A stretch of 64,000 nt of DNA from Phaeosaccion multiseriatum. Its lineage: Eukaryota > Protista > Ochrophyta, other classes. Numbering within the stretch: position 1 is the first letter of the stretch; each line of letters begins with the position of its first letter. The position numbers and the translations under genes were made by a program. The stretch covers positions 4,402,001 to 4,466,000 of the forward strand of contig OZ218950.1 in NCBI GenBank assembly GCA_965112735.1, in the 5' to 3' direction. The notes under the pieces are model-generated. The model made no database searches and was not told the DNA's origin. It saw nothing but the letters and a program-made list of their open reading frames with translations. Positions 1-64,000 of the stretch are shown here, one piece after another.

Positions 1-3000
1 GTTTGAGCAACACGAGCAAGCCGCCTTCGGCAGAGGACCCTTCTCGCGAGGGCAGCAGCACCGCATGGGGCCCTCCTTGCCCTCCTCCTCCTCCTCCACC
101 ACCACCACCACCACCACCACCGCCAGCACTGCCATCACTGCCGCCTCCACCCACCCACATGATGGCCAGGCCCCTGCACGTCTGCTGCCACCCCTCCGTC
201 ACTTGACGCGTCTGCGCCTGCAAGGCTCTGACCCAGGAGGGCAACCAGCTCGCCGACGATGAGAAAGCCGACAGTGATCCTCCTCCCTCGCCATAGGAGT
301 ATTCGAACCCCGGACTAAACGCCCCTGCACCGAGTGCCTTGTGCACCGCCAGCCGCGCTCTTGTGAATAGCACGAGGACTCGCAAGGGCATGGACAGCCA
401 CGACCCCGACCCCGATACTGAATCGGCCATGCCTTCCACTCTGCCGTAGTAGATAGCAGCAAGGTCGAGGTCGGCCTCCACCCCGAGCCCAAACTCATAC
501 ATGTACCCCATGTTGTAGTAGCCCTGCGCCAGGCCTGACGACGCTGCCCTGGAGTACCACCACGCCGCTCTTATGGGGTCCCGAGGCATGCCCCCTTGAC
601 CGTAGAAGAAGGCATCCCCGAGGGGCAAAAAAGCTTCCGCCTTGCCTTCGGAGGCCTCCATGACGTGATATCGCACTGACACGGCGCGTTTCCACCCCTG
701 TGCTTCTTCATTAGAGGAGGGACGATGATGATGCAAAGAGCCACGCTCATGATTCTCCCAACCTTGGTCTTGGTCGGCCTCGCTACCATGACCACCACCA
801 CCACCACCACCACCACCACCATCGCCACTATCGACGCTGCCACCATCGCTGCTCCTCTCCGACTGCGGCAGGGTGTCTGTCTGGCCGTGATGGTCCTGAA
901 GAGGCGCCGCAAGAGGCGGCCCGAGGAGAAGGTTGGGCTTATTGTCCACGAGGAAGGCCACGTTGCTGCCCGCTACCTCATACCCCATCTCACTCGCAAT
1001 AGCGTAGGCCATGACCGAGCACCCTGAGCGAGAGAATGGGGAAGGGGGGAGGGGGAAGGGGGGAGGGGGAAGGGGAGGGAGGCAGGAGGAGATGAGTGAG
1101 GTAGCTGGGTAGGCAGGCAGGCAAGGAGGGAGGGTGGGAGGGAGGGAAGGAGGGAAGGAGGGAAGGAGGGAAGGAGGGAAGGAGGGAAGGAGGGAGGGAA
1201 GGAGGGAAGGAGGGAAGGAGGGAAGGAAGGAAGGAAGGAAGGAAGGAAGGAAGGAAGGAAGGAAGGAAGGAAGGAAGGAAGGAAGGAAGGAAGGAAGGAA
1301 GGAAGGAAGGAAGGAAGGAAGGAAGGAAGGAAGGAAGGAAGGAAGGAAAGAAGGAAGGAAGGAAGGAAGGAAGGAAGGAAGGAAGGAAGGAAGGAAGGAA
1401 GGAAGGAAGGAAGGAGGGAAGGAGATGGAGGTCCAGAGAGCGAGCAAGACAGCGACCGAGAGAGAGAACGAAGGAAGTCCGCCCACTCACCGAGGTCCTT
1501 CTGCAGGTAGCAGTCGAAGCCCTGGCGGACGAGCTTGCCCCACGTTCCGGCCAAGGCGGCCGGCAAGAGGTACTTGGCCGCCTCTGCCCCGCTACGCTTC
1601 CCACCCTTCACCCCCTCCCCCTTAAGGTGCATGCCACCGAGCTCGTAAGCCGAGTCGAAGTGGCCGTGAGAGTGCGCCGCTACCGCAAACAGCCTCGCTG
1701 CCTCCGCCTTATCCTCCCGTGTGCCCAGCCCTCTTCTCAGCATGTGACCGGCGTTGTAGCATCCGTCTCCGTCGCCCCCATCGGCCGCCCGCCGAAACAG
1801 CGCATAGGCCTGCGTCAGATTCTGCTCCAGCTCCGCCCCGAAAAAGTACTCATACGCCAGCCCATTCAGTGCGCGAGTGCTGCCCTCGTCGGCGGCGGCC
1901 TGTGGTACGATTTCAGGTTCAGTTTCAGTTTCCCGTTTCAGGTTCAGTTCTTTTACCCCGACCAATGCACTGCCATGGTATCGAGAACTGATACATCGAT
2001 GCGCCAACTCACCTGGTAGAGAAGGACGGCGTGGGTGTGATTCTTGCTGCCGATGGGGACCGTACCTTCCCCCTTGAGATGCATGCCGGCCGCTGCCACC
2101 CTTCCCTCGTTGCTCCCCTGCTCCACGGCGCGGGTGTAGTAACTCAAGGCTCGAGTGTGGTCTCTCGCGACACCTCTCGCTCCGAAGTAGCTCAGGTCAC
2201 CCATGGCAAGGATGGAGGGGAGATGCCCTTGCTCAGCCCGCTCCATCTGTCACACGGCACAGCACGGCACCATGAGGCAAACAAGGGAGGGGAGGGAAGT
2301 GAAAGGAAGGGAAGGGGCAAGAAGGGAAGGGCTTTCGAGATGAGATGAAATGGGGAGAAGGGCAACAAAGACACTTCCTCCTCCTCCTCCTCCTCCTCCT
2401 CCTCCTCCTCCTCCTCCTCCTCCTCCTCCTCCTTCTTCCTTTCACCTCCTCCTCCTCTTCCCCTTCTCCCCTACCCCCCCTCTCCCCTACCCCACGTACC
2501 TGATACCGAATGGCTTCGTCTTCGTCCCCCATCTGCCCCAGCGCCATCTTGGCATCGCTGACATCGCTGAGCCGCGTGAGCTCCAGCAGCGGCTGCTGAC
2601 CCGGTTCATGGAACAGCTGATATGCCTTGTTCGCCGCCGAATCTAGATAGAAGGCCGCTGCCTCTGAGTCAGCATGAAGGCCTCCGTAGCCCTTTAGATA
2701 GCGCCATCCGAGGGCGAGGCGGGCGGCGTCCTCGCCCCCTGTGCGGTCCATGCGTGCATGCGTGCGTACGTGTGTGCGTGCGTGCGTTTGTGCGTGCGTG
2801 CGTGCGTGCGTGGGTGGGAGGGTGGGAGGGTGGGTGGATGGGTGGGTGAGTGGGTGAGTGGGTGGGTAAGTGGGTGGGTGGGTGGGTGGATAAGTGCATA
2901 CAGAGCACGGAGGGAGTGACGGGAAACAACCACACACATCGATACGCGCACGCATGAAGGGACAGGATTTGCAGGTTCAGGACACACACACCCACGCATC

Positions 3001-4144
3001 CACGCACCTGCTGCTGCCACGTGAAGCAAGGCCATGGCCACCGCGGTGACGTCAGCAGAGCCCCCCGCAGCCACTCCCACCCCACTGGGAAGGAGGAGGG
3101 CAGGAGTTCTACTGCCGCTGCGAGGGGGGGTACCTCCTCCCGCTGCTCCTTCTTCCGAATATGACGGTGTTGCAAATGAGGATGACAAGGATGAGCCCAG
3201 CTGCAGATGTAAGGGCCCTCCCACCCCTGTCAGCAGCAAGACCGCCATGAGCCACGCTGCCCTGGGGTGGACGTCACTCTGCAGCGCTGCTCGCAGATGT
3301 GCAAAGGCCTCTGGTGCCCTCGTCAGCCCGGTCAATCGGGCTGCGACTCCTGCTTCTCCCTTCTCCTCCTCCTCCTCCCTCCCCGCACACCACCCGCCGC
3401 CGCCGCCGCCGCCGCTACTGCTGCTACTGCCGGCCGTGCCTAGCTCGAGCTCCCTCCCCAGAAGGAGGAGGCTGGCGAATCTCACTCGGGCCTCGGCGTG
3501 GCCGGCTTCTGCGGCGACACGGTAGCGCTCGACTCGCTCCAGGTAAGGGAGGCACTGCTCGGTGGATACGAGGGCCGAGGTAAAGGCCGCCTCCGTCACT
3601 GTTCGCTCCAACGGCGAAAAAGAGGAAGGCAGCAGATGCCCCTTGGTAGAACCATCACCACCATCCTCCTCCTCGTCCTCCTCCGAGTGTTCGACTCCAC
3701 TTCTTTTGTCGCCGCCATTCATCAGCCAAGGCGCCACAGCGTTGAAGCCCAGAAGGCCTTCCGAGGAGAGGCCCGTTGCCACCGCACGAGCAGCAGATGA
3801 TGACGACGAGGATGATAATGTGAATAGATCTTCTCCTTCTCCACTCCTCCCCATCATCCCCGCCGGGGACCTGGAAGGGCTACTCAGGAACGTTCCCCGC
3901 CCTCTCTCAAAGTCACGCTGGATTCGCTCCGACGTCAGCACGCCATCAAACAGAGCGAGCTGGGCCCAAAAGGCACGAGGCCCGGCGTTGGAAGGGTCTT
4001 TCCCCAGGTACAGGCCCTCTTGATTGCGCAGCACGTGAGAGACGGGAGTGCCCTCGAAAAGGAGGTCGGTGTCCAACCGTCCATTGATGAAGAGACGAAA
4101 GCCGAAATCCCCTGCTGCTTTTGCTTCTTCTTCTACTGCTGCTG

Positions 4145-4178
<34 letters not shown>

Positions 4179-6343
4179 CCCTTCTCCTCCTTCTCTTCCC
4201 TTGCTGCGGCTGCTGCTGCTGCTGCTGCTGCTACTACTGCTGCTGCTGCTGCGATGATGGTGGTCAAAGGTGAAAGCCAGGTGCACCCACTCTCCCAGAG
4301 GAAGGGCGCCGAAGGAGTTGGTGCCAAAGTCCGGGTCGTCAGTCAAGCTAACTCTCAAGGCAAGACGATTGGAGTCGGGGAGCAGCCACGCAGACGGCGT
4401 CCGTTGGGTGCCTGCCGAGTCGCCCTTGAACAAGAGAGGGCGGAACTTGCCAGTAGGAGGCTGCAGCAGCCGCAGCCAGAAGGTCATGCTCCACGACTGT
4501 GACCGCACCTCTCCTCTGTCGCTCACTCCTTCTCCTTCGTCTTTTCCTTCTCCTCCCCCTTCCCCTTCCCCATCGACATCGTCGGCAACTTTGTCTACAC
4601 CTTCGTCTTCTCCACCTCCTCCTGCTGCTTCTGCTGCTGCTGTGGAAGGAGTCAGCGTTGTTGCCTCCATTGCATCGCCGTGGATGCCCTCACCCCCCTC
4701 CTCCCACTGCTGCCCATGATGCTGTTGCTGATGCTCCTCATCCTCTTCCTCGTCTTTCTGAAGTGAAAGCAGCACACGAGGCACGGAGTCCACTCCCCAT
4801 TCCTCCTCTCCTTCCTCACTTCCACCCTCTCCTTCCAAGACAGCCACGGGCCGGCGGTGGCGACGGCGGCTGCTACGACCACCGACTCCCTTTGACTTTG
4901 AACCTGACCCTAACTCTGACCCTGACTCTGGCTCTGCTGTTGGGAAGGAGGAGAACGGTAAGAAGAGCTGGTTCTCCCCAGAGAAGGCCAACACTCCGCC
5001 CACTTCGAAGAAGGGCTTAGGGTTGCGATTGGTGCTGTCCACAGCCAAACCACCAGGCGAGACTAACCCTTCGCCCTTCTGCATAGGGTCCGACCCGTTG
5101 AGTTCGACATGATCTTCGCGTTGGTGTCCGATCTGAGTAGATCCAAGACCATTGGCAGTGCCCCCCGTGCCCAGCTGAGCAATCCTTGCTGAGCCGATTG
5201 TAATCTCGTCCTGACAGCTGCTCAGCTCCAGAGGCATCCCATGCGCCTTTGCTATTCGCTCGTCTCCCACTACAAGCCATGCTTCGTACCGTCCGGGGCC
5301 GACGCCGAGTCTGAGGGAAAGGCTCCCTCCGGGGCCCGCGAGAAGACCAGGACTACTCCTACCCCGTGTACCACCAACGCTGTTGTCGATGGTGCTGCTG
5401 CTGGTGCTTTCGTTGAGGTCCACGCTCACGTTGGTGGGCAATGAGGAGCTCCAACCCTCTCCCTCCCCACCTCCCTCCTTTGCTGCCCCGTCCGAGCTGG
5501 AGCGGGCCTCAAGGTTGCTGCTGCTGCCGCTGCTGCCCGTACCTCCTCCGGTATCCCACAGGCCCCGCAGCTGCTTGACCCTGGCCGTCGCATGGAATGT
5601 ACCCGCCTCTACCGCGGAGGTGAGTTCTCCCCACGCCCGATCGTCCATCTCAGTCAGCACTAACTTTGTGGCATCGGGGCTCCAGCTTCCCTTGCCCCTC
5701 GTCAGACGCACGGCGCCCGCCTGGAACTCAAGCGCATTATTTAGGGTAAGGGCGTCTCCTAAGGGCGGTGCATTGGTGCTCTCCAAAAAAGTTAAGGTGA
5801 AGAAGCGATGCGGCAAGGTTCCCCACTCGACCGAGGAGAGACCGGGCGCAGCGGCTGCGGGCCCCCCTGCACGTGGGCTGTGGATGACGCTATAGTAAGG
5901 GGCGAGGGGTGTGGGAAGGGCCTGCTCCACCTGTCATGGACAAGAGGACGTCGAGATGACAGCAGTTACACGATTAGTCAGGACGGCAAGGATCTACCTT
6001 CACTTTTGTCCCCTCTGAAGCTCACCTCCAGCGCACGAGAAGTTGCAACTCCATATTGGTACACGTCCACTCGAGCCACGGCCGCCTGCCCTTCGACGAT
6101 ACCGCTACTGCTTCTCTCTCCTTGGTGCTGGATAGTCTTGTCCTCCTCTTTCTGGACGCTCCAAAGACCTATCCACACGGTGGGCCAACCTTCCACTACA
6201 TCAACACTATCATCTAGCCTCCAGGTCACGCCAAGGCGATCACCAGGGCAGATGGGGAGAGAGTGAGAAAGCGAGAGAGTACTCGCAGACAGTGCCGTGA
6301 GGCTGCTCAGAAGTAGCAGCAGATGCAGCAGCAGGCAGAGCAT
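1..6343 (-). CDS. Secreted LamG (concanavalin A-like) + Sel1-repeat protein, SEL1L3/Hrd3-like; 3' end outside the window (>1,700 aa)
   Basis: Exons 6343-6026, 5930-3008, 2738-2500, 2246-2013, 1899-1491, 1023-<1, all GT-AG and phase-consistent. Signal peptide [20 protein letters not shown]. LamG motifs SWSMTFWLR, LPLGEWVHLAFTF, FRLFINGRLD, LYLGKD (~4500-3920). Sel1 repeats ARLALGWRYLKGYGG, AMGDLSYFGARGVARDHTRALSYY, ALNGLAYEYFFG, CYNAGHMLRRGLG, LGDAFFYGQGGMPRD, YYNMGYMYEFGLGV. SEL1L-type ASEMGYEVAGSNVAF. The last exon has no stop before base 1, so it is absent from the ORF track. Confidence 0.85.
1140..1421. repeat. (GGAA)n/(GGAAGGAG)n microsatellite in an intron of the Sel1 gene
   Basis: Long pure tetranucleotide run inside intron 1490-1024. 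Confidence 0.95.
2376..2432. repeat. (CCT)n microsatellite, intronic
   Basis: Pure CCT run in intron 2499-2247. Confidence 0.9.
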
Positions 6344-6616
6344 CCTTTCAACTCTTTATTGCTGCTTTATTGGCCAGGCTACCGGTCCTTGACTTATCCT
6401 GAACACCATGCCGGCGCGGAAATAGGATTTCCTCCCTCTCTCCCCCTCCCTTCCCTCTCCCTCTCCCTCTAGCTTCTCTTCTACGATATAAGATCAGCCA
6501 CTAGCTGCAATAAGATCAACCACTAGCAGGAGGTTGCGTGTAAGCTGGGGGACACCGGGAAAGAGCCACACGGCACACTTTTCTCTGAGGCAAACCCGCA
6601 GAGGAACGAGCTGTCC
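6344..6616. promoter_or_regulatory. Candidate bidirectional promoter between the Sel1 gene and HisRS
   Basis: 273 bp between divergent ATGs. Pyrimidine tract at ~6428-6482. Direct repeat ATAAGATCA(G/A)CCACTAGC at 6488-6505 and 6510-6527. Confidence 0.55.
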
Positions 6617-9600
6617 ATGGCGGCGTCAAGCGGCATCACGGTGACGGTGGGGGCGAGACAGGTCCAGCTGTCGGAGGTGGTGCTGGTTGCCCACGGCGGC
6701 AGATGCGGCACCGTGCACGACGAAAGTGTTGCCGTCAAAGTTGAGCTGGACCCGGCTAGCCTGGACCGATGCTCAGAGGCGGCCGCAAAGGCCAGGGCAG
6801 GAGGTGAAGCTTTCGACCTCAGGCGAGTGCTCGGTGTAGAAAGTTCGGAGATGGGGATGTGGTGTGCGTGTGCCTGTATTTTGGGGGGGGGTGGCGTATG
6901 ATTTGTGGTGAGGGGGGGGAGTAAATGTTGTTTGTCGGTGGTGGATCCCAAGAAGGGAGGGAGGCCCTACCGCTAACCCTCTTTCCTCCTTCCCTCGCTT
7001 TGCTCTTTCTCTCTCCCTATCCCCTTAACTCCCTGTCTGTCTGCCTGCCTGTATCGAGCAGTGGCCACTTGGATGGCGACGATGCAGACTTTGAGCCCCT
7101 CCCAGAGGAGGAGGCGCGAGCCGCCATCTTCACGCGCATTGTGTCGTACATGCACGCGAGGGCTGGGGTGGGGGGCGACGTCCTGATCCTGCTGGCAGAG
7201 ATGCTAAATCAGGTACACACACATGCACGTTCTTTGCCACACGTATCGCCACCTCTCTCTGTCTCTCTGTCCCCCCTCCCTCTCTTTAATTGCGAGACTC
7301 GGACGACTGTTCCTATAAGTAGTAGTGCACAAATGACACGTCATTCTTTCCAAGAAGTCATCTCTAACCAAGCCAAACCACACCACACCACACCACACCA
7401 CACCACCTCACATCACGCATCCACCGCAGGGAGTGGTGCCGTGTCTCCCGGAGCTGACAGACGCCGAGGGTCCTCACCTCGTTCGCGCTTTGCTCGGCGG
7501 CGGAGAGTGCACCTTCGAAGGCGGTGCCCAGCCCATGCTGCAGGCCCTCGCCGGCGCGGGTCTAGCTCCTCTCTCCTCCCTAAGTGCCAGCGAGGGGCGC
7601 ACCCTCTGCGGGAAGAGCTTCTCAGCCCTGGCCGGGGCGTGTATGCGCGGGGCCGCGTTACACAACTTCAGCGGTCTGCTGGACTGTGCCGCAGGGCTCA
7701 GCTGCGAGGCCTCCCAAGCACACGCCAAGGCACCCTTTGACTCGGATCACTTTGACAAGTACCGCCCGCACCGCGGTCAGATGAAGGTTGCCGAGCATCT
7801 GCGGTTGCTGTTGGAAGGGAGCACGCTCACCGACAGTCGCAAGGGCGGTCAGCCGGTACGGTACACACACACGGTTTCTGGGAGAGGCAAAAAAAGGGGT
7901 GATGTTGCGTGCTGCCTCAAGTCAGTGAGAGAGTCTCCGCTCCTCCTCTGCGTCGCCGGCACGCTGCCCTTTCACCACTACTCCCAACGCCAATGCGTAC
8001 TCGCACAAAGGAACGCACAACCTGCTTTTATCCTCTTCACTTCCTCCTCCTCCTCCTCCTCCCCCCCCCTCCTCCCTCCTCCCTCCTCCCTCCTCCCTCT
8101 CGCAGGACGCGGACGCCCTCCGAGCACTTCCTCAGTACCACGGGCCTGCTCTTGAAGCCACGCTCGTCGCCGCGAAGACGCTCACCATTGAGCTCAACAG
8201 TGCGGAGGCAGGACCGCTCATGTTGGATCAGCAGCAGGATGCCCAGGAAAAGGAGGGAGGAGGAGGAGGAGGAGGAGGAGGAGGAGGAGGGGGCAAGGGC
8301 AAGGGCAAGGAGGGCAAGGAGGTTCCGCCCTACCACCCGCAAGTGGTTCTATCGGTGTGCGCCTCTTTGAGTGAGGCGGTGAGCGTGTTGTCTGCCGGGG
8401 CCCTGCAGAGAGCGGCGCTCGTCAGAAGCGGAGACGCCACGGAGCTAAAGGATGGTACGTAAACTTCGTCCCTTTCCCCTTCAGGAAGAAAACGCAGAGT
8501 GAAAGGTGAAGAGTGAAGCTTTCCCTAGTGGAGCCCCTGACTCCCCCTCCCCCCCCCCCCCCGTCACCCACCCACACAGCTCCGTCTCGGGCGGACTTTG
8601 GCGGTCTGACCCAGGACCTGAGCGGGCTTTCTCTCGACGACTTGTCCCTCACGCTGTGTGGTGCCATCCGCACCCTGCAGCAGGCCCTGGTAGACGAGCT
8701 GAGCAGCGCACTCGGGGTGTTAGGGGCGAAGGAGGAGAAGCTCAAGGAGGCGTTGAGAGAGAAGGAGGCCAAGGCAGCGGCGAGGAGCAGCCAGGAGGGA
8801 GGAGGGGGGGGGCACCCGATGGGAGGGGGGAGGCCCGCGGAGGAGGAGAAGGTACGCTTGCTGCTACAACCCTGGTAGTGTTGGTGGTGGTGCTGCTGTT
8901 CTCTTATACTGTTGGGCTTGGGCTGTAGATGGTGCCCATCTCCCAGCCCCCACCCCCCGGATGTGGCAGGAAGCTTCCCTCCGGCATAGGGCTCAAACCC
9001 CACCACCCTTCCTCCCTCCCTCCCTCCCTCCCTCCCTCCCTCCCTCCCTCCCTCCCTCCCTCCTGTTCTCTGCCCCCTCTCCTCTCAATGATTCAACCAT
9101 CCAATGGTCTTCTCTTCCATCTGCCATCTCTTTCCTCTTACATGCTCTTACACATCCCTTCAAAACTTCCCCCAACTCTCATAAGCCACCCGAGGGCCTC
9201 TCCGGTGACGCACTGGCCAAGTGGGAGGCCAAGAGAAAGGCCAAGGCAGAAAAGATGGCAGCCAAAGCGGCGGCCAAGGCGGCGGCCAAGGCAGCCAGTA
9301 AGAAGGACAAGGGTATCCGGCTAGGGCTAGGCAAGGGCACCACGCAGTTCAGGAAGATTGTGAGTACAATGTGTTGTGCAATGGTAGTGAAAATTGATCT
9401 ATGCACGCACACGCACACGCACACGGACGCACACACACACACGGGCACACGCGCAGCACAAGCCCACAGGACACACACCACGCAGACACGCTCACATATG
9501 CTAAACACGGACACACACACACACACACACGCACACGATACACGTCACACACACGCACGAAACCACAACAACAACAACACCAAACCACCAACACGCCAAA

Positions 9601-12600
9601 CAGGTCCTGGAGATGACGGGAGGCAAGGTGGATGCAGCGTCGCTGGCCATGGTGTGCAGTCCCTGGTTAGTGGGGCCAACGGGGCTAGGGCGGCGCGCTG
9701 CCGACCTTCTCTCGGAGCTGAGCAGCGGTGGGGTGCAGCGGAGGCCCAAGGTGGCCAAGGGGGCAAGGGACTTTACCCCCGAGCAGATGGCGGTAGGTTT
9801 GAGGGGGGTGAGGGGTGGAATGTGGGCTGTGGGGGCTGGCTGAGGGGTGAGGGGGAGTGAGGGGATAAGAGGTGGGGGTTAGATATGTATATATGTTTAT
9901 CATGTATGTACGTATGTATGTATGTATGTATGTATGCCCACACACACCTCTCAAGCTTTTGTTCTGAGCCCTTCTTCGCTGGTGCCCACACCACTCACTC
10001 TTGACAGGTGCGAGAAACGGCCTTCTCCATCATCCGGAGAGTGTTCAAGACGCACGGTGAGATGGAGGCAGATGAGCAGTCGTACTTCCTTCCTTCCTTC
10101 CTTCGTTCTTTTCCACTCACCGCCTCTAATTGCTGTCCACTCACCCCACCGCACACTCACACTCATATGCACACTGCTGGACATCCGTCCACACACAATG
10201 TCCTTCTCCTCCCCTCCCCTCCGTCTCTTTTAAGGTGCCGTGGAGATTGACACCCCAGTGTTCGAGCTCCAGCAAACCCTGCAGGGCAAGTACGGCGAAG
10301 ACAGCAAGCTCATCTACGAGCTTGCTGACCAAGGAGAGGAGCTCCTCTGCCTTCGCTACGATCTCACCGTGCCCTTTGCACGCTTCCTTGCACTCAACAA
10401 GGTTGGCAACATTAAACGCTTCCACATCGCCAAGGTCTATCGCAGGTGGGTGTAGTAAGTCAATGGGTGGGTGGGTGGGTGAGTAGGGTGGGGTAGGGTG
10501 AGGTATGCCTTCTTAACTGGAGTGTATGTGTCTTGCGCTTTTTGCTTCACAGCTGTGAGAAAGAGATGGAGAGGATATGTGCCGCTGCCCGCTGCCCCCT
10601 CTGTCCTAACACACCTCTGTGTGTCTTCCCTTTCCTGGCACACCTCCGCCCTGACACCCTCCCCTCTGTCCTGACACCCTCCCCTCTGTCCTGACACCCA
10701 TCGTCCTGACACCCTCTTCCTACCTCCTACCCAGGGACACTGTTAACATCGCTCAGGGGCGCTTCCGCGAGTTCTATCAGTGCGACTTCGACATTGCAGG
10801 GACATATGGGACCATGGTGGCAGACTCGGAGGTGAGCAGGAGGTATATCGGGAGGTATATGGGCATGCATATGGGAGGCATGCGGGCAGGCATGTATGGG
10901 GGCAAGATGGCAGGCATATGGACATATGGGACGCGTGTATCATAGGCGTGTATCTCTCTGAGGAAATACTGCTTACCGCACCGTGCTCGGCCCTCCCTGC
11001 TGTCCTCCTCACCCCCCCCCCCTTTCCGCCTGGTTTGCTGTCCCCTCCCCTCCCTCTGCCCCTATACTATGCGCCTACTATGCCCATTTGCCTTTGCACA
11101 GGTGCTCTCTGTGTGCTGCTCCATCCTGTCTGCCCTGCCCATCGGCACCTTCCAGATCAAGCTCAACCACCGCCGCCTGCTTGACGCCATGCTTGACATC
11201 TGCGGCTGTCCCGCAGAGAAGTTCCGAACCATCTGCTCGGTGCGTCTCGTGACCTACTCTTCTCTCCCTCCCTGTATCCCTCTGGCCGTCTCTCTCCCTC
11301 TCTCTCGCTCTCTCCACCCTTCTCTCTGCCTCTGTGTGTGTGAAGATCTTACAGCGTGCTCCTACTCCTGATCTCCCTCCTCCTCCTCCTCCTCCTCCTC
11401 CTCCTCCTCCTCCTCCTCCTCCTCATCCCCCTTCAATCCTCCCCCCTCCCTCCCAGGCAATCGACAAGCTCGACAAGCTGGAGTGGTCCGAGGTACGGAA
11501 GGAAATGGTGGAGGAGAAGGGGCTTCAAGCGGAGGTGGCAGACCGAATAGAAGGCTTCGTCACACGCGCCGGCAAGCCCCGAGAGCTGTGGGAGAAGCTG
11601 ACAGAGGAGAAGGCTTTCGGCGATCATCCCGTGGCCAATGAAGCCATGGCAGAGTGAGTATAGATTGCAACATGTCATCCGGAAGGACAGGGGGAGGGAA
11701 TGGGTGGACCCCCCCCCCCCAGCGCCCTCCTGCCCGCCCTCCATCCACTGCCATCCCCCATCCACGGCCATCCCCCATCCACGGGCATGCATGTCTGCTC
11801 TTTGTGTCTCAATCAAGTTCTCTTTTTAACCCAGACCCCCCCCCCCTCCATCCCTCCCTCCATCCCTCCCTCCATCCCTCCCTCCATCCCTCTCCCCTCC
11901 CTCCCCTCCCACCCCAGACTGGATCTTCTCTTCAGCTACATGGCGGCAATGGGCACTTTGGACCACGTGTGCTTCGACCTCTCTCTGGCAAGAGGTCTGC
12001 ACTATTACACAGGGCTTATCTACGAGGCTGTGGTGCTGGATGGGGAGACCAAGGTGGGTGTATTCGATGGCAGTAGAGGGGTAGTAAATGGCGGTAGATG
12101 GCAGTGGGTGGTGTTGGACTGGGAGACCAAGGTGGATGGGTCCGTGTGTGTGCGCGTGGACGGGCGTGTGGGCGGGTGTCGTGCGCTCTTGCTGACTTAA
12201 TTCTGGTGCTTGCTCCTGTGAAAAACTCGTGTTGGCTTACTCTGCGTCTGCTCAGGTTGGCTCCATCGCAGCAGGGGGCAGGTATGATGGACTCGTGGGT
12301 ATGTTCAGCCCCGCGGGGGGGGAAACGCCGTGTGTGGGGGTGTCCATAGGCGTAGAGAGAGTCTTCGCTCTCATGGAGGTGAGAGCAGGGCAGGGCAAGG
12401 CCAAGGGGGGGTAGAAGGGAGGGCGGGAGGAGGGTTTCGGTGGGGTGGTTCGGGTGTGAGGGGGGGGAGGGGGGATTCCGCGCAACACACGCTCTCAGAC
12501 ACACACACACACACACGGGTTTATTGGGTTGGACTGGGTTGGGTTGTCCCCTGCTGAACGTTACCTGCGTACCTGCACCACCCACCAACCACCACTCACG

Positions 12601-13175
12601 CACCCCACAGGCTCGGGCAGACAAGACGAAGAAGGCGTGTGTTTCCGTGTTCGTGGCATCCATCGGCAGCAACCTCCTTGTGCACCGCATGAGCACGGCG
12701 AGGGCGCTGTGGGACGCCAACTTCTCTGCAGAGTACATGTCTGCCTCCAAGCCCACACTCGTGAAACAGGTGAGTGAGAAGCAAGCAGCAGCAGAACCTG
12801 AGGACTATGTACTGTTTTGGAGTCGGGGCTTTTCAGAGTACAAGTTGCTTGTTTTACGTACTTTGCCCTGCGTAACACTTTTGGGGTTTTAGTATTTGTA
12901 TTTTGCTGTTGTTGCGGTTGTGTCATGTTTGCTGTTCATTGTTGTCGTTGTCGTTCATATCCCTTCCTTCTTGTTCACAGATGGACTACGTGCTGGAGAA
13001 GGGCATCCCCTTTATGGTCATCGTGGGGGAGGACGAGCTTGCCAAGGGGGTGGTGAAGGTCAAGCACATGGAGCAGCGGCTGGAGGAGGAGGTGCCCCTC
13101 GCCGACGGGGCAAAGGCAGTGGTGGAGCTGCTGAGGAGTTGGGGGTGTAAAACGGTGCTGGAAGTTGACGAGTAG
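6617..13175 (+). CDS. HARS: Histidyl-tRNA synthetase (cytosolic type) with an N-terminal HAL/PAL-like domain, ~1,023 aa, 16 exons
   Basis: Exons 6617-6822, 7062-7212, 7430-7855, 8106-8454, 8580-8851, 9186-9359, 9604-9792, 10008-10056, 10235-10445, 10735-10831, 11102-11239, 11457-11653, 11918-12053, 12256-12378, 12611-12769, 12981-13175 (3,072 nt). HisRS motifs [70 protein letters not shown], and anticodon domain [13 protein letters not shown]. Confidence 0.95.
10649..10716. repeat. ~20-bp tandem repeat (CCTGACACCCTCCCCTCTGT) in HisRS intron 9
   Basis: Two full and two partial copies visible. Confidence 0.8.
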
Positions 13176-13540
13176 AGTACGAGTGGAGTGCAGTACAGAG
13201 CGGGAAAGTAGCTGAATGGTAGTGATGGATGCTACTGCTGTTTAGTTCAGGCGCGGAGAGGGGGAGGGGCCGGATGTAGGCAGGGTTCCGTCGGCGAGAA
13301 GTGAATGCAGTGCAGAGGGCAGGGCAACAAAGACAGCAGCAGCCGCAGCAGCAGGAGGAGAAAGAGGAGGTGTGGGGCCCGTGCGCTGGGCGCGCTCTTG
13401 TTCTGAGAGGAGGAGGGAGAGGCAATACACTCGTAGAGTCCAAGAAGGAAGGAAGGAAGGAAATAAGCGTATGAAATCACAAATGGCATCCGTACCATCA
13501 ACATGTCAGCATGCGCGGTTAACACCTGTGTGGAGCTTTC

Positions 13541-15174
13541 ATGGCCGGTCCTTTGGTAGGGTTGCTCCTTTGGGCTTTCCTCTTCCCCTCAGTCCTCGCG
13601 TTTCCCTTGGGAGGGAGTATCTTTCCTCTCTCCGGCGAGTCGCCCCCTTGGTGGAAGGTAAGCGGCAGGGCGAGGGGAATTTGCTGGCCCGCCCGGCTCT
13701 GCCTTTTGTGGATTAAGTGGCTGATTTCTTTCCTCTTTTCCAACCCCATCGCCACTGATCGCCACTGATCGCCACTGATATTCTGTGCGAAGGTGAAGGA
13801 AGTTCGCTTCGAGTGCACGGCCTGCGGCAAGTGCTGCCTCACCAAGGGAGACGTCATGCTCAATCCACAGGAATTGAGCTCGGCAGCGGGTCACAAGGGA
13901 GTGTCTATTAAGGACTTTACTACTGCATATGGAAAGGGTCCGGCTATTGAGGTGAGGGGAGGCAGCAGTAAGCTCCAAATCTTTTGCTGTATTCACGTAG
14001 GGAACACTACGGTGACTCGACCATGACAGAAGCTGTTTGTTGACGCTGGCTTCTCACGACCTCTCTCGTGCCTGCATACAGGGCTGGGTGACTCTCAAGG
14101 ACCGGGCTCTACCATCGGGGATGCGGGGTTGCGTGCTGTTGGAGGACGACGAGAAGTCGTGTTCCATCTACGAGGCAAGGTACGCCATTAAGTCCAGAAG
14201 TGGTATAGAAGGACGAGCGGGAAGGTGCACCGGCATACAAAGAAGGAGAGGATGAGTAGGGCTGCATTCTCGATCCCTCTACTTTCCCTTCTACTTCCTT
14301 CTGCTGTTCTACTTCCCTCTCTTTCTTTCACTCTCTCTCTCTCGCATTCTCTCTCCCTCCCTCTCTAACTCTGCTGCTCTTGTCTACCCTTACACAGACC
14401 CACTCAGTGCAGCACATACCCCTGGTGGCCAGACCCGCTCAAGTCACCAGCATCATGGGAGAGAGAGAGTGCCTTGGCTGAGGACGCGGACGGCCCCGGT
14501 AGGAGGTGGAGCCCCGAGTTGGGCGGCTGCGAGGGCATCAGTGCAAGCGCCCCCGCTGTGGAGGTAAGGAGGAGGTAGCGCGCTGCTATCCTCTGTCCGT
14601 GCATCCTTTGGGTGTGACCAGCCTGGAGCCCGCCCTGTCTCTCCTGCTCCTGCCCGATCCCCATCCTTTAGTGCCTGTGCTGCTCCTGTACCGCTGTCCT
14701 CCACCCCTCTGACTGATCCTCTGCTGGGTTTCGGTATGTCCTCCTCTCGTCAGGTCGCAGGCATTGAGCTCAACCTGGAAATGTACCAAGCGTATAGGAG
14801 GAGGTGAGTGATTGAGTGAGTATGGTAGCGAGTGAGTGAGTGAAGGAGTGATTAAGCTTCTGCCTACAGCCCCTCCAACTCTCATAAGAACGAATTCTCC
14901 TACATCTCTCACAACGGTTCCAACTGCTGTGCACGCCCACCCGCCTTGCACAGAGTACCGCCAGCCGCGATTGGGGCGTATGAGCAACAAGAGTGCTGGG
15001 ATATCATGCCACCGACGGACCCAAGGGACGGAGATGTGGAGTGAGCTGAGTGCGGGCAGGCTCCTTCCGCTATCTTAACGACAAGGGCCGCCTGTAGCGA
15101 GGCAGCCCTTCAACAGCCTCAGGTCGAATGACGACTTCGGCCTCCCCGCAAAACTCTTTCGTGGCCCGCCCTGA
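13541..15174 (+). CDS. YkgJ-family (CxxCxxCC) cysteine-cluster Zn/Fe-S protein with an N-terminal signal peptide; last exon tentative
   Basis: Exons 13541-13657, 13793-13951, 14082-14179, 14398-14563, 14754-14803, and tentatively 15117-15174. Motifs RFECTACGKCC, GCVLLEDDEKSCSIYEARPTQCSTYPWWP, CEGI are diagnostic of the family. Confidence 0.85.
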
Positions 15175-15878
15175 AATCGACAGGTCTGTTGCCTCGCCTC
15201 GGCTTTAATCATGGGGACGGTTTGTCTCCTTGTCAGGAGGGGCAAGCAATGCCGAAGCTAAGGAATGCCGGGCAAAGACCCACGGAATGCACCCCGCCCG
15301 CTTCTCATCTCGCCTCGGCTACGCCTCAGGACCACTCACTCCCTGCCCACATGCCGAAGCGGTGTGCCCTGTGAGTCGAGGATGCACTACTCCATGGCGT
15401 ACTTTTGCCTTTCAGCCCTGGGCCTGCGGCTTTCGGACTCATCTGGGCGCTGTGCACACTTGGTGTCGCCGCTGTCCGCAAGAACTTGGAGCGAGGTACT
15501 GTAGCCGAGGCCGCCTACAGCAGAGAGGCAAACAGAGGCACACACCAAGTCTTATAGGGACAGGCGCAAGCCTCTGTGCAGGCTGCTGCAGGCTCTGACC
15601 GAGTGGCGCCAGAGGTGCTGTGGAGAGGGTTAGCGAGCGAGCGGGGCTTCTGCTTCGCGTCTCAAGAGATCGGTCAGATAGAGGGAGGGTGCAGACCAGC
15701 CAAGTCCCCACAGTAGTAGCAGGCAGAAGGGAGAGGACCGACAACGACTTTGGGGACACACCCCCCGCGGTTAAATGTTATTACATAAATGTAGTTTATC
15801 GTATGTACAAGAACAAAAAAAAGAGGATCGGAATACGGTAAGAAATCCTATCGCGTCTTGTCCCTCCTCTTGTGCGAC

Positions 15879-17486
15879 TTATTTACCCTTACTACCGGTC
15901 AATCGCTCGACTTCCGCTGTCAGCTCTGCGATACGCTTGTCTCTCGTCTGCCGTGACGGGAGAGGGGGGGGGGCGACCAGAGCAGAGCAAAGCAAGGCGG
16001 AGCAAAGAGGAGAGCAGCGCGGCAGAGAGAGCCAAAAAGCGTGAGAAAAGGCGAGGCGAAGAAAGGGGGAGAGCCTCAGCATCATGGACTCAACAAGGGA
16101 AGTCAGCGAGTAAGAGCCTTGAGTCTACACATACTTGGAGCGGAAACCCATATCCGCAGAAACGGGAGAAACAAGGGCATGTTCAGCGGCGCACACACAG
16201 GCATAAATTGGTTGAGCTTCCCACAACAGTCGGCTCAGCTTCTCATAACACTGGAACCACCCACCCTCCCTCCCTCCCTCCCTCCTGCCTCCCTCCGTAC
16301 AACCACCGTCCCACCCTAAACACACAACACCCGTGCCTACCTCGACTTGGTCCACCGCCAATTGCGCTATTTGATACCCAGCTTGGTACGCCTCCTTTAG
16401 ACTGCCCTTGTTCCGTGCAGCATTCAGATCCGCCTTTAGCTTATCCAATTCGGTGGTGAAGTCCTCTGCCGCCCCTGCCCCCCCCCCTGCTCCCTCTCCT
16501 CTTCCTGCTGCTGCTGCTGCTGCTGCTGCGGGCACACCAGCTGCTTCATCTGCGTCGGGCTCGCTATCACTACTGCTGTCATCACTACTGTCACTGCTGT
16601 CACTATCATCGCCACTGCTGAGGGCGTTTAACGCCTCCCGGAGTTTGTTTGTACTCCACTTGCTCTTGGCTGGTCGAGCTGGTGGAGCGGCCGGCATCTT
16701 CTTATCACCACTTGCCGCTTGACCATCACTCTTTGTTGGCTTTGCCGTCTTCCCACCACTCCCCTTCTTCGCCGCTCCTTTTGCTGCCTTTTCCGTACCT
16801 CCTGCCGCTGCTTTTGCCGCTTCTTTTGCCGCTGCCTTCGCTGCCTTCTCTGCCGCAACGGCCTTGGCACTCTTTAGCTTTGCAAAGGCGGCCGCGTCCT
16901 GCAGCTTGTAAGAAAAGCGACAAAAGCCTTCAAAGCCGGGAGGGAGCTCGGCGTGGTCCAGAGAGAAAATGCCCATGAGCACGGCATAGCAAAACTCGGG
17001 GAAGCCCACTGGCAGCCCCGGAATTGTGCTCTTACAGCCCAAGGCCCTCTTCATCGCCGCAGGTTGGCCCTCGTAGAACTGCACGAAAATCGGCGGCACG
17101 GGAATGAAGCCATCGATAGACTCCCACGCCTCTGCGAGGGGCTTGAAGGTCGACATGTCCTTTTGGGCCTTGGCATCAAGCACAAATTTGGCAGCATCCT
17201 CGTCCACTTCTGCTACCTTTTTCTTCACCGCTGCTGCTACTTTGGGGGCAACAGCTTCGGTATCGCTGTCGCTATCGGAGACATTGCTCAGCGGTGGCGG
17301 CTCCTCGTCACTATCCTCCTCTCCCTCCCCACTGTCTGATGTTAGGTCAGGCATGCCGTCACTGTCACTCTCCAAGCCAGGCGGTCCGTCGCTTTCGTCA
17401 TCCTCAGGAGGTGGGGGAGAGGCAGGAGCAGCAGTCGCAGTAGCAACCTTCTTCTTGGCCTTGCGGGCCCTGCTTGTTGTGGTCAT
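15879..17486 (-). CDS. Hypothetical protein (~404 aa): acidic and Lys/Ala low-complexity segments, C-terminal coiled coil
   Basis: Exon 17486-16341 (donor GAG|GTAGGC) joins exon 15947-15879 in phase. One apparently globular segment (FKPLAEAW...FSYKLQ). No family recognised; the start may lie further upstream. Confidence 0.6.
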
Positions 17487-18010
17487 CGGGTAGTGAGAGG
17501 GAGCGGTGAGGACAATACAGAGTGGTCAACACTCAGCAAGCCAGCCGGAAGAACGAGGAGGCTCTCGATGGTGGATATAGAGGCCAGTTTGATCAGAAGC
17601 GAGGAAGGCCAAGGTCCAGAGCGACGGAGAGAGGAGGAATAAAATAAACGGGTATGGAGGGATGTGCTCCCGCCTCTCCATTTACACTTACTTTCTTGGC
17701 ATTTTGATTGATGTGCAGAGCTCAGAGGAGACTGTACTACTAGCTGTACCTCCTGCTGTTGCTCGTAGCGTTCTCTTTGTTAGCAGTTCCCAAACAAAAA
17801 AAAGGGAAGGAAAATATGAAAGGAGGGTTTCCGGGTCGGGGTGGTTCTACCCTTCCGGGCGGTTGGGATTGGGATCCGGTTGGGTTTGATGTGGGTTTGG
17901 GTCGGGATTGCCCCCCATCAGCCTTCTTTTCTCCCACCATGCTGCATCTAGGAGCTGAATAGTAGCCGCAGAGAGAGGGGGTGGACAAGGTGGAGAATCA
18001 CCAACAGGAG

Positions 18011-21000
18011 ATGAACGGGAGGGTGCATCTCCGGTCCGTGCAGCTGAGCACTTCCAAAGCCGGAGCGTACTTGCAGCTCGGGGAAGGATGCGATTGCAGA
18101 TTGTCCTTTGGAAGTCACGAGGGGGTAGTCCGACTCACGCAAGGGCACGAGCAGCACCACCCCTCGCCGACCGCTCGAAGAGGAGAGCGAAGTACTGCTT
18201 TGGCGGAGACTGCTCTGTGGGCAGCGCCAGCAAAGAGCGCAAACTGGAGTGGGGGGTGTGACTGCTTGCTGACCTTCTCCATTGGCCCCTCAGAGCTGGA
18301 GTCGAGCCTTCGCCTTGTCGCAGAGATACAGGTGGAGCGGCTCAAGCCTGTGAATGAAGACCGCCCGGAAGACGGCGAGAGCGAAGGTTCGATAACGCCA
18401 ACGCGTCGCTTTAACGACGATGGAGACGAGGTGGAAGTAGAGCTGCTGTCGGGGATTGTGCCTGTCCGGCCCCTCCTCATGTCCACAGGCAGGGCCATGG
18501 TGCATCTGATGAGCGACCGCAGTGAGAGGAAAGTCGGAACCCTCACCCTCTCCCTCAGCTTCGAGGCTTTTGCTACGGATCCGAGGACCAGGAGACTCAC
18601 TCGGTCTGCTCTTTACAATGGTCAACAGCAGCAGCAGCTCTCCCCAAGGGATGCCCTCCTTACTATGACGCAGGGGAGAGGGAGCAGCACTACTCTCGTA
18701 GACGAGGCGACCAGAGCCCAGCTGGAAGACGAGAAGAATGAGCAGCTGTACCAGGCGTGGCAGGAGGGAGACGACACCTCCCAGCTCACCCCGGCGCTCT
18801 GGACAGTGTTGAAGCAGAATTGGGCAGGAAGGATACATGTGGTGGGGGTGGAGGTCCGAGATATGCAGACCAGCTCTCGGCGGTTCCACCGTCATCGGGA
18901 CGACAGTGGCCTTAGCGTCAAGTTGACTTGCGGCTGGGAAGCGATTCACACGCCCCTCTACGACCTCTGCAATCTCGAGGAGCGAGGCACGAGCCTGATG
19001 CTTGGGGTCAATGAGGCCATCATTCGGGAAGGCTTGGTCGTGGAGTTGTGGGGGAATCACACAGTGCGTCAACCGCAGCAGCAGGACCAAGACGAGGCAC
19101 CACCCGCTGAGAAAGGGCAGGGTCAGGGTCAGGGTCAGAGTCAAGATCATCCACACAAGGAGAGATTTCTCGTGGGAATTGGCACCATGTCTCTGTGGGG
19201 GCTGCTGGAGTACCCGGGAAAGGTGGTGTCCGTAAAGGCGGCCATCGGGAAGAAGGGTCGCTTCTCCTGCGGCATAATCGTTCGGGCCAAGGTGGTGGGC
19301 TTTGGGCTGGATGCGGAGTACCTCACGAGGGGCGGAGAGGAGGAGGAGGAGGAGGAGGTGGTGGGGGCGGTGGAAGAGGAGGAGGAGAAGGAGGGCGAGG
19401 CGGTGGAGGAGGAGCTTGAGGAGGAGGAGGTGCAGCCTGAGGACCCACCAGAGGAGGAGGAGCAGGAGGAGGAGGAGGAGAAAGAGGAGGAGCAGGAAGA
19501 AGAGGAGGAGGAAGAAGTGGAGGAAGATCCGGGCCCCCCTCCCATCCCCCTATTTTCCTGCGACCTCTTGCTCACCTACGCGCGACTGGACTTTGACAAG
19601 AACGTTTTGAAAGCGCTGAGAACGAGTCCGTACCTGTATGCAAAGGTCGCCTTCAGCGGAGGGGATTACCTGGACAACAACAACAACAACAGCAACGACA
19701 GCAACAACGGCAGCGATGCGAGGGAGGAGGGGAATGAGGAGGGAAGGGGGGAGGGGTCGGTCGTGCGTACAGAGTTCCTGGAGCCGACCGCGAGGAAAGG
19801 GCTCAAGTACCAAAGGTGGAGGAGGGACAAGGCGTGGAGGCGAGGGAAGAAGAGGAGGGAAACAGACGGGGAAGAGGAGCGTGATTCTGACGACGATGAG
19901 GATGAAGAGGAGGAGCCGGGGGGGTTCAGAGAAGAGCATGTACTGACATGTACTGCCCCAATGATCGACCACGACGCCACTGCCGCCGCTGCTGCTGCTG
20001 CCGCCGCTGCTGCTGCCTCTGCTGCCACTGCCGCGCAGCTTCTTCGAGAGGCGGAGGCGGAGGCGGAGATGAAGGAGGTGAAGGAAGTGAAGGAGGTGAA
20101 GGAGGTGAAGGAGGTGAAGGAGGTGAAGGAGGAGAAGAGGGAAGCTCAGAGATCCGATGAGGAACGTGCGGGGGACGGGGGTAGAGACGGGGAGAGAGAT
20201 TCCGAAGGGGACAAAAAGGCCCTGGGCGTAGGCGAGGTAGGGCATGGTGACCAAGGCGGAGATGGCAGTGATGTGGGGTTGGGAGAGAGAGTGGCGCCTC
20301 AGACCATCACCACCTCATTACCGCCCATTGGCATGGTGCTGCCTCTGACTGCTGCTGCGGCGGCGAAGGGCAGCTCCATCGTGACTGTGCAAGCGTCGGT
20401 GCTCACGTACCGCCTTCACAAGGACGACGCTGAGCTCTTCTCGGGGCCTGCCATTCTCACATTGCCCTGGGCCCCTGGAGGGGAGGGAGGAGGAGGAGGA
20501 GGAGGAGGAGGAGGGGGAGGAGGAGATGGTTGTAGTGGTGGGAGGGGTGGGCGTATGCAGGTGTCAGTTCCCGTGACGGGGAAGGGTACGGGTGGGCAGG
20601 AGATATCTGGAACTCTCTTGCTGCGCTTCCGATGGGGCACGGAAGAGATGCAAGACGCCGCCTCTGTTGCCTCGACGGACGGGCCGCAACAAGTGGACCT
20701 CATTGAACCCATTGGTGAGTGAATCACCCACACACTCACTCACTCACTCACTCACTCACTCACTCACTCACTCACTTACTTATCTCTCGGGAAAGGTTAT
20801 CTGGTTACTGATTACGGCCGGCGCCAGCCGGCCTGATTACTGATTATGGCGCCAGCCGGGCCTGATTACTGTTTATGACCGGGGCCAGCCGGCCTGATTA
20901 CTGATTATGGCCGGCGCACACTGTAACCTTGTCCAGCCCCGATTACTCACTCACTCACTCACTCACTCACTTATTTCCTCACGCATTCACTTCCATTCAT

Positions 21001-21215
21001 TGCCGTCCGCTCCAGTGCCCCTCGTGGAGCGAAAGTCGCCCTTCCCTAAGGCGTTTCTGCGAGAGCTTGCCATGGTGCTCAACGACCCTGCTGCTTCATC
21101 ACCAACTGCTGATGGTGATGACCACAGAGGGGCGCTGCTGTTGCCCGCCACCAAAGACCGCAGCGAAGGCAGCCTCGACAGGAGGAGGAGTGTATTGGGG
21201 CTTCTTTGTCGACTG

Positions 21216-21272
<57 letters not shown>

Positions 21273-24200
21273 TGTGCGTGTGCGTTTATATGAGCGTGCG
21301 AGTACTCGTGTCCATGTTCCCGCTCGTGTATAGACGCAGCGGTACATCTGGACACCCCCTTTCAAGTGCAAGAGCCAAGAAGGGGCGTCACTAACCGCTA
21401 TAATTCTTTCGATACCCAATTTCCCTCCCGCTTCTCTCCTCTGCTCTTCCCCGCATGCATCACCACACGACACAACACAACAGATGTCACACGACCCCCA
21501 ACAGGCGAATGATCAACACGCCAACTTGGTGCAAAGAGCGGTAGCCAAGCTACTGAAGCGTGGCGTGCTTCTGTGGCATCTACGGCACGAGGACGGACTG
21601 GTGCGACGCATGGCGGTGAAGCTACTGCTGCTCCTCGCACAGAGCAACGAGGGCTTCCAAAAAGAGGCGATGAAGGAGGTACGACAACCTCTCTGCATTT
21701 GCAAGATGGCGATCTAAAATTTACCTCTCTCCCCCCTCTTTTCCCTCCCTCTCACACACTCTTATCTCATTTCTGCGCTCTCCCTCTCAGCTCGGGGGCT
21801 TTCGCTTCAAAGACTGGTGGGTCTTCAGCACCCCTCCCAGCTTGAGGATGCAGTTTGAAGCGCTCCAGCAACTTAAGACCTGCCTCTTCGACATTGCGCT
21901 CACACCCATGGATGGGGAGGACGACTTTCCACCACCTGACCAGCAGCAGCAGAACGGGCAACAGAGCAGTAAGCACCCCCACCAGCCTCCGAGTCATGAG
22001 TCTCGAAGAGTCATAGAGGGAGTGGCGTATTCTCGGTTGAGTCTTGTGGCCGGCCGCGGCGGAAGGACGAAGGGCCTCAAGGCGGAGGTGGTGGGGGGAG
22101 CGGGGGGGGGGGTATGTTTCTTCAAGGAGGGTAGTCGGGTGGTGGTACTCCCTGCCACAAGAGGGGCGGGGATCACAGATGGGTCCAATAAGAAGGGAGG
22201 GATGGGGGGATTTAAAGGACCCCATCAGCGGCAAAAGGAGCAAATGGAGCTTAAAGAGCGAAAGGGACAGGATCCCGGGGGGCGGGCAAGGCCACTGATG
22301 GGCGTCGTCGTCGGGATACGGTCAGGGAGGGAGGGGGGGGGGGCGGGGGGGCTATCGGGCGGATCAGCTAGAGGGAGGGATGGAGGAGGAGGAGATGGAG
22401 GAAAAGGAGGCGGAGGTGGAGGAGGGGTGACAGAGTACAACACGAGATGCTACGCCTTGCTCGTTCATCAGGCAGAGGAGTACGACTGCTCTCTCTCTCT
22501 GCGGCGAGTAGGAGGAGGAGATGGAGGAGGAGGGGGGGAAGGAGGAGGAGTCAGCGAGGAGGGGGAAGATGGTGACCACAACAACGACATCAGCAAACGC
22601 GGTGGAAAGACGACATCGACATCATCGACGTCCCCAATGCTGCTGTGCTGGCCGCCTTGCCCGGTAGCGCCCTCTACCACCGCCGACCGAGAAAGGCAGC
22701 AGCAGCAGCGGCAGCAGCAGCAGCGGCAGCAGCAGCAGCAGAGGGGCCGCGCTAGTGTCTCTGGAGGTGGGGGTGGAGGTGGGCTGTCGAGGAAAGGCTC
22801 CGTGAGCTCTTCTGTGCTGAGCTTGGCTTCCGGAGGAGGGGGACTCTCCACTGCACGAGGAGGGGGAGGAGGAGGAGGAGAAGGAGGAGGAGGAGGAGGA
22901 GGGTCCGATGATGAAGAGGGTGGAGCAGACGACCCCTTCGACAACGTTCCGGACACCCTGGAGTAAGTGCGTGTGTGCGTACGTGCAGTGGTTATTCTTT
23001 ACCCCCCAGTGTGTACTCTCCTTGCTTGTCCATCTGTGCCCAGGTTCTTGTACGCCTCTACGACATCTCTCTAACTCTCTGCTGCTGCTTCTGCTGCTCC
23101 TACTGCTCCTGCTGCTGGTCCTCTGCCTCATCCATGTCCTCCTTCTCCTCCTCCTTCTCCTCCTCCTCCTCCTCCTCCTCCTCCTCCTCCTCCTCCTCCT
23201 CCTCCTCCTCCTCCTCCTCCTCCTCCTCCTCCTCCTCCTCCTCCTCCTCCTCCTCCTCTCATCACAGCCACATCCTTGGCTTCGCGTTGTCCGACAGCCT
23301 GCTCGGCTCCGTGAAAGAGGTGTGCGCGCCCCGAAGCAAGCACTTTACGATTAGTCTCTCCATCTACGACCGCCACTCGCTGCGTCAGGTCAGGCAAAGG
23401 CATATGGGCATCGCCATGGAGAGAGCGCAAGAGGCGGTATCGGCAGCGGCAGAAGGGAGACGGAGGAAGGGGCGAGGCAAAGGGAGGGTGGGGAGCAACA
23501 CTGCGAGGGAGAGTGCCCTTCTGCTGGGCGAGGGGGCGGTGCCAGTCAGAGACGTTGTCAAGGATGCGTGGTGAGTGAGTTGGTGGGTAGGTGAGAGAGC
23601 GAGTGAGAGTGTGAGTGAGTGAGAGAGTACGTGAGTTGGACTTGAATAGGAGAGGAGGGACGGATGGCAGTGAATGACGTCATCGTGTTAGAGCGCAGGG
23701 AAGGACTTGCTTGTGTGTGCGCGTGTACGCATGTACGTGCCTACATCCACAATTGACACTTCTTCACCCCCCCCCTCCCTCTCGCTCTCAATGTGTGCGT
23801 TGTACCTCTCTCTCTCTCTGTCTTTTGTGCGTCATCGAACCTCTCATCCCAACAAGCTTCTCCAAGTGGTGGGGCCGCACATCCTCGGGCCTCCCCTGCT
23901 TCTCTCGGCACCACAACCGCCTCAAAGCCAAGGCACAACGCCCAGGCGCCCTCACCGCCTCGACCCTCGCCGACTCCACCCCTCTCTCCAGCGCCAGAGT
24001 CAGCCACCACAGCTCTTCTTCCTCCAGAGAGAGGATCCGACCACCGCTGCTATACCTGTCGGCCCCCACTGCGGTGCTCTTCGATCTCTTTGTCACGTAC
24101 TTTGTGCGTATGCGCTTTGTGCCTCCGCCGCGCCCCCCCCGCTCTCTCAAGATGCGAGTGTGCATGATGGACCGACAGCCCGCCACGCTGGGTGAGTGAG

Positions 24201-26002
24201 TCGGAGGGAAGGAGGGAGGGAAGACAGAGAGGGAGGGAAGGGAAAGAGGTACAGAAGGGAGAGAGGGAGGGCATGATGGCTCAGACTCTTGTCCAGTGCC
24301 GAATGTTGCTGTTCCACTCCGTATGCGAGCCGTGCGTTGAAACCCTCTCTTCCTGCTCCTCCTCCTCCCCCCCCTCCCATGTATCCCTAGTTAAAGCGCC
24401 CCTGCGGGAGAAGGCACAAGCTCAAGGCGTGGTGAAGGAGCCGACGATGCGTGGGCCTCATGTGGACGCAGGAGTCCCCCAGACCGAGCCGTGGGTCGTA
24501 CAGCAGTTGGTCGCACAGCAGGCTATCGTGAGCATCCACGTTGATGTGAACCCTTCTGCCAAACCAACTGCCCCCACCAGCAAGATAAGCATCGTTGCTG
24601 AGGTGAGGAGCAGCGCCACATCGTCACCTCTTCCTCCTTCTCCACTTGGAACGACGGAACAAGGCAGAGGAGAGGAGGAGAACGGAGGAGGAGAGCGACA
24701 AGAGGGAGGCAGTAATGGACCAATCGCGCAGCAGCAGCAGAAGAACAATCAGCAACAAGAACAAGAACAAGAACAAGAACAAGAAGACTTGTCGATGATG
24801 AGAGTGTTTAGCGGCTCCTTCCGCCCCCAGCAAGTCAGTCAGGCCCTCGGCCGGAGCGTGGACAACAAGCTGGGGCTGTTGCACCTGAGCGAGGAGGACC
24901 TGCTGCTGCTGCTGGGCCGTCTTCAGCTGCAGTCCAAGAGCTCTTCTACCGTGCCCATGCCGCCCATCCCCTCCATGCAAGGAGGAGGGGCGGAGGTGGG
25001 GGATGAAGGACAGGCGGGAGAGCAAAAGTGGCTCATACTGCAGCAGGTGTGTGTGTGTGTATGTGTATATGTGTATATGTGTATATGTGTGTGCGTGTGC
25101 GTGTAGATCCCATCCGATGCATCTGGACGATGTGGAGAGGTCCTGATGTTCGCTATTGTATCAACAACTCCTGACGTATCACCAACGGCTACCCCTGCGT
25201 GGACACCGCTCCCCCATTTGCAGCTGTCAGGCCCGGACAGCACGGCTCCTACCGCAGAGGAGGAGGAACAAGAGGACGGGCCTTTAGACGCAGCCACAGT
25301 AAGCTCATGGAACAGTGTAGCCTACCGCCGCTCCCTCTTGTGGGGGCCGCTCATTCGGCGGATACGCAGGATTCTCTTCGGCGCGCTGCGACGGGTTACC
25401 GCTCTGAGGAGGGGGGATTGCAGTGGATGCAAGGAAGCGCAGTGGTTGGCGACGCAGCGGATCACCATCTTGCAGCTGGCGGTGGGGCGCGTGGTGACCG
25501 AAGGTCAGATGGGAGGGACGGAGGGAAGGAGGGACGGACAGAGGGACGGAGGGACGGAGAGAAGGACGGAGTGATTGGGGCCAGCGAAGGAGGAGGAGGA
25601 GGAGTAGGATAGGACGGGGCATGTCTAGTCTGGGCGGAAGGGACTTTGTCCCTGTCCGTCTATAGCCCATGATCCCCTGCCAACCAATGCTCAAAACACA
25701 CACGCACACTCACACCGCCCCTCTCTTCAATTGCATCGTGTTATTACATGACCTTACGACAGTGAACTTGCACATTCAGCGCCGCAACGCCCTGCGCTAC
25801 TCCAGCATGGTGCGACAAGAGCGCAAAAAGGGCTCTCCGCATGACGTCATAGTTGCTTCTCTGAAAGGGCCATCGGCGCCTGTGCTGGAGTGGGGGGAAG
25901 CGCTTAAGAAGCGCAGAACGGAGGGAGCTGGGGTGACAGTGGATGAGGTAGGCACGGAAAACACAGGCAAGACGGAGGAGATAGACCGGTGGCGCCTGAA
26001 CT

Positions 26003-26044
<42 letters not shown>

Positions 26045-26887
26045 GCGATGGTGGTGCTAAGGACAGGCGGCCAGAGGACCCCGATGAAGACCAGCGAGAG
26101 CAGGAACAACACCACCACCAGCAGCGAGAGCAAGAGCAAGAGTTAGAGCACGAGGAAGAGGCGGGGTGGGGGGAGGTCGGAGGAGAGGGAGAGGGAGATG
26201 GATACAGGGACGGAGAAGGAGGAGGGGAAGGAGGAGGGGCAGAGGAGGTAGAGGCCTTGCTGGCGGCACTGCTCGACAATAAGAGCAGCCCTCTGCATCT
26301 GCCTGCCCCAACCTCGGCGCTACTCTCTGTGAAAGTGACGCTGGAGAAGCTGTGTACAGTGGTGCGCTCTCAGCTGCTAGCGGGCCTCAAGGCCAGCAAG
26401 GTGTCTGCCTTGAGCCTGCAGACGGGGCGGAAGGTGCGAGTCAGGACGGGAGAGATACCCTCCTCTCCGTTCACGCGGCGGCTGCCCGAAGCTGTAGGGG
26501 TGGACTTGGCGGCTACTACTGAGACTCCCGACGATGGGCCCCACGACCACCAGCAACGGGGAAAATTGGTGACACAGCAGCAAGAGTTGATGCTGATGCA
26601 GCCCGTCGTTTCCTCGACGTTGGAGGACGCAGCGGAGGCTCTGGAGGGGGTCATCCATGATGCCCTCACAGTGCTTCCGTGGTCCGCGGACACCCTTGTG
26701 CGCCTCCAGAGCGACCTTCGTGTGATGCAGCTCGTGCTGCTGCACTGCCCTCCTCCAGCGGCCGCAGCAGCGCTGAATGGCAGCGTGCGTAAGGGCAAGG
26801 GAGGAGGGTTGGCACCATCTGGAGCCGCAGCAGTTGGTGATACAGGAGGAGGAGGAGTCAAGAAGAAGAGCTTAGGGGAGAGGCACA

Positions 26888-26948
<61 letters not shown>

Positions 26949-27466
26949 GGACGAGCCTGTACAGGTCGTACTGGGGACGGGTGGGGAAGACGACTGGGTC
27001 AAGGAGGGACCCTCCACCACTAGTGCCAATGGTGGCCATCATCATTCCGGTGCCATCCAAGAGCTGGCTGCGAGTGTGCGTGAAGGTGTGCAGAGGAAGG
27101 TGGGTGCCAACCGAGAGCTCTCGTCGGAGCTCATCTTCCTTCGTCAATGGAAGATCAGGAAGGACCGCAGCACATGGCAGGAAGACCGGCTGAGGGCGGT
27201 GGACGAGGAGTATGCCATTGCCGCTGCTGGTGCTGCCGCTGCTGCTGCGGGGGCTGTATCACCAACTGCTGCAGCTGCGAGGGGACTTAACCAGCGTGAG
27301 GCACGCATCGAGGCGGCAGAGCCCCGCGGGAGGAGGGAGATCATGGCAGCGTTGGACATGTATCGCAGGAGCGTGCAGCAGCAGTTGGTGATACAACAAC
27401 AGCAGGAGGAACGGCCGCCACGGGGGGGAGGGCTGCAAGGCAAGCACATGATGAGGAGTAGAGCCG

Positions 27467-27500
<34 letters not shown>

Positions 27501-27669
27501 TGGTGGTACACCAGGAGGAGCGTCTCACCAACAGCAGCCCGCTATCGCTACTTGTCCCGCGCTGTTCCCCGCCTTGCAGCAGAGCACCCAGAGCCACCAC
27601 TTCACGCACTCCGACAGCAAGCCCTTTGTGTACGATGAAGAGGACCCTCCTCCTATACACACATGGTGA
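18011..27669 (+). CDS. Large hypothetical protein (~2,580 aa) with several C2-like segments, an ARM-like patch and poly-E/G/Q/A tracts
   Basis: Exons 18011-20714, 21016-21215, 21484-21678, 21791-22962, 23268-23570, 23857-24191, 24391-25046, 25224-25503, 25763-27669 (7,752 nt, phases consistent). C2-like patterns GRIHVVGVEVRDM..LSVKLTCG..LVVELWG..LVGIGTMSL and FTISLSIYDRH..LLGEGAVPVRDV. ARM-like LRHEDGLVRRMAVKLLLLLAQ. The domain calls are weak. Confidence 0.6.
20793..20930. repeat. Intronic minisatellite (~3.7 x 29-32 bp) bracketed by a 7-bp inverted repeat; possible MITE-like relic
   Basis: Unit CTGATTACTGATTATGGCCGGCGCCAGCCGGC starting at 20801, 20833, 20862, 20894. AAGGTTA (20793-20799) and TAACCTT (20924-20930). 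Lies between two (CACT)n runs. Confidence 0.7.
21220..21270. repeat. (GT)n microsatellite, intronic
   Basis: Pure dinucleotide run just after the donor at 21216. Confidence 0.95.
23136..23258. repeat. (TCC)n microsatellite, intronic
   Basis: Trinucleotide run just upstream of the acceptor at 23267. Confidence 0.9.
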
Positions 27670-28031
27670 CTGGGGTGATGGGGGTCTGACTTGGTTACTG
27701 GGACCAGCTATGCGAAGGCTTGCACCACAAGCCGATCGAGGTTGAGAGTGAGGCAGTGAGGCAGTGAGGCAGGCACGCAAGCGATCATGCATGCCTTCTC
27801 TCTGTTGATGAGTAGTTGGTAGGAGGAAAGGGAGGAGAGGCCGGTGGGGAAGAGAAGAAGAAAAGGAAGAGAGGGAGAGGAGAATTGCGGACTCGGTTCT
27901 TGGGCTATGGAGAGTATGGCTGTGGAAACAAAAATCAAAATATATACAAACGATAATAGTGAATTACAACATGCCTCCTACTTTTGCTCTGCCTACTGTG
28001 TGCTCTAGTACTTTCCCCTGCATGCCCCACC

Positions 28032-31000
28032 TCACAGGAAGTCGAGCACGAGTTTGTCCGTTACGGCATCGGCCACCTTGGAGCAGATGGCGTTAAAGAG
28101 AGCGTCGCTCGCCCGTGCCCCCTGCGCGATTTTCTGAAACGCTTGCGCGAGATCTCCGCCCCCAAGAGCTGTCCGCACTGAGCAGCCTCCCGCAGTGGCG
28201 AGGACTTGAAGAGCCGCGTGAGAGGCGTATGCGCCAAAGGCAATGACGTCGGTCTTCATATCCGGGTGCGCAGTCCTCATGCTCGAGATGAAGGCTGCTG
28301 CAGCCACGGAGTCGTCCGCCCCTCCATCTGACATGAAAATGATGTGGGGTAGGGCTCCAGGCGGGGTTGCTGCGACCTGCAAGTAAGCTTCGTTCATCGC
28401 GGGAGCAAACGACGTCCCACGGCCGTGCATGGACAGACTCGCGGCGCTCGCCAATACATCAATCGGCTGCTGAGCGTATACAGTCCGGGCAATTGAATCG
28501 AACTGAATCACAGTCACGAGGTCTCGTCCGCCCTGATTCTTGCTTCGCGCAGAGAGGAAGCCCTCGTACGCCCTCACGAGGTCATACCACGGGTTCCCTG
28601 ACATGGATCCACTTTCGTCCAGCACAAAGACGAAGTGAATGCCCGGTGCGCGGGTAAGAGGGCGTGCTCCACCAACGCCATCATCCACCAAAGAGATGCT
28701 CTTGAGGTAACGGCCGACGTCCTGACCCTCCTCAGAAGTGGTGGTGCCAGAAGCCGCCGCCGCCTCCTCCCGCTTCTTGAGGCTCTTCGCGACGAGCCCC
28801 TCCATCTGTCTGTCCATGGCGGCAGTCGCAAGCGGGTCCACTTGGCAGTGCATCACGAGCAGCTTCTTGGCGATGACGAGGTCGAAGGCTTTCTTGAGGT
28901 CTAGGAGTGACTCCTTGCTCTTGTCTGGATGGTCGTCACTCACGACCACCCCGGGTGCGAGTCCGCTGGTGAAGACGGTTCCATGGCATGGGTTGTCGGT
29001 AAACAGGATGATGAATCTGGCGATGCCTTTCCAGTCGTCCCACTTGGCGACTCTCTTTAGCGCCCCAGCCACGTCTTCCGCGTCGTCCCTCCCTCCGCTC
29101 GGAGATTGGATAGTCTTGAGCTGCTGAATGAACTCGTTTGCATCCGTCGTGAAGTGAGAGGAGACGTTGGCCCCACTCCCTTCGCCAGTACCCTCGGTCA
29201 CAAAATGTGTCTTCTCGTGCGTATCCCCGTAGTCCCGGAAGGCCAAGAAGGACAGACGGACTTCAAACTCTTGCTCAGGATGATGCTTGGTCACCTTGGA
29301 AGCAATTGAGTTGTCCCCTACCACAATGCTGTCCACCTGGGCCACCAGCTGGCGGTGAAGCCCCGCCATGCTTCCCGTCACGTCAATGACAAAGGCGAGG
29401 TCAATGACGATCTTGCCAGGGTCGCTGCCCGAGCAAATCATGAGCTCTCGATCTGTCCTCAGATGGTTGTGCAGCTGCTCAAAGCGAGACCAGCGCTCCT
29501 GCCCCAGCAGGTGCTCCACATCGATTTGATCTGCTCCACGCGCCACCAGGCACAGCTGCTCCCACTCCTTAAACAGGGCTCGAGAGCACGATGCCGCGTC
29601 GTCGTCCCCAGTCTGCTCTCTTCCTGCCGCCGCAGCGTCCATTTGGTCACACAAGCTCTTGAGAGCCTCGGGTATCGCGCTCGACAGGGCCGCCGCAATC
29701 CAGCGACCATAGAGCTGCTGTACGTTGGCCTGCTCCATGCCCACCGCGATACCAATCACATCAATGTCCCTACTCTGACACTCTGCCTGCGCCTGCGTGA
29801 GTCGCGCAGCACTGCTGCTGTGGCCGTCGGTCAGGACGAAGATCTTGGAAGGATGCTGCTGCCAAGATAGCAGGGACATGGCCAGCGAAACAGCCTCTGC
29901 GTCGCACGTGCGCCTCTGCTCGCGTGGGCGGAGGCGCGCAAACAAGGACAACGCCGCCCCAGGGCTCCACTCCTGTCCGGGCGCCTTGACGAGCTGCGCC
30001 TCCTTGCCGAAGAGAATCACATATGTGTCCTCAATGCCCACCTCCTGCAGCGCACCCAAGAGGACCACCAAGGCCTCGAGCGAGCTCTGCAGCAAATGAC
30101 CTTCCATCGACTGACTAATGTCCACTGCAATCGCCACGGCGTACTGACGCTGTCCGCCACAAGTCCGAGCAGAGAAAAACTTTTTGTAGGAAAAGTCTGT
30201 GCTCACGGCCTTGATGAGCCCAGGGAGGTCGAGCTGGCTGCCCTTGAAGGCGGCCTGTCTCCTCGTGAAGCGGTTGAAGGGGAAGAGAAGAGTCTCCATC
30301 ACAGCTGCGGTCTCTCCGATCACGCCTTGGAGCTTGCAGCTCAGGGTGATCCACTGCTCCATTGCCTGCTGTGCATCGGCAGGGAAGCGGCTCTCGAGCT
30401 CCACACACAAGGCATTGCAGCGACTGGGGAAGTCTTGTAGCGTGGCGCTGACCTGATCTTCGTCCTCGCCCAGCAGCGACGAAACCTGCCCGGCTCTGTC
30501 CATCTTCACTAGCGCCCGATCACGAAGGTGCTTCACTCGTTCCTCGATGCGGGCCTCCCCGCCGGGGGAGCTGACCGAGTACATGAGTGGGGGCCGTGCC
30601 ACTCCCTCTTGGAGAGCTGTCCCAATGTCCAGTGGGCTCGAGTGCAGCTCGTAGAAGCGCATGCTCCCTCCAAAGTCTCGAGCACTCCCAGAGAGGTGTT
30701 GCAGATCAGGCTCAAAGATGCTGCTGCTCTTGGTTGGTGGCCTGCCTCCGGCGCTCTTGGTTGGTGGCGCCGCGGCAGCCTTTACAGCGCCGTAGTCCTC
30801 CCGCATCACTCGCTTGAGGGATCGCGTCACCATCTGGTGCAGAACAAGCGGCAGAGCGCCCCCTTCCTCCCGCCTCGCCTTGTCCAGCAGCGTCGCCTGC
30901 GAGATGGGAAAGTAGAGCTCATTCGAGATAATCTTGAGCTTGGCATCCAGCCTCCCTGCAAACTCCCGCTCGCTGTCCTGGCGTGTGTGGAGGATGGCAA

Positions 31001-31915
31001 GCTCCACCTCGCACTGAGTCCGCAGCTCGACGAGGTCGAGCTCATTGCCGCTCATGTCCTGTCCTTTGCGGGGAGCAATCTCCTGGGAGAGGGCGTCCGT
31101 GATGACGATGGAGATGCGGCGCTGGAAGGGCTCTCGAGGGGCCACGAACAAGCCCCCCTGAGGGTTGGACCAAATCGCTTTGAGGCAGCTGCCGATGTGA
31201 GAGCTCTCGTCGTGAGAGAAGCCCGCCAGCACTCGCTCCCCTACACGCAGTGAAAAGGGCTCGTCCATATGCTTGAGGATGCGGCCTCTGTTGGCGTCCC
31301 CCAACGTGGCCACGGCGAAGCGGCACTCGAGGCGGCGAAGCACCTCCATAAGCACCGTCACCATCTCCGCCACGCTGTTACTCACTCGTGTCATGGAGCC
31401 GCTATTGTCCACAAGCACCGCCCACTCAATCTCCACGGGCTCTCCTGCTCGCTCCAGGCTGTCTTGGCTCACAATGGCACGGCAGTCCGAGAGTAAGTCC
31501 TTGACGAGCATAGCGAGGCCCTCGCTCTCCGCCAGCAGCTGGTATGTCCACTTCTCCTGCCTACCCTTGGACGCACGGAACTCAGATGGCAGCACCAGCA
31601 CGCGCGGATCATGCTGTAGCCTAATGTTCCCGGCTCTCTCAAACGTTTCGGTAATGTCCTGGTCACCCATCTTGCGCTCGATGTCCTTGGCGCCCAGCTG
31701 CAAGCTGACCTTGGCGAGCTGCATCTCTGCATACTCTTGCTCCTCAATCTCGGAAGCGTTGACAATCTTGAGGTCGCTCCTGTGAATGGGGGGGGGGCAG
31801 GATCGACACAGTCAAGGCGTCGTGCTCAGGATGGAGAGCATACAGGACATTATTGCTCACACACACGCACCCACACGCACACGCACGCACGCACATGCAC
31901 GCACGCACACGCACG

Positions 31916-31989
<74 letters not shown>

Positions 31990-34900
31990 TGGAAGGACCC
32001 TTACCGGCTGATCTTCTTGTTCTTCTTCTTTCTGGCCGGTTCGGTCGGCCTCGTGCTCGGCAGTGGGGGGTGCTGGCGCTCAGGAGGCCTCACGAGGGTC
32101 TTTGGGTTGGGAGCAAATTCGACTGTCTTTGGCGCCTCGAATGACGCATCGACAGGAGTGGACCTGGCCGGGAGCGCTCTGGGTAGCACATCATCCATGT
32201 CTAGCTGAATCTCGCCCAGTTTCACATGATTGACCTTCACCGATGTATTCGCGGCGGCGGCCTGCCTCTCCTCCCACAGGGAGCTCACCAGCTCGTTAAC
32301 ATCGTCCATATCTCCCCCCTCCTCCCCACCCCAGTCTCGCTGCCCCCCCCGCTCCTTCACCCCCCAGTTCTGCATGGCCGAGTTCTCGAAGGGGTCATCC
32401 TCATCCTCTTCTGGTGCTTGTTCAAAGGCCCGCAGCGCCTTCTGCTTGTCACTCGGATCGTCCAGCGGCACCTCAAAGTCTGCCTCCTTGTCCATTCTCT
32501 TGCCACTCGACACGTTCAGCCTCATCTCGTCGGGAATGTTGAGGGACTGGATGCTCTTCTCAAGCTTGCCCATCTCCCTCGCCAGCAGCCCCTCGGCTGT
32601 CCTGCTGCCCAGCTTCTTGAGACGCTGCTGGATCGCGTCCATCACCAGCAAATTGGACAGCCCTACCCGCACGAAGTCGCTCGTAACGCTGCGCTGCTCT
32701 TCGCCCTCGTCTTCCTGCCGCTGTCCCATCTCCCAGAAGCTAGCGTAGCCTTGTCTCCAACTCTTGCTCGACTCCGTGAGAGCAGGGATGCCTCGGCTGA
32801 GCTGCGCGCCCCCCACTGGATCGGACAAGCCTGGCGCTGAGGGAGCCTCTCCCAATGGAGTGGTGTCCGAGGCCACGAGGCAGTCCATCCTTAGTTCCAC
32901 CTTGGCATTGTCGAGCTGAAGCTTGGCACTCTCCAGAGCCCTCTTTGCCTCGTCCAGCTGCTGCTCATCACTCCTCGATGCTTGGTACGCCTGTTTGTGT
33001 ATTCGGGGACCGGGTACAGGATGGGTACATGAGTCCACCTTAACAGCAAGACGCCGTATACTGTTGGTTTGACCTCCTCCTCCTTCTTCTCCTCCTCGTC
33101 CTCCCCCGCTCCCTTATCCTCCTCCTCTTTCTCCTCCGCCTTCTCTTCCTCTTCCTCTTTCTCCTCCTCATCCTCTTCCTCCTCCTCCTCCTCCTCCTCC
33201 TCCTCCTCCTCCTCCTCCTCCTCCTCTTCCTCCTCCCCCTCCTCCCCATGCTTCCTCCCCTCACCTGAACACCGAGTCGCATACCCTCTTGCATCCCCTT
33301 GGACACCTCAAACGCGTGGTCCTGGAACTGCACCTTGGAGGACCCAATCAGAATAGCCGCAGAGTCCCCTATAGCTGCCTCAGGGGGGGCATGGCTCACA
33401 TCACCAAAGGTGGTACTTGCCATCTCACCCCTCCTCTCCCCCGGGAGTGACGCATTGGCGGCCTCTCCAGGCCCAGCGCTGCAGGGCGTCTCTCCTTCAG
33501 CCGCTCGAGCAGTGCCCTGAGAAGGACAACCGCGCTCTCCCTGCCGAGCTCCAAGGAACTCCCCCCCCCCGGCCCCTCCTGCCCGTCCAGCAGAGGTCGG
33601 TGCGATTCCACCCAGATCCTGGCCGTAACCCTGGTCCTGACTCTGGCCCTGATCCTGACCCTGACCCTGACCCTCACCCTCACCCTGCCCCTCACCCTGG
33701 CCCTTACCCTGACCCTGGCCCTGACCTTCACCCTGACCCTGACCCTGACCCTGACCCTTACCCTGACCCTGACCCTGACCGTGGTCCTGATCTTGACCCT
33801 GACCCTGACCCTGACCCTGACCCTGACCAAGCCCCTGGCCCTGACCCTGACTCTGACCCTGGGCCTCACCCTGACCCTGACCCTGGCCCTCACCCTGGCC
33901 CTGACCTTGGCCCTGACCCTGACCCTGACCCTGACCCTGACCCTGGCCCTGACCCTGACCCTGACCCTGACCCTGGCCCTGGCCCTCACCCTGACCCTGA
34001 CCAAGCCCCTCACCCTGACCCTGACCCTGACCCTGATCCTGACCCTGACCGTGGTCCTGACCTTGACCCTGACCCTGACAATGACCCTGACCCTGACCCT
34101 GACCCTGACCCTGACCCTGACCCTGACCCTGACCCTGACTCTGACCCTGGGCCTCACCCTGACCCTGACCCTGACCCTGGCCCTCACCCTGGCCCTGACC
34201 TTGGCCCTGACCCTGACCCTGACCCTGACCCTGACCCTGACCCTGACCCTGACCCTGACCGTGGCCCTGATCTTGACCCTGACCCTGACCCTGACCCTGA
34301 CCAAGCCCCTGACCCTGATCCTGACCCTGACCCTGACCAAGCCCCTGACCCTGACCCTGACCCTGACTCTGACCCTGGCCCTCACCCTGGCCCTGACCCT
34401 GACCGTGGCCCTGATCTTGACCCTGACCCTGACCCTGACCCTGACCCTGACCCTGACCCTGACCCTGACCCTGACCCTGACCCTGACCCTGACCAAGCCC
34501 CTGACCCTGGCCCTGATCCTGATCCTGACCCTGACCTTGACCCTGGCCCTGACCCTGACCCTGACCCTGACCCTGGCCCTCACCCTGGCCCTGACTCTGA
34601 CTCTGACCCTGGGCCTCACCCTGGCCTTGACGTTCATCTGGTGAGGTAGAGCATCTCCCCGTGGCAACCCCCTGATCTGCTGACTCCTTTTCCCAAGAGG
34701 CTCTGCAGAGAAGGTCATGGTCCTCCAGACGCATCAAGCCTGCCACCACGAGGAAGGAGCCGACGCTCCTCGCCAGGGCGTCGTGGCCTTGCGAGGCTTC
34801 ACCTCTCGACTGCAGCACCAGAGAGATGCCATGGGAGATGCTGCGCAACCCGGCGACAGCGATGCGACGATCAGAGGTTAGATTGTCGTCCCCACTCAAG

Positions 34901-37900
34901 CCGTCCAGCATCATGGAGAGACCGATGATGTGATTGAGACCCCGGGCCTGTGCTCCATCCCCATCCGGAGACGGGGTTGCTGTGGTAGCTGCTAGCTCCC
35001 CGATTTCTGCGATGAAGGCGGTGGAGCCTGCGTGAAGGCTCTCGAGCTTCTTCCCGACGGGCAGTCCATACTGGAACCACGCCGCCAGACGAGTCGGAGT
35101 GGAGGCCAGGATCCCAGAGGAGCAGTCCCGAACAAAGTCTGCCAGGCCCTGGAGCTGCTCGCGCTGGAGGCCTTGACCAGAAGGCAGCGAGGAAGCGACG
35201 CACAGATAGGCCTCGAGGGTAGCTTCCACACTTTGGCCGAGTGCTACCGCCGGTTGGTGGTGTCCATGCTCGACGAGGAGGAGGAAGGCCTGCGCTACGT
35301 CCACCGCGGGGTGCTCCTTCTCCTGCGAGGACAGCCACTTCAAGCCTTGCTGCAGGAGAGCCTGCACTTGCAGGGGGCTGACGTCCGAGGGCAGATACGC
35401 AAGCTTCTTCATGGTGTCGCTCTTCAGCAGCTCCACAGTGCAGCGCACCCGCCGTTGGAGAGCTCCGCTGGACTTGCGTGGGCTGCACTCCGTCAGCACA
35501 TCAATCAAAGGCTTCATCACCGCCTCCAGCGTGCTGTTGCTCAAAGTACTCCCACTACGGGCGACAGCGTACAGATGCCGAAGTGCCTCTGCCTTGCGCT
35601 TAGTCACCTCTATCTCCTCGTCGGTCATGAAGACTCCCGCGCCGACAAACTCCACCACAGCGGACAGAGTCCCATCAAAGTCAAAGGCAGACCCACCGAC
35701 CAAGGCTTCGCACAGCTGCGTATGATTCGCTGCGAATGTGACGATCGCCTTCTCCGGGGGCTTGATCGTCTGCTGCTGGGATGGGTCCAGCGCCTGTGGT
35801 GGGTGGAGCGCCCTCGTCAGCTCGGCAAAGCAGTCCGAGGTCCGCAGCGCCGCGAGCACCTCCTCTAACTCCGCTGACGTTTTGCCTCCGCTGAGAAGAA
35901 GCAGCAGATCGACCACACGCTCTGGTGATAGCTCGGCCTTCACCCCCTTCTCGTAAGCATCATCGGCAGCCCAAGCCTCGCGCAGGATGCCCCATGTGGG
36001 CCGCAGACCTGCCGCCTTGAGAAAGTGACGCACAGGGCGGCGATGGTACCGTACAGCGCACGAAGAGGCAGTCGCTGCAGTCTCACGCATCCCCTCCACC
36101 AGGTCTACAAACCAGGGGCGGCGGGAAGAGGAGGGGGGATATTGCTCAAGGACAGATAAGAGCGCATCCAGCACGATGTGCCCCTCCTGCTGCCTCTCCT
36201 TTCTCCACTCGGCGATGACTTGGCGATGGGGGTTCCACTTGCCGAAGAGAACAGTCCTCAGCACACTCCGCCACTCCTCCGAGTCCACAGCGGGCTGCTG
36301 AAGGGCACGGAGGAGACTGCACGAGGGCGGATCCAGACTGGCCAACATGTCCTCTTCGTTGAGGAGCTCCAGCCAAGCAGCAGGCCCCGACGCACAGGAA
36401 GACGCGCTCGGCGAAAGGGGAAGCTGAAGCTGCCCATAGGCAGCCAACAGAGGCCCCGCACTTACAGCCGCCTTGGACTCTGGACTGATCACTTCCAGCG
36501 ACAACTCCAGGGGGGCTCTTCCTCCGCCCCCGTCAGCCGCAATGCCAGCAAAGGTCTGCCAGCAGTGCTGAGACGGGTGTCCTGTACAGTATCAACAATC
36601 AAACAAATACAAAAGTCATACGGTAGTCGTTCGGATACAATAGCGGATCCCGCCGGCCATGAAATGGCAGGTCCTTTAGTCAAGTCGACCTCGTCCCCCA
36701 GTCCTGGCACTCAAACTCGACGCTGCTAAAGGAACATTACTCAGCCCGGCTACACACGCAAAACTTACCTCCCATATGCTTCCAGCGCTTCACTGCCTTC
36801 GCAGTGACTGGGAGCTGCAGCAGACTCGAGCAGGCTTGGTTCACCTCTGTTGGAGTCACCGCAACACTGCACAGAACCTCGCCGATCATCTCGTCGAGCA
36901 CAGTGGGCTTCTCCCCGTTGGCGAGTCGCTCCTCGACGATGGTACTCAGAGCCTCCCTCGCCGCTGTCGTTGACGAAGACTCCACGAGGCCTCTACGTGC
37001 CGCCTCCAGCACACTCTCACCGCACGCTGCGGCGTCCTCATCACTCAGTGACGGCAGGCCGGTGACAAGCCGCACCACCGAGGGCTGCTGGCCCAGCTGC
37101 AGGAGCTTAGATGCGCTGTGCCCCCCCGCCTCCACAACAGGAGCACTCCCGCCTTTCAGCCCATCAAAGTCCATCGCTGCGGAAGCATCCTCGCCGTGGA
37201 GAATACACCCAACCAGGCATGCTGCTGCAATTACTCTCTCTTCGTCTGGCCGAGATGTGCGAAGGAGTTCGATGGCAGCCAAAGGGTGCTGCCCCAGGGC
37301 ACTGATCGGCTGTAGTGGTGACGAGGGCGCGGCAGGAGGAGAGAGCGTGACCAGTAGAGACTTGCTGCCACCCTCTCGCACGGCGCCATCGGGGCCAACG
37401 CTACATTCTCCGGGGACCGCGAAGGTGATGATCGCATGGTGCATGCCCACGGGAGCAGCAGCAGTTGCGCCAGCAGCAGATGCAGGAGTCGCGCCGTCCA
37501 CGGTGGCCCGCAGCTTCCAGAAGTGGTGATCCCGGCCTTCCTTCCCTCTCTTGGGAGCCAGGTCAAGGAAGTCCTCACTAGACTCTTTCTCTGTGCACTT
37601 CTCGTCCTTGTAGCGCGTAAGGCTCAGAGCTGCGCCGGGTGTCGGGAGACCGCTTGCCCCAGAGAGAAGATGTGGGTTGCTGTGGGCGTCCAGACGGTAG
37701 CGTAGTGAAGCACCGCCTTCGTTGGTGCTGGCGAACATCGCCTCGTACGTATGCTCCTCTCCATGGACGGGAGCGAGACTGACGGCTGTAACTTCCTTGT
37801 GCTCCTTCTTCTTCTTCCTCTTCCCCGTGCTGGCGTCAGAGCACGCCACGAAAGCGAGGCGAGAGCCTTTCAGGCGGATATTGTATTCGCACAGGAGGGT

Positions 37901-40900
37901 CGGCCGCCGCTGGCTGTTGACTTGGAAAAAGAAGCTGTCCTTACCCGCCGCCAGACAACTCTTCCTCACGAGCACACTCTTCCTCACGAGCACCTCTGTG
38001 CGCGCAGTATGGCCAGGCTGCACCACCACTTCTGAAATGGCGCTGTCTGCAAACTCCACGTCTGATGAGCCCTGAAGCGAGACAATAGTCTCAATGTCTC
38101 CCATGCTCTTCAACTCCACCGGGACTCGCACAGGCTCCAGCGAGCCGCTGGTCTTAGCTTGGCGTAGGTCCACCTCCACAACGGAAGTAGCCTTTGCCGA
38201 CATGTAAACCCCTCCGCTTCGCACAGTCAGGATAATGTGCTCGTCCCGCGTGCCCCCAATCTTCGCGCCAACCTTGAAGTCTTTGGAGCCAGAGCTGTCT
38301 ACAGATTTGCTCAGGTACTCGAAGCGAATGCGCCGCGACGCTCCAGGAGGCACAGCACCACTCGCAGGATGGATTGAAATCCTCCCTCGCTCTCCTCCCC
38401 CTCCTCCTCCTCCACCTCCTTCTCCTCCTCCTCCACCTCCTCCTCTTCTAGGTCCAGAGGCCGAAGAGGTAGGCACCGACAGCTCAAAGGGCATCGGCAC
38501 TGCGGAGTGGTTGACCAGCCGCAGATGGCGACTGCATGTCTCCTCCCTCTCGCCGTCAGGGATCTCCACGTCGGGCATCTGCAGGTCCATCACAATGCTT
38601 GACGCACCGACGGGCAGCAGAAGCTCTCCTTGCCCCCCACTGCCCCCCCCATTGGCGGACGATATCTCCAGTTGAACGTGGCCGGCGATGCCTGCGAACC
38701 TGTCTCTGCCGTCTTCGGTTGTAAAGTGAAGGGGCACTCTACGCTTCTGACCTGGCTGGACTGAAACGCTGCCGCCTCCCTTCAGACGCAGATTCCTCTC
38801 CTGACCTCGCAGGGCTAGCCACTTCATTGAAGCATGGAGGGCAGACGATCCTTCCAGCCCTTCGTGGAGGAGCTCCAGCTCCCGTTGTGGAAAGTGCCCC
38901 CGCCTCAAAAGGTTGGCATGAAGTCTGATGACTCCCATGTGAAGGCCATGGGGGAAAACACCGCCCTCTGACTGCGCCGAAGCCGCTGCTGACGCCACAT
39001 CCACCTTGAGAGCTTTTGCCGCTGGTCGGCATGGAATGGCGAGGAGCTGCCTCCCCTCCAGTGGAGCGATGGTCTCACCCAGCTCGCTGACGTTATCTCC
39101 CTCCTCCTCCTCTTCAATCAAGGCGTAGCAGCTCTCTAGCAGAGACCCACGGACCGGGACACGCAGCACATCCTTGCTGCTGCCGAATGCGATGACGACG
39201 TGGCTGGCGATGACGCGCGGCATATTCCCGGAGTCAGCAGTGTCTACGAGCAGGCTCAGCGGCAGTCTCGAGTGCGGCTTGAGGTAGAGGGAGAAGCTGT
39301 CTCGCTCCTCTGCGGACGTTGATGACACAAAGCTGACAGGCGCCGCTCCCGATGCTGCATCCTCCTGGATCTTGGCCTTGACCCACACGCCAATGTGCCC
39401 ATCGTTGACAAGGAGAAGGGCTTGGCGCCGCTCCTCACCTAGCGGGACTCCAATCAGACAGTGCCCAAAGTTAATGGCGCACGGTTCCACCCGCGCAGAG
39501 ATGGGTGCGATGATGCACCGGACGAGAACGTCGGTGCACGCCGCCACTTCGTTGCCGAATGCCTCGTCTCGCAGCTCCAGCTTCACATGGAAGGAGTGCT
39601 CACCAGGTGTCAAGGCCGTACTGAGGCTGAAGGACACACTGGGTGACTCGAAGGGTCCTACTCGGAAGGCTGACGCTGGGCTAAGCTGCAGTGGGAAGGT
39701 TGCCTTCGTGAGCCCGTGGGCGGCCGCTGCGCTCTCCCCGGCCGCAACTGCTAGCACGGGGACTGCCTGAAGCTTCAGCCTCCTGTCCATCTCATTGACG
39801 AGCTGCAGGCTCCTCGTCTCTGTCCACGGTGCATCTCGCTGCTGGACGGTTCCGAGGTCCATCACCACTACGGGCGGCTGCAGCGATGGCTCACCCCCCG
39901 CCCCTGCTGCGCTGATCTTGACGACAAAGGAAGAGAGCGCCATGTCTGCTCCGCTGAAGGGATTCGCCAGAGTAAGCGCGTCGCCTCGCTCCTGCAAGTC
40001 CTTCTCCTGCTTGGCACGCTGCCTCGACGCATCCAGGCAGGCGAAGCGATGGTTGCGCCTTCTGATCAGAACATGCACCGCGCGTAAGATCCTATCCAGC
40101 TCCCTCTGCTTCGCAGCGATATGCATCTTCTCCACGAAACGCACTCTCGCCCCCCCCTTCCAAGCGTCGAGCACCCTCCTGGCGGACGATTCGTGCTGCT
40201 GAACCGTGCGGCGTTCTCTCATCTGCGTCAAGTCCAAGGCGCTCGAGCAGCAGATTTGGACTCCGAGGCTCAGGAAAGCCGTCACCGCGACATGGGAGCC
40301 AATTACTTCCAAGATCAAGCGACGATTGACCCGAAGCAGTCGCATAGCCTGTTTGAGCTCCTCCCCTGCTTCGACGGTGATGATGGTGCTAGTCGTGTCG
40401 TCCAGGAAGGCCTCTGGACACTCGACAGATCTCAGTGCGTGCCCCTCTTTCCACTCCTGAACCATCCGCTTTCGAATTTCTCTCATATCTTGCGTAAGAG
40501 TCAGCATGTCGCTCTCAATCTTGAAGCAAAGCTCTCCTCCGTGCTTCCCTCGAGCGGCCTCGTCGTCCAAGTTGCTACAGTCAGCACCATCGCTCTCGAC
40601 GATGGCCTCCAGCTCCCCCAAGTCTGTGGAGGCCGTCACCTCCTCCATCTTGGCCCTGAGGCGCGTGAGATTGCTCCAAAGGACACTCCCTTCGAGTGCC
40701 TGCCGAGCCCGCGTGCTGTCTTCCCTCATCTTCTCTTCCATCTGCCCGCTGTATAGGGCTGGGTCTTCCACGTGTTCTTTCGGGCGATAGGATGGCGCCG
40801 GCCTTACTCTCTGAGAGATGCGCAGTATCTGCTGGAGGCGATCCTCCGCGACCCGGCGGGGTGATTGAGTAGTACAACTAAAGTCATCCGCGGCATTCAC

Positions 40901-43900
40901 ATCAGGAGCAGGCTTGGGCTCGTACTCCATATACTCGCGCTCCTCCGCTTGCGCGACGAAGTAGGGGCTGTTACTATGGGGCTGCGATACTCGTTCGGCG
41001 TTCCAGTAGCATCCCTCCCATCCGTAGCGCTTTAGGACGCGTATCGTGCACTTCGTTTGCGCTTTGTCGGCACTCGCGAGCCCGAATATGCTCTTGGTGG
41101 AGTCCCACCATCCGCCCCATCTTTTCTTGCCCTCGACTGCTATGGCAAAATCGATCAACGCCGGAGGCTCGGTCAGGCAAGCATACGGGACAAAGACTCG
41201 CAGGCTATGTGGATGAGTGACCTCGACTCTGGTTCGGTGAGTGTCACGACTCAGAGCTTCGGTCGGCTGCTTGTCGATCCTGCCACGGTCTTGAAGCGTG
41301 ATGTGTACAGCCACGCCCGCGGGCCTCGCCTCAAAGTACTTGCCAATGACGGGCCTTGCCTCTGTCCGACATGACTGGAGGAGGTCTCGAAGCATCTTGT
41401 TGACGAAGCGCTTGTCCTGGGCAGCGTCGATCCTTCTGCGCCTCTCTTCCTCCTCGTCGCTGGCTGCTGACTCCTCCTCCCCGACAGCCGGTGCTGCTCC
41501 TCCGCCCCGCACACGTGCTGCTCCTCCGCCCTGCACACGCTCCTCCTCGTTCTGAGCAGCGTCCATCTCTTCCTCCTCGCCGCTGGCTGCTGACTCCTCC
41601 TCCCCGACAGCCGGTGCTGTTCCTTCGACCTGCACATGCTCCTCCTTGTTCTGAACAGCGTCCATCTCTTCCTCCTCGTCGCTGGCTGCTGACTCCTCCT
41701 CCCCGACTGCCGGTGCTGCTCCTTCGACCTGCACACGCTCCTCCTTGTTCTGAACAGCGTCCATCTCTTCCTCCTCGTCGCTGGCTGCTGACTCCTCCTC
41801 CCCGACTGCCGGTGCTGTTCCTTCGACCTGCACATGCTCCTCCTTGTTCTGAACAGCGTCCATCTCTTCCTCCTCGTCGCTGGCTGCTGACTCCTCCTCC
41901 CCGACTGCCGGTGCTGCTCCTTCGACCTGCACACGCTCCTCCTTGTTCTCAGCAGCGTCCGTCTTTTCCTCCTCGTCGCTGGCTGCTGCGTCCGCTTCTT
42001 CTGCTTGTTGCGGTGTGGCAGAGGACTTTCTCTTCACGAGACCGGAATCTGCCATTTGGAAGAGGGCAGCCACACCTTGCTCCACGAGGGCGGCAACGGT
42101 GCCTCGTTCACACTCCCACTCGGACAGTTTGTCCCTGTATCTTTGCTCGTCTTCTCTGGAGCGCTTGAGGTATTCGCCGTACTTCCGCTCCACTCCTTGA
42201 ATCTTCTTCCTTGTCTGTTCGTCCCTCGCTGCGATTCGCTTCTCCAAGACATCCTTCAAGGAGCACAGGACCCTCTCCGCCGCACGCCCCAAGTCCTCCG
42301 CGCAGCCTGCAATCAACATCGAGGGCCTCTGCGGCAAGGCGCTGGAGCTACTCGCGGCGTGCTTCCAAAATGATTGAACGATGCGCTGTGCAAAGGCGTC
42401 CTCTGCATCAAGCACCTTCTGCAGAAGAGGGAAGCCGTCCGTGTCCATCTGCTGGGCATCGCTAAGCGTGGAGAAGAGCGCCGAGACGGACTCGCGGCAG
42501 GCAGCGTAGTGCTCCTCCAGCATGGGGCAGCACACATCGACGCGGAACGACGCCAGCATGAGGAGGTCGAGGACGTCGCTTACGTCTTGCACCCCGAGGC
42601 ACAGCAAGTCCGCCATTGTCTGCGGGACAGAGAGATGATGTATCATCTCCAAGCCCTGTCCTCCTCCTCCCAAGACGGCTTGCTGCCCTCGGATGGCCTT
42701 TACGAGTGTAGCGTAGGGCGACCCCCCTCCTGCGCTTCTGGTGTTGACGAGATCCGCCACGAGCACATGCCGCAGGTCGAGGCTTGGAGAGGGCGCTGCC
42801 TCCCCCCCTCCCTCCTCTGCGGGCAGCGGCACCTTTTGCAGCACATCTTCTTCTTCGAGTGGTCCCAAACGAGCTCTCGTCTCCTCAAACGCAGCTCGAA
42901 TCGCTCTGCTCTGCATGTGAAGCAGCTCCTGCGTAAGCGCTTGCACCACTTCCTCGACATGCTGCGCCAGCTCATCCTGAGACTCTTGCCCTCCTGTCAT
43001 TTCCGTCATCACATCGCCCAAGCTCTGCACCGCTTGGCCTTCCAGCAGCAAACACAGATCCTTTACGCCCTCCATCCTATCATTCACCGCACTGAAATGC
43101 TCAAGCGCGCTCCTCTTGTCTCTGATCACAGCGAAGTGCTCTCTGTCCTCGCCACCTCCGGTGTCCTTGCCTGTCAACCGGACCACCAGGAGGGAGCCCA
43201 GGCAGTGTGAGAGCTGTGCAAGCTGCTCCAGCGCCTTGGATCCCTTGATTCTCGGCGTGAAGAGCCGCGCTTCGCACTTTGCGCCTCCGAAGATGGGCAC
43301 TAGGGTCTGCTTGACCAAGAGATGGGCCACGAAGGATGGGCCAAGGAGGGTTTCATCGTCCAGTAACGAAACGGCCTGCTGGAGGGAGTCGATGACCTCG
43401 AAAGGCGAGCTGGCGACTCCGTATGCAGCGTGGAAGAACGAGCCAAGGAGGGACTGCGAGACAGACCCAAACTGCGCGTAGAGGCGGTCGCTCTCCTCCA
43501 GTAGCTCGTGCGCCTCGAGGCTCAGCAAGAAGGTGTCACCTCGTCTCCTCAGCCAGGAGCCGAAGGCCTCAATGTCCCTGCTCAGGCTGGCTGCACACAG
43601 CTGCTTGGCCTGCACACTGGACAGCAGAGTGTACATGCTGTTCGCAGCGTACGTGCTGATGCACCGCGACTGCTTCCGCACTGACCACTGCGCTCGACCA
43701 TCAAGCTCCACGCCGTGCTGACTCCTCCTCCCTGATGCTGCTGCTCCATCCGCCACAGCAGCAGCCACGTCTTCGAGCTTGACCACCGCTGTCAACACGG
43801 CAGAGGCCTTATCGTGAAGCAGCTCCATGCTGGCAGTGTCCTCCCCGCGCACATGAGCAAACAGAGCGCCCACGTCCTGCATGAGGTCCGGGACGATGGC

Positions 43901-45048
43901 CAAGGCCTGCTCGTGGAATGAGCGCATGGCGGGCCCCAGTGAGTAAGCGGAGCGCACAAAGCCGAGCATGGCCGAGCTGGCGTTGCGCAGAGTCGCGAGG
44001 GCCACCTTCATCACGTCGAGGAGGTGGAACAGCTTCCTACCACAGGGCCCGCTGCGCTTCCTCGCAGCAGAGGGCTCCAAGTCCGCCTCGAGGAGCTGCG
44101 CGGCCTCCTCCACTAGCTCCAGCGCTTCACGGGCTCGCTCGGATGAGTCTCGCAGTGTAGCCTCGTCAAGCCTGGACAGGTCCTCGAGACGCTCAAACTC
44201 GCTGTACATGGCTGCGCTCAGCTCTTCTGGGCCGTCTTCCCAAGCATCGCCACCCCCATCTGCACCGACAGTGCAGAAAGCTCTGAGAAGGAGGCCCTGC
44301 AGCGTCTTGGCCGTTGCCGCCGGCTCTTTCCGCTGACGGTCACCGTCCTCCGACGACTTCTTTCGCTTCCCCTTGGCCTTCTTCTTCAGCTCCTGCACAG
44401 ATTTCCTGAGAGTCTTGACTTCTTCTGCAATTTCTTCGCTTCCTGGACCTTCGATGCAACCTTTCAAGGCATTGATGCGCTCTTCCTTTTCCTCGATCTC
44501 TTTCTCGAGCGACTTCTTGCTGACCCCAGGCGATCCTCCTCCCTTAACAAATCCCTCCAGCTCCTGGACCATCGTCTGCGTGAAGGCAGTGTGGCAGCCG
44601 CGGAGCATGCAGAGAGCGAGGGGGCACTGAAGGGGTATCCAATCGCCCACGGAGCCGACGAGGCCCGAGGCGTACACCCTCATGTCGTTGTCCGCCTCTT
44701 GCCTCGAGTAGACCAGGGAGTTGAGCACCTTGGTCAGGAACAACATCAGATCCTTGAGGTAGGGCACCATTGCCTGTCTCGACTCCTCATCCACAAGGCT
44801 GTGGTCCGTGGAGTCTACACCGAGCTCACTTGCTTGGAAAAGAGACTCCCAGGGAGGCAGTGTCGGCATGTCGCTCGCTGCAGAGGTTCCCAGCAAGAGA
44901 CGGCTGGAGAGGATGGACTCCGCTCGCTGCTCGAGCTTCATGGCGTGGCGCACCAGCTCGACGCAATTGGGGGCGGCAAGGAGGACCACGTCCGACGGCC
45001 TGAGGCTGACCAGCCCCGAAGATCGAAGGCACTCCCCACCGGGGATGC

Positions 45049-45088
<40 letters not shown>

Positions 45089-48000
45089 ACCGCTGCTGTG
45101 GGCCACGCACGGCCCACGGCCTAACACTCCCACCACTTCTATCAGGCGCTGCCGCCTCCGCTGCAGATCTTGCATGTGGACGAAGGAGAGGTGCAGCGGC
45201 GTGCGGCGCACGAGGTGTTGGTTGCGGTCCATGAAGTTCGGTGGGCCTTGCGGAGGGGAGCCTCCTACTTCTTGGCGGATGGAGAAGGGCAAAGCCACCT
45301 CCTCGGGCTGTGCGAGGAGCCTCTGCACGTGCCCATCAAGGAGAGTGGAGGTGCGCTTCGCCACGATTCCCTGCAGCAAGGCCGCTTCCGCCTGCTCCAG
45401 GCCCGTTGTCGACATGTCGGTCAGTGAGCAGCCCTCGCACTGCACCACGCGGTCAAGCTCGGGGATGCAGAGGAAGTTCTGCAAGTCCCGTGCCCTTCTG
45501 TCCTCCTGGCCCTTCATCTGATGTCCATTCCTGAGCCTGTCCAGCAGGAATAGCATCTGACTCACTGCCGACCGCTCCATGCGGATGCGCACTAGTCTGG
45601 ACGAGGTGTCATCGAGGGCCGCTGCGGCGGGCATGCCCTGTCCCGTGGGGTCGCCTGACGGGTTTGGATGTGAAGGGGAGAGAGAGGGGGAGGATAAATG
45701 GGTTTGCGACGAACGAGGGAAAGGCCCACGGGGGTTGACTTTACATACCTACGAAGACTCGAAGCTTGTGCCGCTGCTCTGCTGCGTCTTCTTCCACCAC
45801 GTCCACTCCCTCCTGTGGCACATTCTTCCACAGCTGCTCTTCGCACAGCTTGGGGAAGTCAGCCACCCGCTTCTTGAGCGCTCGAAGGCGAGGAGGCAGT
45901 CGCATGAAGAGGGGATCTGAGTCCTCCGATGCCTGTCGGAACAAGGCCAGCTCGCGCTCTCGGTCCGCGATCCAGCATCTCTCCTCCTTCAGCTCCTTGT
46001 CCACCTGGTGCTTGCTGGGGACCAAGACCTCGGGATCGGAGAGCTTGGAGCGCTTGTCCTGGAGCTTGCCGAGTCTCTTCCGCGTTGTCATGGCCAAGAA
46101 AAAGCAGCCCGAGTCATGAGCGTTCTTGAGCAGTACCTCCATGAGCTTCATGACACTCTGGAGCCCATCCTTCATCTCTGCTCGCTCCCTCGCCGCAGCC
46201 TGCTGCGCCTTCTCTGCTGCCTCTGCCGATGTCTCGTCGCCTCTGCTCGTTGGAGCGTGGGCAATGGCTGAGTGCAGATTGAGCCTGTACTTCTCGATTG
46301 TCGCCAGCGGCACCTCTACTTTCACAAGCAGCTCGTGCATCCTCAACGCCATACCCTCCAAGCTGCTCCGCAGACAATCCTTCTCGAGCAGCACCTCTCC
46401 ATTGTGGGTCTCCAACATCGAGAGCAGCTGCTCCACTACCTCTTCCCACTCCGCTGCGACATGCCCTGAGGCAGCCTCGTACATGCGGGACACTTCCCTC
46501 TCCTCGCCCCTCAGCTGGACGAGCCTCTCTGGAATGAAGGTGGCGATGAAGAGAAGAACATTCTCGAGGCTGGCAAGGAGATGAGCTGCCGCCTGCGCAC
46601 TTGCCATCCTCGTCGTGTCCACAGCAGTGCCTTCCTGCCACTTGTCGAGGACTGCCTTGACGTGGCTGAACAGCCTCGGCTCTCTCTCCACACAGCGAAG
46701 CAGGTGCACCCTGGCGGAGTTGCTTTCGGGGATACCTCTGCGGATGGCATCCTCGCTGTCCGAGAGGCGTTTGTGAGGGTCGACCTGGCTCAGCAACAAA
46801 TGCAGCACCTGTACATGTTGCTCCGTCTCCTCACTGAAAGGCCAGGCTGGTGACGAGACTATGAACAACTTGAGTTCCGCCAGTGTGGTGATGAGCCGCG
46901 TGGAGAAGTGGCTCCCTCCCAACTCCCCTTCCGTGGTCCCCTCGATGGTCCGATACAGTCGTACTCGAACCTCATTGAGCTTCTCCACAATACTTATTTG
47001 AGACGGGCAGAAGGGCTGGACACACAGCGGCAGAGGCGCGCCGGGAGAGGGCGGCGACAAACTCGAGAGTCCTGCCATCGTCGCAGCGATAGCGCCTTGT
47101 AGCCCTGAGATGGTGCAATCTTCCATCAGCTCCACCACCTTGCTGCGCTCCTGCTCTCGGTCTCGGACTTGGAGGCGGAGCCGCGCGAGGTCCTCGATTG
47201 CGTCCATGGCCGTGAGCTGCCGTCCACATCGCTCTTCAGCGTCCCTTGGGAGCAGGCGGTAGACACTCATGCTCCCGTCTTCACTAAGATGCAAGACCAG
47301 GGCTGTGACAGAGAAATCGTCCTTCCCGTCGAACAAGAAGATCACATGTGGCGCTCCGGGCTGCATGTGCTCTAGCAGAGAAGAGGAGACAGGCATGAAG
47401 GTGCGATGCAGTCTTGCCGACGAGCCCTCCTCCTTCAGGATGGAACTGGTGCCGAACGAACACCACAGTGCCACGTCCAACAGAGGGCACCTGAGGTCAT
47501 GCTCTGTCAGAACCTCCAGAGCCTCTACAAAGTTTGATGGTCGCATGCGGTTCACGGCTCCTCCACTCTGAAGTGCGTCCGTCCTGTCCAAGCCGTCCAT
47601 GCGACTCCAGTCTGCCAGTAGAGACGCGACTTTGCCTGCCGCCACGGCAGTGATGACGTGCTCGATCGTTCTCCACTCGGGGGACTCCAGCTGCTCTTGC
47701 ACCCCCTCCAGACCGCCAGACCATGCTGCTTCCATAGCAATCTCCCTCCTCTCCTCCAGCTCGCTTCCGTGCTCCCTCAGCGAAGCCACTTCTGCCTTTA
47801 GCTCCTGCTCCTGGATCTCAAGTTCTTTCTCCAAATTCTTGTCAGCCTTCTGTGGCCATTTACCCAACAAGCTCCAGCTCGTCTCCTTGCGGCACTCCGC
47901 GAGCTCCTTCTGCTTCTCACCCAGCCTGGCCTCCGCTCTAGTGGTTTCCCTTGCGTTTGTAGCCAAGTCCTCCTCCACCTGGCTCAGACTCTCCAGAGCT

Positions 48001-51000
48001 TGCGGAAGTTGTCGAGCAAGGCCTTCCACCATCGGGGTCAGCTCAAACTGCAGCTTGGCAGTGCACATCCCAATCTCCTGCTGCAGAAGCATTTCCATGA
48101 CCTTGGAGTCGCTCCCTCTCATCTCTCCTCCCTCTTGAGGCAGGCGCATGAGGCCTCTCCAGGACACGCCCAGCCACCGGAGAGAGGCGGCCAGCTGCTG
48201 CAAGCGGGGGGAGAGGCTGCCGGCTGCTGAACCCTCCTCTTGAATCAGCAAAGTGAGGAGCCGGCTAATGTCCTCCTCGGCAGAAAGGAAGGGGGCGACC
48301 ATGTCCCGCTGGAGGATGTACATCCTCGTGCCCTGTGCGTCACGCATGGGCTGCGACACTTGCTCATAGAGCAGCCGCAGACGTTGTCCACTCAAAAGTC
48401 GGACCCAGGGCAGAAGCTTCTCCTCCACGACGAACAGGCTCTCCAGCAGGGTACGGCCGGGCACCAGTAGGTCAGCGGTGTCTTGCTTCTTGGTGCCATC
48501 TGCGGGAGCGAGGAGGCCCAGCAAATGCCTCAGTCGGCTGCAGATGGAGCTGACTCTCCTCAGCTCGAGCTCCCGGACCTGGGCGTCGACAATGGACACC
48601 TGCTTGGTGTACGTCAGGAGGGTGGCGAGGAGGCTATTGGCGAGCGCCGGCGCGTGCTGCATGCACGACCCAGCGTCACTCTGGGACAACAAGCCGTCGA
48701 GGCTCAGTCGAGAGAGAAGCGCGACCCTGTCCTGCTCGACAGAGTCCTCGTGCGGCGCGGCAGAGCCAAAGCTGTCCATGTGCTGGGTGATCGCAACCTC
48801 GATGGCTTCCGCCTCGCCTGCTCCAAGGTCCAGCGGAACAAGCTTTCCTCGGACAAGGTAGCGAGCAGCCGTGCAGAACTGCGCGGTGGGTGCGCTCATG
48901 AGTGCCCTCGCTACGCCTCGGAGAACGAAGGACTCTGCCGCCTGGAGCGCTCGTGCAAGGGCGAGGCGATGAACTTGCCACGGCTCCCCTCGCTCCGATG
49001 CACTAATCACGGGCACCACGGGGAGCGATTCAGCCGCAACAGCTTGACTGCAGAGGAGTTGCACCAGCTTTCTCATCTGCCTCTCCGACGCCGCGAGGAT
49101 TCCGTGACCCGCCTCTCTCTGCATCGTGTCCTTGACACAGTCACAGTAGTTCCTCACGATTGCCCACACGAAGGCGTTCAAGGGGCTGACTCCTCTTCCT
49201 GCCGCTGCTGCTGCTGCTGGTGCTGGTGCTGCTGATTGGGTGGGCAGTTCACCACCCGTGCCGTTGCCCGGATGAAGCTCCATGAGGCGCGTTGCCGTGT
49301 CGATGGTGCGAAGCATGGTGCGGAAGGTGATCTGCACGTCCCCCACGAGATAAAACTCCTTTCGCCGAATGGAGTGCTTCGTGGCGGCATGCACCTCGAG
49401 CAGCAAGTGCACGAGCCTTTCCTTGCCCTCAATGTCGGGCAGCAGGCTGTACAGGATGGAGGCAATGTCGAGCTGAGCAAAAGCTTGCGCGCTACCGCTG
49501 GGCTCTGCTGCCAAGCCCTCGATGCCCACGTCCAACGGTGGCAGCCAAATGCGCACCATGCGATTCAGCAGCGCACTGGACAGCTTGTTGGAGCTGCAGC
49601 GACTGCTGTTGGCCGTCGCGAAGATGCGGAAGTCCGGATGAATGGAGTTGTCTGCCCTCCTGAGCTCCTCTCCATCCCCCTTCTCCAGCAGCGCCAGCAG
49701 CGGCGAGTCCTCAAAGAGCGAGTTGAGGCGCTCCACCACCTCACCTGGTGCGCTATCGATATTGTCGAGCATCACCCAGTGACCCTCTCGCATGGCCGTC
49801 ACGAGCTCGCTCTCCACGAATTCAAACACCAGCGTCGTCGGCTCTCTGCTCAACTCCTCCTCTCCTCTCCCCGCACCAGCTCCCAGGAGTAGTTCATCAA
49901 AGTCCGTCTGCAGCTGCTTCTGGAGGCGACGCCCGTTGTCTCGCACGCGATGATGCATATCTGCCAGCACGCCACCGTCGTACTCGCGACAACAGAGGCG
50001 CTCAAGACACTCACTGATCGTCCCTACCGCGGTGGCGACAGCCTCTTCGCCGCCGCTGCCCTGGCTGCTCCATGCCTCGACAGCCAACTTGATGGCCGTC
50101 TCGGTCTCTTGCAGCAAGTACTCCGCAGTCGCGTGCTGACCTTTGCGCTTGGCCTCCGCCGCAAGGAGGGGGCGAATGTTGACGAGGAGGAGCTGAGACG
50201 CGGCCTGCATCCGCAGCATACAGGCATGCCACATGCCCTTCTTGTGCTCTTTGACGCTGGTGGGTAGCAGCTGCCCAATGAGGTCGGACGTCTCCATCTC
50301 GTGCGTCATGGCCACCTCCACCAGACGCCTCTTGCACAGACGGGCAAGCTCCCGCACGATGCTGCTCTTGGCGCTCGCAGTGTCTCCCTCCAGCAACACC
50401 GCTCGCTTGCTTTGTGCGGCTGCTCCCAGAGCCTCGAGCAGCTGCACCGTGCGGTGGGAGTGCACCATAGCAACACCCGTCGCTCGTCCGTCCTCTCCTC
50501 TCTCCGTCTCCATCTCGCCTTGAGCCAAGTACACGGAGCCAATCCGAATCATGCCCGGCACAGAGTCGTCGATCTCGTCGGAGTGAGTCAGGTTGCGCAG
50601 TCGTGTAGACACCTGGAAAAACTCCGACCTGTCGATGACCTCCTGCACCCTGCTCTGGTTCTCTGCACTATGGAAGCGCCGGGCATACACCAGTGAGAGG
50701 AACTTGTTGAGAGCAAGGACGCGCACATCCGTGTCTCCCCCCTGCGGCTCTCCACCCACGTCGCCGGCTTTGTTGTAGAACCGAAAGTGGTCTTTCAAGT
50801 TGGCAGCATTGCTCTGGAGAATGTCCCGCAACTTGAGCAAGTCTCGTACGTTGAGCTCGTACGGAGCGCCTCGCAGTCCAATTTCTCTCTGAGACACGAG
50901 CTCCGCCACCTCGCAGTGCACTTGAAAGACAGCCTCGAGCTGCTCCGCTGTGATGACGCCCTCCTGCTGCTGCTCCGCCAACTCGCCTCCACTACTGTCT

Positions 51001-54000
51001 ACCCCCATGTCAATGAGGGAGAGGAAGTGGTACTTGGTGATGTCGAAGGTCTCGTCCCTGGTGAAGGGCTCGAGCTCCACACACGTGAACATGGCATCCA
51101 CAGAGCGAGGGAGCCGCTTCCGGCCCCCTCCTACATTGGCGGGGTTCATCGTGGCGAAGAGGCGAACGCCAGTGAGGTCCTCTTCCTCAAGAATCTCGCC
51201 GCTGCCAGGCACCACGTACTGGCTCCTTCCTCGCGTCATCAGAGGGACCAGACCCTCCAACACCTCAGGAGGAGCGAGGTTGATTTCGTCGAAGAGCACC
51301 CACTGCCCCTGCTTGAGCGCCGTCAGCAGGCTCCCGTCTTGCCACCTAAAGACGCGCTTGTGCCCATCCGAGCTTGGCACAATGCTCCCGAATAGCATCT
51401 CCAGGCTGGTGTTGGTGCTAAAGTTGATGCGCTGCACCTCGTAGCCCAGCAAGCTCGCCGCCGCCTCCACACACGCCGTTTTGCCCACCCCCGGAGGCCC
51501 TCGGAGCAAGAGGGGCGCGTCCGCGGCGAGGCAAGCGAAGATCCGTGACATATTCTTGAGGGTGGTGGCCGTGCAGTGCAGCCTCATTCTGTGTCTGAGC
51601 TCGAGCGAGTCGCCTCTGTTCCGACACTCCTTCATTTCATCCGAGTCCGCAGGAGATGCCGTCACACCACCATAGCTGCTCTGCACGAGGCCGGCCTTTG
51701 TCCAGCGCAAGGGCGTTTGCAGCGCGTCCGGCGACGGCTCCCCCGCAATGTCCCTCAGGAACGGCTTGGAGGCACCGAGCTGCTGCGCCTGGCACCAGTC
51801 CTCCAGGAGGGCAAGCACGCCATCGGTAGGCACCGCGTCATCCAAGACGAAGAAGCGCACACCCACAATCATGCTCGTCTGGAGCTGCAGCAGCAGCAGT
51901 TGTGCGTCTGCTGATGCTGCCCTCGCGCCCACTCGAAGGGCGGCGGCAGAGGCCGTGTAGTCGCACACCCGAAGGAGGTGGGCGAGGCTGATGGCGCTCT
52001 TGCGCGAGGCGCGACGCCCCTCCTTCAGCCTCTGCCACATGGCCTTGAGGTGGGCAGCGATGGTGTTGGAGGCAGTCCCAACGTCATGCCGCTTCAGCTC
52101 CTCGCCCACACCCCTCTGGAGGGACATGAGACGCCGAGTCAGCACCCGGCTTAGCAGCTGCTCGATCTCTGCGTCTGCGTAAGAGGGAACCACACTGGGA
52201 CAAGGGATGAAGACGAAGGGAGAAAGAGCACACGAGATCAGGGGGGTTGAGGGGTCGTTCGGGAAAGAAACCGCCAACACAGATCCCCTCTCTCTTTCCG
52301 AGCGAAGCCACCCCCAACTTACATCTCTGTGAAGCGTGACCTTGTCGCAGGGCTCACGTTGATCCGATCATTCGCGGTGTCGCGGTGGATGGAGGCGAAG
52401 ATTTGCATCTGGGCAGGCACGCCAATGGTCTGACCTCCCGTGGCCGTTTCTTTGGGCCCGCCCCTGCCCGACGAAGGGATGCGCCGAGAAATATCCTCCG
52501 TCAGGTTGAAGGTGCGTCCGGGCTCGAGAAGGCTGTTGAGCCGCTCGGTCACGGACTGCTTTGGCAGATTGAAGTCCGCCAGAAACAGAGCCTGCGAGGA
52601 TGGAGAAGAGGTCAAGGGGTGAGCACGAGAACACGCGAAGACGGAGGAACGCACAGCGAGGCCGAACACTATCGCGCTCTGCTCTCACCTTGCCCTCCAG
52701 AACGGCGCGAGTCACTGGGCCTTCCCTGAAGCTGAAGATTGGGTCGGAGCTGTCGTCGTCAAACGTCTATTACAGGGTATGAAGAGGGCATGATGGCAAG
52801 ATCGAGGGTCGTGTTTAAGTCACAGGAGTAATGAAAGGCGTACATAGGTGAGAGTCATGGCTTCAACGTCGCCCCCACTCACCCTTCGTATTGCCCCTGT
52901 GAGGAAGGACAGCTTCTCTGCCAGCTGCTTGACAGCGTCGTCAGCCTCCCGCACCGAGTAGAGGAGCTGCTCGCGGATCTTGCCGGTCCTTTGAAGACAG
53001 TCTCGCATGGCCGCCACCAGCTGCGGACTCTTGGCGGGCTTGACCTTTGCAACTCTCCGGTGATCTGCCTCCACCGCAGCAAAGCCACTCAATCGTCCGT
53101 CTTGCACCGGCTCCTGAGCTGCTTCCTCCATGTCGGATGAGGAGGAGGAGCTGCGTCGCAGCTTCATGGGAACACTCTCGCTCTCACTCTCGGAGGAGGA
53201 GCCACAGCGGTCGCCAGAGAGTGGTGGTGGTGGTGGTGGTGTTGGTGGTAGGGCACTCGCTGCTACCACCACCCCTGTCCCTGTAGATTCGTCCTCGTCG
53301 GATGAGGAGGAGCTGCGGCTGCGGGGAGGTCTTACGGGTACTCTCTCACTCTCACTCTCAGAGGATGAGCCATGGCGCCCTCCCGGTGTGGGTGCGGCAT
53401 CATCGGCATCAGGCGCAGGTGGGTCGAAGACAGACCACTCTCCGTCGCTAGCGGTCTCGCCTCCACTCGACTCGTCATCTTCATTGTCATCGGTGGAGTA
53501 TCCGTCCAGGAAGTAGGAGTGCTCGTCCTCAGCATCACTCGAAGCTGGCTTGGGGCTGCTTCCTTCTCCATGTTGAGCGTTCTCGCACTCATCGCTGTCG
53601 TCGTCGGCGTACTCATCGAGGAGGGGTACCGCGGAGCAAAGCCCTTGAGCTTCGCCTCCTTCACACTCATCATCCGACAGGTCCTCCTCCTCCTCCTGTT
53701 GTGCGGTCTCTGCCTCCTGCTTGGACAGCCGAGCGAATGCGTCCATGGCGACACGAAGCTGCAGGGCCTGGTCGCGGAGATCGGAAAGGTCAGCGGCTGG
53801 CGCCTCTTTCCCCACTCCCACCACGTCGAGTCTCGCCACTGCCCGAAGCACGCTGTCGTGGACTTCCTTCATTGCCCCTTCCAAGCTAAAAGGGTACATT
53901 TGGCCGACCAAGTCTGCCCCTTCAGTCTCCGGGGACAGGAAGCAGCGTTCCAAGTGGTGCGAGTCGCTTCGTCCCGTGATTGCTGCCCACGTCTCCACCA

Positions 54001-57000
54001 GAAGCTTCTTGCAGGCGGTGGGGCCCACCAGCAGCACGGGCTCGTGGTTCTCGGTGGCGAGGAGGAGCAGGGCAAGGGCGCGCAGGAAGGAGGTAGGCAT
54101 GTCCTCCAGCAAGGCGTGCACTCCCTTCACGTCCACGCCCTCGATGGCCTTGCTCAGACTGCCCAGTCTCACGATGAGCTTGCCACCAGCAACCGTAATG
54201 TCGCACGCCGCTCTGGCGGTGGCAGCGTGGGCCGTCGGAGGGGTGGTGTGGTGCAGTCCAGAGAAAGGTAGCAAGTCATGTGCGCCGGCACCTACTCCAC
54301 TACCAAAGCCCTCGTGCAAGGCGCTCACGACGCGATCGAACGCGTCTTGAGTGGCGGTGCTGGAGAGCAGAAGGCTGGCGCCCGCGAGGTACCAGTGCTC
54401 CTTCTCGTCGACATTTCCCGTGGGGAAAAGGAGCTTGCGCCGCTGCGACCACTTGATGAGATGGCGCAGAGTGATGCGATTCCGCACATCCCCCGTCGCC
54501 AGCACCTCGTACACCGCCGCCAGGCACTCGGCAATGCTCTGCCCGCAGCTGCCCTCCTCCCACTCCATGAGGATCTGCTCCACCTCCACTCGCGTGAAGT
54601 CCTGCATCTGCACCTCAGAGAAGCGGCTGCGGAGGGTCGAAGGAAGCACATTGCGCCCAGCGTACCTAACCATAATGTATAGAGAGAGAGAGCAAGGAAG
54701 AGAGAGGGAAGGTAGACGCACAGCGAGTCAGCGATGATGCTTGGGAAGAGAGGAGACGAGAGGGGACGAGAGAACAAGAGAGAGGTAGAGATGAAGAGGG
54801 GAAGAGACGAAGAGACTCACCCACTGGCGTTCTGTGTAGCGAAGAAGCGGAAGCCATCTGCCGCTCGAATCTTTTCTGCAGTGCCAGGCACAGACAGAAC
54901 TGCGCCCGCCCCTCCCTCCAGCAGAGGCGCCAGCATGCTCAGCACGTTGGGGTCCGCGAGGTTGAACTCGTCTGCGAGGAAGTAGCTGCCGCTCTTCATA
55001 GCGCGGTAGAGAGCGCCTTCCTGGAACTCAAAGCGGTTGCCCACAGGAATGGGTGAGCCGAGGTAGTCCTGCATGGTGGTGGTCTGCGTGTTGTTGACTC
55101 GCTCCATGTGCACGCCTGCTGCGGTGGACAGCTCCACGAGAAGGGAGGTCTTGCCGCAAGACGCGGGGCCTTCAAGCAGCACAGGGTAATTGCACACGAT
55201 GGCCCCCTGCACCTGCTCGGCGTAGGCTTTGCGCTGCTCGGTGAAGACGTGCCTCTCGGAAGAGGACGAGGTGGAGGTGCTGTCGAAGAGAGAAGGGAGA
55301 GCGCACCCTCTAAGGGACAGCCGCGAAGCCACTTCTTGCGCCATACGCTCGCCTTTGCTCGAACTCTTGAAGAGGCCGGCGACAACAAGCTGAAAGGCCC
55401 CGGCGAAAGCGCTCTCGATGGAAGGCACGCTGGCCTCTCTCTGTACCCGCAGGCGGAACGTGCTGTCGAGAAGTCTCGTCAAGTGGCGAAAGGTGAGCTG
55501 CTCGCCAAGCAGGGCCGCGTCCAGCTGGCCGGGGCCGATCTCCGACCACACATAGAAGCACACGTCAACGATGCGTCCGCACGCGGTGCTGCTCTTGTCG
55601 ATGCCCAGGAGCGCCGTCGCCAGGACCCGCACCTCTTCCTTGAAGGCGTGCTCGTCCTCGACCCGAATGTCTTCCATATACACGTTGGCCAAGCGGTTAA
55701 GCAGCGCCGGGGAGGGCTCCGGCGATGGCCGAGAGCTGTGCCCCACCGAGGCCACGTTGGGGTCTGCGACGGTCATGGTGGCAAAGGTGCGGAAGGTGGG
55801 AGCTTTGGCGTTCACGGGGTGCCACGCCTCGTTCGGGTCTGTCTCTCCATTCTCCGTCAGTCGCCAGTCCACAGGGTCCTCTAGCAGGGGGTTGAGTCTC
55901 TCGAGCACGCAGGCGTCGGCATCACTGATGTTGTCCAGCAGCAGGAAGCTCTTGTCACGCAGCGCTTGCGTCACCAAGCCGTCTTGCCAGGCGATGCGTG
56001 GAGTCGAGACGGCCGCAGCTGCAGCCGTAGTCCCGGGCTCGGCGCAGCTGCTGCTGCTGCTGCTGCTGCTGCTACTGCGTGGTGTCTGCCCACCCACGAG
56101 CAGCGACACGTCCGTCTCCGGCGTGAGACAGATCTGCACGCACTCCATCTGGCAAAGCTCCGCCATGGCCAGGATTAGAGCGCTCTTGCCTGCCCCCACG
56201 GGCCCGACCAACAGCGTGGGAGTCTGGATGCGGCAGCACCTTGGGGGTTGCAATTGAATTGTGCAGACAGCAAAGAACAAGAACAAAAAAAGTAGGGGGA
56301 GTGGGTGGGTGGGCAAGGTAAGCGAAAGGGCGGACTGAGAAGGTAAGGCACCAGCTCCCCCGTACATGGCCCTCATATCTCACCTGGCGATCTGCATCAG
56401 CGATCTCTTGAGTCTCGGCGTGAGAGCAAAGGGGGCCGCGGGGACCCGCGTCAGCGCCTTGTCCTCGTGCTCGCGCTGGACTCGCTCCACTGCGGCGCGG
56501 TGAGGGCTCTCGTATCCCGCCACGTCCAGGATGCTCTGCACGACCATTGCCACGGCGTCTGGGTGTCGGAAGCGGTGTAGATACACTCGAGCAGCGGCAC
56601 TAACGACCACACTCTTGTCCAGCGCAAGTGGGCCTCCGCTGCTGTTGCTGCTGGTGGTGGTGGTGCTGCTGGTGGTGGTAGCGGTGGTGGGGGTGGTACT
56701 CTGTTCCACCGCCAGTGCGAGCAGGTCTTTGCAGCAGGAAGAGATGCCAAAGTGAATGCCAAATCGGCTGAAGAAGCCCTCGGAGAAGACCATCCTGCAC
56801 ATGGCCACATGCATCCGAAAGACCAGTCGAAGAGACGCCTCGTCGATGCGCGAAGCGAGCGCATGCTGCTGGGTCTTAAAGAGCTCGAAGACCGCGCCAT
56901 CCTCCTCATTCACCAGGCCGATGGAGAACTGCCCCGGCGAGGGAAGTGTGACTCCGTCGAATGGTAGGCGCACCTCTCCGATGCTGACTCCGCTGCAGTC

Positions 57001-60000
57001 GACGCGCAGGGGCACTTCTCCTCCATGCCCTTCGCATGCCGCTGCCGATGGCCACAAGTCGGCGATCATCCCTGCCACCACTCCTCGCGTAGACGCCTGC
57101 CGGAAGCGCGCTCCGTAGGTGCCCCACATCTCGAAGCCAACAATGGCGGCCAGGTCATCGACGCTTTCACCGGAGGACAGCCGCTGAAAGGCATGATCCT
57201 TGACTTGCAGCAGCTCGCGGATAGAGGTGACGGCGTAGCCCTTGCGCTCGGTAAAGGCGGGGAAGTCTTTTTCAGCAGCGTCTTGAGAGCCCTGCATCCA
57301 GCGGCCGAGGCTGTCATGGAACTCCACCATCTGCTGGGCCTGTACGGCGAATGTGCACTTGTGCTGTGGGTGGGTGGCGACGAAGAATGACTGGAGAACG
57401 TCTACCCACTCCTCCTTGGGCAGCTCCGCAAAGGCCAGTGGCATGAAGCGACTGAGGAAGCTCTCGGAGAGCTGCTCGCGCTTGCCCTTGAAGAAGCCCG
57501 AGTTGGGGTTCTGCGTGGCGAACAGTCGGAAGTCCTTGTGCCTCTCAATGACACGGATGGCAGTGGAAGCGTCAGCGGGGTTACGCAGCGTGAGTCGGCC
57601 CGTGTCGAGGGCGCCCTCGATAGACTGCAGCACTGAGTCTTGGGCGAGGTTGACTTCGTCGAGCAGCAGCCAGTGGCCATCCCGGAAGGCCACGGTGAAG
57701 GGCTGCTCCATCGTGGCGAACTCGTCGTTCGAGGTCAACACGACATGCCCGAACAAGTCATCAGTCGTCACAGTTCGGCTCATCTGGAGGGAGGAGGAGC
57801 AGAAGGTGGAGGGGGAGCAGAAGAAGGAAGGAAGAAACAGAGTAAGCAACGATAAATCGAGGAGTAGGATTGACATGAATGTGTAGAGACACATGCACAC
57901 AGACAGCCGAACTTACATTGAAACGAACGAGCTTTCTTCCGACGCTCTCCGCTGCCTTCTGCACAGTAGCGCTCTTGCCCACTCCGGTGCCGCCCTCCAG
58001 CAGAATGGGGGCCCGACTGTCCGTCAGCAGAAGCACCTTGTCCAAGTTCTTCTGCGTGGTGCGAGTGAGCACCATCTTGCTCTCTCCCGCCTTCACCCCT
58101 TCTCCTCCTCCAGCCGCCGTCTGCGGTGCGGGTATGTCCAGGATTTCGTTGACAGAGACGCCGCCACCACCACCACCTCCCTTCTGTGCGTGTGCTCCTC
58201 CACTGCTCATCCTCCGGCCTTCAGCCGCAGGCTGCTGCTTACTCTTCACTTTGAGCTTGTCTGCCATCCTCTGGAAGTGAGAGGTCTTGAGGGAGTCCAG
58301 GGGGGAGATGGCAGAGAGCGACTTGGTCGTCGCGCTCTCACTCAGGTAGAGCCGCCCATCGCTGGACGCTGCCTCGGCTGTGGCAGTGGCCTTCCGCAGT
58401 GCATCGCCGGCTTCATCGTCCGCCGCTGTGTCTCCGCAGTGGTTCGCGGCGCAGAGGGCCTCTGTCTGGGTGTGACTGAGGCTGAGGGCCTTGGCGAGCA
58501 GGGCAGTCACAAATGTCCGAACGTCCTTGGATGGGTGCGTCGAAAGGCCCAACAGCTCAGGGACACACGCCCCGATGAGATGCAAACTCCGTTGGCAAAG
58601 CACACTTGTCAGTCGCCGCAACTGAGCCTCCTGCTCGAGGGAGGGAGCTGGGCTGCCACCGAGCTGCACGAGACACCTCTTCACAAAAGCAACGCGCGTC
58701 AGACGCTCTTGCATATGTGCCTGCTCCGACCAAAACGGAGTGGAAGCCGGGAGGACATCCAGCACTCGAAGAAGGTCCTCGTCCACCCACGGTGCCGCGA
58801 GGAAGCACGCCAACTTGTCGTCGCTCAGAAGTATCTCCTGCAGTATCTGCAAAGACCTCTGAGAGCCGCTCTCCACATTGGTGTCTGTGGCGGTCCACGA
58901 CCAAAGGACGCGCAGCAGCCGCACCTGACACAGCACCAGAGACCTTCGGAGTGAGACAAGAAGCTCCTCCACCCCTTCGGCGAGCAGGGGCGATTCGTGG
59001 AGAAAGAAGATTAGCGCAGAGCCTTCCGTCCCAAAGAGTCTCTGAAGGTTGGGGATGGGCTCCTTGGAGGGGTCCGTCATCTCCAGCAGCATGTTGGTGA
59101 GCCACAGCAGGGTGGACATGCTGCTCTTGGCGGAAGGCACCGCGGATTGGGCCTCCTGCAGGGTGGCCAGGAGGATGGATGGCACCCCCGCAGCAACGTC
59201 CCTCGCCAGCTTCGCATCTGGACAGTCCACGAGGTGCTTGTAGACCGCGTCGCTGGTGTTCTTGAAGTAGGGTTGCACGCGATCCGTGAGCAGCTGCAGA
59301 GCGCACGCGGGTTGTTTCTTCGCAGAGGCCACGATGAGGGTACACAGCGTCTCTGGTGTCGCGTGGTGCGGGTTGGCGTAGAGTATAGACAGCACTTGAG
59401 ACACCTTGTCGCCCACCAAGTCTTGCAGCTCCTCTACCGAAGCGAGCTGCTGGGAGGACACACGATGAAGCTCGTGCTGTGCGAGCGCCTCCAGCACGAC
59501 CTGGCAGCTTAGCGCGGCCTCAATATCCTTCCGAGAGATGCCCTCCTCTTCCTCCTCCCCGCTGTTGTCCAAGCGACGGTATAGCAGGGCGAGAATGTCG
59601 GTGATAATCAGCAGCAGAGCACTTTCTTCAGCCCCACCCGCAGATGCTTTCAACTTCTCGCGAAGCTGTACCAGCACGACATCGAGGAGCCACTTGCCAC
59701 CGAGTCTGCTGTCCACGCTGTCCTCGCCTAACGACCTCTGCAGCGCTGGAAGGCACGCCTCAATCGCCCAGGAGTCGCTGCTCGTCACCACGCTTTCAAA
59801 GACCTCTGTCCAGTGCGAGGCGAAGGATGGTAGCTGACACGCTTCGTACAGAGGCATGGAGAGCGCTCGTGCCAGTCGCGGAGAGCTGAGCATGGGGCCT
59901 AGCAGCAGCTTCACTTTGGCCTCTGCTGGGGAGGAAGTGGGATCTTGTAGCAACAGGCCTCCTCCCTTGCTGCGCCCGTGGAGCAGGTCGACAAGCCACG

Positions 60001-61096
60001 TGCATGTGTGCTCGAGCCACGTGTCGGGGCTCAGGAGGAGAGACAGGAGCCTCTGTCGTTCCGGGCACGTCGGAGCCGCTTGAAGGAAGCGGGGTGTGAA
60101 AGGCTTCCGAGACCAAGCGCCGTCACTCCATCCCAGCCAGTGAGCCTTGGCGAGCTCCGGGTGAGCGGCCTCGACGTCACGGCCTAGGAGAAGGGGCAGT
60201 GCGCTTAGTGACACATCGCTCTTGACGGGATTGACACCCTGTGCCGGGTAAAAGCCTTTAGAACGGACGGGGTGGGGGGGCAGTGGGGAAGGGAAGAGGT
60301 GGTGGATGGACAGGCCCGTGAGTGAGAGGTTGGAAGTAGACCATGCCAGGCGAACAAAATACACAAAACAAGCAGTAAGGGGATGTGTACACTTACCCTT
60401 GCTGGGAGCTGCGGGGTAGAGAATGAGGCTCCATAGCATGAACAGAGGGGAGAGACTGAACGGGCCCAATCCTTGTCGTCGCAGCAGTGGCAAGGATTGC
60501 AGCTGGTCCTGGTGCCTGAGTCGCTCCAGAAGGGCACTGATGAGGCGGTAGGCATCGTCCACCGCCACCGCAGAGAGGGGGGGCGTGGACTCATCCTGGC
60601 CACTACGCGGCGGAGAGAGCTTCAGCTTAAAGTCTTGGCTGACTGTGCAGCTGTATAGCGCCTTGATAAGGTGCGGCAACAAGAGGATCACGCTCTCCTG
60701 AGCAGCCTGAAGCCCTTCTGCTGAGACACATCGGCACCTCGCCACCAGCCGCCAAGCCTGCCAGACGACCCCACCAGCCTCCACGCTCAGCCACGGGAAA
60801 GCCTCCATACTCTCCCCTCGACAAGCCCTGAAGGAGCGACCATAGAGCCCCTCCTCATTCGGCAGCAGGATAAGCTGGTTCAGGTCCTGGATTTCCGTCT
60901 CGCTCAGACTGTCTGCAGTCACCCGTGAAAGCTCGGCGGCGAAAGTACGGAGAGCTACCGTCGCTGCCTCCTCTTCCTGCTGTGTAGCAGCAAGTCTTCC
61001 TGGTTGCTCCTGCTGCAGTCCTTTTGCAAGAGCTTTCAATCTCTTTCGGCAAGCCTTGTCCCACACATAGAGCTGGGAAGAGAACGAGGATGCCAT
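28032..61096 (-). CDS. Giant midasin/Rea1-like protein (~10,472 aa): 6 AAA+ modules, long linker, ASH/PapD-like Ig repeats, Gly-Gln repeat, 4 vWA domains
   Basis: Exons 61096-60397, 60255-57917, 57783-56384, 56239-54821, 54665-52883, 52766-52689, 52591-52323, 52194-45749, 45654-36769, 36581-33265, 33038-32005, 31779-28032. Total 31,419 nt; all 11 introns are GT-AG and phase-compatible. Splicing restores split motifs ([16 protein letters not shown]; [22 protein letters not shown]; [23 protein letters not shown]; RSRFTE/IVVPSY). Walker A motifs [53 protein letters not shown] motifs DNSGS, DISQS, DVTGS, DESGS. Confidence 0.85.
31919..31986. repeat. (CA)n microsatellite in the last intron of the giant gene
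   Basis: Pure CA run within intron 32004-31780. Confidence 0.95.
33612..34630 (-). repeat. ~1-kb hexamer array (GGTCAG)n, read as (Gly-Gln)n in exon 10 of the giant gene
   Basis: (CCCTGA)n on the + strand. Variant units keep the 6-bp period and give GE, GL, DQ, SQ, DH with no stop in the gene frame. Confidence 0.95.
41450..41990 (-). repeat. Coding 99-bp (33-aa) tandem repeat, ~5.5 copies, acidic
   Basis: [17 protein letters not shown](R/H)VQVEG(A/T)APAVGEEES. The anchor CTGGCTGC recurs at 41583, 41682, 41781, 41880, 41979. Confidence 0.95.
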
Positions 61097-61391
61097 TGCC
61101 GGTTCTCTTTGGTCAGAGTGGTTCTATGCAAGGCTCAACACCAACACACCATTATTACGCAATAACAAAATCAAAGGTCACCCATCTTCGTATCTTTCTT
61201 TCACGTCAAGCAGAATCAGCACGGTCGCTCGCCATCTGTGATTTACTTTTATGTGGTCTCCCCACACTTGGTCTCCCGTACCAGTCGTTTTCTTAAGTAA
61301 GCCTTGCCCGTACGGGCACTGGCTCTTCCACCACCAAGGGCCACGTCCTGACCAGACTTCGCCGTCTCGTCAGCTGCAGCCACCAGATGTG

Positions 61392-61392
<1 letters not shown>

Positions 61393-61479
<87 letters not shown>
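61393..61479. repeat. (CA)n microsatellite between sufD and the giant gene
   Basis: Pure CA run. Confidence 0.95.
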
Positions 61480-61486
<7 letters not shown>

Positions 61487-62002
61487 CACACTTTCAGTTT
61501 CTTGGGTGATTCCTATCAATATTTTCTTGCTCTTGCAAGGAGTGCATGGGCGGGCGGGGCGGCGCGGGCTGTCTGTGGGTATCGTACGGCAACGGCATGC
61601 AGGTATCGGTGTTCTAGTGAAGCATCAGCACGACACCCCCTGCGCGTTACCTTTATCCACGGACAGACACAAACACACATCGGTTTTTTTTTCTTAGGTG
61701 TTTCCTATTAAGTCAATAAGTAATCCCCACACTCCTCCCCTTCCTCCTCTAATGTAACATTGTATTTCTTTCTCAACTAGTGTATCAAGCTCCTCCCTTC
61801 GTTACTGCTCCTCGAGCGTTACTCACTGCCCTCTCTCTATCGCTCTCCTCTTCTTCCCCCCCCCCCCCGCCCCATCCCCTCCCGATCCTTTGACGAAACG
61901 CACAATTCACGTGGCGCCTCCCCTCCTCTTATCCTCTTCTCTAGACGGGGGAGGATCTCCTCCTCCTTCTCCTCTTCGTCTTCTTCTGATTCTTCTTCTT
62001 CT

Positions 62003-63371
62003 CTAGATGGAGGAGAAAACGCCCTTGACCTCCCGATCGACCTTGGGTGTCATGGTCAGCACTCGATCTGTCACGCGCTGCAGCAGCTTCGGGCACGGAA
62101 CCTGTGGGACGCACCAGATACGGGGACCAAGGGTGGGCAAGGAGTGAGTTAGTGAGTGAGTGAGTGAGTGAGTGAGTGAGTGAGTGAGTGAGTGAGTGAG
62201 TGAGTGAGTGATTGAGTGAGTGATTGCGCGAGTGAAGGTGAGTAAGGTGAGTCAGAAAGACAGGGAGGGAGGGAGAAGGAGGTGGATGAGAAGAGTGAGG
62301 GGGGGCAAGAGTGTTCTCCTTCGACCCTGCCTACTTACCAGCTTGACAATGTCAAAGACGAATCCGCGCATGACCAGAGCCTTGGCGTCTTCTCTCTTCA
62401 CTCCTCGGCTCTCGAGGTAGAACAAGCTCTCCTCGTCGAGGTCCGTCACAGTGGCTCCGTGGGCGCACTTGACGTCGCTATTGATAATCTCCAGAGAGGG
62501 CATGCACGTGATTCGCGCCTTGCTGCTCAGTAACAGTGTCCGGCAGATCTGGTCGGAGTCGGTCTTGGCTCCCTCCTCATCCACTCGTATCCTTCCCTTG
62601 AACACACACTCACTTCGATCAGTCACCACATTGCGCTGCACCTGGAAGCTGTTCGTATTGGTGGCGGTGTGTCCGATGGAGGTGTGGCAGTCAATGAGCT
62701 GGCTCAAGTGAGTCAGAGCCAGCAGCTGAACACTGGAGCGGCTGCGCGTGCCGGGATGCTCCACCTGAAACGGTCATCGCCATTGGATGACATGACAAGA
62801 CGCGCACCGAGACATTTACGCAGATGGACGCACACGCAGTTTGAAGAGGTGGTGGAGGAGGAGGAGGAGGAGGAGGAGGAGGAGGAGGAGGAGGAGGAGG
62901 AGGAGGAGGAGGAGTGACACAAAGGAAGAACAGAGCAAGTCCGTCAGGCAAGGAAAGGCAAGGCACAGCCATGGCGCTCCAACCAACCCCGCAAGGGGGA
63001 GTCGGTCAGATCAGGCCACCCACCCACCCATCCCCCCACCCATCCTCTCTCCCCCATACACCCACGCACCCACCTGCAGATTGAGCCTACCCTGATTGGC
63101 TCCCATGCACACTCCGACAATGTCGTACACGCTGTCCTCTTCGCACGCTACGTGCATGGTGTCGAACATCTGCGCCTCAAGTGACGCCTCCTGCAAGTAG
63201 AAGTGGTTCAGGGTGGCGCCAGAGCCGAGGGTCGCCGAGCTCAGTCCGTTGGTGAAGTATTTGCCGAGGCCTGTGTGCCGGAGGGTTGGAGGGGAGGGGG
63301 AGGAGCGTGTACACACGCACAAGAGGAAAGGAGAGGAGGAGGAGGAGGAGGAGGAGGAGGAGGAGGCGGAG

Positions 63372-63445
<74 letters not shown>

Positions 63446-64000
63446 CAGTGAGAGAGAGCAAAACACACATGTCGGGACACAAACGATCAGAGAGGGACGA
63501 GAAGAATGTCCAGCCAGGCCATTCGGTGGCTTAGCAAGCCTCTGACTCATCGATCCATCTGGTGCCTTACCCGAGTAGGTCTGGAACACGGAAGCGGTGG
63601 AGTTCTGCCCCATGCTAATAACGAGGCGAGGGTTGCTGACCAGGGGCTGCTCCGCTCCTTCCGAGGACAAGAACATAAACTGCGTGCGAGAGCGGGGGGG
63701 GGGAGGGGGGGGAGGGAGGGAGAAGAGAGGGAGGGGGAGAAGGGAAATACGGAAGGGAGACAGAGAGGCGTCAGAAAAAAAGGAGAATAGGCAACGCGAC
63801 AGAGGGAGAGATGAGAGAAGCCCGCGCGCCCGCACACACACACACACACACACACACACTTTCACACACACTCACTCACACACACACACTCACTCACACA
63901 CACACACACTCACGCACACACACATACACAAAGACACATACACAAACCTGCACGGGCGTGTCAAGGGTGGCGAAGTCGTCCACCGAGAGCACGGCAACAT
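62003..64000 (-). CDS. sufD: Fe-S cluster assembly protein SufD (5' part outside the window)
   Basis: Exons >64000-63948, 63679-63571, 63270-63074, 62764-62339, 62101-62003 (TAG). Motifs SNPRLVI, YFTN, CVFKGRIRV..KTDSDQICRTLLLS..PSLEIINSDVKCAHGATVTDLDEESLFYLESRGV. Confidence 0.93.
62856..62914. repeat. (GAG)n microsatellite in a sufD intron
   Basis: Pure trinucleotide run. Confidence 0.9.
63333..63440. repeat. Compound (GAG)n(GA)n microsatellite in a sufD intron
   Basis: Visible directly. Confidence 0.9.

What the first reader, a model, noticed from the sequence alone, without database searches (positions are those of the whole stretch)
28032..31435. Four dissimilar vWA domains in tandem, all retaining MIDAS-type residues
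vWA1 (~31435-30820): [17 protein letters not shown]. vWA2 (~30145-29650): [22 protein letters not shown], preceded by [37 protein letters not shown], which parallels the midasin/NorD/CbbO pre-MIDAS segment (as recalled, LILEPT..GDY.TGKRLNM..I..I...KIWLRRT). vWA3 (~29405-28780): [35 protein letters not shown], the type seen in VwkA-like alpha-kinases. vWA4 (~28640-28120): [24 protein letters not shown], TerY-like. They look like separately acquired subfamilies rather than a recent duplication, implying several client specificities or decoys around the ancestral MIDAS (vWA2).
Basis: partly seen in the sequence, partly recalled or inferred. Interest (0 to 1): 0.85.

Follow-up and report, generated by a model that had tools for sequence, protein, structure and literature searches.

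The report
Four-vWA tail of giant midasin paralog
The finding is real: it is the last exon of a roughly 10,800-residue, midasin-like motor gene of a eukaryote, ending in four different metal-site (MIDAS) vWA domains, and it belongs to a widespread, uncharacterised sister family of the ribosome-assembly motor midasin, not to midasin itself.

Summary
Confirmed. Window 28032-31779(-) is the last exon of a multi-exon eukaryotic gene (about 28032-61123, about 10,800 codons). The gene has six dynein-type AAA modules, a huge linker, a short poly-Glu stretch and four vWA domains.

All four domains keep the MIDAS residues, which are invariant in 35 of 35 relatives per domain. They are not detectably similar to each other by BLASTP.

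- vWA2, with its pre-MIDAS segment, is the counterpart of the midasin MIDAS. This rests on a profile match to solved midasins, hhalign and a tree (96/90).
- vWA1 is also MIDAS/NorD-like but lies outside that clade.
- vWA3 is a VWA_4-type, integrin-beta-I-like domain.
- vWA4 is a generic extracellular-type vWA. It is not specifically TerY-like.
- The vWA3-vWA4 pair is a portable module. It also ends giant SecA-DEAD/helicase proteins.

The gene is not canonical MDN1. An AAA tree splits a "giant" family from canonical midasins at 100/100. That family includes green algae, Chlorarachnion, Hondaea and bdelloid rotifers. Bryopsis has three giants plus a canonical MDN1. Relatives carry one, two, three or four vWA domains.

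The likely function is a multivalent, metal-dependent ligand-gripping head pulled by the AAA ring. The clients are unknown. I found no published description of the family beyond a passing note in rotifers. The window is not human.

The parts
28032..61123 (-). Approximate span of one multi-exon gene (about 10,800 codons) encoding a giant midasin-like AAA+ protein. The exact 5' end and some introns are not resolved.
   Evidence: A chain of long stop-free blocks lies on the minus strand. GT(A/G)AG donors sit exactly at the ends of the open blocks at 57917, 56384, 54821, 52883, 45749, 36769 and 32005. Relatives carry the AAA ring and the vWA tail in one protein.
49640..58100 (-). AAA ring region: six AAA_5 (dynein-related) modules with a midasin AAA lid. 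Coordinates are approximate.
   Evidence: Pfam finds AAA_5 in several stretches and AAA_lid_7. PDB phmmer hits midasin 6or5_A at E=2.8e-113. Walker A motifs lie at nt 57994, 56205, 55170 and 51500.
33300..49640 (-). Giant linker (more than 5,000 codons) with no detectable similarity to the midasin linker. It holds a 99-bp x4.8 tandem repeat (41515-41988) and a hexanucleotide repeat of about 1 kb (33610-34631) that reads (Gly-Gln)n in the open frame.
   Evidence: No Pfam or PDB match for the 3003-codon block. It is not conserved at BLASTP 1e-5 with relatives. Repeats.
33073..33245 (-). Short poly-Glu (D/E-rich) stretch upstream of the vWA tail. It reads as Glu only in a frame different from the long open block, so small introns must flank it.
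31780..32004 (-). Last intron (225 nt, GTAAGG...CACAG), containing a (CA)n microsatellite.
28032..31779 (-). Last exon, encoding the whole four-vWA tail. The stop codon is at 28032-28034.
30795..31436 (-). vWA1: a MIDAS/NorD-like vWA domain (DNSGS 31395-31409; Ser at the Thr position, 31197-31211; ITDA 31092-31103).
   Evidence: Profile against PDB: midasin MIDAS E=4.2e-12, human MDN1 MIDAS 8ql1 E=9e-12. AlphaFold pLDDT 88.1. Foldseek best hit 8ql1_A, then NorD. hhalign to canonical MIDAS P=98. No Pfam hit for the single sequence.
30141..30389 (-). Pre-MIDAS N-terminal extension of vWA2 (conserved FPxNKFTRR...LPGLIKAV...YKK...GGKRxY).
   Evidence: It is the best conserved part of alignment A3. 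It aligns with the segment preceding the MIDAS in S. pombe and S. cerevisiae midasin and in C. thermophilum 6qt8.
29580..30149 (-). vWA2: the counterpart of the midasin MIDAS domain (DISQS 30108-30122; Thr in RRTCD 29901-29915; LTDG 29823-29834).
   Evidence: Pfam VWA and VWA_2 above cut-off. Further support.
28755..29411 (-). vWA3: a VWA_4-type, integrin-beta-I-like vWA domain (DVTGS 29370-29384; GGRDDAED 29073-29096; FTDNPCHG 28980-29003).
28035..28643 (-). vWA4: a classical vWA domain with a perfect MIDAS (DESGS 28605-28619; GRGTS 28410-28424; MSDG 28323-28334). It ends the protein.
   Evidence: Pfam VWA_3, VWA and VWA_2 above cut-off. Profile against PDB: CLCA1 VWA E=3.8e-12, then PTMP1, collagen VI and ITIH. 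Residue conservation.

Best explanation
The region encodes the C-terminal, ligand-binding tail of a giant paralogue of midasin.

**Shown**
- One eukaryotic gene encodes, in order, six dynein-type AAA modules, a very long linker, a short acidic stretch and four vWA domains.
- Each vWA domain has an intact, family-wide invariant metal-ion-dependent adhesion site (MIDAS).
- vWA2, with its N-terminal extension, is homologous to the single MIDAS domain of midasin.
- vWA1 is a second MIDAS/NorD-like domain.
- vWA3 (integrin-beta-I-like, VWA_4 type) and vWA4 (classical vWA) form a two-domain module. The same module is also attached to unrelated SecA-DEAD/helicase giants.

**Inferred, by analogy with Mdn1/Rea1 and with MoxR-vWA pairs such as NorQ-NorD**
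- Each MIDAS grips an acidic side chain of a partner protein through its bound metal.
- The AAA ring uses ATP to pull on the tail and so extract or remodel the bound partner.
- With up to four such sites the tail is multivalent. It either holds several clients or several points on one large assembly.
- The clients are unknown. They need not be the ribosome-assembly factors used by canonical midasin.
For: **Gene anatomy.**

**Four vWA folds with MIDAS.**

**vWA2 is MIDAS-type.**
- Profile against solved midasins, E=1.5e-16 including the pre-MIDAS segment.
- hhalign P=99.0, E=7.5e-18.
- Best of the four HMMs on 81/81 canonical midasin tails.
- The clade vWA2 + canonical MIDAS has 96/90 support.

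**The architecture is conserved.**
- 164 representative proteins match the tail at E<=1e-30.
- Many of them are 4,000-7,400 aa long, with the tail at their C-terminus.
- Named examples are Bryopsis, Chlorarachnion and Mesostigma. Apatococcus also carries all four domains.

**Paralogy with MDN1.**
- There is a score gap in the AAA comparisons.
- The AAA tree separates 26 giants from 17 canonical midasins at 100/100, with Chloroplastida and Metazoa on both sides.
- Bryopsis sp. KO-2023 has the giants BSKO_10123, BSKO_10106 and BSKO_02574 and also a canonical 5766-aa MDN1, BSKO_01177, with a single MIDAS.

**The vWA3-vWA4 module occurs on another chassis.**
Against: - No functional data exist for any member.
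- The gene model is inferred from open frames and splice consensus only, without transcripts.
- The linker is unlike the midasin linker and the acidic stretch is much shorter. Force transmission may therefore differ from Mdn1.
- Only four of the six AAA modules show a canonical Walker A.
- Relatives with one, two or three vWA domains show that four sites are not required for the basic function.
- Some short architectures may be truncated gene models.
- One rotifer copy is tolerated in truncated form (PMC7943196).
Confidence: 0.65

Rival explanations
1. It is the organism's true midasin (MDN1/Rea1) orthologue that has simply grown a longer linker and extra vWA domains. It would still act on Rsa4/Ytm1-type UBL proteins in 60S ribosome assembly.
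For: - The AAA region hits solved midasins at E=1e-113 and carries the midasin AAA lid.
- vWA2 with its extension is MIDAS-type.
- Some databases auto-name relatives 'Midasin'.
- I could not inspect the rest of this organism's genome.
Against: - The AAA tree puts the window inside a family separated from canonical midasins at 100/100 by a long branch.
- Window against canonical AAA gives 122-211 bits. Window against family members gives 234-655 bits.
- Bryopsis holds both kinds. Animals (rotifers) and green algae appear on both sides of the tree.
- Pfam families seen in canonical midasins (PF17865, PF21108) were not found in the window's exons.
- The family is multi-copy in Bryopsis and rotifers.
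Confidence: 0.07
2. The extra vWA domains are not client binders but internal regulatory parts. Acidic residues of neighbouring linkers or of the AAA ring would occupy their metal sites as 'internal ligands', as between integrin alpha-I and beta-I domains. The chain of vWA domains would then relay or gate the state of the one true client site.
For: - vWA3 is integrin-beta-I-like and keeps the GGxDxxED motif, which aligns with the beta-integrin GNxDxPE segment.
- Acid-rich linkers lie between the domains.
- In Mdn1 the MIDAS docks on the ring (background knowledge; PMC8837202 describes its load-dependent binding).
Against: - The vWA3-vWA4 module works on a completely different chassis (SecA-DEAD/helicase giants). 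That fits an autonomous binding module better than a part tuned to this tail.
- Relatives lacking vWA3 and/or vWA4 exist.
- No internal ligand was identified.
Confidence: 0.2
3. The ORF 28032-31724 is a separate gene starting at its ATG. It would be a stand-alone multi-vWA protein partnering the upstream AAA gene in trans, like NorD with NorQ.
For: - There is an ATG at 31724 and a 1230-aa ORF.
- MoxR-type ATPases usually have separate vWA partners (PMC7159879, PMC13036017).
Against: - The frame is open upstream of the ATG to 31811.
- A strong acceptor at 31780 pairs with a strong donor at 32005 at the exact end of the previous open block.
- Relatives have ring and tail in one polypeptide, including a 6830-aa uninterrupted ORF (P0020) and the 7295-aa Apatococcus protein.
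Confidence: 0.05

Closest known systems
Midasin (MDN1 / Rea1), the AAA+ mechanoenzyme of pre-60S ribosome maturation
   Same: - Six AAA_5 modules in one chain with a midasin-type lid.
- A long linker, then an acidic stretch, then a C-terminal MIDAS-bearing vWA preceded by the same conserved N-terminal extension.
- vWA2 clusters with canonical MIDAS domains.
   Different: - About twice the length (about 10,800 against about 4,900-5,900 aa).
- The linker is not recognisably homologous, and the acidic region is very short.
- Four vWA domains instead of one.
- A separate clade in the AAA tree, co-existing with a canonical MDN1 in Bryopsis.
- Multi-copy in some genomes.
- Clients are unknown.
Prokaryotic MoxR-vWA pairs (NorQ-NorD, CbbQ-CbbO, RavA-ViaA)
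   Same: - An AAA_5/MoxR-clade ATPase works with a MIDAS-bearing vWA adaptor.
- NorQ and NorD are among the solved-structure matches of the window's AAA modules and of vWA1.
   Different: - Those are separate small proteins forming homo-hexamers, with one vWA.
- Here all parts are fused in one giant eukaryotic polypeptide with four vWA domains.
Integrin beta-subunit I-like domain (for vWA3) and Pfam VWA_4 (PF25106)
   Same: - It is the best sequence-profile and fold match of vWA3.
- The DxTGS and GGxDxxE(D) motifs align with the beta-integrin metal-site segments.
   Different: - vWA3 is an intracellular tail domain of an ATPase, with 15-20% identity and TM about 0.5.
- No hybrid or PSI domains.
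- The window copy is just below the VWA_4 cut-off (24.7 against 27 bits).
Giant SecA-DEAD/helicase (+DnaJ) proteins ending in the same vWA3-vWA4 pair (P0088, P0101, P0104, P0077)
   Same: The C-terminal two-domain module is the same, at about 30-38% identity to the window's vWA3-vWA4.
   Different: - The motor is a completely different ATPase: SF2/SecA-like instead of a hexa-AAA ring.
- They have no vWA1 or vWA2.

Membership tests
vWA fold with MIDAS (von Willebrand factor type A superfamily) | Significant match to vWA sequence models | tested here: met
   - vWA2 and vWA4 are above the Pfam cut-offs.
- vWA3: 26/35 relatives match VWA_4, and the window copy scores 24.7 against 27 bits.
- vWA1: no Pfam hit, but its family profile hits midasin MIDAS and integrin I domains at E=4e-12 to 1e-5.
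vWA fold with MIDAS (von Willebrand factor type A superfamily) | Alpha/beta Rossmann-like fold | tested here: met
   Tested for the two doubtful domains only.
- vWA1 model: pLDDT 88.1, best fold match MDN1 MIDAS 8ql1.
- vWA3 model: pLDDT 86.9, best fold matches integrin beta I domains.
- vWA2 and vWA4 were not modelled.
vWA fold with MIDAS (von Willebrand factor type A superfamily) | DxSxS ... T ... D metal-site residues | tested here: met
   Present in all four window domains. The window's vWA1 has Ser at the Thr position, and vWA3 has DxTxS. The residues are invariant or T/S in 35/35 aligned relatives per domain. Metal binding itself was not tested.
Canonical midasin (MDN1/Rea1) orthologue group | Six AAA_5 modules in one polypeptide with a midasin AAA lid | tested here: met
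   AAA_5 stretches lie across four exon blocks, and AAA_lid_7 is present. Midasin is the best PDB match, E=2.8e-113.
Canonical midasin (MDN1/Rea1) orthologue group | Groups with MDN1 orthologues in a gene tree | tested here: not met
   The window falls in the giant family, separated from 17 canonical midasins at 100/100. Bit scores are bimodal.
Canonical midasin (MDN1/Rea1) orthologue group | Single C-terminal MIDAS domain after a long D/E-rich region; total about 4,900-5,900 aa | tested here: not met
   There are four vWA domains, an acidic stretch of about 65 residues and about 10,800 codons. Canonical midasins show one MIDAS only.
Canonical midasin (MDN1/Rea1) orthologue group | MIDAS domain with the conserved N-terminal extension | tested here: met
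   vWA2 plus its pre-MIDAS segment aligns to midasin 4426-4644 (S. pombe) and 4563-4783 (S. cerevisiae).
Canonical midasin (MDN1/Rea1) orthologue group | Binds UBL domains of Rsa4/Nle1 and Ytm1/WDR12 and releases them from pre-60S particles | not testable with these tools
   This needs binding assays or genetics.
Pfam VWA_4 (PF25106), considered for vWA3 | Score at or above the gathering cut-off (27 bits) | tested here: inconclusive
   The window copy scores 24.7 bits, matching only the first 30 profile positions. 26 of 35 aligned relatives match, the best at 7.2e-16.
   PF10138 scores 15.8 bits against a cut-off of 29.4 (E=0.017), while the generic VWA, VWA_2 and VWA_3 models pass. NCBIfam gives only a weak sortase-target hit. 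The nearest solved structures are CLCA1, PTMP1, collagen VI and ITIH.
   No VwkA sequence was available from the tools. The one search aimed at this came back blank for technical reasons.

The most novel reading that the evidence does not exclude
The giant family would be a distinct, ancient class of eukaryotic mechanoenzyme that uses a modular, multi-MIDAS 'hand'.

- The vWA3-vWA4 pair would be a portable adaptor. It would couple quite different giant motors (a hexa-AAA ring here, a SecA-DEAD/helicase elsewhere) to one common, still unknown cellular target.
- The variable number of vWA domains and the lineage-specific copy expansions (bdelloid rotifers, Bryopsis) would reflect an adaptive role, for instance surveillance or quality control, rather than a housekeeping role.
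Probability: 0.3. Interest if true: 0.8.

Novelty: new variant of a known kind. Interest (0 to 1): 0.62.

Why it matters
Midasin is treated as a single-copy, single-MIDAS machine dedicated to ribosome assembly. This locus shows something different.

- Many eukaryotes (green algae, rhizarians, stramenopiles, bdelloid rotifers) carry a second, even larger midasin-like motor. Its tail holds up to four conserved metal-site domains.
- These proteins are currently auto-named 'Midasin', 'dynein heavy chain' or 'hypothetical'. That can mislead orthology calls.
- The domain map gives a direct experimental handle. There are four separable MIDAS sites to mutate and use as baits.
- A shared vWA3-vWA4 module links two unrelated giant ATPase families to a possibly common target.

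Tried and rejected
- **Single-sequence Pfam and NCBIfam scans of vWA1.** They found nothing. Only a family profile and a fold prediction revealed the domain.
- **The search for homologous proteins with the vWA3 part of a vWA3-vWA4 query.** 5,599 word candidates but no scored hit. Known relatives of suitable length exist, so I treat this as a limit of the word index and length window, not as absence.
- **Scan of viral contigs with the vWA2 alignment.** No relative found.
- **The look-up of encoding contigs.** For P0013 it gave an uninformative metagenome contig.
- **Literature searches** for a midasin paralogue or midasin-like multi-vWA protein. Nothing found beyond a passing remark on a 7,479-aa rotifer gene of unknown function.
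- **A break in the gene.** I considered that the in-frame stop at 56380-56382 breaks the gene. It lies in a GTGAGA donor, so it is intronic.
- **The poly-Arg reading of 33073-33245.** I rejected it in favour of poly-Glu in another frame.
- **A recent four-fold duplication.** Rejected.
- **Placement of vWA1.** The domain tree has no outgroup vWA families. It cannot say where vWA1, vWA3 and vWA4 arose. vWA1 is unresolved at the hub of the tree.
Full report
**What is in the window**

The window is eukaryotic, not human. It has about 60% G+C and long open blocks separated by short GT..AG introns, some carrying (CA)n runs.

The ORF named in the finding (28032..31724, minus strand, 1230 aa) is open up to 31811. 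A strong acceptor (CACAG|G, exon from 31779) precedes it. That acceptor pairs with a strong donor (CCG|GTAAGG) exactly at the end of the previous open block at 32005.

The same pattern repeats upstream. Long stop-free blocks each end at a GT(A/G)AG donor, at 57917, 56384, 54821, 52883, 45749 and 36769. The finding is therefore the last exon of one gene spanning about 28032-61123, roughly 10,800 codons. No transcript evidence was available, so the exact model is approximate.

**The rest of the gene**

- The upstream exons carry AAA_5 (dynein-related) modules and the midasin AAA lid.
- One 2,208-codon block matches solved midasins at E=2.8e-113.
- Four canonical Walker A motifs are present.
- More than 5,000 codons follow with no Pfam or PDB match and no BLASTP-level conservation with relatives.
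- This stretch includes a 99-bp tandem repeat and about 1 kb of hexanucleotide repeat.
- A short poly-Glu stretch (33073-33245) sits just upstream of the tail, in a different frame from the open block.

**Checking the observation**

| Domain | Sequence-model evidence | Structure evidence |
|---|---|---|
| vWA1 | No Pfam hit. A profile of 35 relatives hits S. pombe Mdn1 MIDAS (4501-4667) at E=4.2e-12 and chain 8ql1_A at 9e-12. | pLDDT 88.1. Best Foldseek match 8ql1 (titled human MDN1-MIDAS/NLE1-UBL complex), then NorD and integrin alpha-I domains. |
| vWA2 | Passes Pfam cut-offs. | Not modelled. |
| vWA3 | Window copy 24.7 bits on VWA_4 against a cut-off of 27. 26 of 35 aligned relatives match VWA_4. 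| pLDDT 86.9. Fold and profile both match integrin beta-subunit I domains best. |
| vWA4 | Passes Pfam cut-offs. | Not modelled. |

The PDB sequence table labels 8ql1_A 'NDE1'. The Foldseek library gives the title above.

Pairwise BLASTP between the four domains finds nothing significant. In alignments of 35 sequences per domain the MIDAS positions are invariant, or T/S at the Thr position.

**How the four domains relate**

Profile-profile comparison:

| Pair | Probability | E-value / columns |
|---|---|---|
| vWA2 - canonical MIDAS | 99.0 | 7.5e-18, 249 columns including the pre-MIDAS extension |
| vWA1 - canonical MIDAS | 98.0 | 3e-13, 185 columns, core only |
| vWA1 - vWA2 | 97.9 | - |
| vWA3 - vWA2 | 23 | - |
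| vWA3 - vWA4 | 39 | - |
| vWA3 - canonical MIDAS | 0.8 | - |
| vWA4 - canonical MIDAS | 28 | - |

- HMMs of the four domains were run on 84 canonical midasins. In 81 of them they hit one C-terminal domain, and the vWA2 model always scored best.
- A tree of domain cores (62 rows, 191 columns) puts vWA2 and canonical MIDAS on one side of a branch (96/90).
- In that tree vWA3 and vWA4 sit on long, fully supported branches. vWA1 is unresolved at the hub.
- The nearest solved relatives of vWA4 are CLCA1, PTMP1, collagen VI and ITIH vWA domains. The TerF-type model is far below its cut-off.

So vWA2 is the MIDAS counterpart and the domains are not recent duplicates. vWA1 is nonetheless a second MIDAS/NorD-like domain, not an unrelated type.

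**The family**

An exhaustive HMMER search with the tail found 1,059 representative proteins at E<=1e-3, of which 164 are at E<=1e-30. A local domain map shows the tail at the C-terminus of proteins up to 7,408 aa. Named examples are Bryopsis, Chlorarachnion and Mesostigma.

Architectures seen:
- vWA1-2-3-4, vWA1-2-3 and vWA1-2.
- vWA1 only, in rotifer giants.
- vWA2-3-4, in P0179.

Some of the short forms may be truncated gene models.

The pair vWA3-vWA4 also ends proteins of 1,150-3,450 aa. Their other domains are SecA_DEAD, SecA P-loop or Helicase_C, and in one case DnaJ. It is therefore a portable two-domain module.

**Not midasin itself**

- A search with the AAA region of the Bryopsis member shows a score gap. 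Giants score at least 514 bits. They include three Bryopsis genes, many bdelloid rotifer genes, Mesostigma, Apatococcus and Hondaea. Canonical midasins score at most 431 bits.
- The window's AAA5-6 region gives 234-655 bits with giants and 122-211 bits with canonical midasins.
- An IQ-TREE analysis (43 rows, 661 columns) separates 26 giants, including the window, from 17 canonical midasins at 100/100 across a long branch. Green algae and animals are on both sides.
- In that tree the window groups with two metagenome sequences and Hondaea fermentalgiana, a labyrinthulomycete, at 100/97. This hints at a stramenopile origin but is only an inference.
- A search from the canonical Chloropicon midasin retrieved BSKO_01177 of Bryopsis sp. 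KO-2023 (5,766 aa, with PF17865 and PF21108). It has one C-terminal MIDAS and a canonical-range AAA score. That genome therefore holds both kinds of gene.

**Mechanism**

Shown: the architecture, the homology and the conservation of four metal sites.

Inferred from Mdn1/Rea1 and MoxR-vWA systems (PMC8837202, PMC7159879, PMC13036017): each MIDAS binds an acidic residue of a partner through the metal, and the AAA ring pulls on the tail to extract or remodel what is bound.

Invariant metal sites in all four domains argue against degenerate decoys. The autonomy of vWA3-vWA4 on another chassis argues that it binds something external. An internal-ligand, integrin-like relay between domains remains possible. 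The clients are unknown, and Rsa4/Ytm1 are not implied.

**Literature**

Searches found no description of a multi-vWA midasin paralogue. [quoted passage not shown]

**Verdict**

- This is a new variant of a known kind: a midasin-like mechanoenzyme family with a modular multi-MIDAS tail.

Noticed in passing
P0088, P0101, P0104, P0077 (proteins): The same vWA3-vWA4 pair ends giant proteins whose other domains are SecA_DEAD, SecA P-loop or Helicase_C, and in P0088 DnaJ. This is an unrelated ATPase chassis sharing the tail module.
   Followed up: partly
window 33610-34631: About 1 kb of hexanucleotide repeat (ACCCTG on the plus strand, 170 copies). In the open minus-strand frame it reads about 330 residues of Gly-Gln dipeptides. 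Other frames are open too. It is unclear whether it is coding or intronic.
   Followed up: no
window 41515-41988: A 99-bp tandem repeat, 4.8 copies at 95% identity, lies inside the 3,003-codon linker exon. That gives a 33-residue protein repeat.
   Followed up: no
window 33073-33245: The GAG/GGA repeat reads poly-Arg in the long open block but poly-Glu in another frame. The acidic stretch is only about 65 residues, far shorter than the D/E-rich region of canonical midasin. Small flanking introns are needed to include it.
   Followed up: partly
P0165, P0171, P0172, P0181 (rotifer and ENA proteins): Bdelloid-type giants of about 7,750-7,975 aa end about 25-95 residues after a single vWA1-type domain. 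So vWA1, not vWA2, is the domain retained in the one-vWA members of the family.
   Followed up: partly
P0005, P0159 (Bryopsis sp. KO-2023): Two 93%-identical giant paralogues (BSKO_10123 and BSKO_10106) lie on the same 5.68-Mb contig, which suggests a recent local duplication. A third copy (BSKO_02574) lies on another contig.
   Followed up: no
L001:16933-26093: On the metagenome contig that carries the relative P0013, the next gene downstream is another giant (9,225 residues called). It has no Pfam hit on record.
   Followed up: no
window 973-2007, 2694-5930, 63011-63871 (all minus strand): Other ORFs in the window carry a Sel1 repeat, a Laminin_G_3/concanavalin-like domain and a partial SufBD core. 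Most other long ORFs have no Pfam match.
   Followed up: no
PDB chain 8ql1_A: The PDB sequence table names this chain 'NDE1'. The structure library titles the entry 'human MDN1-MIDAS/NLE1-UBL complex'. The chain that matches vWA1 and vWA2 is the MDN1 MIDAS.
   Followed up: yes

What the first reader, a model, noticed from the sequence alone, without database searches (positions are those of the whole stretch)
28032..61096. A ~10,470-aa midasin-like machine with a non-canonical tail (6xAAA+ - linker - Ig/ASH repeats - GQ repeat - 4x vWA)
Seen: about ten ORF-track entries are exons of one 31,419-nt frame with 11 phase-compatible GT-AG introns, and splicing rebuilds AAA motifs across the junctions. 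Known: midasin/Rea1 (~5,000-5,600 aa) has six AAA+ modules, a linker, a D/E-rich region and one MIDAS domain, and pulls UBL-domain factors (Rsa4, Ytm1) off pre-60S ribosomes. This protein keeps the ring order (module 3 ERVNN..QDYLG, module 5 [16 protein letters not shown], module 6 DN Walker B with a large insert). It is about twice the size, is strongly diverged, and adds Ig-like repeats and three further vWA domains. Inference: a midasin paralogue repurposed as a multi-client remodelling machine, a single-chain analogue of MoxR-vWA pairs. It might act in ciliary assembly or defence, by loose analogy with giant ATPases such as RNF213. I know of no description of this architecture. The junctions at 45749/45654, 36769/36581, 33265/33038 and 32005/31779 rest on splice signals and phase only.
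Basis: partly seen in the sequence, partly recalled or inferred. Interest (0 to 1): 0.95.

Follow-up and report, generated by a model that had tools for sequence, protein, structure and literature searches.

The report
Giant second-lineage midasin-like ATPase gene
This is a real, roughly 10,500-residue gene for a midasin-like motor protein with four metal-binding vWA domains. It belongs to an old, widespread and apparently undescribed sister family of the ribosome-assembly factor midasin, so it points to a second, unknown job for this kind of machine.

Summary
The observation largely holds. On the minus strand, from ATG 61096 to the stop at 28032-28034, ten long open segments link through GT-AG introns. 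It has no in-frame stop and shows a coding-type GC1/2/3 pattern in every exon.

Confirmed features:
- six AAA_5 modules, with midasin as by far the best solved relative (E 2e-113);
- a 170-copy GQ hexamer repeat;
- four vWA domains, each with a DxSxS MIDAS motif.

Not confirmed here: Ig/ASH repeats (one sub-threshold hit) and a midasin-type linker (no homology detected).

A metagenome relative (L001) carries the same gene as three ORFs.

The gene belongs to a family of 6,000-8,000-residue proteins, about 9,500-10,500 in this subclade. The family occurs in green algae, a chlorarachniophyte, a chrysophyte, a haptophyte, an amoebozoan, rotifers and a cnidarian. It separates from canonical MDN1 with 100/100 bootstrap support. 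Bryopsis and Mesostigma each hold both kinds, so it is a paralogue.

No paper describing the family was found. Function is inferred only by analogy with Rea1.

The parts
28032..61096 (-). Whole gene, first ATG to stop codon; about 10,522 codons in a 9-intron model
   Evidence: collinear with relatives
57917..61096 (-). Exon 1: about 1,000-residue N-terminal extension with no recognised domain, then the start of AAA1 (Walker A at 57994)
   Evidence: Pfam and PDB hits only at residues ~1007-1079; Walker A; only a weak collinear match of the extension to L001 (iE 0.017)
57784..57916 (-). Intron 1 (133 nt, GTAAGT..CAG), splits AAA1
   Evidence: homologue HSPs end near 57896-57908 and resume at 57783-57789
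56384..57783 (-). Exon 2: rest of AAA1 (Walker B at 57672) and a poorly conserved insert
   Evidence: AAA_5 2.6e-12
56240..56383 (-). Intron 2 (144 nt, GTGAGA..AAG). It removes the single in-frame stop at 56380-56382. The acceptor is atypical and uncertain
   Evidence: the junction is bridged by the unbroken ORF P0174 in L001
54821..56239 (-). Exon 3: AAA2 (Walker A 56205, Walker B of DN type at 55947) and the AAA3 core (Walker A 55170)
   Evidence: AAA_5 5.2e-24, 2 stretches
54666..54820 (-). Intron 3 (155 nt, GTGAGT..TAG)
   Evidence: in P0174 the aligned residues run 768 then 770 across this point
52883..54665 (-). Exon 4: AAA3 lid, then an acidic, Ser/Pro-rich low-complexity stretch
   Evidence: AAA_lid_7 below Pfam's cut-off (17.7 bits); composition
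52679..52882 (-). Intron 4a (204 nt, GTGAGT..CAG). Boundary uncertain; a micro-exon at 52689-52766 is an alternative
   Evidence: homologue alignments to the next exon begin at 52633-52588
52323..52678 (-). Exon 4c: start of AAA4
   Evidence: conserved in all full-length relatives; matches P0174 residues 1403-1507
52195..52322 (-). Intron 4b (128 nt, GTAAGT..CAG)
   Evidence: P0174 residues run 1507 then 1510 across it
45749..52194 (-). Exon 5: rest of AAA4, then AAA5 (Walker A 51500, DE Walker B 51302), then AAA6 (degenerate P-loop 50387, DN Walker B 49778), then about 1,100 residues of Leu-rich post-ring region
   Evidence: AAA_5 6.1e-43 in 3 stretches and AAA_lid_7 at 28.6 bits; midasin 2e-113
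49247..58093 (-). The six-module AAA+ ring as a whole (approximate bounds, introns included)
45655..45748 (-). Intron 5 (94 nt, GTATGT..CAG)
   Evidence: the point lies inside the unbroken ORFs P0174 and P0177 of relatives
36769..45654 (-). Exon 6: 2,962-residue divergent middle region with no Pfam family above threshold. It contains a 33-residue E/A-rich tandem repeat at 41515-41988
   Evidence: collinear homology to P0177 and to L001
36582..36768 (-). Intron 6 (187 nt, GTAAGT..CAG)
   Evidence: bridged by the third ORF of L001
33265..36581 (-). Exon 7: about 640 residues with no detectable relatives, then the GQ repeat
   Evidence: open frame of 1,183 codons; GC3 0.69-0.72 in the first part; no homologues
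33610..34631 (-). GQ repeat: hexamer x170 (GGTCAG on the coding strand), 340 codons of which 148 are Gly and 143 Gln
33039..33264 (-). It holds a (GAG)n array at 33073-33245. The least certain junction
32005..33038 (-). Exon 8: conserved pre-tail region
   Evidence: matches P0001 residues 44-280 and L001 third-ORF residues 2637-2909
31780..32004 (-). Intron 8 (225 nt, GTAAGG..CAG) with a (CA)n microsatellite at 31858-31986
   Evidence: spacing across it is 97 residues here against 99 in the unbroken L001 ORF
28032..31779 (-). Exon 9: tail with four vWA domains, then the stop codon
30870..31442 (-). vWA-1 (DxSxS at 31409). Divergent: no Pfam hit when scanned alone
   Evidence: aligns to the VWA_2 region of relative P0025
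29625..30152 (-). vWA-2 (DxSxS at 30122), the counterpart of midasin's MIDAS domain
   Evidence: VWA_2 and VWA about 1e-22; Rea1 MIDAS 6qt8 at 8.8e-5; canonical MDN1 C-terminal domain; human MDN1 MIDAS 8ql1 by fold (the table does not say which of the four domains aligned)
28755..29417 (-). vWA-3 (DxSxS at 29384)
   Evidence: VWA_4 weak hit
28125..28652 (-). vWA-4 (DxSxS at 28619)
   Evidence: VWA_3 1.6e-14

Best explanation
One nuclear, intron-containing gene of a GC-rich eukaryote encodes a soluble protein of about 10,500 residues. A SufBD gene fragment next door suggests the organism bears a plastid. On the ring tree the nearest named relative is a Prymnesium MAG.

Domain order: an N-terminal extension of about 1,000 residues; a six-module AAA_5 ring of midasin type; about 6,000 residues of fast-evolving, partly repetitive middle region; then four vWA domains that all keep the MIDAS metal-binding motif.

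It belongs to an old paralogue family of midasin (MDN1/Rea1). That family co-exists with canonical midasin in at least two species and is scattered over at least five eukaryotic supergroups.

Shown: the gene structure, the domain content, membership of the family, and the paralogy of the family.

Inferred by analogy with Rea1 and with MoxR-vWA pairs: ATP turnover in the single-chain ring (the Walker B acidic pair is intact in AAA1 and AAA5, degenerate in AAA2 and AAA6, and of DD type in AAA4) moves the long tail. The vWA domains grip acidic residues of client proteins through their MIDAS ions. The machine would then pull clients out of a large assembly, and four vWA domains would allow several grips at once. 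The client is unknown. It is probably not the pre-60S particle that canonical midasin serves, because the canonical gene is kept alongside in relatives.
For: Single gene:
- A phase-consistent GT-AG model with no in-frame stop over 31.6 kb, and a coding GC1/2/3 pattern in all exons.
- The relative L001 carries the same gene as three consecutive ORFs of 846, 4,464 and at least 3,289 residues. These are collinear with window exons 1-9 and bridge introns 2-8.
- P0177 spans the ring and the exon-6 homologue in one ORF. P0001 spans exons 8 and 9.
- Transcript-derived relatives from Chlorarachnion (P0017) and Copromyxa (P0159, labelled a complete ORF) carry ring and tail on one mRNA.

Midasin relationship:
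- Solved midasins at 2e-113, dynein at 1e-6.
- A midasin lid domain.
- AAA3, AAA4 and AAA5-6 each map best to the same-numbered MDN1 modules, and vWA-2 maps to the MIDAS domain.

Paralogue family:
- Relatives score 600-990 bits against 330-410 for canonical midasins. With the window's own ring the figures are 260-654 against 130-210.
- The split has 100/100 bootstrap support.
- Bryopsis holds BSKO_01177 (canonical) plus BSKO_10106 and BSKO_10123 (giant). Mesostigma holds Mv12798 (canonical) plus Mv01936 (giant).

Tail:
- 164 cluster representatives match it at E<1e-30, many of them at the C-terminus of 6,500-7,400-residue proteins.
- Four DxSxS motifs and four predicted vWA folds.
Against: - No transcript evidence exists for this organism.
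- The acceptors of introns 2, 4a and 7 are weak or ambiguous.
- Exon 7 has no detectable homologue, even in L001. The 1-kb GQ hexamer array could in principle be spliced out.
- Whether this genome also has a canonical MDN1 could not be checked.
- The post-ring region shows no detectable homology to the midasin linker, so a Rea1-like linker swing is an assumption.
- Nothing here identifies a client or a cell compartment.
Confidence: 0.8

Rival explanations
1. It is simply this organism's own, very divergent and expanded canonical midasin (an orthologue of MDN1), doing the usual pre-60S job.
For: Midasin is the closest solved relative. Ring order and a MIDAS-like vWA domain are kept. Automatic pipelines name some relatives 'Midasin'. 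The presence of a second, canonical gene in this genome was not testable.
Against: The window groups with the giant family, apart from canonical MDN1, in 100/100 bootstraps. Scores fall into two separate bands. Two species hold both kinds. There are four vWA domains instead of one, and no detectable midasin linker or long D/E-rich region.
Confidence: 0.04
2. The region holds two or three adjacent same-strand genes (a ring ATPase, one or more middle proteins, and a multi-vWA protein), like a MoxR-vWA gene pair, rather than one polypeptide.
For: Exon 7 has no homologues. Junctions 6 and 7 rest on splice signals here. Many database gene models of relatives start at AAA5 or hold only the tail.
Against: The gaps are only 94-226 nt, have consensus donors exactly at the frame ends, and leave no room for promoters. 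Unbroken ORFs in L001 and P0177 span the homologues of exons 5-6 and 6-9. Transcript-derived relatives carry ring and tail together. The short models are fragments called on short contigs or cut at introns.
Confidence: 0.08
3. The locus is a decaying pseudogene or an assembly chimera that only looks like a gene.
For: Long simple repeats are embedded in it: the GQ hexamer x170, a (GAG)n array, a (CA)n array and a 99-nt x4.8 repeat. Large parts are very divergent.
Against: Open frames of up to 3,003 codons at 60% GC cannot arise by chance; random sequence of this composition should meet a stop about every 31 codons. No in-frame stop occurs in 10,522 codons. The catalytic and MIDAS motifs are intact. 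Order and spacing are collinear with an independent relative. The GQ array has no frame-breaking indel, and its mismatches concentrate at third codon positions.
Confidence: 0.03

Closest known systems
Midasin / Rea1 / MDN1 (pre-60S ribosome maturation AAA+ ATPase)
   Same: Six tandem AAA_5 modules in one chain, with a midasin-type lid. Modules 3, 4 and 5-6 each match the same-numbered midasin modules. One vWA domain (vWA-2) matches the MIDAS domain by sequence, and the modelled tail as a whole matches it by fold.
   Different: Twice the length. An N-terminal extension of about 1,000 residues. No detectable linker homology and no long D/E-rich region. Four vWA domains, with the MIDAS-like one not at the C-terminus. 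A separate clade (100/100) that co-exists with canonical MDN1 in relatives.
Unnamed giant midasin-like proteins in public databases (for example Apatococcus lobatus WJX74_002690, Bryopsis sp. KO-2023 BSKO_10106 and BSKO_10123, Mesostigma viride Mv01936, Chlorarachnion reptans, Copromyxa protea, Epipyxis sp., Hariotina reticulata, a Prymnesium MAG, Rotaria and Adineta rotifers, Hydractinia LOC130614024)
   Same: Same ring (31-48% identity) and the same four-vWA tail (28-42% identity), in the same order of parts.
   Different: Most are 6,000-8,000 residues. The window and its closest metagenome relatives (L001, P0177) are about 9,500-10,500. The middle region is barely alignable. ASH, Cep192-type and PF22544 Pfam hits are on record for some relatives but not seen significantly here.
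Bacterial MoxR-vWA pairs (for example NorQ-NorD and CbbQ-type activases)
   Same: An AAA+ of the same clade working with a MIDAS-containing vWA partner. NorQ and NorD appear among the sequence and fold matches.
   Different: Those are homo-hexamers of a single-module protein plus a separate vWA protein. Here, six modules and four vWA domains are fused in one eukaryotic, intron-containing gene.
Dynein heavy chain
   Same: A single-chain ring of six AAA+ modules; weak similarity of AAA5 to dynein AAA modules (1e-6).
   Different: Far more distant than midasin. No stalk or microtubule-binding domain was recognised, and a vWA tail is present instead.
VWA8 (animal AAA_5 plus vWA protein; named from my own knowledge, not recovered by any search here)
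   Same: Combines dynein/midasin-type AAA_5 modules with a C-terminal vWA domain.
   Different: About 1,900 residues with a single vWA domain. Its relationship to this gene was not tested. It lay outside the length window and has no solved structure that came back.

Membership tests
Canonical midasin (MDN1/Rea1) orthologue | Six tandem AAA_5 modules in one polypeptide, with a midasin lid domain | tested here: met
   AAA_5 stretches: 1 (E2) + 2 (E3) + 3 (E5). AAA_lid_7 scores 28.6 bits in E5, above the 22.7 cut-off. P-loops are listed.
Canonical midasin (MDN1/Rea1) orthologue | Groups with canonical MDN1 in a phylogeny of the ring | tested here: not met
   NJ tree of AAA5-AAA6, 46 taxa, 604 columns: canonical MDN1 splits from the giant family plus the window in 100/100 bootstraps. 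Score bands are separate.
Canonical midasin (MDN1/Rea1) orthologue | Large helical linker after AAA6, homologous to the Rea1 linker | tested here: not met
   Exon 6 and the post-ring part of exon 5 give no hit to solved midasins or to three canonical MDN1 proteins. Profile-profile hhalign of 16 giants against 16 canonical midasins gave probability 0.1%. Caveat: the alignments were quick ones, and fold-level similarity was not tested.
Canonical midasin (MDN1/Rea1) orthologue | Long D/E-rich region directly before the MIDAS domain | tested here: not met
   Only short acidic patches exist: exon 6 residues ~1200-1400, exon 8 ~200-300 and exon 4 ~300-400. The (GAG)n array lies in predicted intron 7.
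Canonical midasin (MDN1/Rea1) orthologue | A single MIDAS (vWA) domain at the C-terminus | tested here: not met
   There are four vWA domains with DxSxS motifs. The one that matches MIDAS is the second of the four.
Canonical midasin (MDN1/Rea1) orthologue | Binds UBL domains of Rsa4/Ytm1 (NLE1/WDR12) on pre-60S particles | not testable with these tools
   No interaction or localisation data are available.
Giant midasin-like paralogue family (unnamed) | Ring closer to family members than to canonical MDN1 | tested here: met
   Collinear phmmer scores are 260-654 against family members and 130-210 against canonical midasins. The window is sister to JGI P0177 and P0174.
Giant midasin-like paralogue family (unnamed) | C-terminal tail of four vWA domains | tested here: met
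   The tail aligns end to end with the C-termini of P0005, P0013, P0017, P0020, P0159 and others. Pfam finds four vWA stretches in relative P0025.
Giant midasin-like paralogue family (unnamed) | ASH / Cep192-type Ig-like domains in the middle region | tested here: inconclusive
   Window: Cep192_D3 at E 0.021 only. L001: Cep192_D6 at E 0.025. AF2 of the region was unusable, pLDDT 32. Relatives: ASH in P0013 at 5.3e-6 (27.0 bits, level with Pfam's 27-bit cut-off); ASH, Cep192_D3 and PF22544 are on record for P0159, P0171 and P0185.
Giant midasin-like paralogue family (unnamed) | Co-exists with a canonical MDN1 in the same genome | not testable with these tools
   Shown for Bryopsis sp. KO-2023 and Mesostigma viride. 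The window's genome is not available to search.
MoxR-vWA systems | Single-module MoxR ATPase that forms a homo-hexamer, with a separate (or simply fused) vWA partner, in prokaryotic operons | tested here: not met
   Six modules lie in one chain of a spliced eukaryotic gene. The gene is related to these systems only at clade level (NorQ 8.4e-6).

The most novel reading that the evidence does not exclude
Eukaryotes inherited two midasin lineages from a very early ancestor. The well-known one matures ribosomes. This second one is lost in fungi, land plants and vertebrates but kept in algae, amoebae, rotifers and cnidarians. It is a four-handed AAA+ extraction machine for a different, still unknown large assembly, and in this lineage it has grown to about 10,500 residues.
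Probability: 0.45. Interest if true: 0.8.

Novelty: new variant of a known kind. Interest (0 to 1): 0.66.

Why it matters
Midasin is treated as a single-copy, single-purpose factor of ribosome assembly. A second lineage with an intact six-module ring and four MIDAS-type vWA domains is conserved across green algae, Rhizaria, stramenopiles, haptophytes, Amoebozoa and some animals. That means the midasin design was reused for another task nobody has studied.

It also gives a natural comparison for how ring, linker and MIDAS domains co-evolve. It adds an item to reconstructions of the gene set of early eukaryotes. It also shows that gene callers routinely break these genes apart: many database entries are fragments, or carry the bare name 'Midasin'.

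Tried and rejected
- Identifying the source organism by exact look-up of a neighbouring ORF failed. Most neighbouring ORFs have no Pfam family.
I used shorter relatives instead.
The scan with the window's tail alone found no relative.
- A protein search with the exon-6 piece found nothing.
- Iterative local searches seeded on the ASH region of P0013 recruited nothing.
I did not send it another way. The single-sequence model was useless.
- PDB sequence searches of exons 6, 7 and 8 gave nothing meaningful.
- Rejected ideas: an alternative genetic code for the in-frame stop at 56380, because a consensus donor sits on it; a transmembrane or secreted protein, because no hydrophobic segment lies inside an exon; an exclusively ciliary role, because Copromyxa has a member.
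- The joined, spliced protein was not assembled or searched. Every search used single exons by reference, and the splice model was tested by phase arithmetic and by collinearity with relatives.

Full report
**What is in the sequence**

The window is about 60% GC throughout. Between 61123 and 28035 the minus strand carries a chain of very long open segments: 1,120, 510, 520, 635, 121, 2,208, 3,003, 1,183, 370 and 1,259 codons. They change frame from one to the next and are separated or overlapped by only tens to a few hundred bases. At this composition a random frame should meet a stop about every 31 codons, so these frames are not chance.

At each place where a frame closes there is a consensus donor (GTAAGT, GTGAGT, GTATGT or GTAAGG). 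A phase-compatible AG lies 94-226 nt downstream.

My model has nine introns: 57916..57784, 56383..56240, 54820..54666, 52882..52679, 52322..52195, 45748..45655, 36768..36582, 33264..33039 and 32004..31780. It runs from the first ATG at 61096 to the stop at 28032-28034.
- It totals 31,566 nt, or 10,522 codons.
- No exon has an in-frame stop when phases are carried through.
- GC at codon positions 1/2/3 is about 0.65/0.45/0.73 in every exon. The introns are 0.49-0.59 GC.
- Two of the predicted introns hold microsatellites: (CA)n in intron 8 and (GAG)n in intron 7.

A possible 78-nt micro-exon at 52689-52766 would add one intron.

All searches used single exons by reference, and the model was tested by phase arithmetic and by comparison with relatives.

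**Domains**

Pfam finds AAA_5 once in exon 2, twice in exon 3 and three times in exon 5. It also finds the midasin lid domain, and vWA families in exon 9.

Walker motifs:
- AAA1 is split by intron 1, with Walker A at 57994 and Walker B at 57672.
- AAA2 has Walker A at 56205 and a DN-type Walker B.
- AAA3 has Walker A at 55170.
- AAA4 has a DD-type Walker B at 51854.
- AAA5 has a full P-loop at 51500 and a DE Walker B at 51302.
- AAA6 has a degenerate P-loop at 50387 and a DN Walker B about 200 residues later, at 49778.

Solved midasins are by far the best sequence match of exon 5, at E 2e-113 with 6-7 matched stretches. Dynein reaches only 1e-6. The end of exon 1 matches the start of midasin AAA1.

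Against three canonical midasins, AAA3, AAA4 and AAA5-AAA6 each match their same-numbered module best. AAA1 and AAA2 are ambiguous.

Exon 9 has four DxSxS motifs, at 31409, 30122, 29384 and 28619. An AlphaFold model of the tail, built on 22 sequences, has mean pLDDT 72 and shows four alpha/beta domains. Its fold matches are tandem-vWA proteins, the human MDN1 MIDAS domain in complex with NLE1 (8ql1, E 2.2e-8, target TM 0.73), vWF A3 and NorD. By sequence, the second vWA domain is the one that matches the Rea1/MDN1 MIDAS domain.

The GQ repeat is a hexamer array of 170 copies at 33610-34631 with no indels. It spans 340 codons, 148 Gly and 143 Gln, and its mismatches concentrate at third codon positions. 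Exon 6 holds a 99-nt x4.8 repeat that is 95% identical between copies.

**What was not confirmed**

- Exons 1 (first 1,000 residues), 6, 7 and 8 have no Pfam family above threshold and no solved relative.
A single-sequence AlphaFold run on that region was unusable, at pLDDT 32.
- The post-ring region shows no similarity to the midasin linker, neither by phmmer at maximum sensitivity nor by profile-profile comparison of 16 giants with 16 canonical midasins (probability 0.1%).
- There is no long D/E-rich region.
- No hydrophobic segment lies inside an exon.

**Relatives and the single-gene question**

A search of 1.84 billion representatives with the tail found 164 proteins at E<1e-30. Many align to the very C-terminus of proteins of 6,477-7,408 residues. 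Named sources are Bryopsis sp. KO-2023, Chlorarachnion reptans (transcriptome) and Mesostigma viride.

A ring search added these sources:
- Copromyxa protea (a transcript labelled complete, 7,465 residues);
- Apatococcus lobatus;
- Hariotina reticulata;
- Epipyxis sp.;
- a Prymnesium MAG;
- many Rotaria and Adineta proteins;
- Hydractinia LOC130614024.

tblastn of these proteins on the window gives collinear matches in the order exon 1 end, 2, 3, 4, 4c, 5 and then exon 9. HSP ends sit at the predicted splice sites.

The closest relatives are two JGI metagenome proteins. P0177 is 48% identical in the ring and also matches exon 6 collinearly.

The contig of P0174 (L001, 32.8 kb) carries three consecutive same-strand ORFs of 846, 4,464 and at least 3,289 residues, the last cut by the contig end. 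Together they are collinear with window exons 1 to 9.
- Residues run 768 then 770 across the window's intron 3.
- Residues run 1507 then 1510 across intron 4b.
- Spacing across intron 8 is 99 residues in L001 against 97 here.
- The homologues of exons 5 and 6 lie in one ORF, and those of exons 6, 8 and 9 in another.

That relative is itself about 9,500 residues.

Exon 7 remains without any detectable homologue. Its inclusion rests on four things: its 1,183-codon open frame, its coding-type composition, its splice signals, and its position between exons that are joined in the relative.

**Orthologue or paralogue**

With the Chlorarachnion ring as query, family members score 600-990 bits and canonical midasins 330-410. 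With the window's own AAA5-AAA6 region the bands are 260-654 and 130-210.

A neighbour-joining tree (46 taxa, 604 columns) separates canonical MDN1 from the giant family in 100 of 100 bootstraps. The window is sister to P0177 and P0174, and that group is sister to the Prymnesium MAG.

A search with the canonical midasin of Nannochloris returned canonical midasins of Bryopsis sp. KO-2023 (BSKO_01177) and Mesostigma viride (Mv12798). These same two species also hold giant-family genes. The family is therefore a paralogue that lives beside canonical midasin.

The family is spread over Chlorophyta, a streptophyte alga, Rhizaria, stramenopiles, haptophytes, Amoebozoa and Metazoa. This suggests an early duplication followed by many losses, although the tree is unrooted and gene transfer is not excluded. 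Whether the window's own genome has a canonical MDN1 could not be tested.

**How it probably works**

Shown here: a midasin-type six-module ring with intact motifs in several modules, and four vWA domains that keep the metal-binding motif.

Inferred from Rea1/Mdn1 and from MoxR-vWA pairs (established knowledge; NorQ-NorD also appears): ATP-driven movements of the ring are passed through the tail. The vWA domains hold acidic residues of clients through their MIDAS ions. The machine then pulls proteins out of a large assembly.

Four vWA domains suggest several simultaneous or alternative grips. The fast-evolving, repeat-rich middle suggests a long flexible spacer or scaffold.

The client is unknown. 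Some relatives carry ASH-type domains, which in other proteins mark centrosomal, ciliary or Golgi proteins. But a member in Copromyxa, an amoeba that to my knowledge has no cilia, argues against a purely ciliary role. Nothing supports a defence role.

**Literature**

Five full-text searches found no paper describing a second, giant midasin-like family. One paper that looked relevant discusses only the MoxR-dynein-midasin relationship (PMC3495828). Absence from the held library is not proof that no description exists.

**Verdict**

The gene is real and is one gene. The paralogue interpretation is right at family level. The claim of a unique architecture is wrong in the sense that the family is widespread in databases, although it appears to be unstudied.

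Noticed in passing
window 62252-62764 (minus strand): An ORF fragment with a strong SUF system SufBD core domain (1.3e-44) lies about 1.1 kb upstream of the giant gene's ATG, on the same strand. A nuclear SufB/D-type gene suggests a plastid-bearing eukaryote.
   Followed up: partly
window 2694-5930 (minus strand) and 973-2007 (minus strand): Neighbouring long ORFs include a 1,078-residue ORF with a Laminin_G_3 / concanavalin-A-like lectin domain and a 344-residue ORF with Sel1 repeats. The other large ORFs between 6.9 and 27.7 kb have no Pfam family.
   Followed up: no
window 41515-41988: A 99-nt tandem repeat, 4.8 copies at 95% identity, lies inside exon 6. It encodes a 33-residue E/A-rich unit. 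The high copy identity suggests recent expansion inside a coding exon.
   Followed up: partly
window 31858-31986 and 33073-33245: A (CA)n microsatellite and a (GAG)n / CCTCCT array sit inside predicted introns 8 and 7. In another frame the (GAG)n array would read as a poly-Glu stretch, so an acidic coding version cannot be fully excluded.
   Followed up: partly
L001 (JGI metagenome 3300048582, contig Ga0498910_0000099), 5918-31926: The closest contig-level relative has its breaks between ORFs at different places from the window's introns. One is a clear GT..AG intron near 21921-22040, inside the exon-6 homologue. It has none of the window's introns 2-8, so intron positions are not conserved within this subclade. 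The first break, near 8442-8455, looks like a frame change without room for an intron.
   Followed up: partly
relatives P0172 and P0005 (Bryopsis sp. KO-2023 BSKO_10106 and BSKO_10123): Two giant-family genes lie 17 locus tags apart on the same 5.68-Mb contig and are nearly identical in the ring on the tree. This is a recent local duplication of a gene of roughly 7,000 codons.
   Followed up: no
relative P0214 (ENA, 7,669 aa): This protein scores in the canonical-midasin range against the window's ring, yet the tree places it on a long branch inside the giant clade. It may be a third, very divergent type or a long-branch artefact.
   Followed up: no
relatives P0160-P0170 and P0178 (Rotaria and Adineta): Bdelloid rotifers hold many distinct giant-family proteins of 4,000-8,000 residues, more copies than any other group seen. 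I did not examine whether this reflects their degenerate tetraploidy, gene-model fragmentation or real expansion.
   Followed up: no

Follow-up and report, generated by a model that had tools for sequence, protein, structure and literature searches.

Midasin (Rea1/Mdn1/MDN1), the AAA+ ATPase of pre-60S particles, is universal, and dynein/midasin-type AAA_5 modules are also combined with a C-terminal VWA domain in VWA8, a mitochondrial protein of animals (about 1,900 aa) for which we know of no ASH array. The ciliary central-apparatus proteins with ASH arrays are built almost entirely from ASH domains and lack both an AAA ring and VWA domains. ASH domains occur in non-ciliary proteins too, and therefore do not fix function. 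We found no paper in the literature describing a midasin-type ring, an ASH array and VWA domains in a single architecture.

Such an architecture is encoded, on our preferred reading, in the window, the 64,000 nt stretch of Phaeosaccion multiseriatum DNA analysed here. We give a probability of about 0.68 to a giant midasin-family AAA+ ATPase, from a clade separate from the canonical one, whose tail contains a chain of five or six ASH domains that are nearest to those of Hydin, CFAP65 and CFAP74. The features of the gene are:

48827-57994, minus strand: six AAA_5 modules forming a midasin-type ring, spread over four ORF pieces, with AAA_lid_7 and Walker A motifs
41989-48826, minus strand: long linker from the AAA ring to the acidic repeats, with collinear homologous ORFs
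36737-45634, minus strand: ORF with the Ig array, 2,965 codons in a single uninterrupted frame
41515-41988, minus strand: acidic 33-residue repeats (99 bp x 4.8; TRF, 95% matches between copies)
36740-37300, minus strand: helical region after the array (aa 2779-2965), nine helices in the model
32004-36591, minus strand: middle tail of uncertain exon structure, with GQ and Arg/Lys low-complexity runs and microsatellites
28035-31811, minus strand: C-terminal VWA cluster with four DxSxS MIDAS motifs and matches to VWA, VWA_2, VWA_3 and VWA_4

The AAA ORFs match midasin structures in the PDB in collinear register (6or5, 6hyp and 5jcs; E=2e-113 and 3e-77). A frame change near 45744-45748 in the linker implies a short intron, and the linker is collinear with single ORFs of 2,381 and 2,748 aa in the homologous loci L001 and L005 and with the Ectocarpus locus L008; the 2,965-aa ORF found no midasin chain at E<0.01, and by sequence it does not resemble the linkers of the solved Rea1/Mdn1 structures. 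The acidic repeats are the putative counterpart of the D/E-rich region of midasin. After them come about 4,000 residues and four VWA domains with DxSxS MIDAS motifs (at 31409, 30122, 29384 and 28619), which are 36–41% identical to the homologous loci; the sole PDB match of the VWA ORF is weak, to the Rea1 MIDAS domain (6qt8, E=9e-5). Between array and VWA cluster, the brown-alga-like ORFs continue into sequence that aligns with the helical region, the start of the middle tail is weakly collinear with P0006 and P0008 (E=0.002), and ORF piece G matches L001 and L002. The predicted protein would run from an N-terminal extension through the six-AAA ring, linker, acidic repeats, ASH array, helical region and low-complexity sequence to four MIDAS VWA domains.

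The sequence-only reading had proposed tandem ASH/PapD-like Ig domains at 37300-39900 from a recurrent pattern, of which it listed four units. The pattern was borne out, at coordinates that almost match those of the array (39880-37328, minus strand), and the four units are real and all lie inside the minus-strand ORF 36737-45634 (residues 1918-2548), but the array has more domains (D1-D6), with D6 missing from that list. Five of its domains bear the hallmark (D1, D2, D4, D5 and D6), and D3 is beta-rich:

39883, minus strand (aa 1918): first listed unit, 13 letters
39500-39880, minus strand (aa 1919-2045): D1, ASH-type Ig domain, hallmark ...DLGTV...TRSLQLVNE
39490, minus strand (aa 2049): second listed unit, 14 letters
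39134-39499, minus strand (aa 2046-2167): D2, ASH-type Ig domain, hallmark INFGHCLIG...ALLLVNDG
38816-39133, minus strand (aa 2168-2273): poorly conserved acidic spacer between D2 and D3
38600-38815, minus strand (aa 2274-2345): D3, short beta-rich segment without the Asn hallmark
38533, minus strand (aa 2368): third listed unit, 16 letters
38180-38599, minus strand (aa 2346-2485): D4, ASH-type Ig domain, hallmark of 16 letters and a poly-Gly insert
38029, minus strand (aa 2536): fourth listed unit, 13 letters
37862-38179, minus strand (aa 2486-2591): D5, with ELKSMGD in the window and RVKNxGD in homologues
37328-37861, minus strand (aa 2592-2769): D6, hallmark of 13 letters and window-specific loop insertions

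The GC content of the ORF by codon position (0.66/0.46/0.70) makes its frame coding-like. The array pattern is far beyond chance, with an 891-aa stretch finding collinear relatives at E=9e-21 among 1.8e9 proteins searched. The hallmark, (F/L)G and then h-x-h-x-N-x-(G/S/D) after strand B, is present in D1, D2, D4 and D6 of the window, and its Asn is invariant across the family in D1, D2 and D4, whereas D5 of the window has Ser at this position and its homologues Asn. Further invariant residues in the family are G and R besides N in D1, and N, G, L, Y and R in D6, while D3 retains the AGIxG and PIG motifs. The poly-Gly insert of D4 is a CTC repeat (38387-38446) that the homologues lack, and the D2-D3 spacer, where homologues align poorly, is nearly devoid of secondary structure in the long model (pLDDT 22–31).

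By analogy with Rea1/Mdn1, a large assembly would be the docking site of the ring, a metal ion would mediate the grip of the VWA/MIDAS domains on acidic ligands, and the ligands would be pulled by ATP-driven movement of the linker. In such a force-transmitting mechanism the ASH array may be a semi-rigid extension and docking platform, which selects the partner or the site of action. The best surviving alternative, although we hold it unlikely, is that the array merely keeps ring and MIDAS cluster a fixed distance apart, as a passive, rigid spacer to which no specific partner binds. Tandem Ig arrays do often act as rods, and array identity to the brown-alga-like genes is low (27–31%), with conservation concentrated in the core and hallmark positions; however, the number and order of the domains are kept across very distant lineages, and the related ASH arrays of Hydin, CFAP65 and CEP192 are established interaction scaffolds.

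In a tree of the AAA region, the window gene and its relatives form a clade far from the midasins of fungi and animals, which were the only canonical midasins included, with none from the same genome, a stramenopile or a plant. The branches between the clades measure 2.7 changes per column (support 100) and 0.77 (support 90), and the rotifer genes group with those of the algae, whereas fish and mussel group with fungi; bdelloids take up foreign genes. Identity over AAA5-6 was 26.8% between the clades, 38.9% within the new clade and about 47–48.6% within the canonical clade, and the window gene reaches 27.8% with canonical midasins and 39.7% with members of its own clade. By this separate clade and low identity the gene does not classify as an orthologue of the ribosome-biogenesis midasins. 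We infer that it is a paralogue and not the ribosome-biogenesis enzyme, because of its separate clade and the 27% versus 47% identity; this reading draws on the long branch, the placement of the rotifers and the textbook universality of midasin. A role of the protein beyond ribosome biogenesis is plausible. The ASH domains had been put forward as the best clue to it, but the AAA tree and the identity matrix are better evidence.

It is improbable, by comparison, that the gene is the sole orthologous midasin of the organism, inflated by lineage-specific insertions (the ASH array and extra VWA domains) and still stripping assembly factors off pre-60S particles. Such an orthologue would fit the unmistakably midasin-type AAA ring, collinear with Mdn1, the acidic region before the VWA part, as in midasin, and the Rea1 MIDAS domain as the one structural match of the VWA ORF, and the tree had no canonical midasin of a stramenopile or green alga to show co-existence. 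It fits poorly with 26–30% identity to fungal and animal midasins that share 41–50% with each other, with the very long and well-supported branch and rotifer genes on the algal side, with a linker that lacks detectable similarity to the solved ones, and with four MIDAS motifs in place of one. On the paralogue reading, the window gene belongs to a conserved sister branch of midasin that is apparently undescribed, with members in Ectocarpus and other brown-alga-like assemblies, two uncultured eukaryotes, the green alga Tetradesmus and bdelloid Rotaria. This branch was apparently absent from vertebrates and fungi among the 120 matches listed in one length-limited search. A bolder extension of the paralogue reading, which we regard as doubtful, is an ancient second midasin-type motor of stramenopiles, green algae and some animals, in which the Hydin-like ASH array would dock on microtubule-based or centriolar/axonemal structures and the four MIDAS domains would extract or load components. 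The ciliary or centrosomal substrate is speculative; if true, the protein would serve the cilium or centrosome as an 'assembly-factor extractor' that is independent of ribosomes.

Ectocarpus, five brown-alga-like assemblies, two metagenomic eukaryotes and Tetradesmus share the order of AAA ring, linker, ASH array and VWA cluster, and the same gene order was weakly seen in the bdelloid Rotaria. In Tetradesmus, the AAA ring and the VWA gene flank a homologue of D1-D2 (E=2.9e-14). Domain identities, their order and their conservation across lineages are directly observed, with collinear gene order in loci L001-L003 and L005-L009. We consider that all ORF pieces probably form one multi-exon polypeptide of about 10,000 aa, because the homologues are collinear. 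The array had also been placed inside a midasin-like tail, and this holds, with linker-like sequence and acidic repeats in the same ORF, AAA matches to midasin and an order conserved elsewhere. There is little to recommend the converse, that the pieces are separate neighbouring genes for an AAA ATPase, an ASH protein and a VWA protein, with the tail an artefact: stops and frame changes do lie between the pieces, and gene callers split the pieces in every locus, but the array shares one 2,965-codon ORF with the linker-like sequence and acidic repeats (both upstream of it), single ORFs of homologues run across the window's D/E junction of ORF pieces, stramenopiles and a green alga have the pieces in one and the same order and strand, and the gaps are short, one of them holding an intron-like (CA)n microsatellite.

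Three independent lines, namely profile matches, Pfam scores of orthologues and the predicted fold, support the ASH/PapD-like identity of the domains proposed earlier, and with it a real chain of such domains, five or six in number. Firstly, family profiles built from the region and its orthologues match, by sequence alone, Hydin (1.4e-16), FAP65 (3.9e-9), CFAP65 (3e-7) and FAP74 (1e-6), as well as FAP81. The D1-D2 family profile matches Chlamydomonas Hydin at 1641-1824 (E=1.9e-9), and D4 contains the strongest part of profile A5 (positions 75-146), which matches Hydin, FAP65, CFAP65 and FAP74. Secondly, orthologues exceed the Pfam cut-offs of four ASH-clan families (ASH, HYDIN_VesB_CFA65-like_Ig, Cep192_D3 and Cep192_D6). 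In orthologue P0001, the counterpart of D1 (aa 28-90) scores 28.3 bits for ASH (cut-off 27) and that of D2 (aa 136-222) 44.2 bits for HYDIN_VesB_CFA65-like_Ig (cut-off 25.5), for which the L009 homologue scores 28.2 bits (cut-off 25.5), and the D4 region of orthologues reaches 35 bits for Cep192_D3 (cut-off 27), 38.1 for Cep192_D6 (cut-off 35) and 43.6 for the HYDIN Ig family. The window's own sequence stays below every Pfam cut-off for ASH families, with Cep192_D3 and Cep192_D6 as best matches (D2 scores 24.4 bits for Cep192_D3, E=3e-5, just below the cut-off of 27), and neither D3 nor D5 has a Pfam match of its own.

Thirdly, the AlphaFold model of D1-D2 (pLDDT 72.8) has two beta-sandwiches, D1 with eight strands (pLDDT mostly 80–90) and D2 with about 10. 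The top 25 Foldseek matches of this model comprise chains of the central apparatus (CFAP65, DLEC1, HYDIN, FAP65, FAP74 and FAP81, with chain names taken over from the sequence-profile matches) and the SPD-2 domain of CEP192. A fold other than a beta-sandwich array, which would have spoken against the sequence-only reading, was not seen in the structural check that it had proposed: D1-D2 forms two sandwiches whose nearest neighbours are ASH arrays, and D3-D6 are all-beta at low confidence. The assignments of D3, D5 and D6 draw on motifs and this low-confidence model (pLDDT 35–60), with strands of D3 predicted at low confidence only, and D5 is collinear with its homologues. That the motifs are generic Ig/FN3-like or low-complexity sequence, with a coincidental likeness to ASH, is very improbable: the window's Pfam scores are sub-threshold, phmmer with its sequence against the PDB gave Gly-linker matches only, and the domains are not detectable as repeats of each other by blastp (in profile comparison only D1 and D2 match, marginally, E=0.003), but all matches of the family profiles at 1e-6 to 1e-16 are to several bona fide ASH proteins, orthologues score above the curated cut-offs, and in Foldseek generic Ig arrays, titin among them, fall about ten orders of magnitude short of ASH arrays.

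Among described proteins, VWA8 is much shorter than the predicted window protein; no protein so named was among the 120 best AAA matches listed, though its length was in range. CEP192/SPD-2 shares the two-domain beta-sandwich unit (Foldseek E=5e-9 to 1e-8; 9fh8 and 7ptb), but its protein context is unrelated, and the family profiles gave no match to CEP192 chains at E<1. Midasin likewise has six AAA_5 modules with midasin lids, collinear with the window's in 6or5, 6hyp and 5jcs, then a long linker, an acidic region and a metal-ion-dependent VWA domain, and it is the first Pfam-detected VWA domain of the window (motif 30122) that weakly matches the Rea1 MIDAS domain. The window protein differs from midasin in being about twice as long, in its AAA5-6 sequence (about 27% identical, in a separate clade), in a linker that is not recognisably homologous by sequence, in the five or six ASH Ig domains and helical region after the acidic repeats, and in its four MIDAS motifs versus one; no Pfam family of the ASH clan occurs in the midasin fragments listed among the matches. 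At the level of sequence profiles, the Ig domains are homologous to those of Hydin, CFAP65/FAP65, CFAP74/FAP74, DLEC1/FAP81 and CFAP47/FAP47, the best structural matches, which are likewise tandem and have the same FG...h-x-h-x-N...P..F hallmark. In contrast to these parts of the axoneme, which are essentially ASH domains, the window protein is dominated by enzyme-type AAA and VWA domains, and its array, some 850 aa long, accounts for less than 10% of a predicted mechano-enzyme of ~10,000 aa.

On the minus strand of the window (G+C content ~60%), a series of very long open frames runs from ~61100 down to 28035, the largest of which, ORF 36737-45634 (2,965 codons), carries the ASH array. The G+C content by codon position in this ORF was 0.66/0.46/0.70, as in real coding sequence, and an Rfam scan of the whole window gave no match. 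Elsewhere the window contains fragments of an aromatic amino-acid lyase in two frames, as in a gene split by an intron (6925-8155, plus strand), an ORF with Sel1 repeats (973-2007, minus strand) and a Laminin_G_3 ORF (2694-5930, minus strand). The sequence-only reading had proposed tandem ASH/PapD-like Ig domains in a midasin-like tail, and the peptides on which it was based all lie in this ORF, at residues 1918-2548 (window 39883-37991). The array comprises six units (D1-D6) and a spacer, with a hallmark consisting of (F/L)G followed by h-x-h-x-N after strand B:

39880-39500, minus strand: D1, hallmark present, confident model
39499-39134, minus strand: D2, hallmark present, confident model
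39133-38816, minus strand: acidic spacer, disordered and weakly conserved
38815-38600, minus strand: D3, beta-rich, without hallmark
38599-38180, minus strand: D4, hallmark present, with a poly-Gly insert
38179-37862, minus strand: D5, Ser in place of the hallmark Asn in the window
37861-37328, minus strand: D6, hallmark present, missing from the units listed by the sequence-only reading

No internal repeat was found in the array by self-blastp, and hhalign comparison of the six segments gave only a marginal match between D1 and D2 (E=0.003); judged by these comparisons, the units are too diverged for mutual recognition.

Residues 1900-2790 were compared exhaustively by HMMER with 1.84 billion representative sequences, which yielded only three true relatives (E=9e-21, 4e-8 and 5e-4), and four more were recovered by a profile word search, while a scan of metagenome contigs with the first alignment gave 370 pattern matches, none of which was confirmed. 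The relatives, all of them ORFs without annotation, come from run assemblies or metagenomes. Their alignment is collinear along the entire region (23-33% identity), with an invariant Asn in every h-x-h-x-N motif. The window sequence itself fell slightly short of the Pfam cut-offs, with its D2 unit (INFGHCLIG...LLLVNDG) scoring 24.4 bits for Cep192_D3 (cut-off 27, E=3e-5) and fainter matches to Cep192_D6, Ig_CFAP65_9th and FixG_C. Orthologous units exceeded them, as D1 matched Pfam ASH (28.3 bits, cut-off 27), D2 and D4 matched HYDIN_VesB_CFA65-like_Ig (44.2 and 43.6 bits, cut-off 25.5), and D4 also matched Cep192_D3 (35, cut-off 27) and Cep192_D6 (38.1, cut-off 35). When the family profiles were searched against all PDB chains by sequence alone, they recovered Chlamydomonas Hydin (D1-D2 E=1.9e-9, D3-D6 E=1.4e-16), FAP65 (3.9e-9), mouse CFAP65 (3e-7), FAP74 (1e-6) and FAP81 (2e-3), with essentially no PDB match beyond these proteins. 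A phmmer search of the array region against PDB sequences gave only meaningless Gly-linker matches to scFv constructs.

Structure prediction was in agreement with the profile matches. The AlphaFold model of a 1,066-residue stretch, built from eight sequences, had a mean pLDDT of 44, and only its secondary structure and its local 3Di matches are usable; in this low-confidence model residues 1923-2764 are all-beta, and the structure is all-helical thereafter. The 257-residue crop covering D1-D2 was predicted as two clean sandwiches (pLDDT 72.8, pTM 0.60). In Foldseek searches of the PDB with both models, chains of central-apparatus ASH arrays and the CEP192 SPD-2 domain ranked top, followed by chaperone-usher PapD-type proteins in a second tier, with titin and other generic Ig rods far below. 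The sequence-only reading had named AlphaFold and Foldseek as its check, with a fold other than a beta-sandwich array counting against it, and the outcome was a pair of beta-sandwiches. The assignment of an ASH/Ig fold is thus borne out by the family profiles, the Pfam matches of the orthologues, the AlphaFold sandwiches and the Foldseek neighbours.

Six AAA_5 modules, together with lid domains of the midasin type, are found in ORF pieces upstream of the array, and these pieces align collinearly with solved midasins (E=2e-113 and 3e-77). Ahead of the first Walker A motif of the ring, the segment 57764-61123 is stop-free for ~1,100 residues with no Pfam match, and may either extend the protein very far at its N-terminus or belong to a separate gene upstream. 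The array ORF opens with a linker of ~1,250 residues, after which an acidic 33-residue repeat occurs 4.8 times, encoded at 41515-41988 by a 99-bp unit; since the copies are so alike (95% identity), recent expansion of this D/E-rich region is suggested. In the last piece, 28035-31811, which contains several VWA domains, four DxSxS MIDAS motifs (31409, 30122, 29384 and 28619) lie in a beta-strand context and by their number imply four VWA domains versus one in canonical midasin. This piece is the best-conserved part of the tail (36-41% identity to homologues), and its sole PDB match is the MIDAS domain of Rea1.

Between the gene pieces there are short gaps or changes of frame, and the pieces were searched separately rather than as a joined spliced model. 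We infer that they form one protein, because the array, linker and acidic repeats share a single ORF, because single ORFs in homologues span the breaks of the window, and because the order is conserved. A (CA)n microsatellite (31858-31986) falls precisely within the gap that separates two of the pieces, which fits an intron. Within the minus-strand piece 33043-36591, ~170 ACCCTG hexamers (33610-34631) give an in-frame Gly-Gln run of ~340 residues to which no homologue aligns, and which could be either low-complexity coding sequence or an intron microsatellite free of stops by chance; a CCTCCT repeat (33073-33245) gives a long Arg/Lys run on the minus strand at the end of the same piece. The introns and microsatellites, together with the low-complexity runs and the homologues in eukaryotes, led us to reject an origin from bacterial MoxR-VWA systems.

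The arrangement AAA_5, long ORF, ASH ORF, VWA ORFs was found in all seven assembly or metagenome loci with an ASH ORF, where flanking DNA sufficed. Among the matches listed, the best named relatives of the AAA part are Ectocarpus spp. proteins (47-49% identity). The Ectocarpus locus and the window gene are collinear. D1 is coded in this locus just beyond the annotated partial protein and is 66-74% identical to the run-assembly ORFs, and these assemblies are therefore taken to derive from brown algae or close kin. In Ectocarpus sp. 6 (CAXNAH020000015.1), homologous sequence for the linker and array start extends at least 10 kb downstream of the partial protein (18341-28340 of the extracted locus), with no gene called. 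A metagenomic eukaryote with 42% G+C has the array downstream of the ring, recognised by A4, one of our family profiles of the array (E=3e-21), and by Pfam HYDIN Ig (28.2, cut-off 25.5). In Tetradesmus obliquus, a D1-D2 homologue with the hallmark residues kept (E=2.9e-14) is located between the AAA part and an adjoining VWA gene. This homologue (33973-35592 of the locus extracted from CP126192.1) falls inside the span of OEZ86_000084 and is absent from the annotated protein, the VWA domains being in the next gene; it is likely that a single giant gene has been divided and cut short in the public models. In Rotaria, the ring is accompanied by a VWA-like stretch and by a neighbour of 5,108 residues in which the ASH-like signal is only weak, and the tail may be organised differently from that of the algae. 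In Rotaria sp. Silwood2 this neighbour (12635-22577 of the extracted locus) follows the clade member and has a VWA-like start, with no Pfam match on record. Gene callers split or truncated the family in each genome examined here (Ectocarpus, Tetradesmus and Rotaria), and it may have been overlooked for this reason.

In a tree of AAA5-6, fungal, fish and mussel midasins were separated from the window gene, Ectocarpus, Tetradesmus, Rotaria and unnamed sequences by branches of 2.7 (support 100) and 0.77 (support 90) changes per column, as estimated by a quick method with a canonical set made up of fungal and animal midasins. Mean identity was 26.8% between the two clades, 48.6% among canonical midasins (46.5% for fish versus fungi) and 38.9% within the clade of the window. 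Midasin is considered universal among eukaryotes, and the rotifer gene groups with the algal genes, so that membership of a distinct paralogous midasin-like family is the simplest reading of these sequences; bdelloid rotifers take up foreign genes, which is a caveat on the rotifer placement.

That the nearest kin of the array are axonemal central-apparatus proteins is suggestive of a ciliary link, but it is also an effect of which ASH structures have been solved. A ciliary reading from the distribution of homologues alone was rejected, as there are too few lineages. The function outside ribosome biogenesis favoured by the sequence-only reading, perhaps a ciliary one, is reasonable but unproven. 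The domain boundaries, the orthologues in a brown-algal model and the family-recognising profiles provide handles for follow-up. On the model of Rea1/Mdn1, the ring would serve as anchor, the linker would pull and the MIDAS domains would grip, and from its position the ASH array could both extend the protein stiffly and offer the docking surface by which the target is set.

The architecture combines known parts in a new way and is conserved between distantly related eukaryotes, and our literature search found no description of midasin-like proteins with ASH domains. Midasin has been regarded as a motor that is present in one copy and serves one purpose. Our results point to a conserved sister family, which if true is a second giant mechano-enzyme, in which the midasin ring was kept and the tail was rebuilt with Hydin-type Ig domains and four MIDAS domains.

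Follow-up and report, generated by a model that had tools for sequence, protein, structure and literature searches.

The 64,000-nucleotide stretch of Phaeosaccion multiseriatum DNA analysed here (the window) carries on its minus strand, to which all coordinates below refer, a chain of long open reading frames from 28032 to 61096 that appears to form a single giant gene of ~33 kb and 10-11 thousand codons, with a predicted protein of ~10,000 amino acids. In this putative gene model, an N-terminal extension is followed by a six-module AAA ring, a long tail and four VWA domains. The extension (58100-61096; open frame of 1111 aa) places ~1000 residues ahead of AAA1, against about 250-400 in canonical midasin, and gave no match upstream of residue about 1006 in Pfam, PDB and blastp searches. 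Several short GT-AG introns split the ring, with AAA1, AAA3 and AAA4 each interrupted: an intron at 57784-57916 separates Walker A from Walker B in AAA1, one at 54666-54820 falls between sensor 1 and the finger of AAA3, and AAA4 is split by two introns flanking a mini-exon (52689-52766). The intron from 45748 to 45655 (GTATGT...CAG) joins 45741-52280 to 36737-45634 with the frame kept, and the relative P0146 is collinear across this ring/tail junction; in the relatives P0012, P0121 and P0145, AAA modules and a VWA C-terminus are found within one protein. In DNA of 60% GC, two frames stay open for 2179 and 2965 codons; (GQ)n and poly-Arg tracts may be non-coding.

The tail exon (36737-45634; 2965 aa) includes a helical part, a 33-aa acidic tandem repeat at 41515-41988 and, at 37355-39937, a beta-rich part that gave weak Ig/PapD-like signals; it shows a weak collinear match to P0146 and no similarity to the Rea1 linker. 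At the C-terminus (28032-31724), four VWA domains carry MIDAS-type motifs at ORF residues 106, 535, 781 and 1036, the third reading DxTxS and the other three DxSxS. This region matches VWA_2, VWA, VWA_3 and VWA_4 in Pfam and the Rea1 MIDAS domain (6qt8, E 8.8e-5), and aligns with the C-terminus of P0121 (31% over 780 aa) as well as with those of P0012 and P0145, the four VWA domains being conserved in all three relatives.

All 12 Walker A/B strings and six Arg-finger segments listed in an earlier sequence-only reading were found between 49557 and 57994. AAA1 (57445-57994) exhibits Walker A GGTGVGKS (57971-57994), Walker B WLLLDEVN (57649-57672) and a finger ending in FLSRF (57445-57471); AAA2 (55690-56205) has GPVGAGKS (56182-56205), FLLLDNIS (55924-55947) and LLNRL (55690-55716); AAA3 (54620-55170) has GPASCGKT (55147-55170), YFLADEFN (54961-54984) and LRSRF (54620-54646). 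The second half of the ring comprises AAA4 (52331-54025; GPTACKKL 54002-54025, ALFLADFN 52568-52591, TRSRF 52331-52357), AAA5 (51087-51500; GPPGVGKT 51477-51500, WVLFDEIN 51279-51302, and a segment VDAMF without Arg at 51087-51113) and AAA6 (49557-50387; GDTASAKS 50364-50387, WVMLDNID 49755-49778, LLNRM 49557-49583). As an independent check on these motif calls, the sensor-1 Asn is present in AAA1 (ATQN), AAA3 (ATQN), AAA5 (ATMN) and AAA6 (ATAN) and missing from AAA2 (ATMT) and AAA4 (ASIH).

Assignment of fingers to sites, like the choice of the second Arg of the finger as the critical one, follows Mdn1/Rea1, where each site n is completed by a finger from the next module, n+1 (PMC6286127, PMC5116814): the AAA4 site receives its finger from H4 of AAA5L (PMC6286127), and R2 serves the AAA1 site (PMC5116814). 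Canonical AAA1 is without a finger both in our alignment and in PMC6920918, and therefore we consider the alignment column to be right. Sites 1, 3 and 5 of the window protein thus possess the full catalytic set of a GxxxxGK[ST] P-loop, an hhhhDE Walker B, the sensor-1 Asn and an Arg finger provided in trans by modules 2, 4 and 6, respectively. AAA2 has an intact P-loop (GPVGAGKS) and trans finger, but its Walker B Glu is replaced (LLLDN) and its sensor Asn is gone; it retains its own finger (LNRL), and the large helix-2 insert is absent. In case of AAA4, Walker A is indeed broken, as had been claimed, although the string is better read as GPTACK-K: deletion of the Gly leaves it one residue short, and Lys takes the place of the Ser/Thr (GPTxxK[ST] in relatives). 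An acidic low-complexity insert of ~350 aa follows this P-loop, Walker B reads LFLADF, sensor 1 is His and the module's own finger (RSRF) is retained. AAA5 has a complete cis set and is the only module whose Arg finger is lost; since each finger serves the site one module back, this loss pairs with the dead AAA4 site and not, as the sequence-only reading had it, with AAA6 (PMC6286127, PMC5116814). At the AAA4/AAA5 interface, site 4 is hence disabled from both sides, through the short P-loop, ED/AD in Walker B, the sensor His and the change of the AAA5 finger to Leu or Met. By the same rule, site 6 is served by the retained AAA1 finger (LSRF); AAA6 itself combines the variant P-loop with VMLDN, ATAN, LNRM and a helix-2 insert of ~200 aa. 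From these motifs, site 2 appears competent for ATP binding but not for hydrolysis, and site 4 looks dead. ATP turnover sometimes persists after loss of the Walker B Glu, and the prediction of sites 1, 3 and 5 as catalytic is a reading of motifs, which even when intact are no proof that all three fire.

The clade containing the window gene comprises 44 proteins from brown and golden algae, a labyrinthulid, a haptophyte, green algae and bdelloid rotifers. Nearly all exhibit the Walker B series DE-DN-DE-ED-DE-DN, from which the window protein differs at AAA4 (AD), and the alternation of intact modules 1, 3 and 5 with degenerate modules 2, 4 and 6 seen in the window recurs in 33/33 relatives with six modules, apart from single exceptions per site, which is far beyond chance. 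For the odd modules, DE is found in 31/32 members at AAA1 (sensor Asn 33/33, finger Arg 21/25), in 30/32 at AAA3 and in 32/33 at AAA5, where the finger Arg is present in 0/32 and replaced by Leu in 25/32. At AAA2, the Glu occurs in 0/33 members, DN in 30/33 and the Arg in 23/23; AAA4 shows GPTxxK[ST] in all 29 members with a recognised P-loop, ED in 31/33, the sensor His in 28/32 and the Arg in 30/30; at AAA6, the P-loop Gly is R, K or A in 22/33 and DN is found in 25/30. Judged by Walker A to Walker B spacing, the helix-2 inserts of modules 2, 4 and 6 amount to about 69, 390 and 181 residues, with a range of 273-483 aa for AAA4 and with the 69 aa of AAA2 set against 176 in canonical midasin. 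That the replacement residues are themselves conserved (ED, His and the AAA5 Leu) argues for a new constraint rather than drift, and on this comparative evidence the alternating pattern is a conserved design and not decay. One member from Bryopsis has lost the Glu from all six modules (EG, DN, DN, ED, DG, EN), and therefore the 1-3-5 set is not kept everywhere.

The sequence-only reading had inferred a firing pattern different from that of midasin. A difference in the intact sites is real: among 174 midasins with six recognised modules, including diatom, oomycete, green algal, plant, animal and fungal sequences, the Walker B series is ED-DE-DE-DE-DE-DN, with DE at AAA2-AAA5 in 174/174 and DN at AAA6 in 138/174, in agreement with the intact sites 2-5 of canonical Rea1/MDN1 (PMC6286127, PMC5116814). 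Were the gene the organism's own strongly diverged MDN1/Rea1 orthologue, the pattern would be a lineage-specific variant; this would fit the six AAA_5 modules in midasin order, the long tail, the weak likeness of the VWA region to the Rea1 MIDAS domain and the automatic naming of several relatives as 'Midasin' in databases. However, the stramenopile MDN1 orthologues of Nitzschia and Saprolegnia have the canonical series and sit in the canonical clade, Bryopsis sp. KO-2023 possesses one gene of either type, the VWA domains number four rather than one, no similarity to the Rea1 linker was found and the AAA2 H2 insert is missing. An unrooted tree of 56 rows (AAA5-AAA6 segment only, 632 columns, quick search) separates 30 from 26 rows with 100/100 SH-aLRT, the stems measuring 1.77 and 1.66 changes per column; each side includes stramenopiles, green algae and metazoans. 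Grouping by organism was rejected in AU tests under LG+G4, with groups named after the tree had been seen, both for a single stramenopile clade (delta lnL 467, p 1.6e-27) and for a single green-algal clade (p 7e-68). Orthology to MDN1 is thus highly improbable: as judged from the phylogeny, the gene is a member of a separate paralogous clade. Even less credible is a decaying or pseudogenised midasin copy with randomly degenerated motifs. Non-canonical motifs in three modules, long low-complexity tracts and the further losses in Bryopsis could be taken that way, but both long open frames survive in GC-rich DNA, the frame is maintained across splice sites, >30 relatives from several eukaryotic phyla show the same substitutions, conserved replacement residues among them, and the 'intact' motifs are kept at 94-100%; random degeneration was not seen among the homologues.

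Within this family, a ring driven by one site (e.g. AAA3 or AAA5), with the remaining intact sites slow or regulatory, akin to the main reliance of dynein on AAA1, is a possibility that we regard as real though not the expected one. Site contributions are unequal in dynein and Mdn1, where one site perhaps accounts for about half of the activity, as suggested in PMC5116814; conservation with canonical midasin is highest in AAA3 and AAA5, and the even modules differ from each other, making the ring asymmetric. Against this, the odd sites and their trans fingers are >90% conserved in the family, arguing that each is needed. A pseudo-three-fold ring whose missing AAA5 finger would serve a degenerate AAA6 site, as put forward in the sequence-only reading, appears very unlikely despite the alternation of motifs: fingers act on the site of the preceding module (PMC6286127, PMC5116814), AAA1 supplies the site 6 finger and has kept it, and the inserts are very unequal. 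Nor does the three-fold comparison hold in detail, sites 2, 4 and 6 being degenerate in three ways: site 2 combines an intact P-loop with DN, site 4 is short in its P-loop, ED/AD and deprived of its trans finger, and site 6 is DN as in canonical midasin. We consider it probable, with good though not complete confidence, that the locus encodes the single-chain six-module ring of a giant midasin-like mechanoenzyme, from an ancient and patchy sister family of MDN1/Rea1 that is not MDN1 itself.

Midasin (MDN1/Rea1; pre-60S maturation) remains the closest known system. The window protein matches AAA_5 and the midasin lid (PF17867) in Pfam, its best PDB match is S. pombe Mdn1 (6or5, E 2e-113, the ring alone being covered), and modules 3, 4 and 5 correspond one-to-one, window AAA3 finding its best such match in canonical AAA3 (118 bits); the single chain, AAA6 DN, long tail, acidic stretches and C-terminal MIDAS-type VWA are likewise shared. 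Among the matches listed, however, the closest proteins (Ectocarpus, Tetradesmus, Rotaria and others) are 33-47% identical and canonical midasins 25-29%. In place of active sites 2-5, the window family has predicted sites 1, 3 and 5, with AAA1 predicted active and provided with a finger and AAA4 predicted dead; it lacks the AAA2 H2-alpha plug, bears a huge AAA4 insert and forms its own clade without detected linker similarity, and the window protein, with its long extension and additional VWA domains, is about double the length.

The dynein heavy chain is also a single-chain hexameric AAA+ ring of the helix-2-insert clade that mixes catalytic, binding-only and dead sites, and its AAA modules gave weak PDB matches (E 1e-6). 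In dynein, the main site is AAA1, with AAA3/4 also hydrolysing ATP, AAA2 confined to binding and AAA5/6 dead, a pattern different from that of the window family; dynein has no VWA domain, and in the window protein the dynein stalk and microtubule-binding domain are absent and no dynein-specific Pfam domain scored above threshold. In F1-ATPase (alpha3beta3) and in alternating heterohexamers such as Pex1/Pex6, every second site of a six-membered ring is catalytic, and the three nucleotide sites in between are non-catalytic or degenerate. This is a functional analogy only: the folds are unrelated or distantly related, the subunits are separate, and the three 'non-catalytic' sites of the window ring are non-equivalent. 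VWA8, in which eukaryotic dynein/MoxR-type AAA modules are fused to VWA and which is found in mitochondria and peroxisomes (PMC10743472), shares AAA_5 modules and a C-terminal VWA in one protein but has about 1900 aa. No protein named VWA8 occurs among the best 120 matches in the 1198-3813 aa range, where canonical midasin fragments are present, and hence, judged by match names, the family is closer to midasin. Bacterial MoxR-type AAA+ rings are paired with a MIDAS/VWA substrate-binding domain (PMC3495828), and NorQ/NorD, CbbQ/CbbO, RavA/ViaA and Mg-chelatase BchI/BchD belong to the same AAA clade (NorQ and CbbQ as weak PDB matches); these are one-module homohexamers with a separate VWA protein, unlike the six diverged modules and four VWA domains in one chain seen here.

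A three-site firing cycle is plausible from these motifs, from which the 'three-stroke motor' is likewise inferred. ATP hydrolysis would be restricted to every second interface (1/2, 3/4 and 5/6); nucleotide may be held at site 2, and perhaps also at site 6, in a structural or regulatory role, as for AAA1/AAA6 of Rea1 or AAA2 of dynein, and an empty site 4 could act as a fixed joint bearing the 270-480 residue insert. Given that the autoinhibitory AAA2 plug of Rea1 is absent, regulation must differ. Movement of the ring would be passed through the long tail to the four MIDAS-type VWA domains, which may grip and pull a substrate by metal-dependent contacts, in the manner of Rea1 acting on Rsa4 and Ytm1. 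The patchy distribution of the family could stem from horizontal transfer rather than ancient duplication, the bdelloid rotifer copies being the likeliest such case, and a sister family of midasin with complete sites 1, 3 and 5 is apparently undescribed.

The AAA ring (AAA1-AAA6, minus strand, 49557-57994) is embedded in a run of very long minus-strand open frames, in DNA of about 60% GC, that we read as one putative giant midasin-like gene of about 33 kb (28032-61096). Its ORF pieces, all on the minus strand, lie at 57761-61096, 56380-57900, 54817-56376, 52820-54721, about 52319-52669, 45741-52280 (the ring exon, which includes the AAA5-AAA6 part), 36737-45634 (a tail exon of 2965 codons), 33040-36504, 32001-33038 and 28032-31724 (the C-terminal ORF with its VWA domains). 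Short GT-AG introns on the same strand are located within AAA1 (57784-57916), in the spacer preceding AAA2 (56240-56383) and within AAA3 (54666-54820), whilst a further pair flanks a mini-exon within AAA4 (52689-52766); an intron at 45655-45748 leads from the ring exon to the tail exon with the frame kept. The plus-strand ORFs of the region matched no Pfam family and were taken as chance frames driven by GC content. Two (CA)n microsatellites border or interrupt the gene, one preceding the N-terminal ORF, immediately upstream of its first ATG (61393-61491), and one, probably intronic, between the last two ORF pieces (31858-31986); a separate ORF of 1078 aa elsewhere in the window (2694-5930, minus strand), with a Laminin_G_3/concanavalin-A-like lectin domain (E 3e-8), is unrelated to the ring gene.

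All sequence searches with the putative gene used single exon pieces as queries. Pfam placed AAA_5 (dynein-related AAA family) matches in four of these pieces, and the midasin lid PF17867 together with AAA_5 in pieces spanning 45741-57900, whilst its VWA matches fell in 28032-31724; mapping against Mdn1 resolved six tandem modules in one chain, and the top match among solved structures was S. pombe Mdn1 (6or5, E 2e-113), with the AAA ring alone aligned. A sequence-only reading had proposed a ring in which intact modules (1, 3, 5) alternate with degenerate ones (2, 4, 6), and all motif strings on which it was based were recovered by three-frame reading and motif mapping: the Walker B motifs run DE, DN, DE, (A)D-F, DE and DN from AAA1 to AAA6, and the Arg-finger segments of modules 1 to 6 read LSRF, LNRL, RSRF, RSRF, DAMF and LNRM. 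The sensor-1 Asn is present in modules 1, 3, 5 and 6 and is gone from modules 2 and 4, a distribution that lends independent support to the alternating pattern.

A first word search, queried with the stretch of the large exon that covers AAA5-AAA6, returned close relatives of 33-47% identity from Ectocarpus, Tetradesmus, Rotaria and metagenomes, with canonical midasins next at 25-29%. Using the Tetradesmus protein as query in a second search brought full-length proteins into range and added Hondaea fermentalgiana, a Prymnesium MAG, Bryopsis sp. KO-2023 (BSKO_02574), Hariotina reticulata, Epipyxis sp. and numerous Adineta and Rotaria copies to the family, along with named canonical midasins from Nitzschia (a diatom), Saprolegnia (an oomycete), green algae (including Bryopsis BSKO_01177), plants, animals and fungi. 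The modules of all 232 fetched proteins were mapped to the AAA5 and AAA6 of the window using phmmer, after which the motif columns were read; among these proteins are a family set of 44 members (six modules recognised in 33) and a canonical set of 174 six-module midasins. In family AAA1 the P-loop is intact in 29/29 proteins, Walker B is DE in 31/32, the sensor-1 Asn is present in 33/33 and the finger Arg in 21/25, with AAA3 reaching 32/32, 30/32, 33/33 and 32/33 for the same features; AAA5 has an intact P-loop (33/33), DE (32/33) and sensor-1 Asn (31/33) and a finger Arg in none of 32 proteins (Leu in 25). AAA2 exhibits an intact P-loop (32/33) and a finger Arg (23/23), with Walker B Glu in 0/33 (DN in 30) and sensor-1 Asn in 3/28; AAA4 exhibits a 7-residue P-loop, GPTxxK[ST], with ED as Walker B (31/33), His at sensor 1 (28/32) and a finger Arg (30/30); and in AAA6 a P-loop Gly is replaced in 22/33, Walker B is DN in 25/30, and sensor-1 Asn and finger Arg are found in 22/30 and 30/30. 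The pattern is conserved in homologues, almost all family members sharing it. The window carries the diagnostic set of what we call the '1-3-5' family (Walker B series DE-DN-DE-ED-DE-DN, the 7-residue AAA4 P-loop GPTxxK[ST] and no AAA5 Arg finger) with two exceptions, both in AAA4: AD instead of ED, and Lys instead of Ser/Thr.

The sole strongly deviating member is the Bryopsis protein P0155 (BSKO_02574), in which the Walker B Glu is gone from all six modules (EG, DN, DN, ED, DG, EN) and the P-loops of modules 1, 2, 3 and 5 are retained; on these motifs it may be a secondary pseudo-ATPase, and the Bryopsis sp. KO-2023 genome also encodes a canonical midasin (P0147). Bdelloid rotifers (Adineta, Rotaria) carry many family copies in at least two divergent lineages (proteins P0122-P0135, P0144, P0156, P0015 and P0035), whilst the remaining animals among the matches have canonical midasin only; the rotifer copies may reflect horizontal acquisition and expansion.

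Midasin (MDN1/Rea1) differs in which sites are complete. Its series is ED-DE-DE-DE-DE-DN, with AAA2-AAA5 complete, as against DE-DN-DE-AD-DE-DN in the window: AAA1 is ED in 160 of the 174 canonical proteins, AAA2 to AAA5 are each DE in 174/174 and AAA6 is DN in 138/174. This agrees with published work, in which midasin has functional AAA2-AAA5 sites but no Walker B in AAA1 or AAA6 (PMC6286127, PMC5116814, PMC6920918), and with the statement in the sequence-only reading that canonical Rea1 is intact at modules 2-5. Sharing of the alternating pattern by stramenopile MDN1 orthologues would have counted against that reading; those of Nitzschia and Saprolegnia are canonical and do not share it. In a tree built from 632 columns of the AAA5-AAA6 segment, 56 rows fall into two groups: a canonical clade of 26 rows, which mirrors organismal groups, and a new clade of 30 rows (SH-aLRT 100/100, long stems), with stramenopiles, green algae and metazoans represented in both. 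Within the 30-row clade, which also takes in the Hondaea, Prymnesium, Tetradesmus and rotifer members, the window is sister of Ectocarpus (SH-aLRT 95-98), and it falls outside the canonical clade. The closest relatives of the contig, which is not human, are algal. In AU tests on 22 rows under LG+G4, for which groups were named after the tree had been seen, forcing the stramenopiles into one clade cost 467 log-likelihood units (p 1.6e-27) and forcing the green algae into one clade cost 454 (p 7e-68), so that grouping with stramenopile MDN1 is rejected. As judged from these sequence relationships, the predicted protein is a paralogue of MDN1 and not its orthologue; the literature searched contained nothing relevant on a described midasin paralogue, although such absence is no proof of novelty. 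Module-by-module scores against canonical midasin show 3-3, 4-4 and 5-5 correspondence, and family AAA1 is closer to canonical AAA3 and AAA5 than to the degenerate canonical AAA1, both of which fit a six-module common ancestor with more sites active. The comparison with midasin suggests that a different subset of that ancestor's sites was silenced in each lineage.

In Mdn1/Rea1, module n contributes Walker A and B to ATP site n, and module n+1 contributes the Arg finger (PMC5116814, PMC6286127); within the RxRF motif it is the second Arg that is critical (PMC5116814), and 'AAA5L H4 provides the arginine finger for the AAA4 site' (PMC6286127). Hence the missing AAA5 finger belongs to site 4, and its assignment to AAA6 in the sequence-only reading ran in the wrong direction (PMC6286127, PMC5116814). 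At site 4 the P-loop, Walker B and sensor are all ruined besides the lost trans finger: by its motifs the AAA4/AAA5 interface is one whose two faces have degenerated together, and site 4 looks empty. Site 2 looks competent to bind ATP but not to hydrolyse it, and site 6 has DN in common with midasin, a variable P-loop and a finger donor, AAA1, whose Arg is kept in the family and absent in canonical midasin. The alternation of intact and degenerate sites holds, whilst the equivalence implied by a pseudo-three-fold ring does not, as the even sites differ from each other. The AAA4 insert is large throughout the family, with a Walker A-to-B spacing of 273-483 residues; in the window, a low-complexity, acidic, Ser-rich stretch of about 350 residues (52820-53800, minus strand) lies at the position of the AAA4 helix-2 insert.

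Other departures from known systems lie in and beyond the ring. In Rea1 the AAA2 helix-2 alpha insert acts as the autoinhibitory plug; the family lacks this insert, as shown by an AAA2 Walker A-to-B spacing of 86 aa in the window and a family median of 69 compared with 176 aa in canonical midasin. No Rea1-type linker was detected by sequence after the ring, phmmer against PDB midasin chains aligning the ring only, although the two may share a fold there. Affiliation with dynein would call for its linker (DHC_N2), stalk/MTBD, AAA lids or C-terminal domain, for which Pfam gave only sub-threshold PF03028 and PF12775 matches. VWA8, compared by name only, combines AAA_5 modules with one VWA domain in about 1900 aa, and no protein so named was among the best matches in the matching length range. 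Midasin itself has one C-terminal MIDAS domain, whose ligands are the UBL domains of Rsa4 and Ytm1, whereas the window has four tandem VWA domains (28032-31724, minus strand), all of them bearing a MIDAS-type motif (DxSxS or DxTxS); similarity of this region to the Rea1 MIDAS domain is weak (E 8.8e-5). The region aligns over 780-880 residues with the C-termini of the relatives P0121 (Hariotina), P0012 and P0145, which also hold AAA modules, thereby tying ring and VWA region into one protein. Pfam found no VWA domain in the scanned C-terminal parts of the family proteins P0132 (a complete ORF) and P0155, and the multi-VWA C-terminus may not be universal in the family.

For the first ~1000 residues and most of the tail no relatives were detected: when the N-terminal extension and the tail exons were compared by blastp with the family's other proteins, weak matches to one of them (P0146) were all that emerged, and the 2965-aa tail exon gave only chance scFv matches against the PDB. 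In this exon a 33-residue acidic repeat, reminiscent of the D/E-rich region of midasin, is encoded by a 99-nt unit present in 4.8 copies (41515-41988, 95% matches). Sub-threshold Pfam matches to Cep192 domains 3 and 6, the CFAP65 Ig-like domain and FixG_C in the beta-rich part of the tail (37355-39937, minus strand) suggest PapD/ASH-like Ig folds there; the Cep192_D3 match reached E 3e-5, yet lies under the Pfam cut-off, and an AlphaFold2 single-sequence model of 37355-39937 was unusable (mean pLDDT 33). Further along, the minus-strand ORF 33040-36504 contains about 170 copies of a hexanucleotide (plus-strand reading ACCCTG) at 33610-34631, either coding for about 340 residues of (GQ)n in the putative tail frame or intronic, and at the end of the same ORF (CCTCCT)n (33073-33245) reads as a long poly-Arg/Lys run on the minus strand, which may be intronic or may resemble a nuclear-localisation tract.

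Taken with the site geometry, the motifs would place hydrolysis at three interfaces (1/2, 3/4 and 5/6); between these would lie two sites that hold nucleotide and one dead joint, and the ring would drive a tail ending in four metal-dependent adhesion domains, which would pull on a putative substrate. All three sites may fire, or one may dominate as in dynein. A broader reading, which we offer tentatively and as possible rather than probable, is that of an undescribed, early-diverging sister lineage of midasin: a fourth eukaryotic single-chain hexameric AAA+ mechanoenzyme besides dynein, midasin and RNF213, in which three catalytic sites (1, 3, 5) alternate with two that hold nucleotide and one permanently empty joint, and four MIDAS heads pull substrates in a process unrelated to ribosome assembly. 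Within that reading, the taxa keeping the gene and the Ig/PapD-like signals of the tail might link it to flagellate or ciliate cell stages.

For the question of how single-chain AAA+ rings such as dynein and midasin divide work among six sites that are not identical, the '1-3-5' family would provide a natural experiment built on the scaffold of midasin, with AAA1 active, AAA2 and AAA4 off, the AAA2 plug gone and the AAA4/AAA5 interface co-degenerated on both faces. Family proteins from algae, labyrinthulids and rotifers have been automatically named 'midasin', 'MoxR-like ATPase' or 'dynein heavy chain' and are not MDN1, which has consequences for annotation and for inferences on ribosome biogenesis drawn from orthology.
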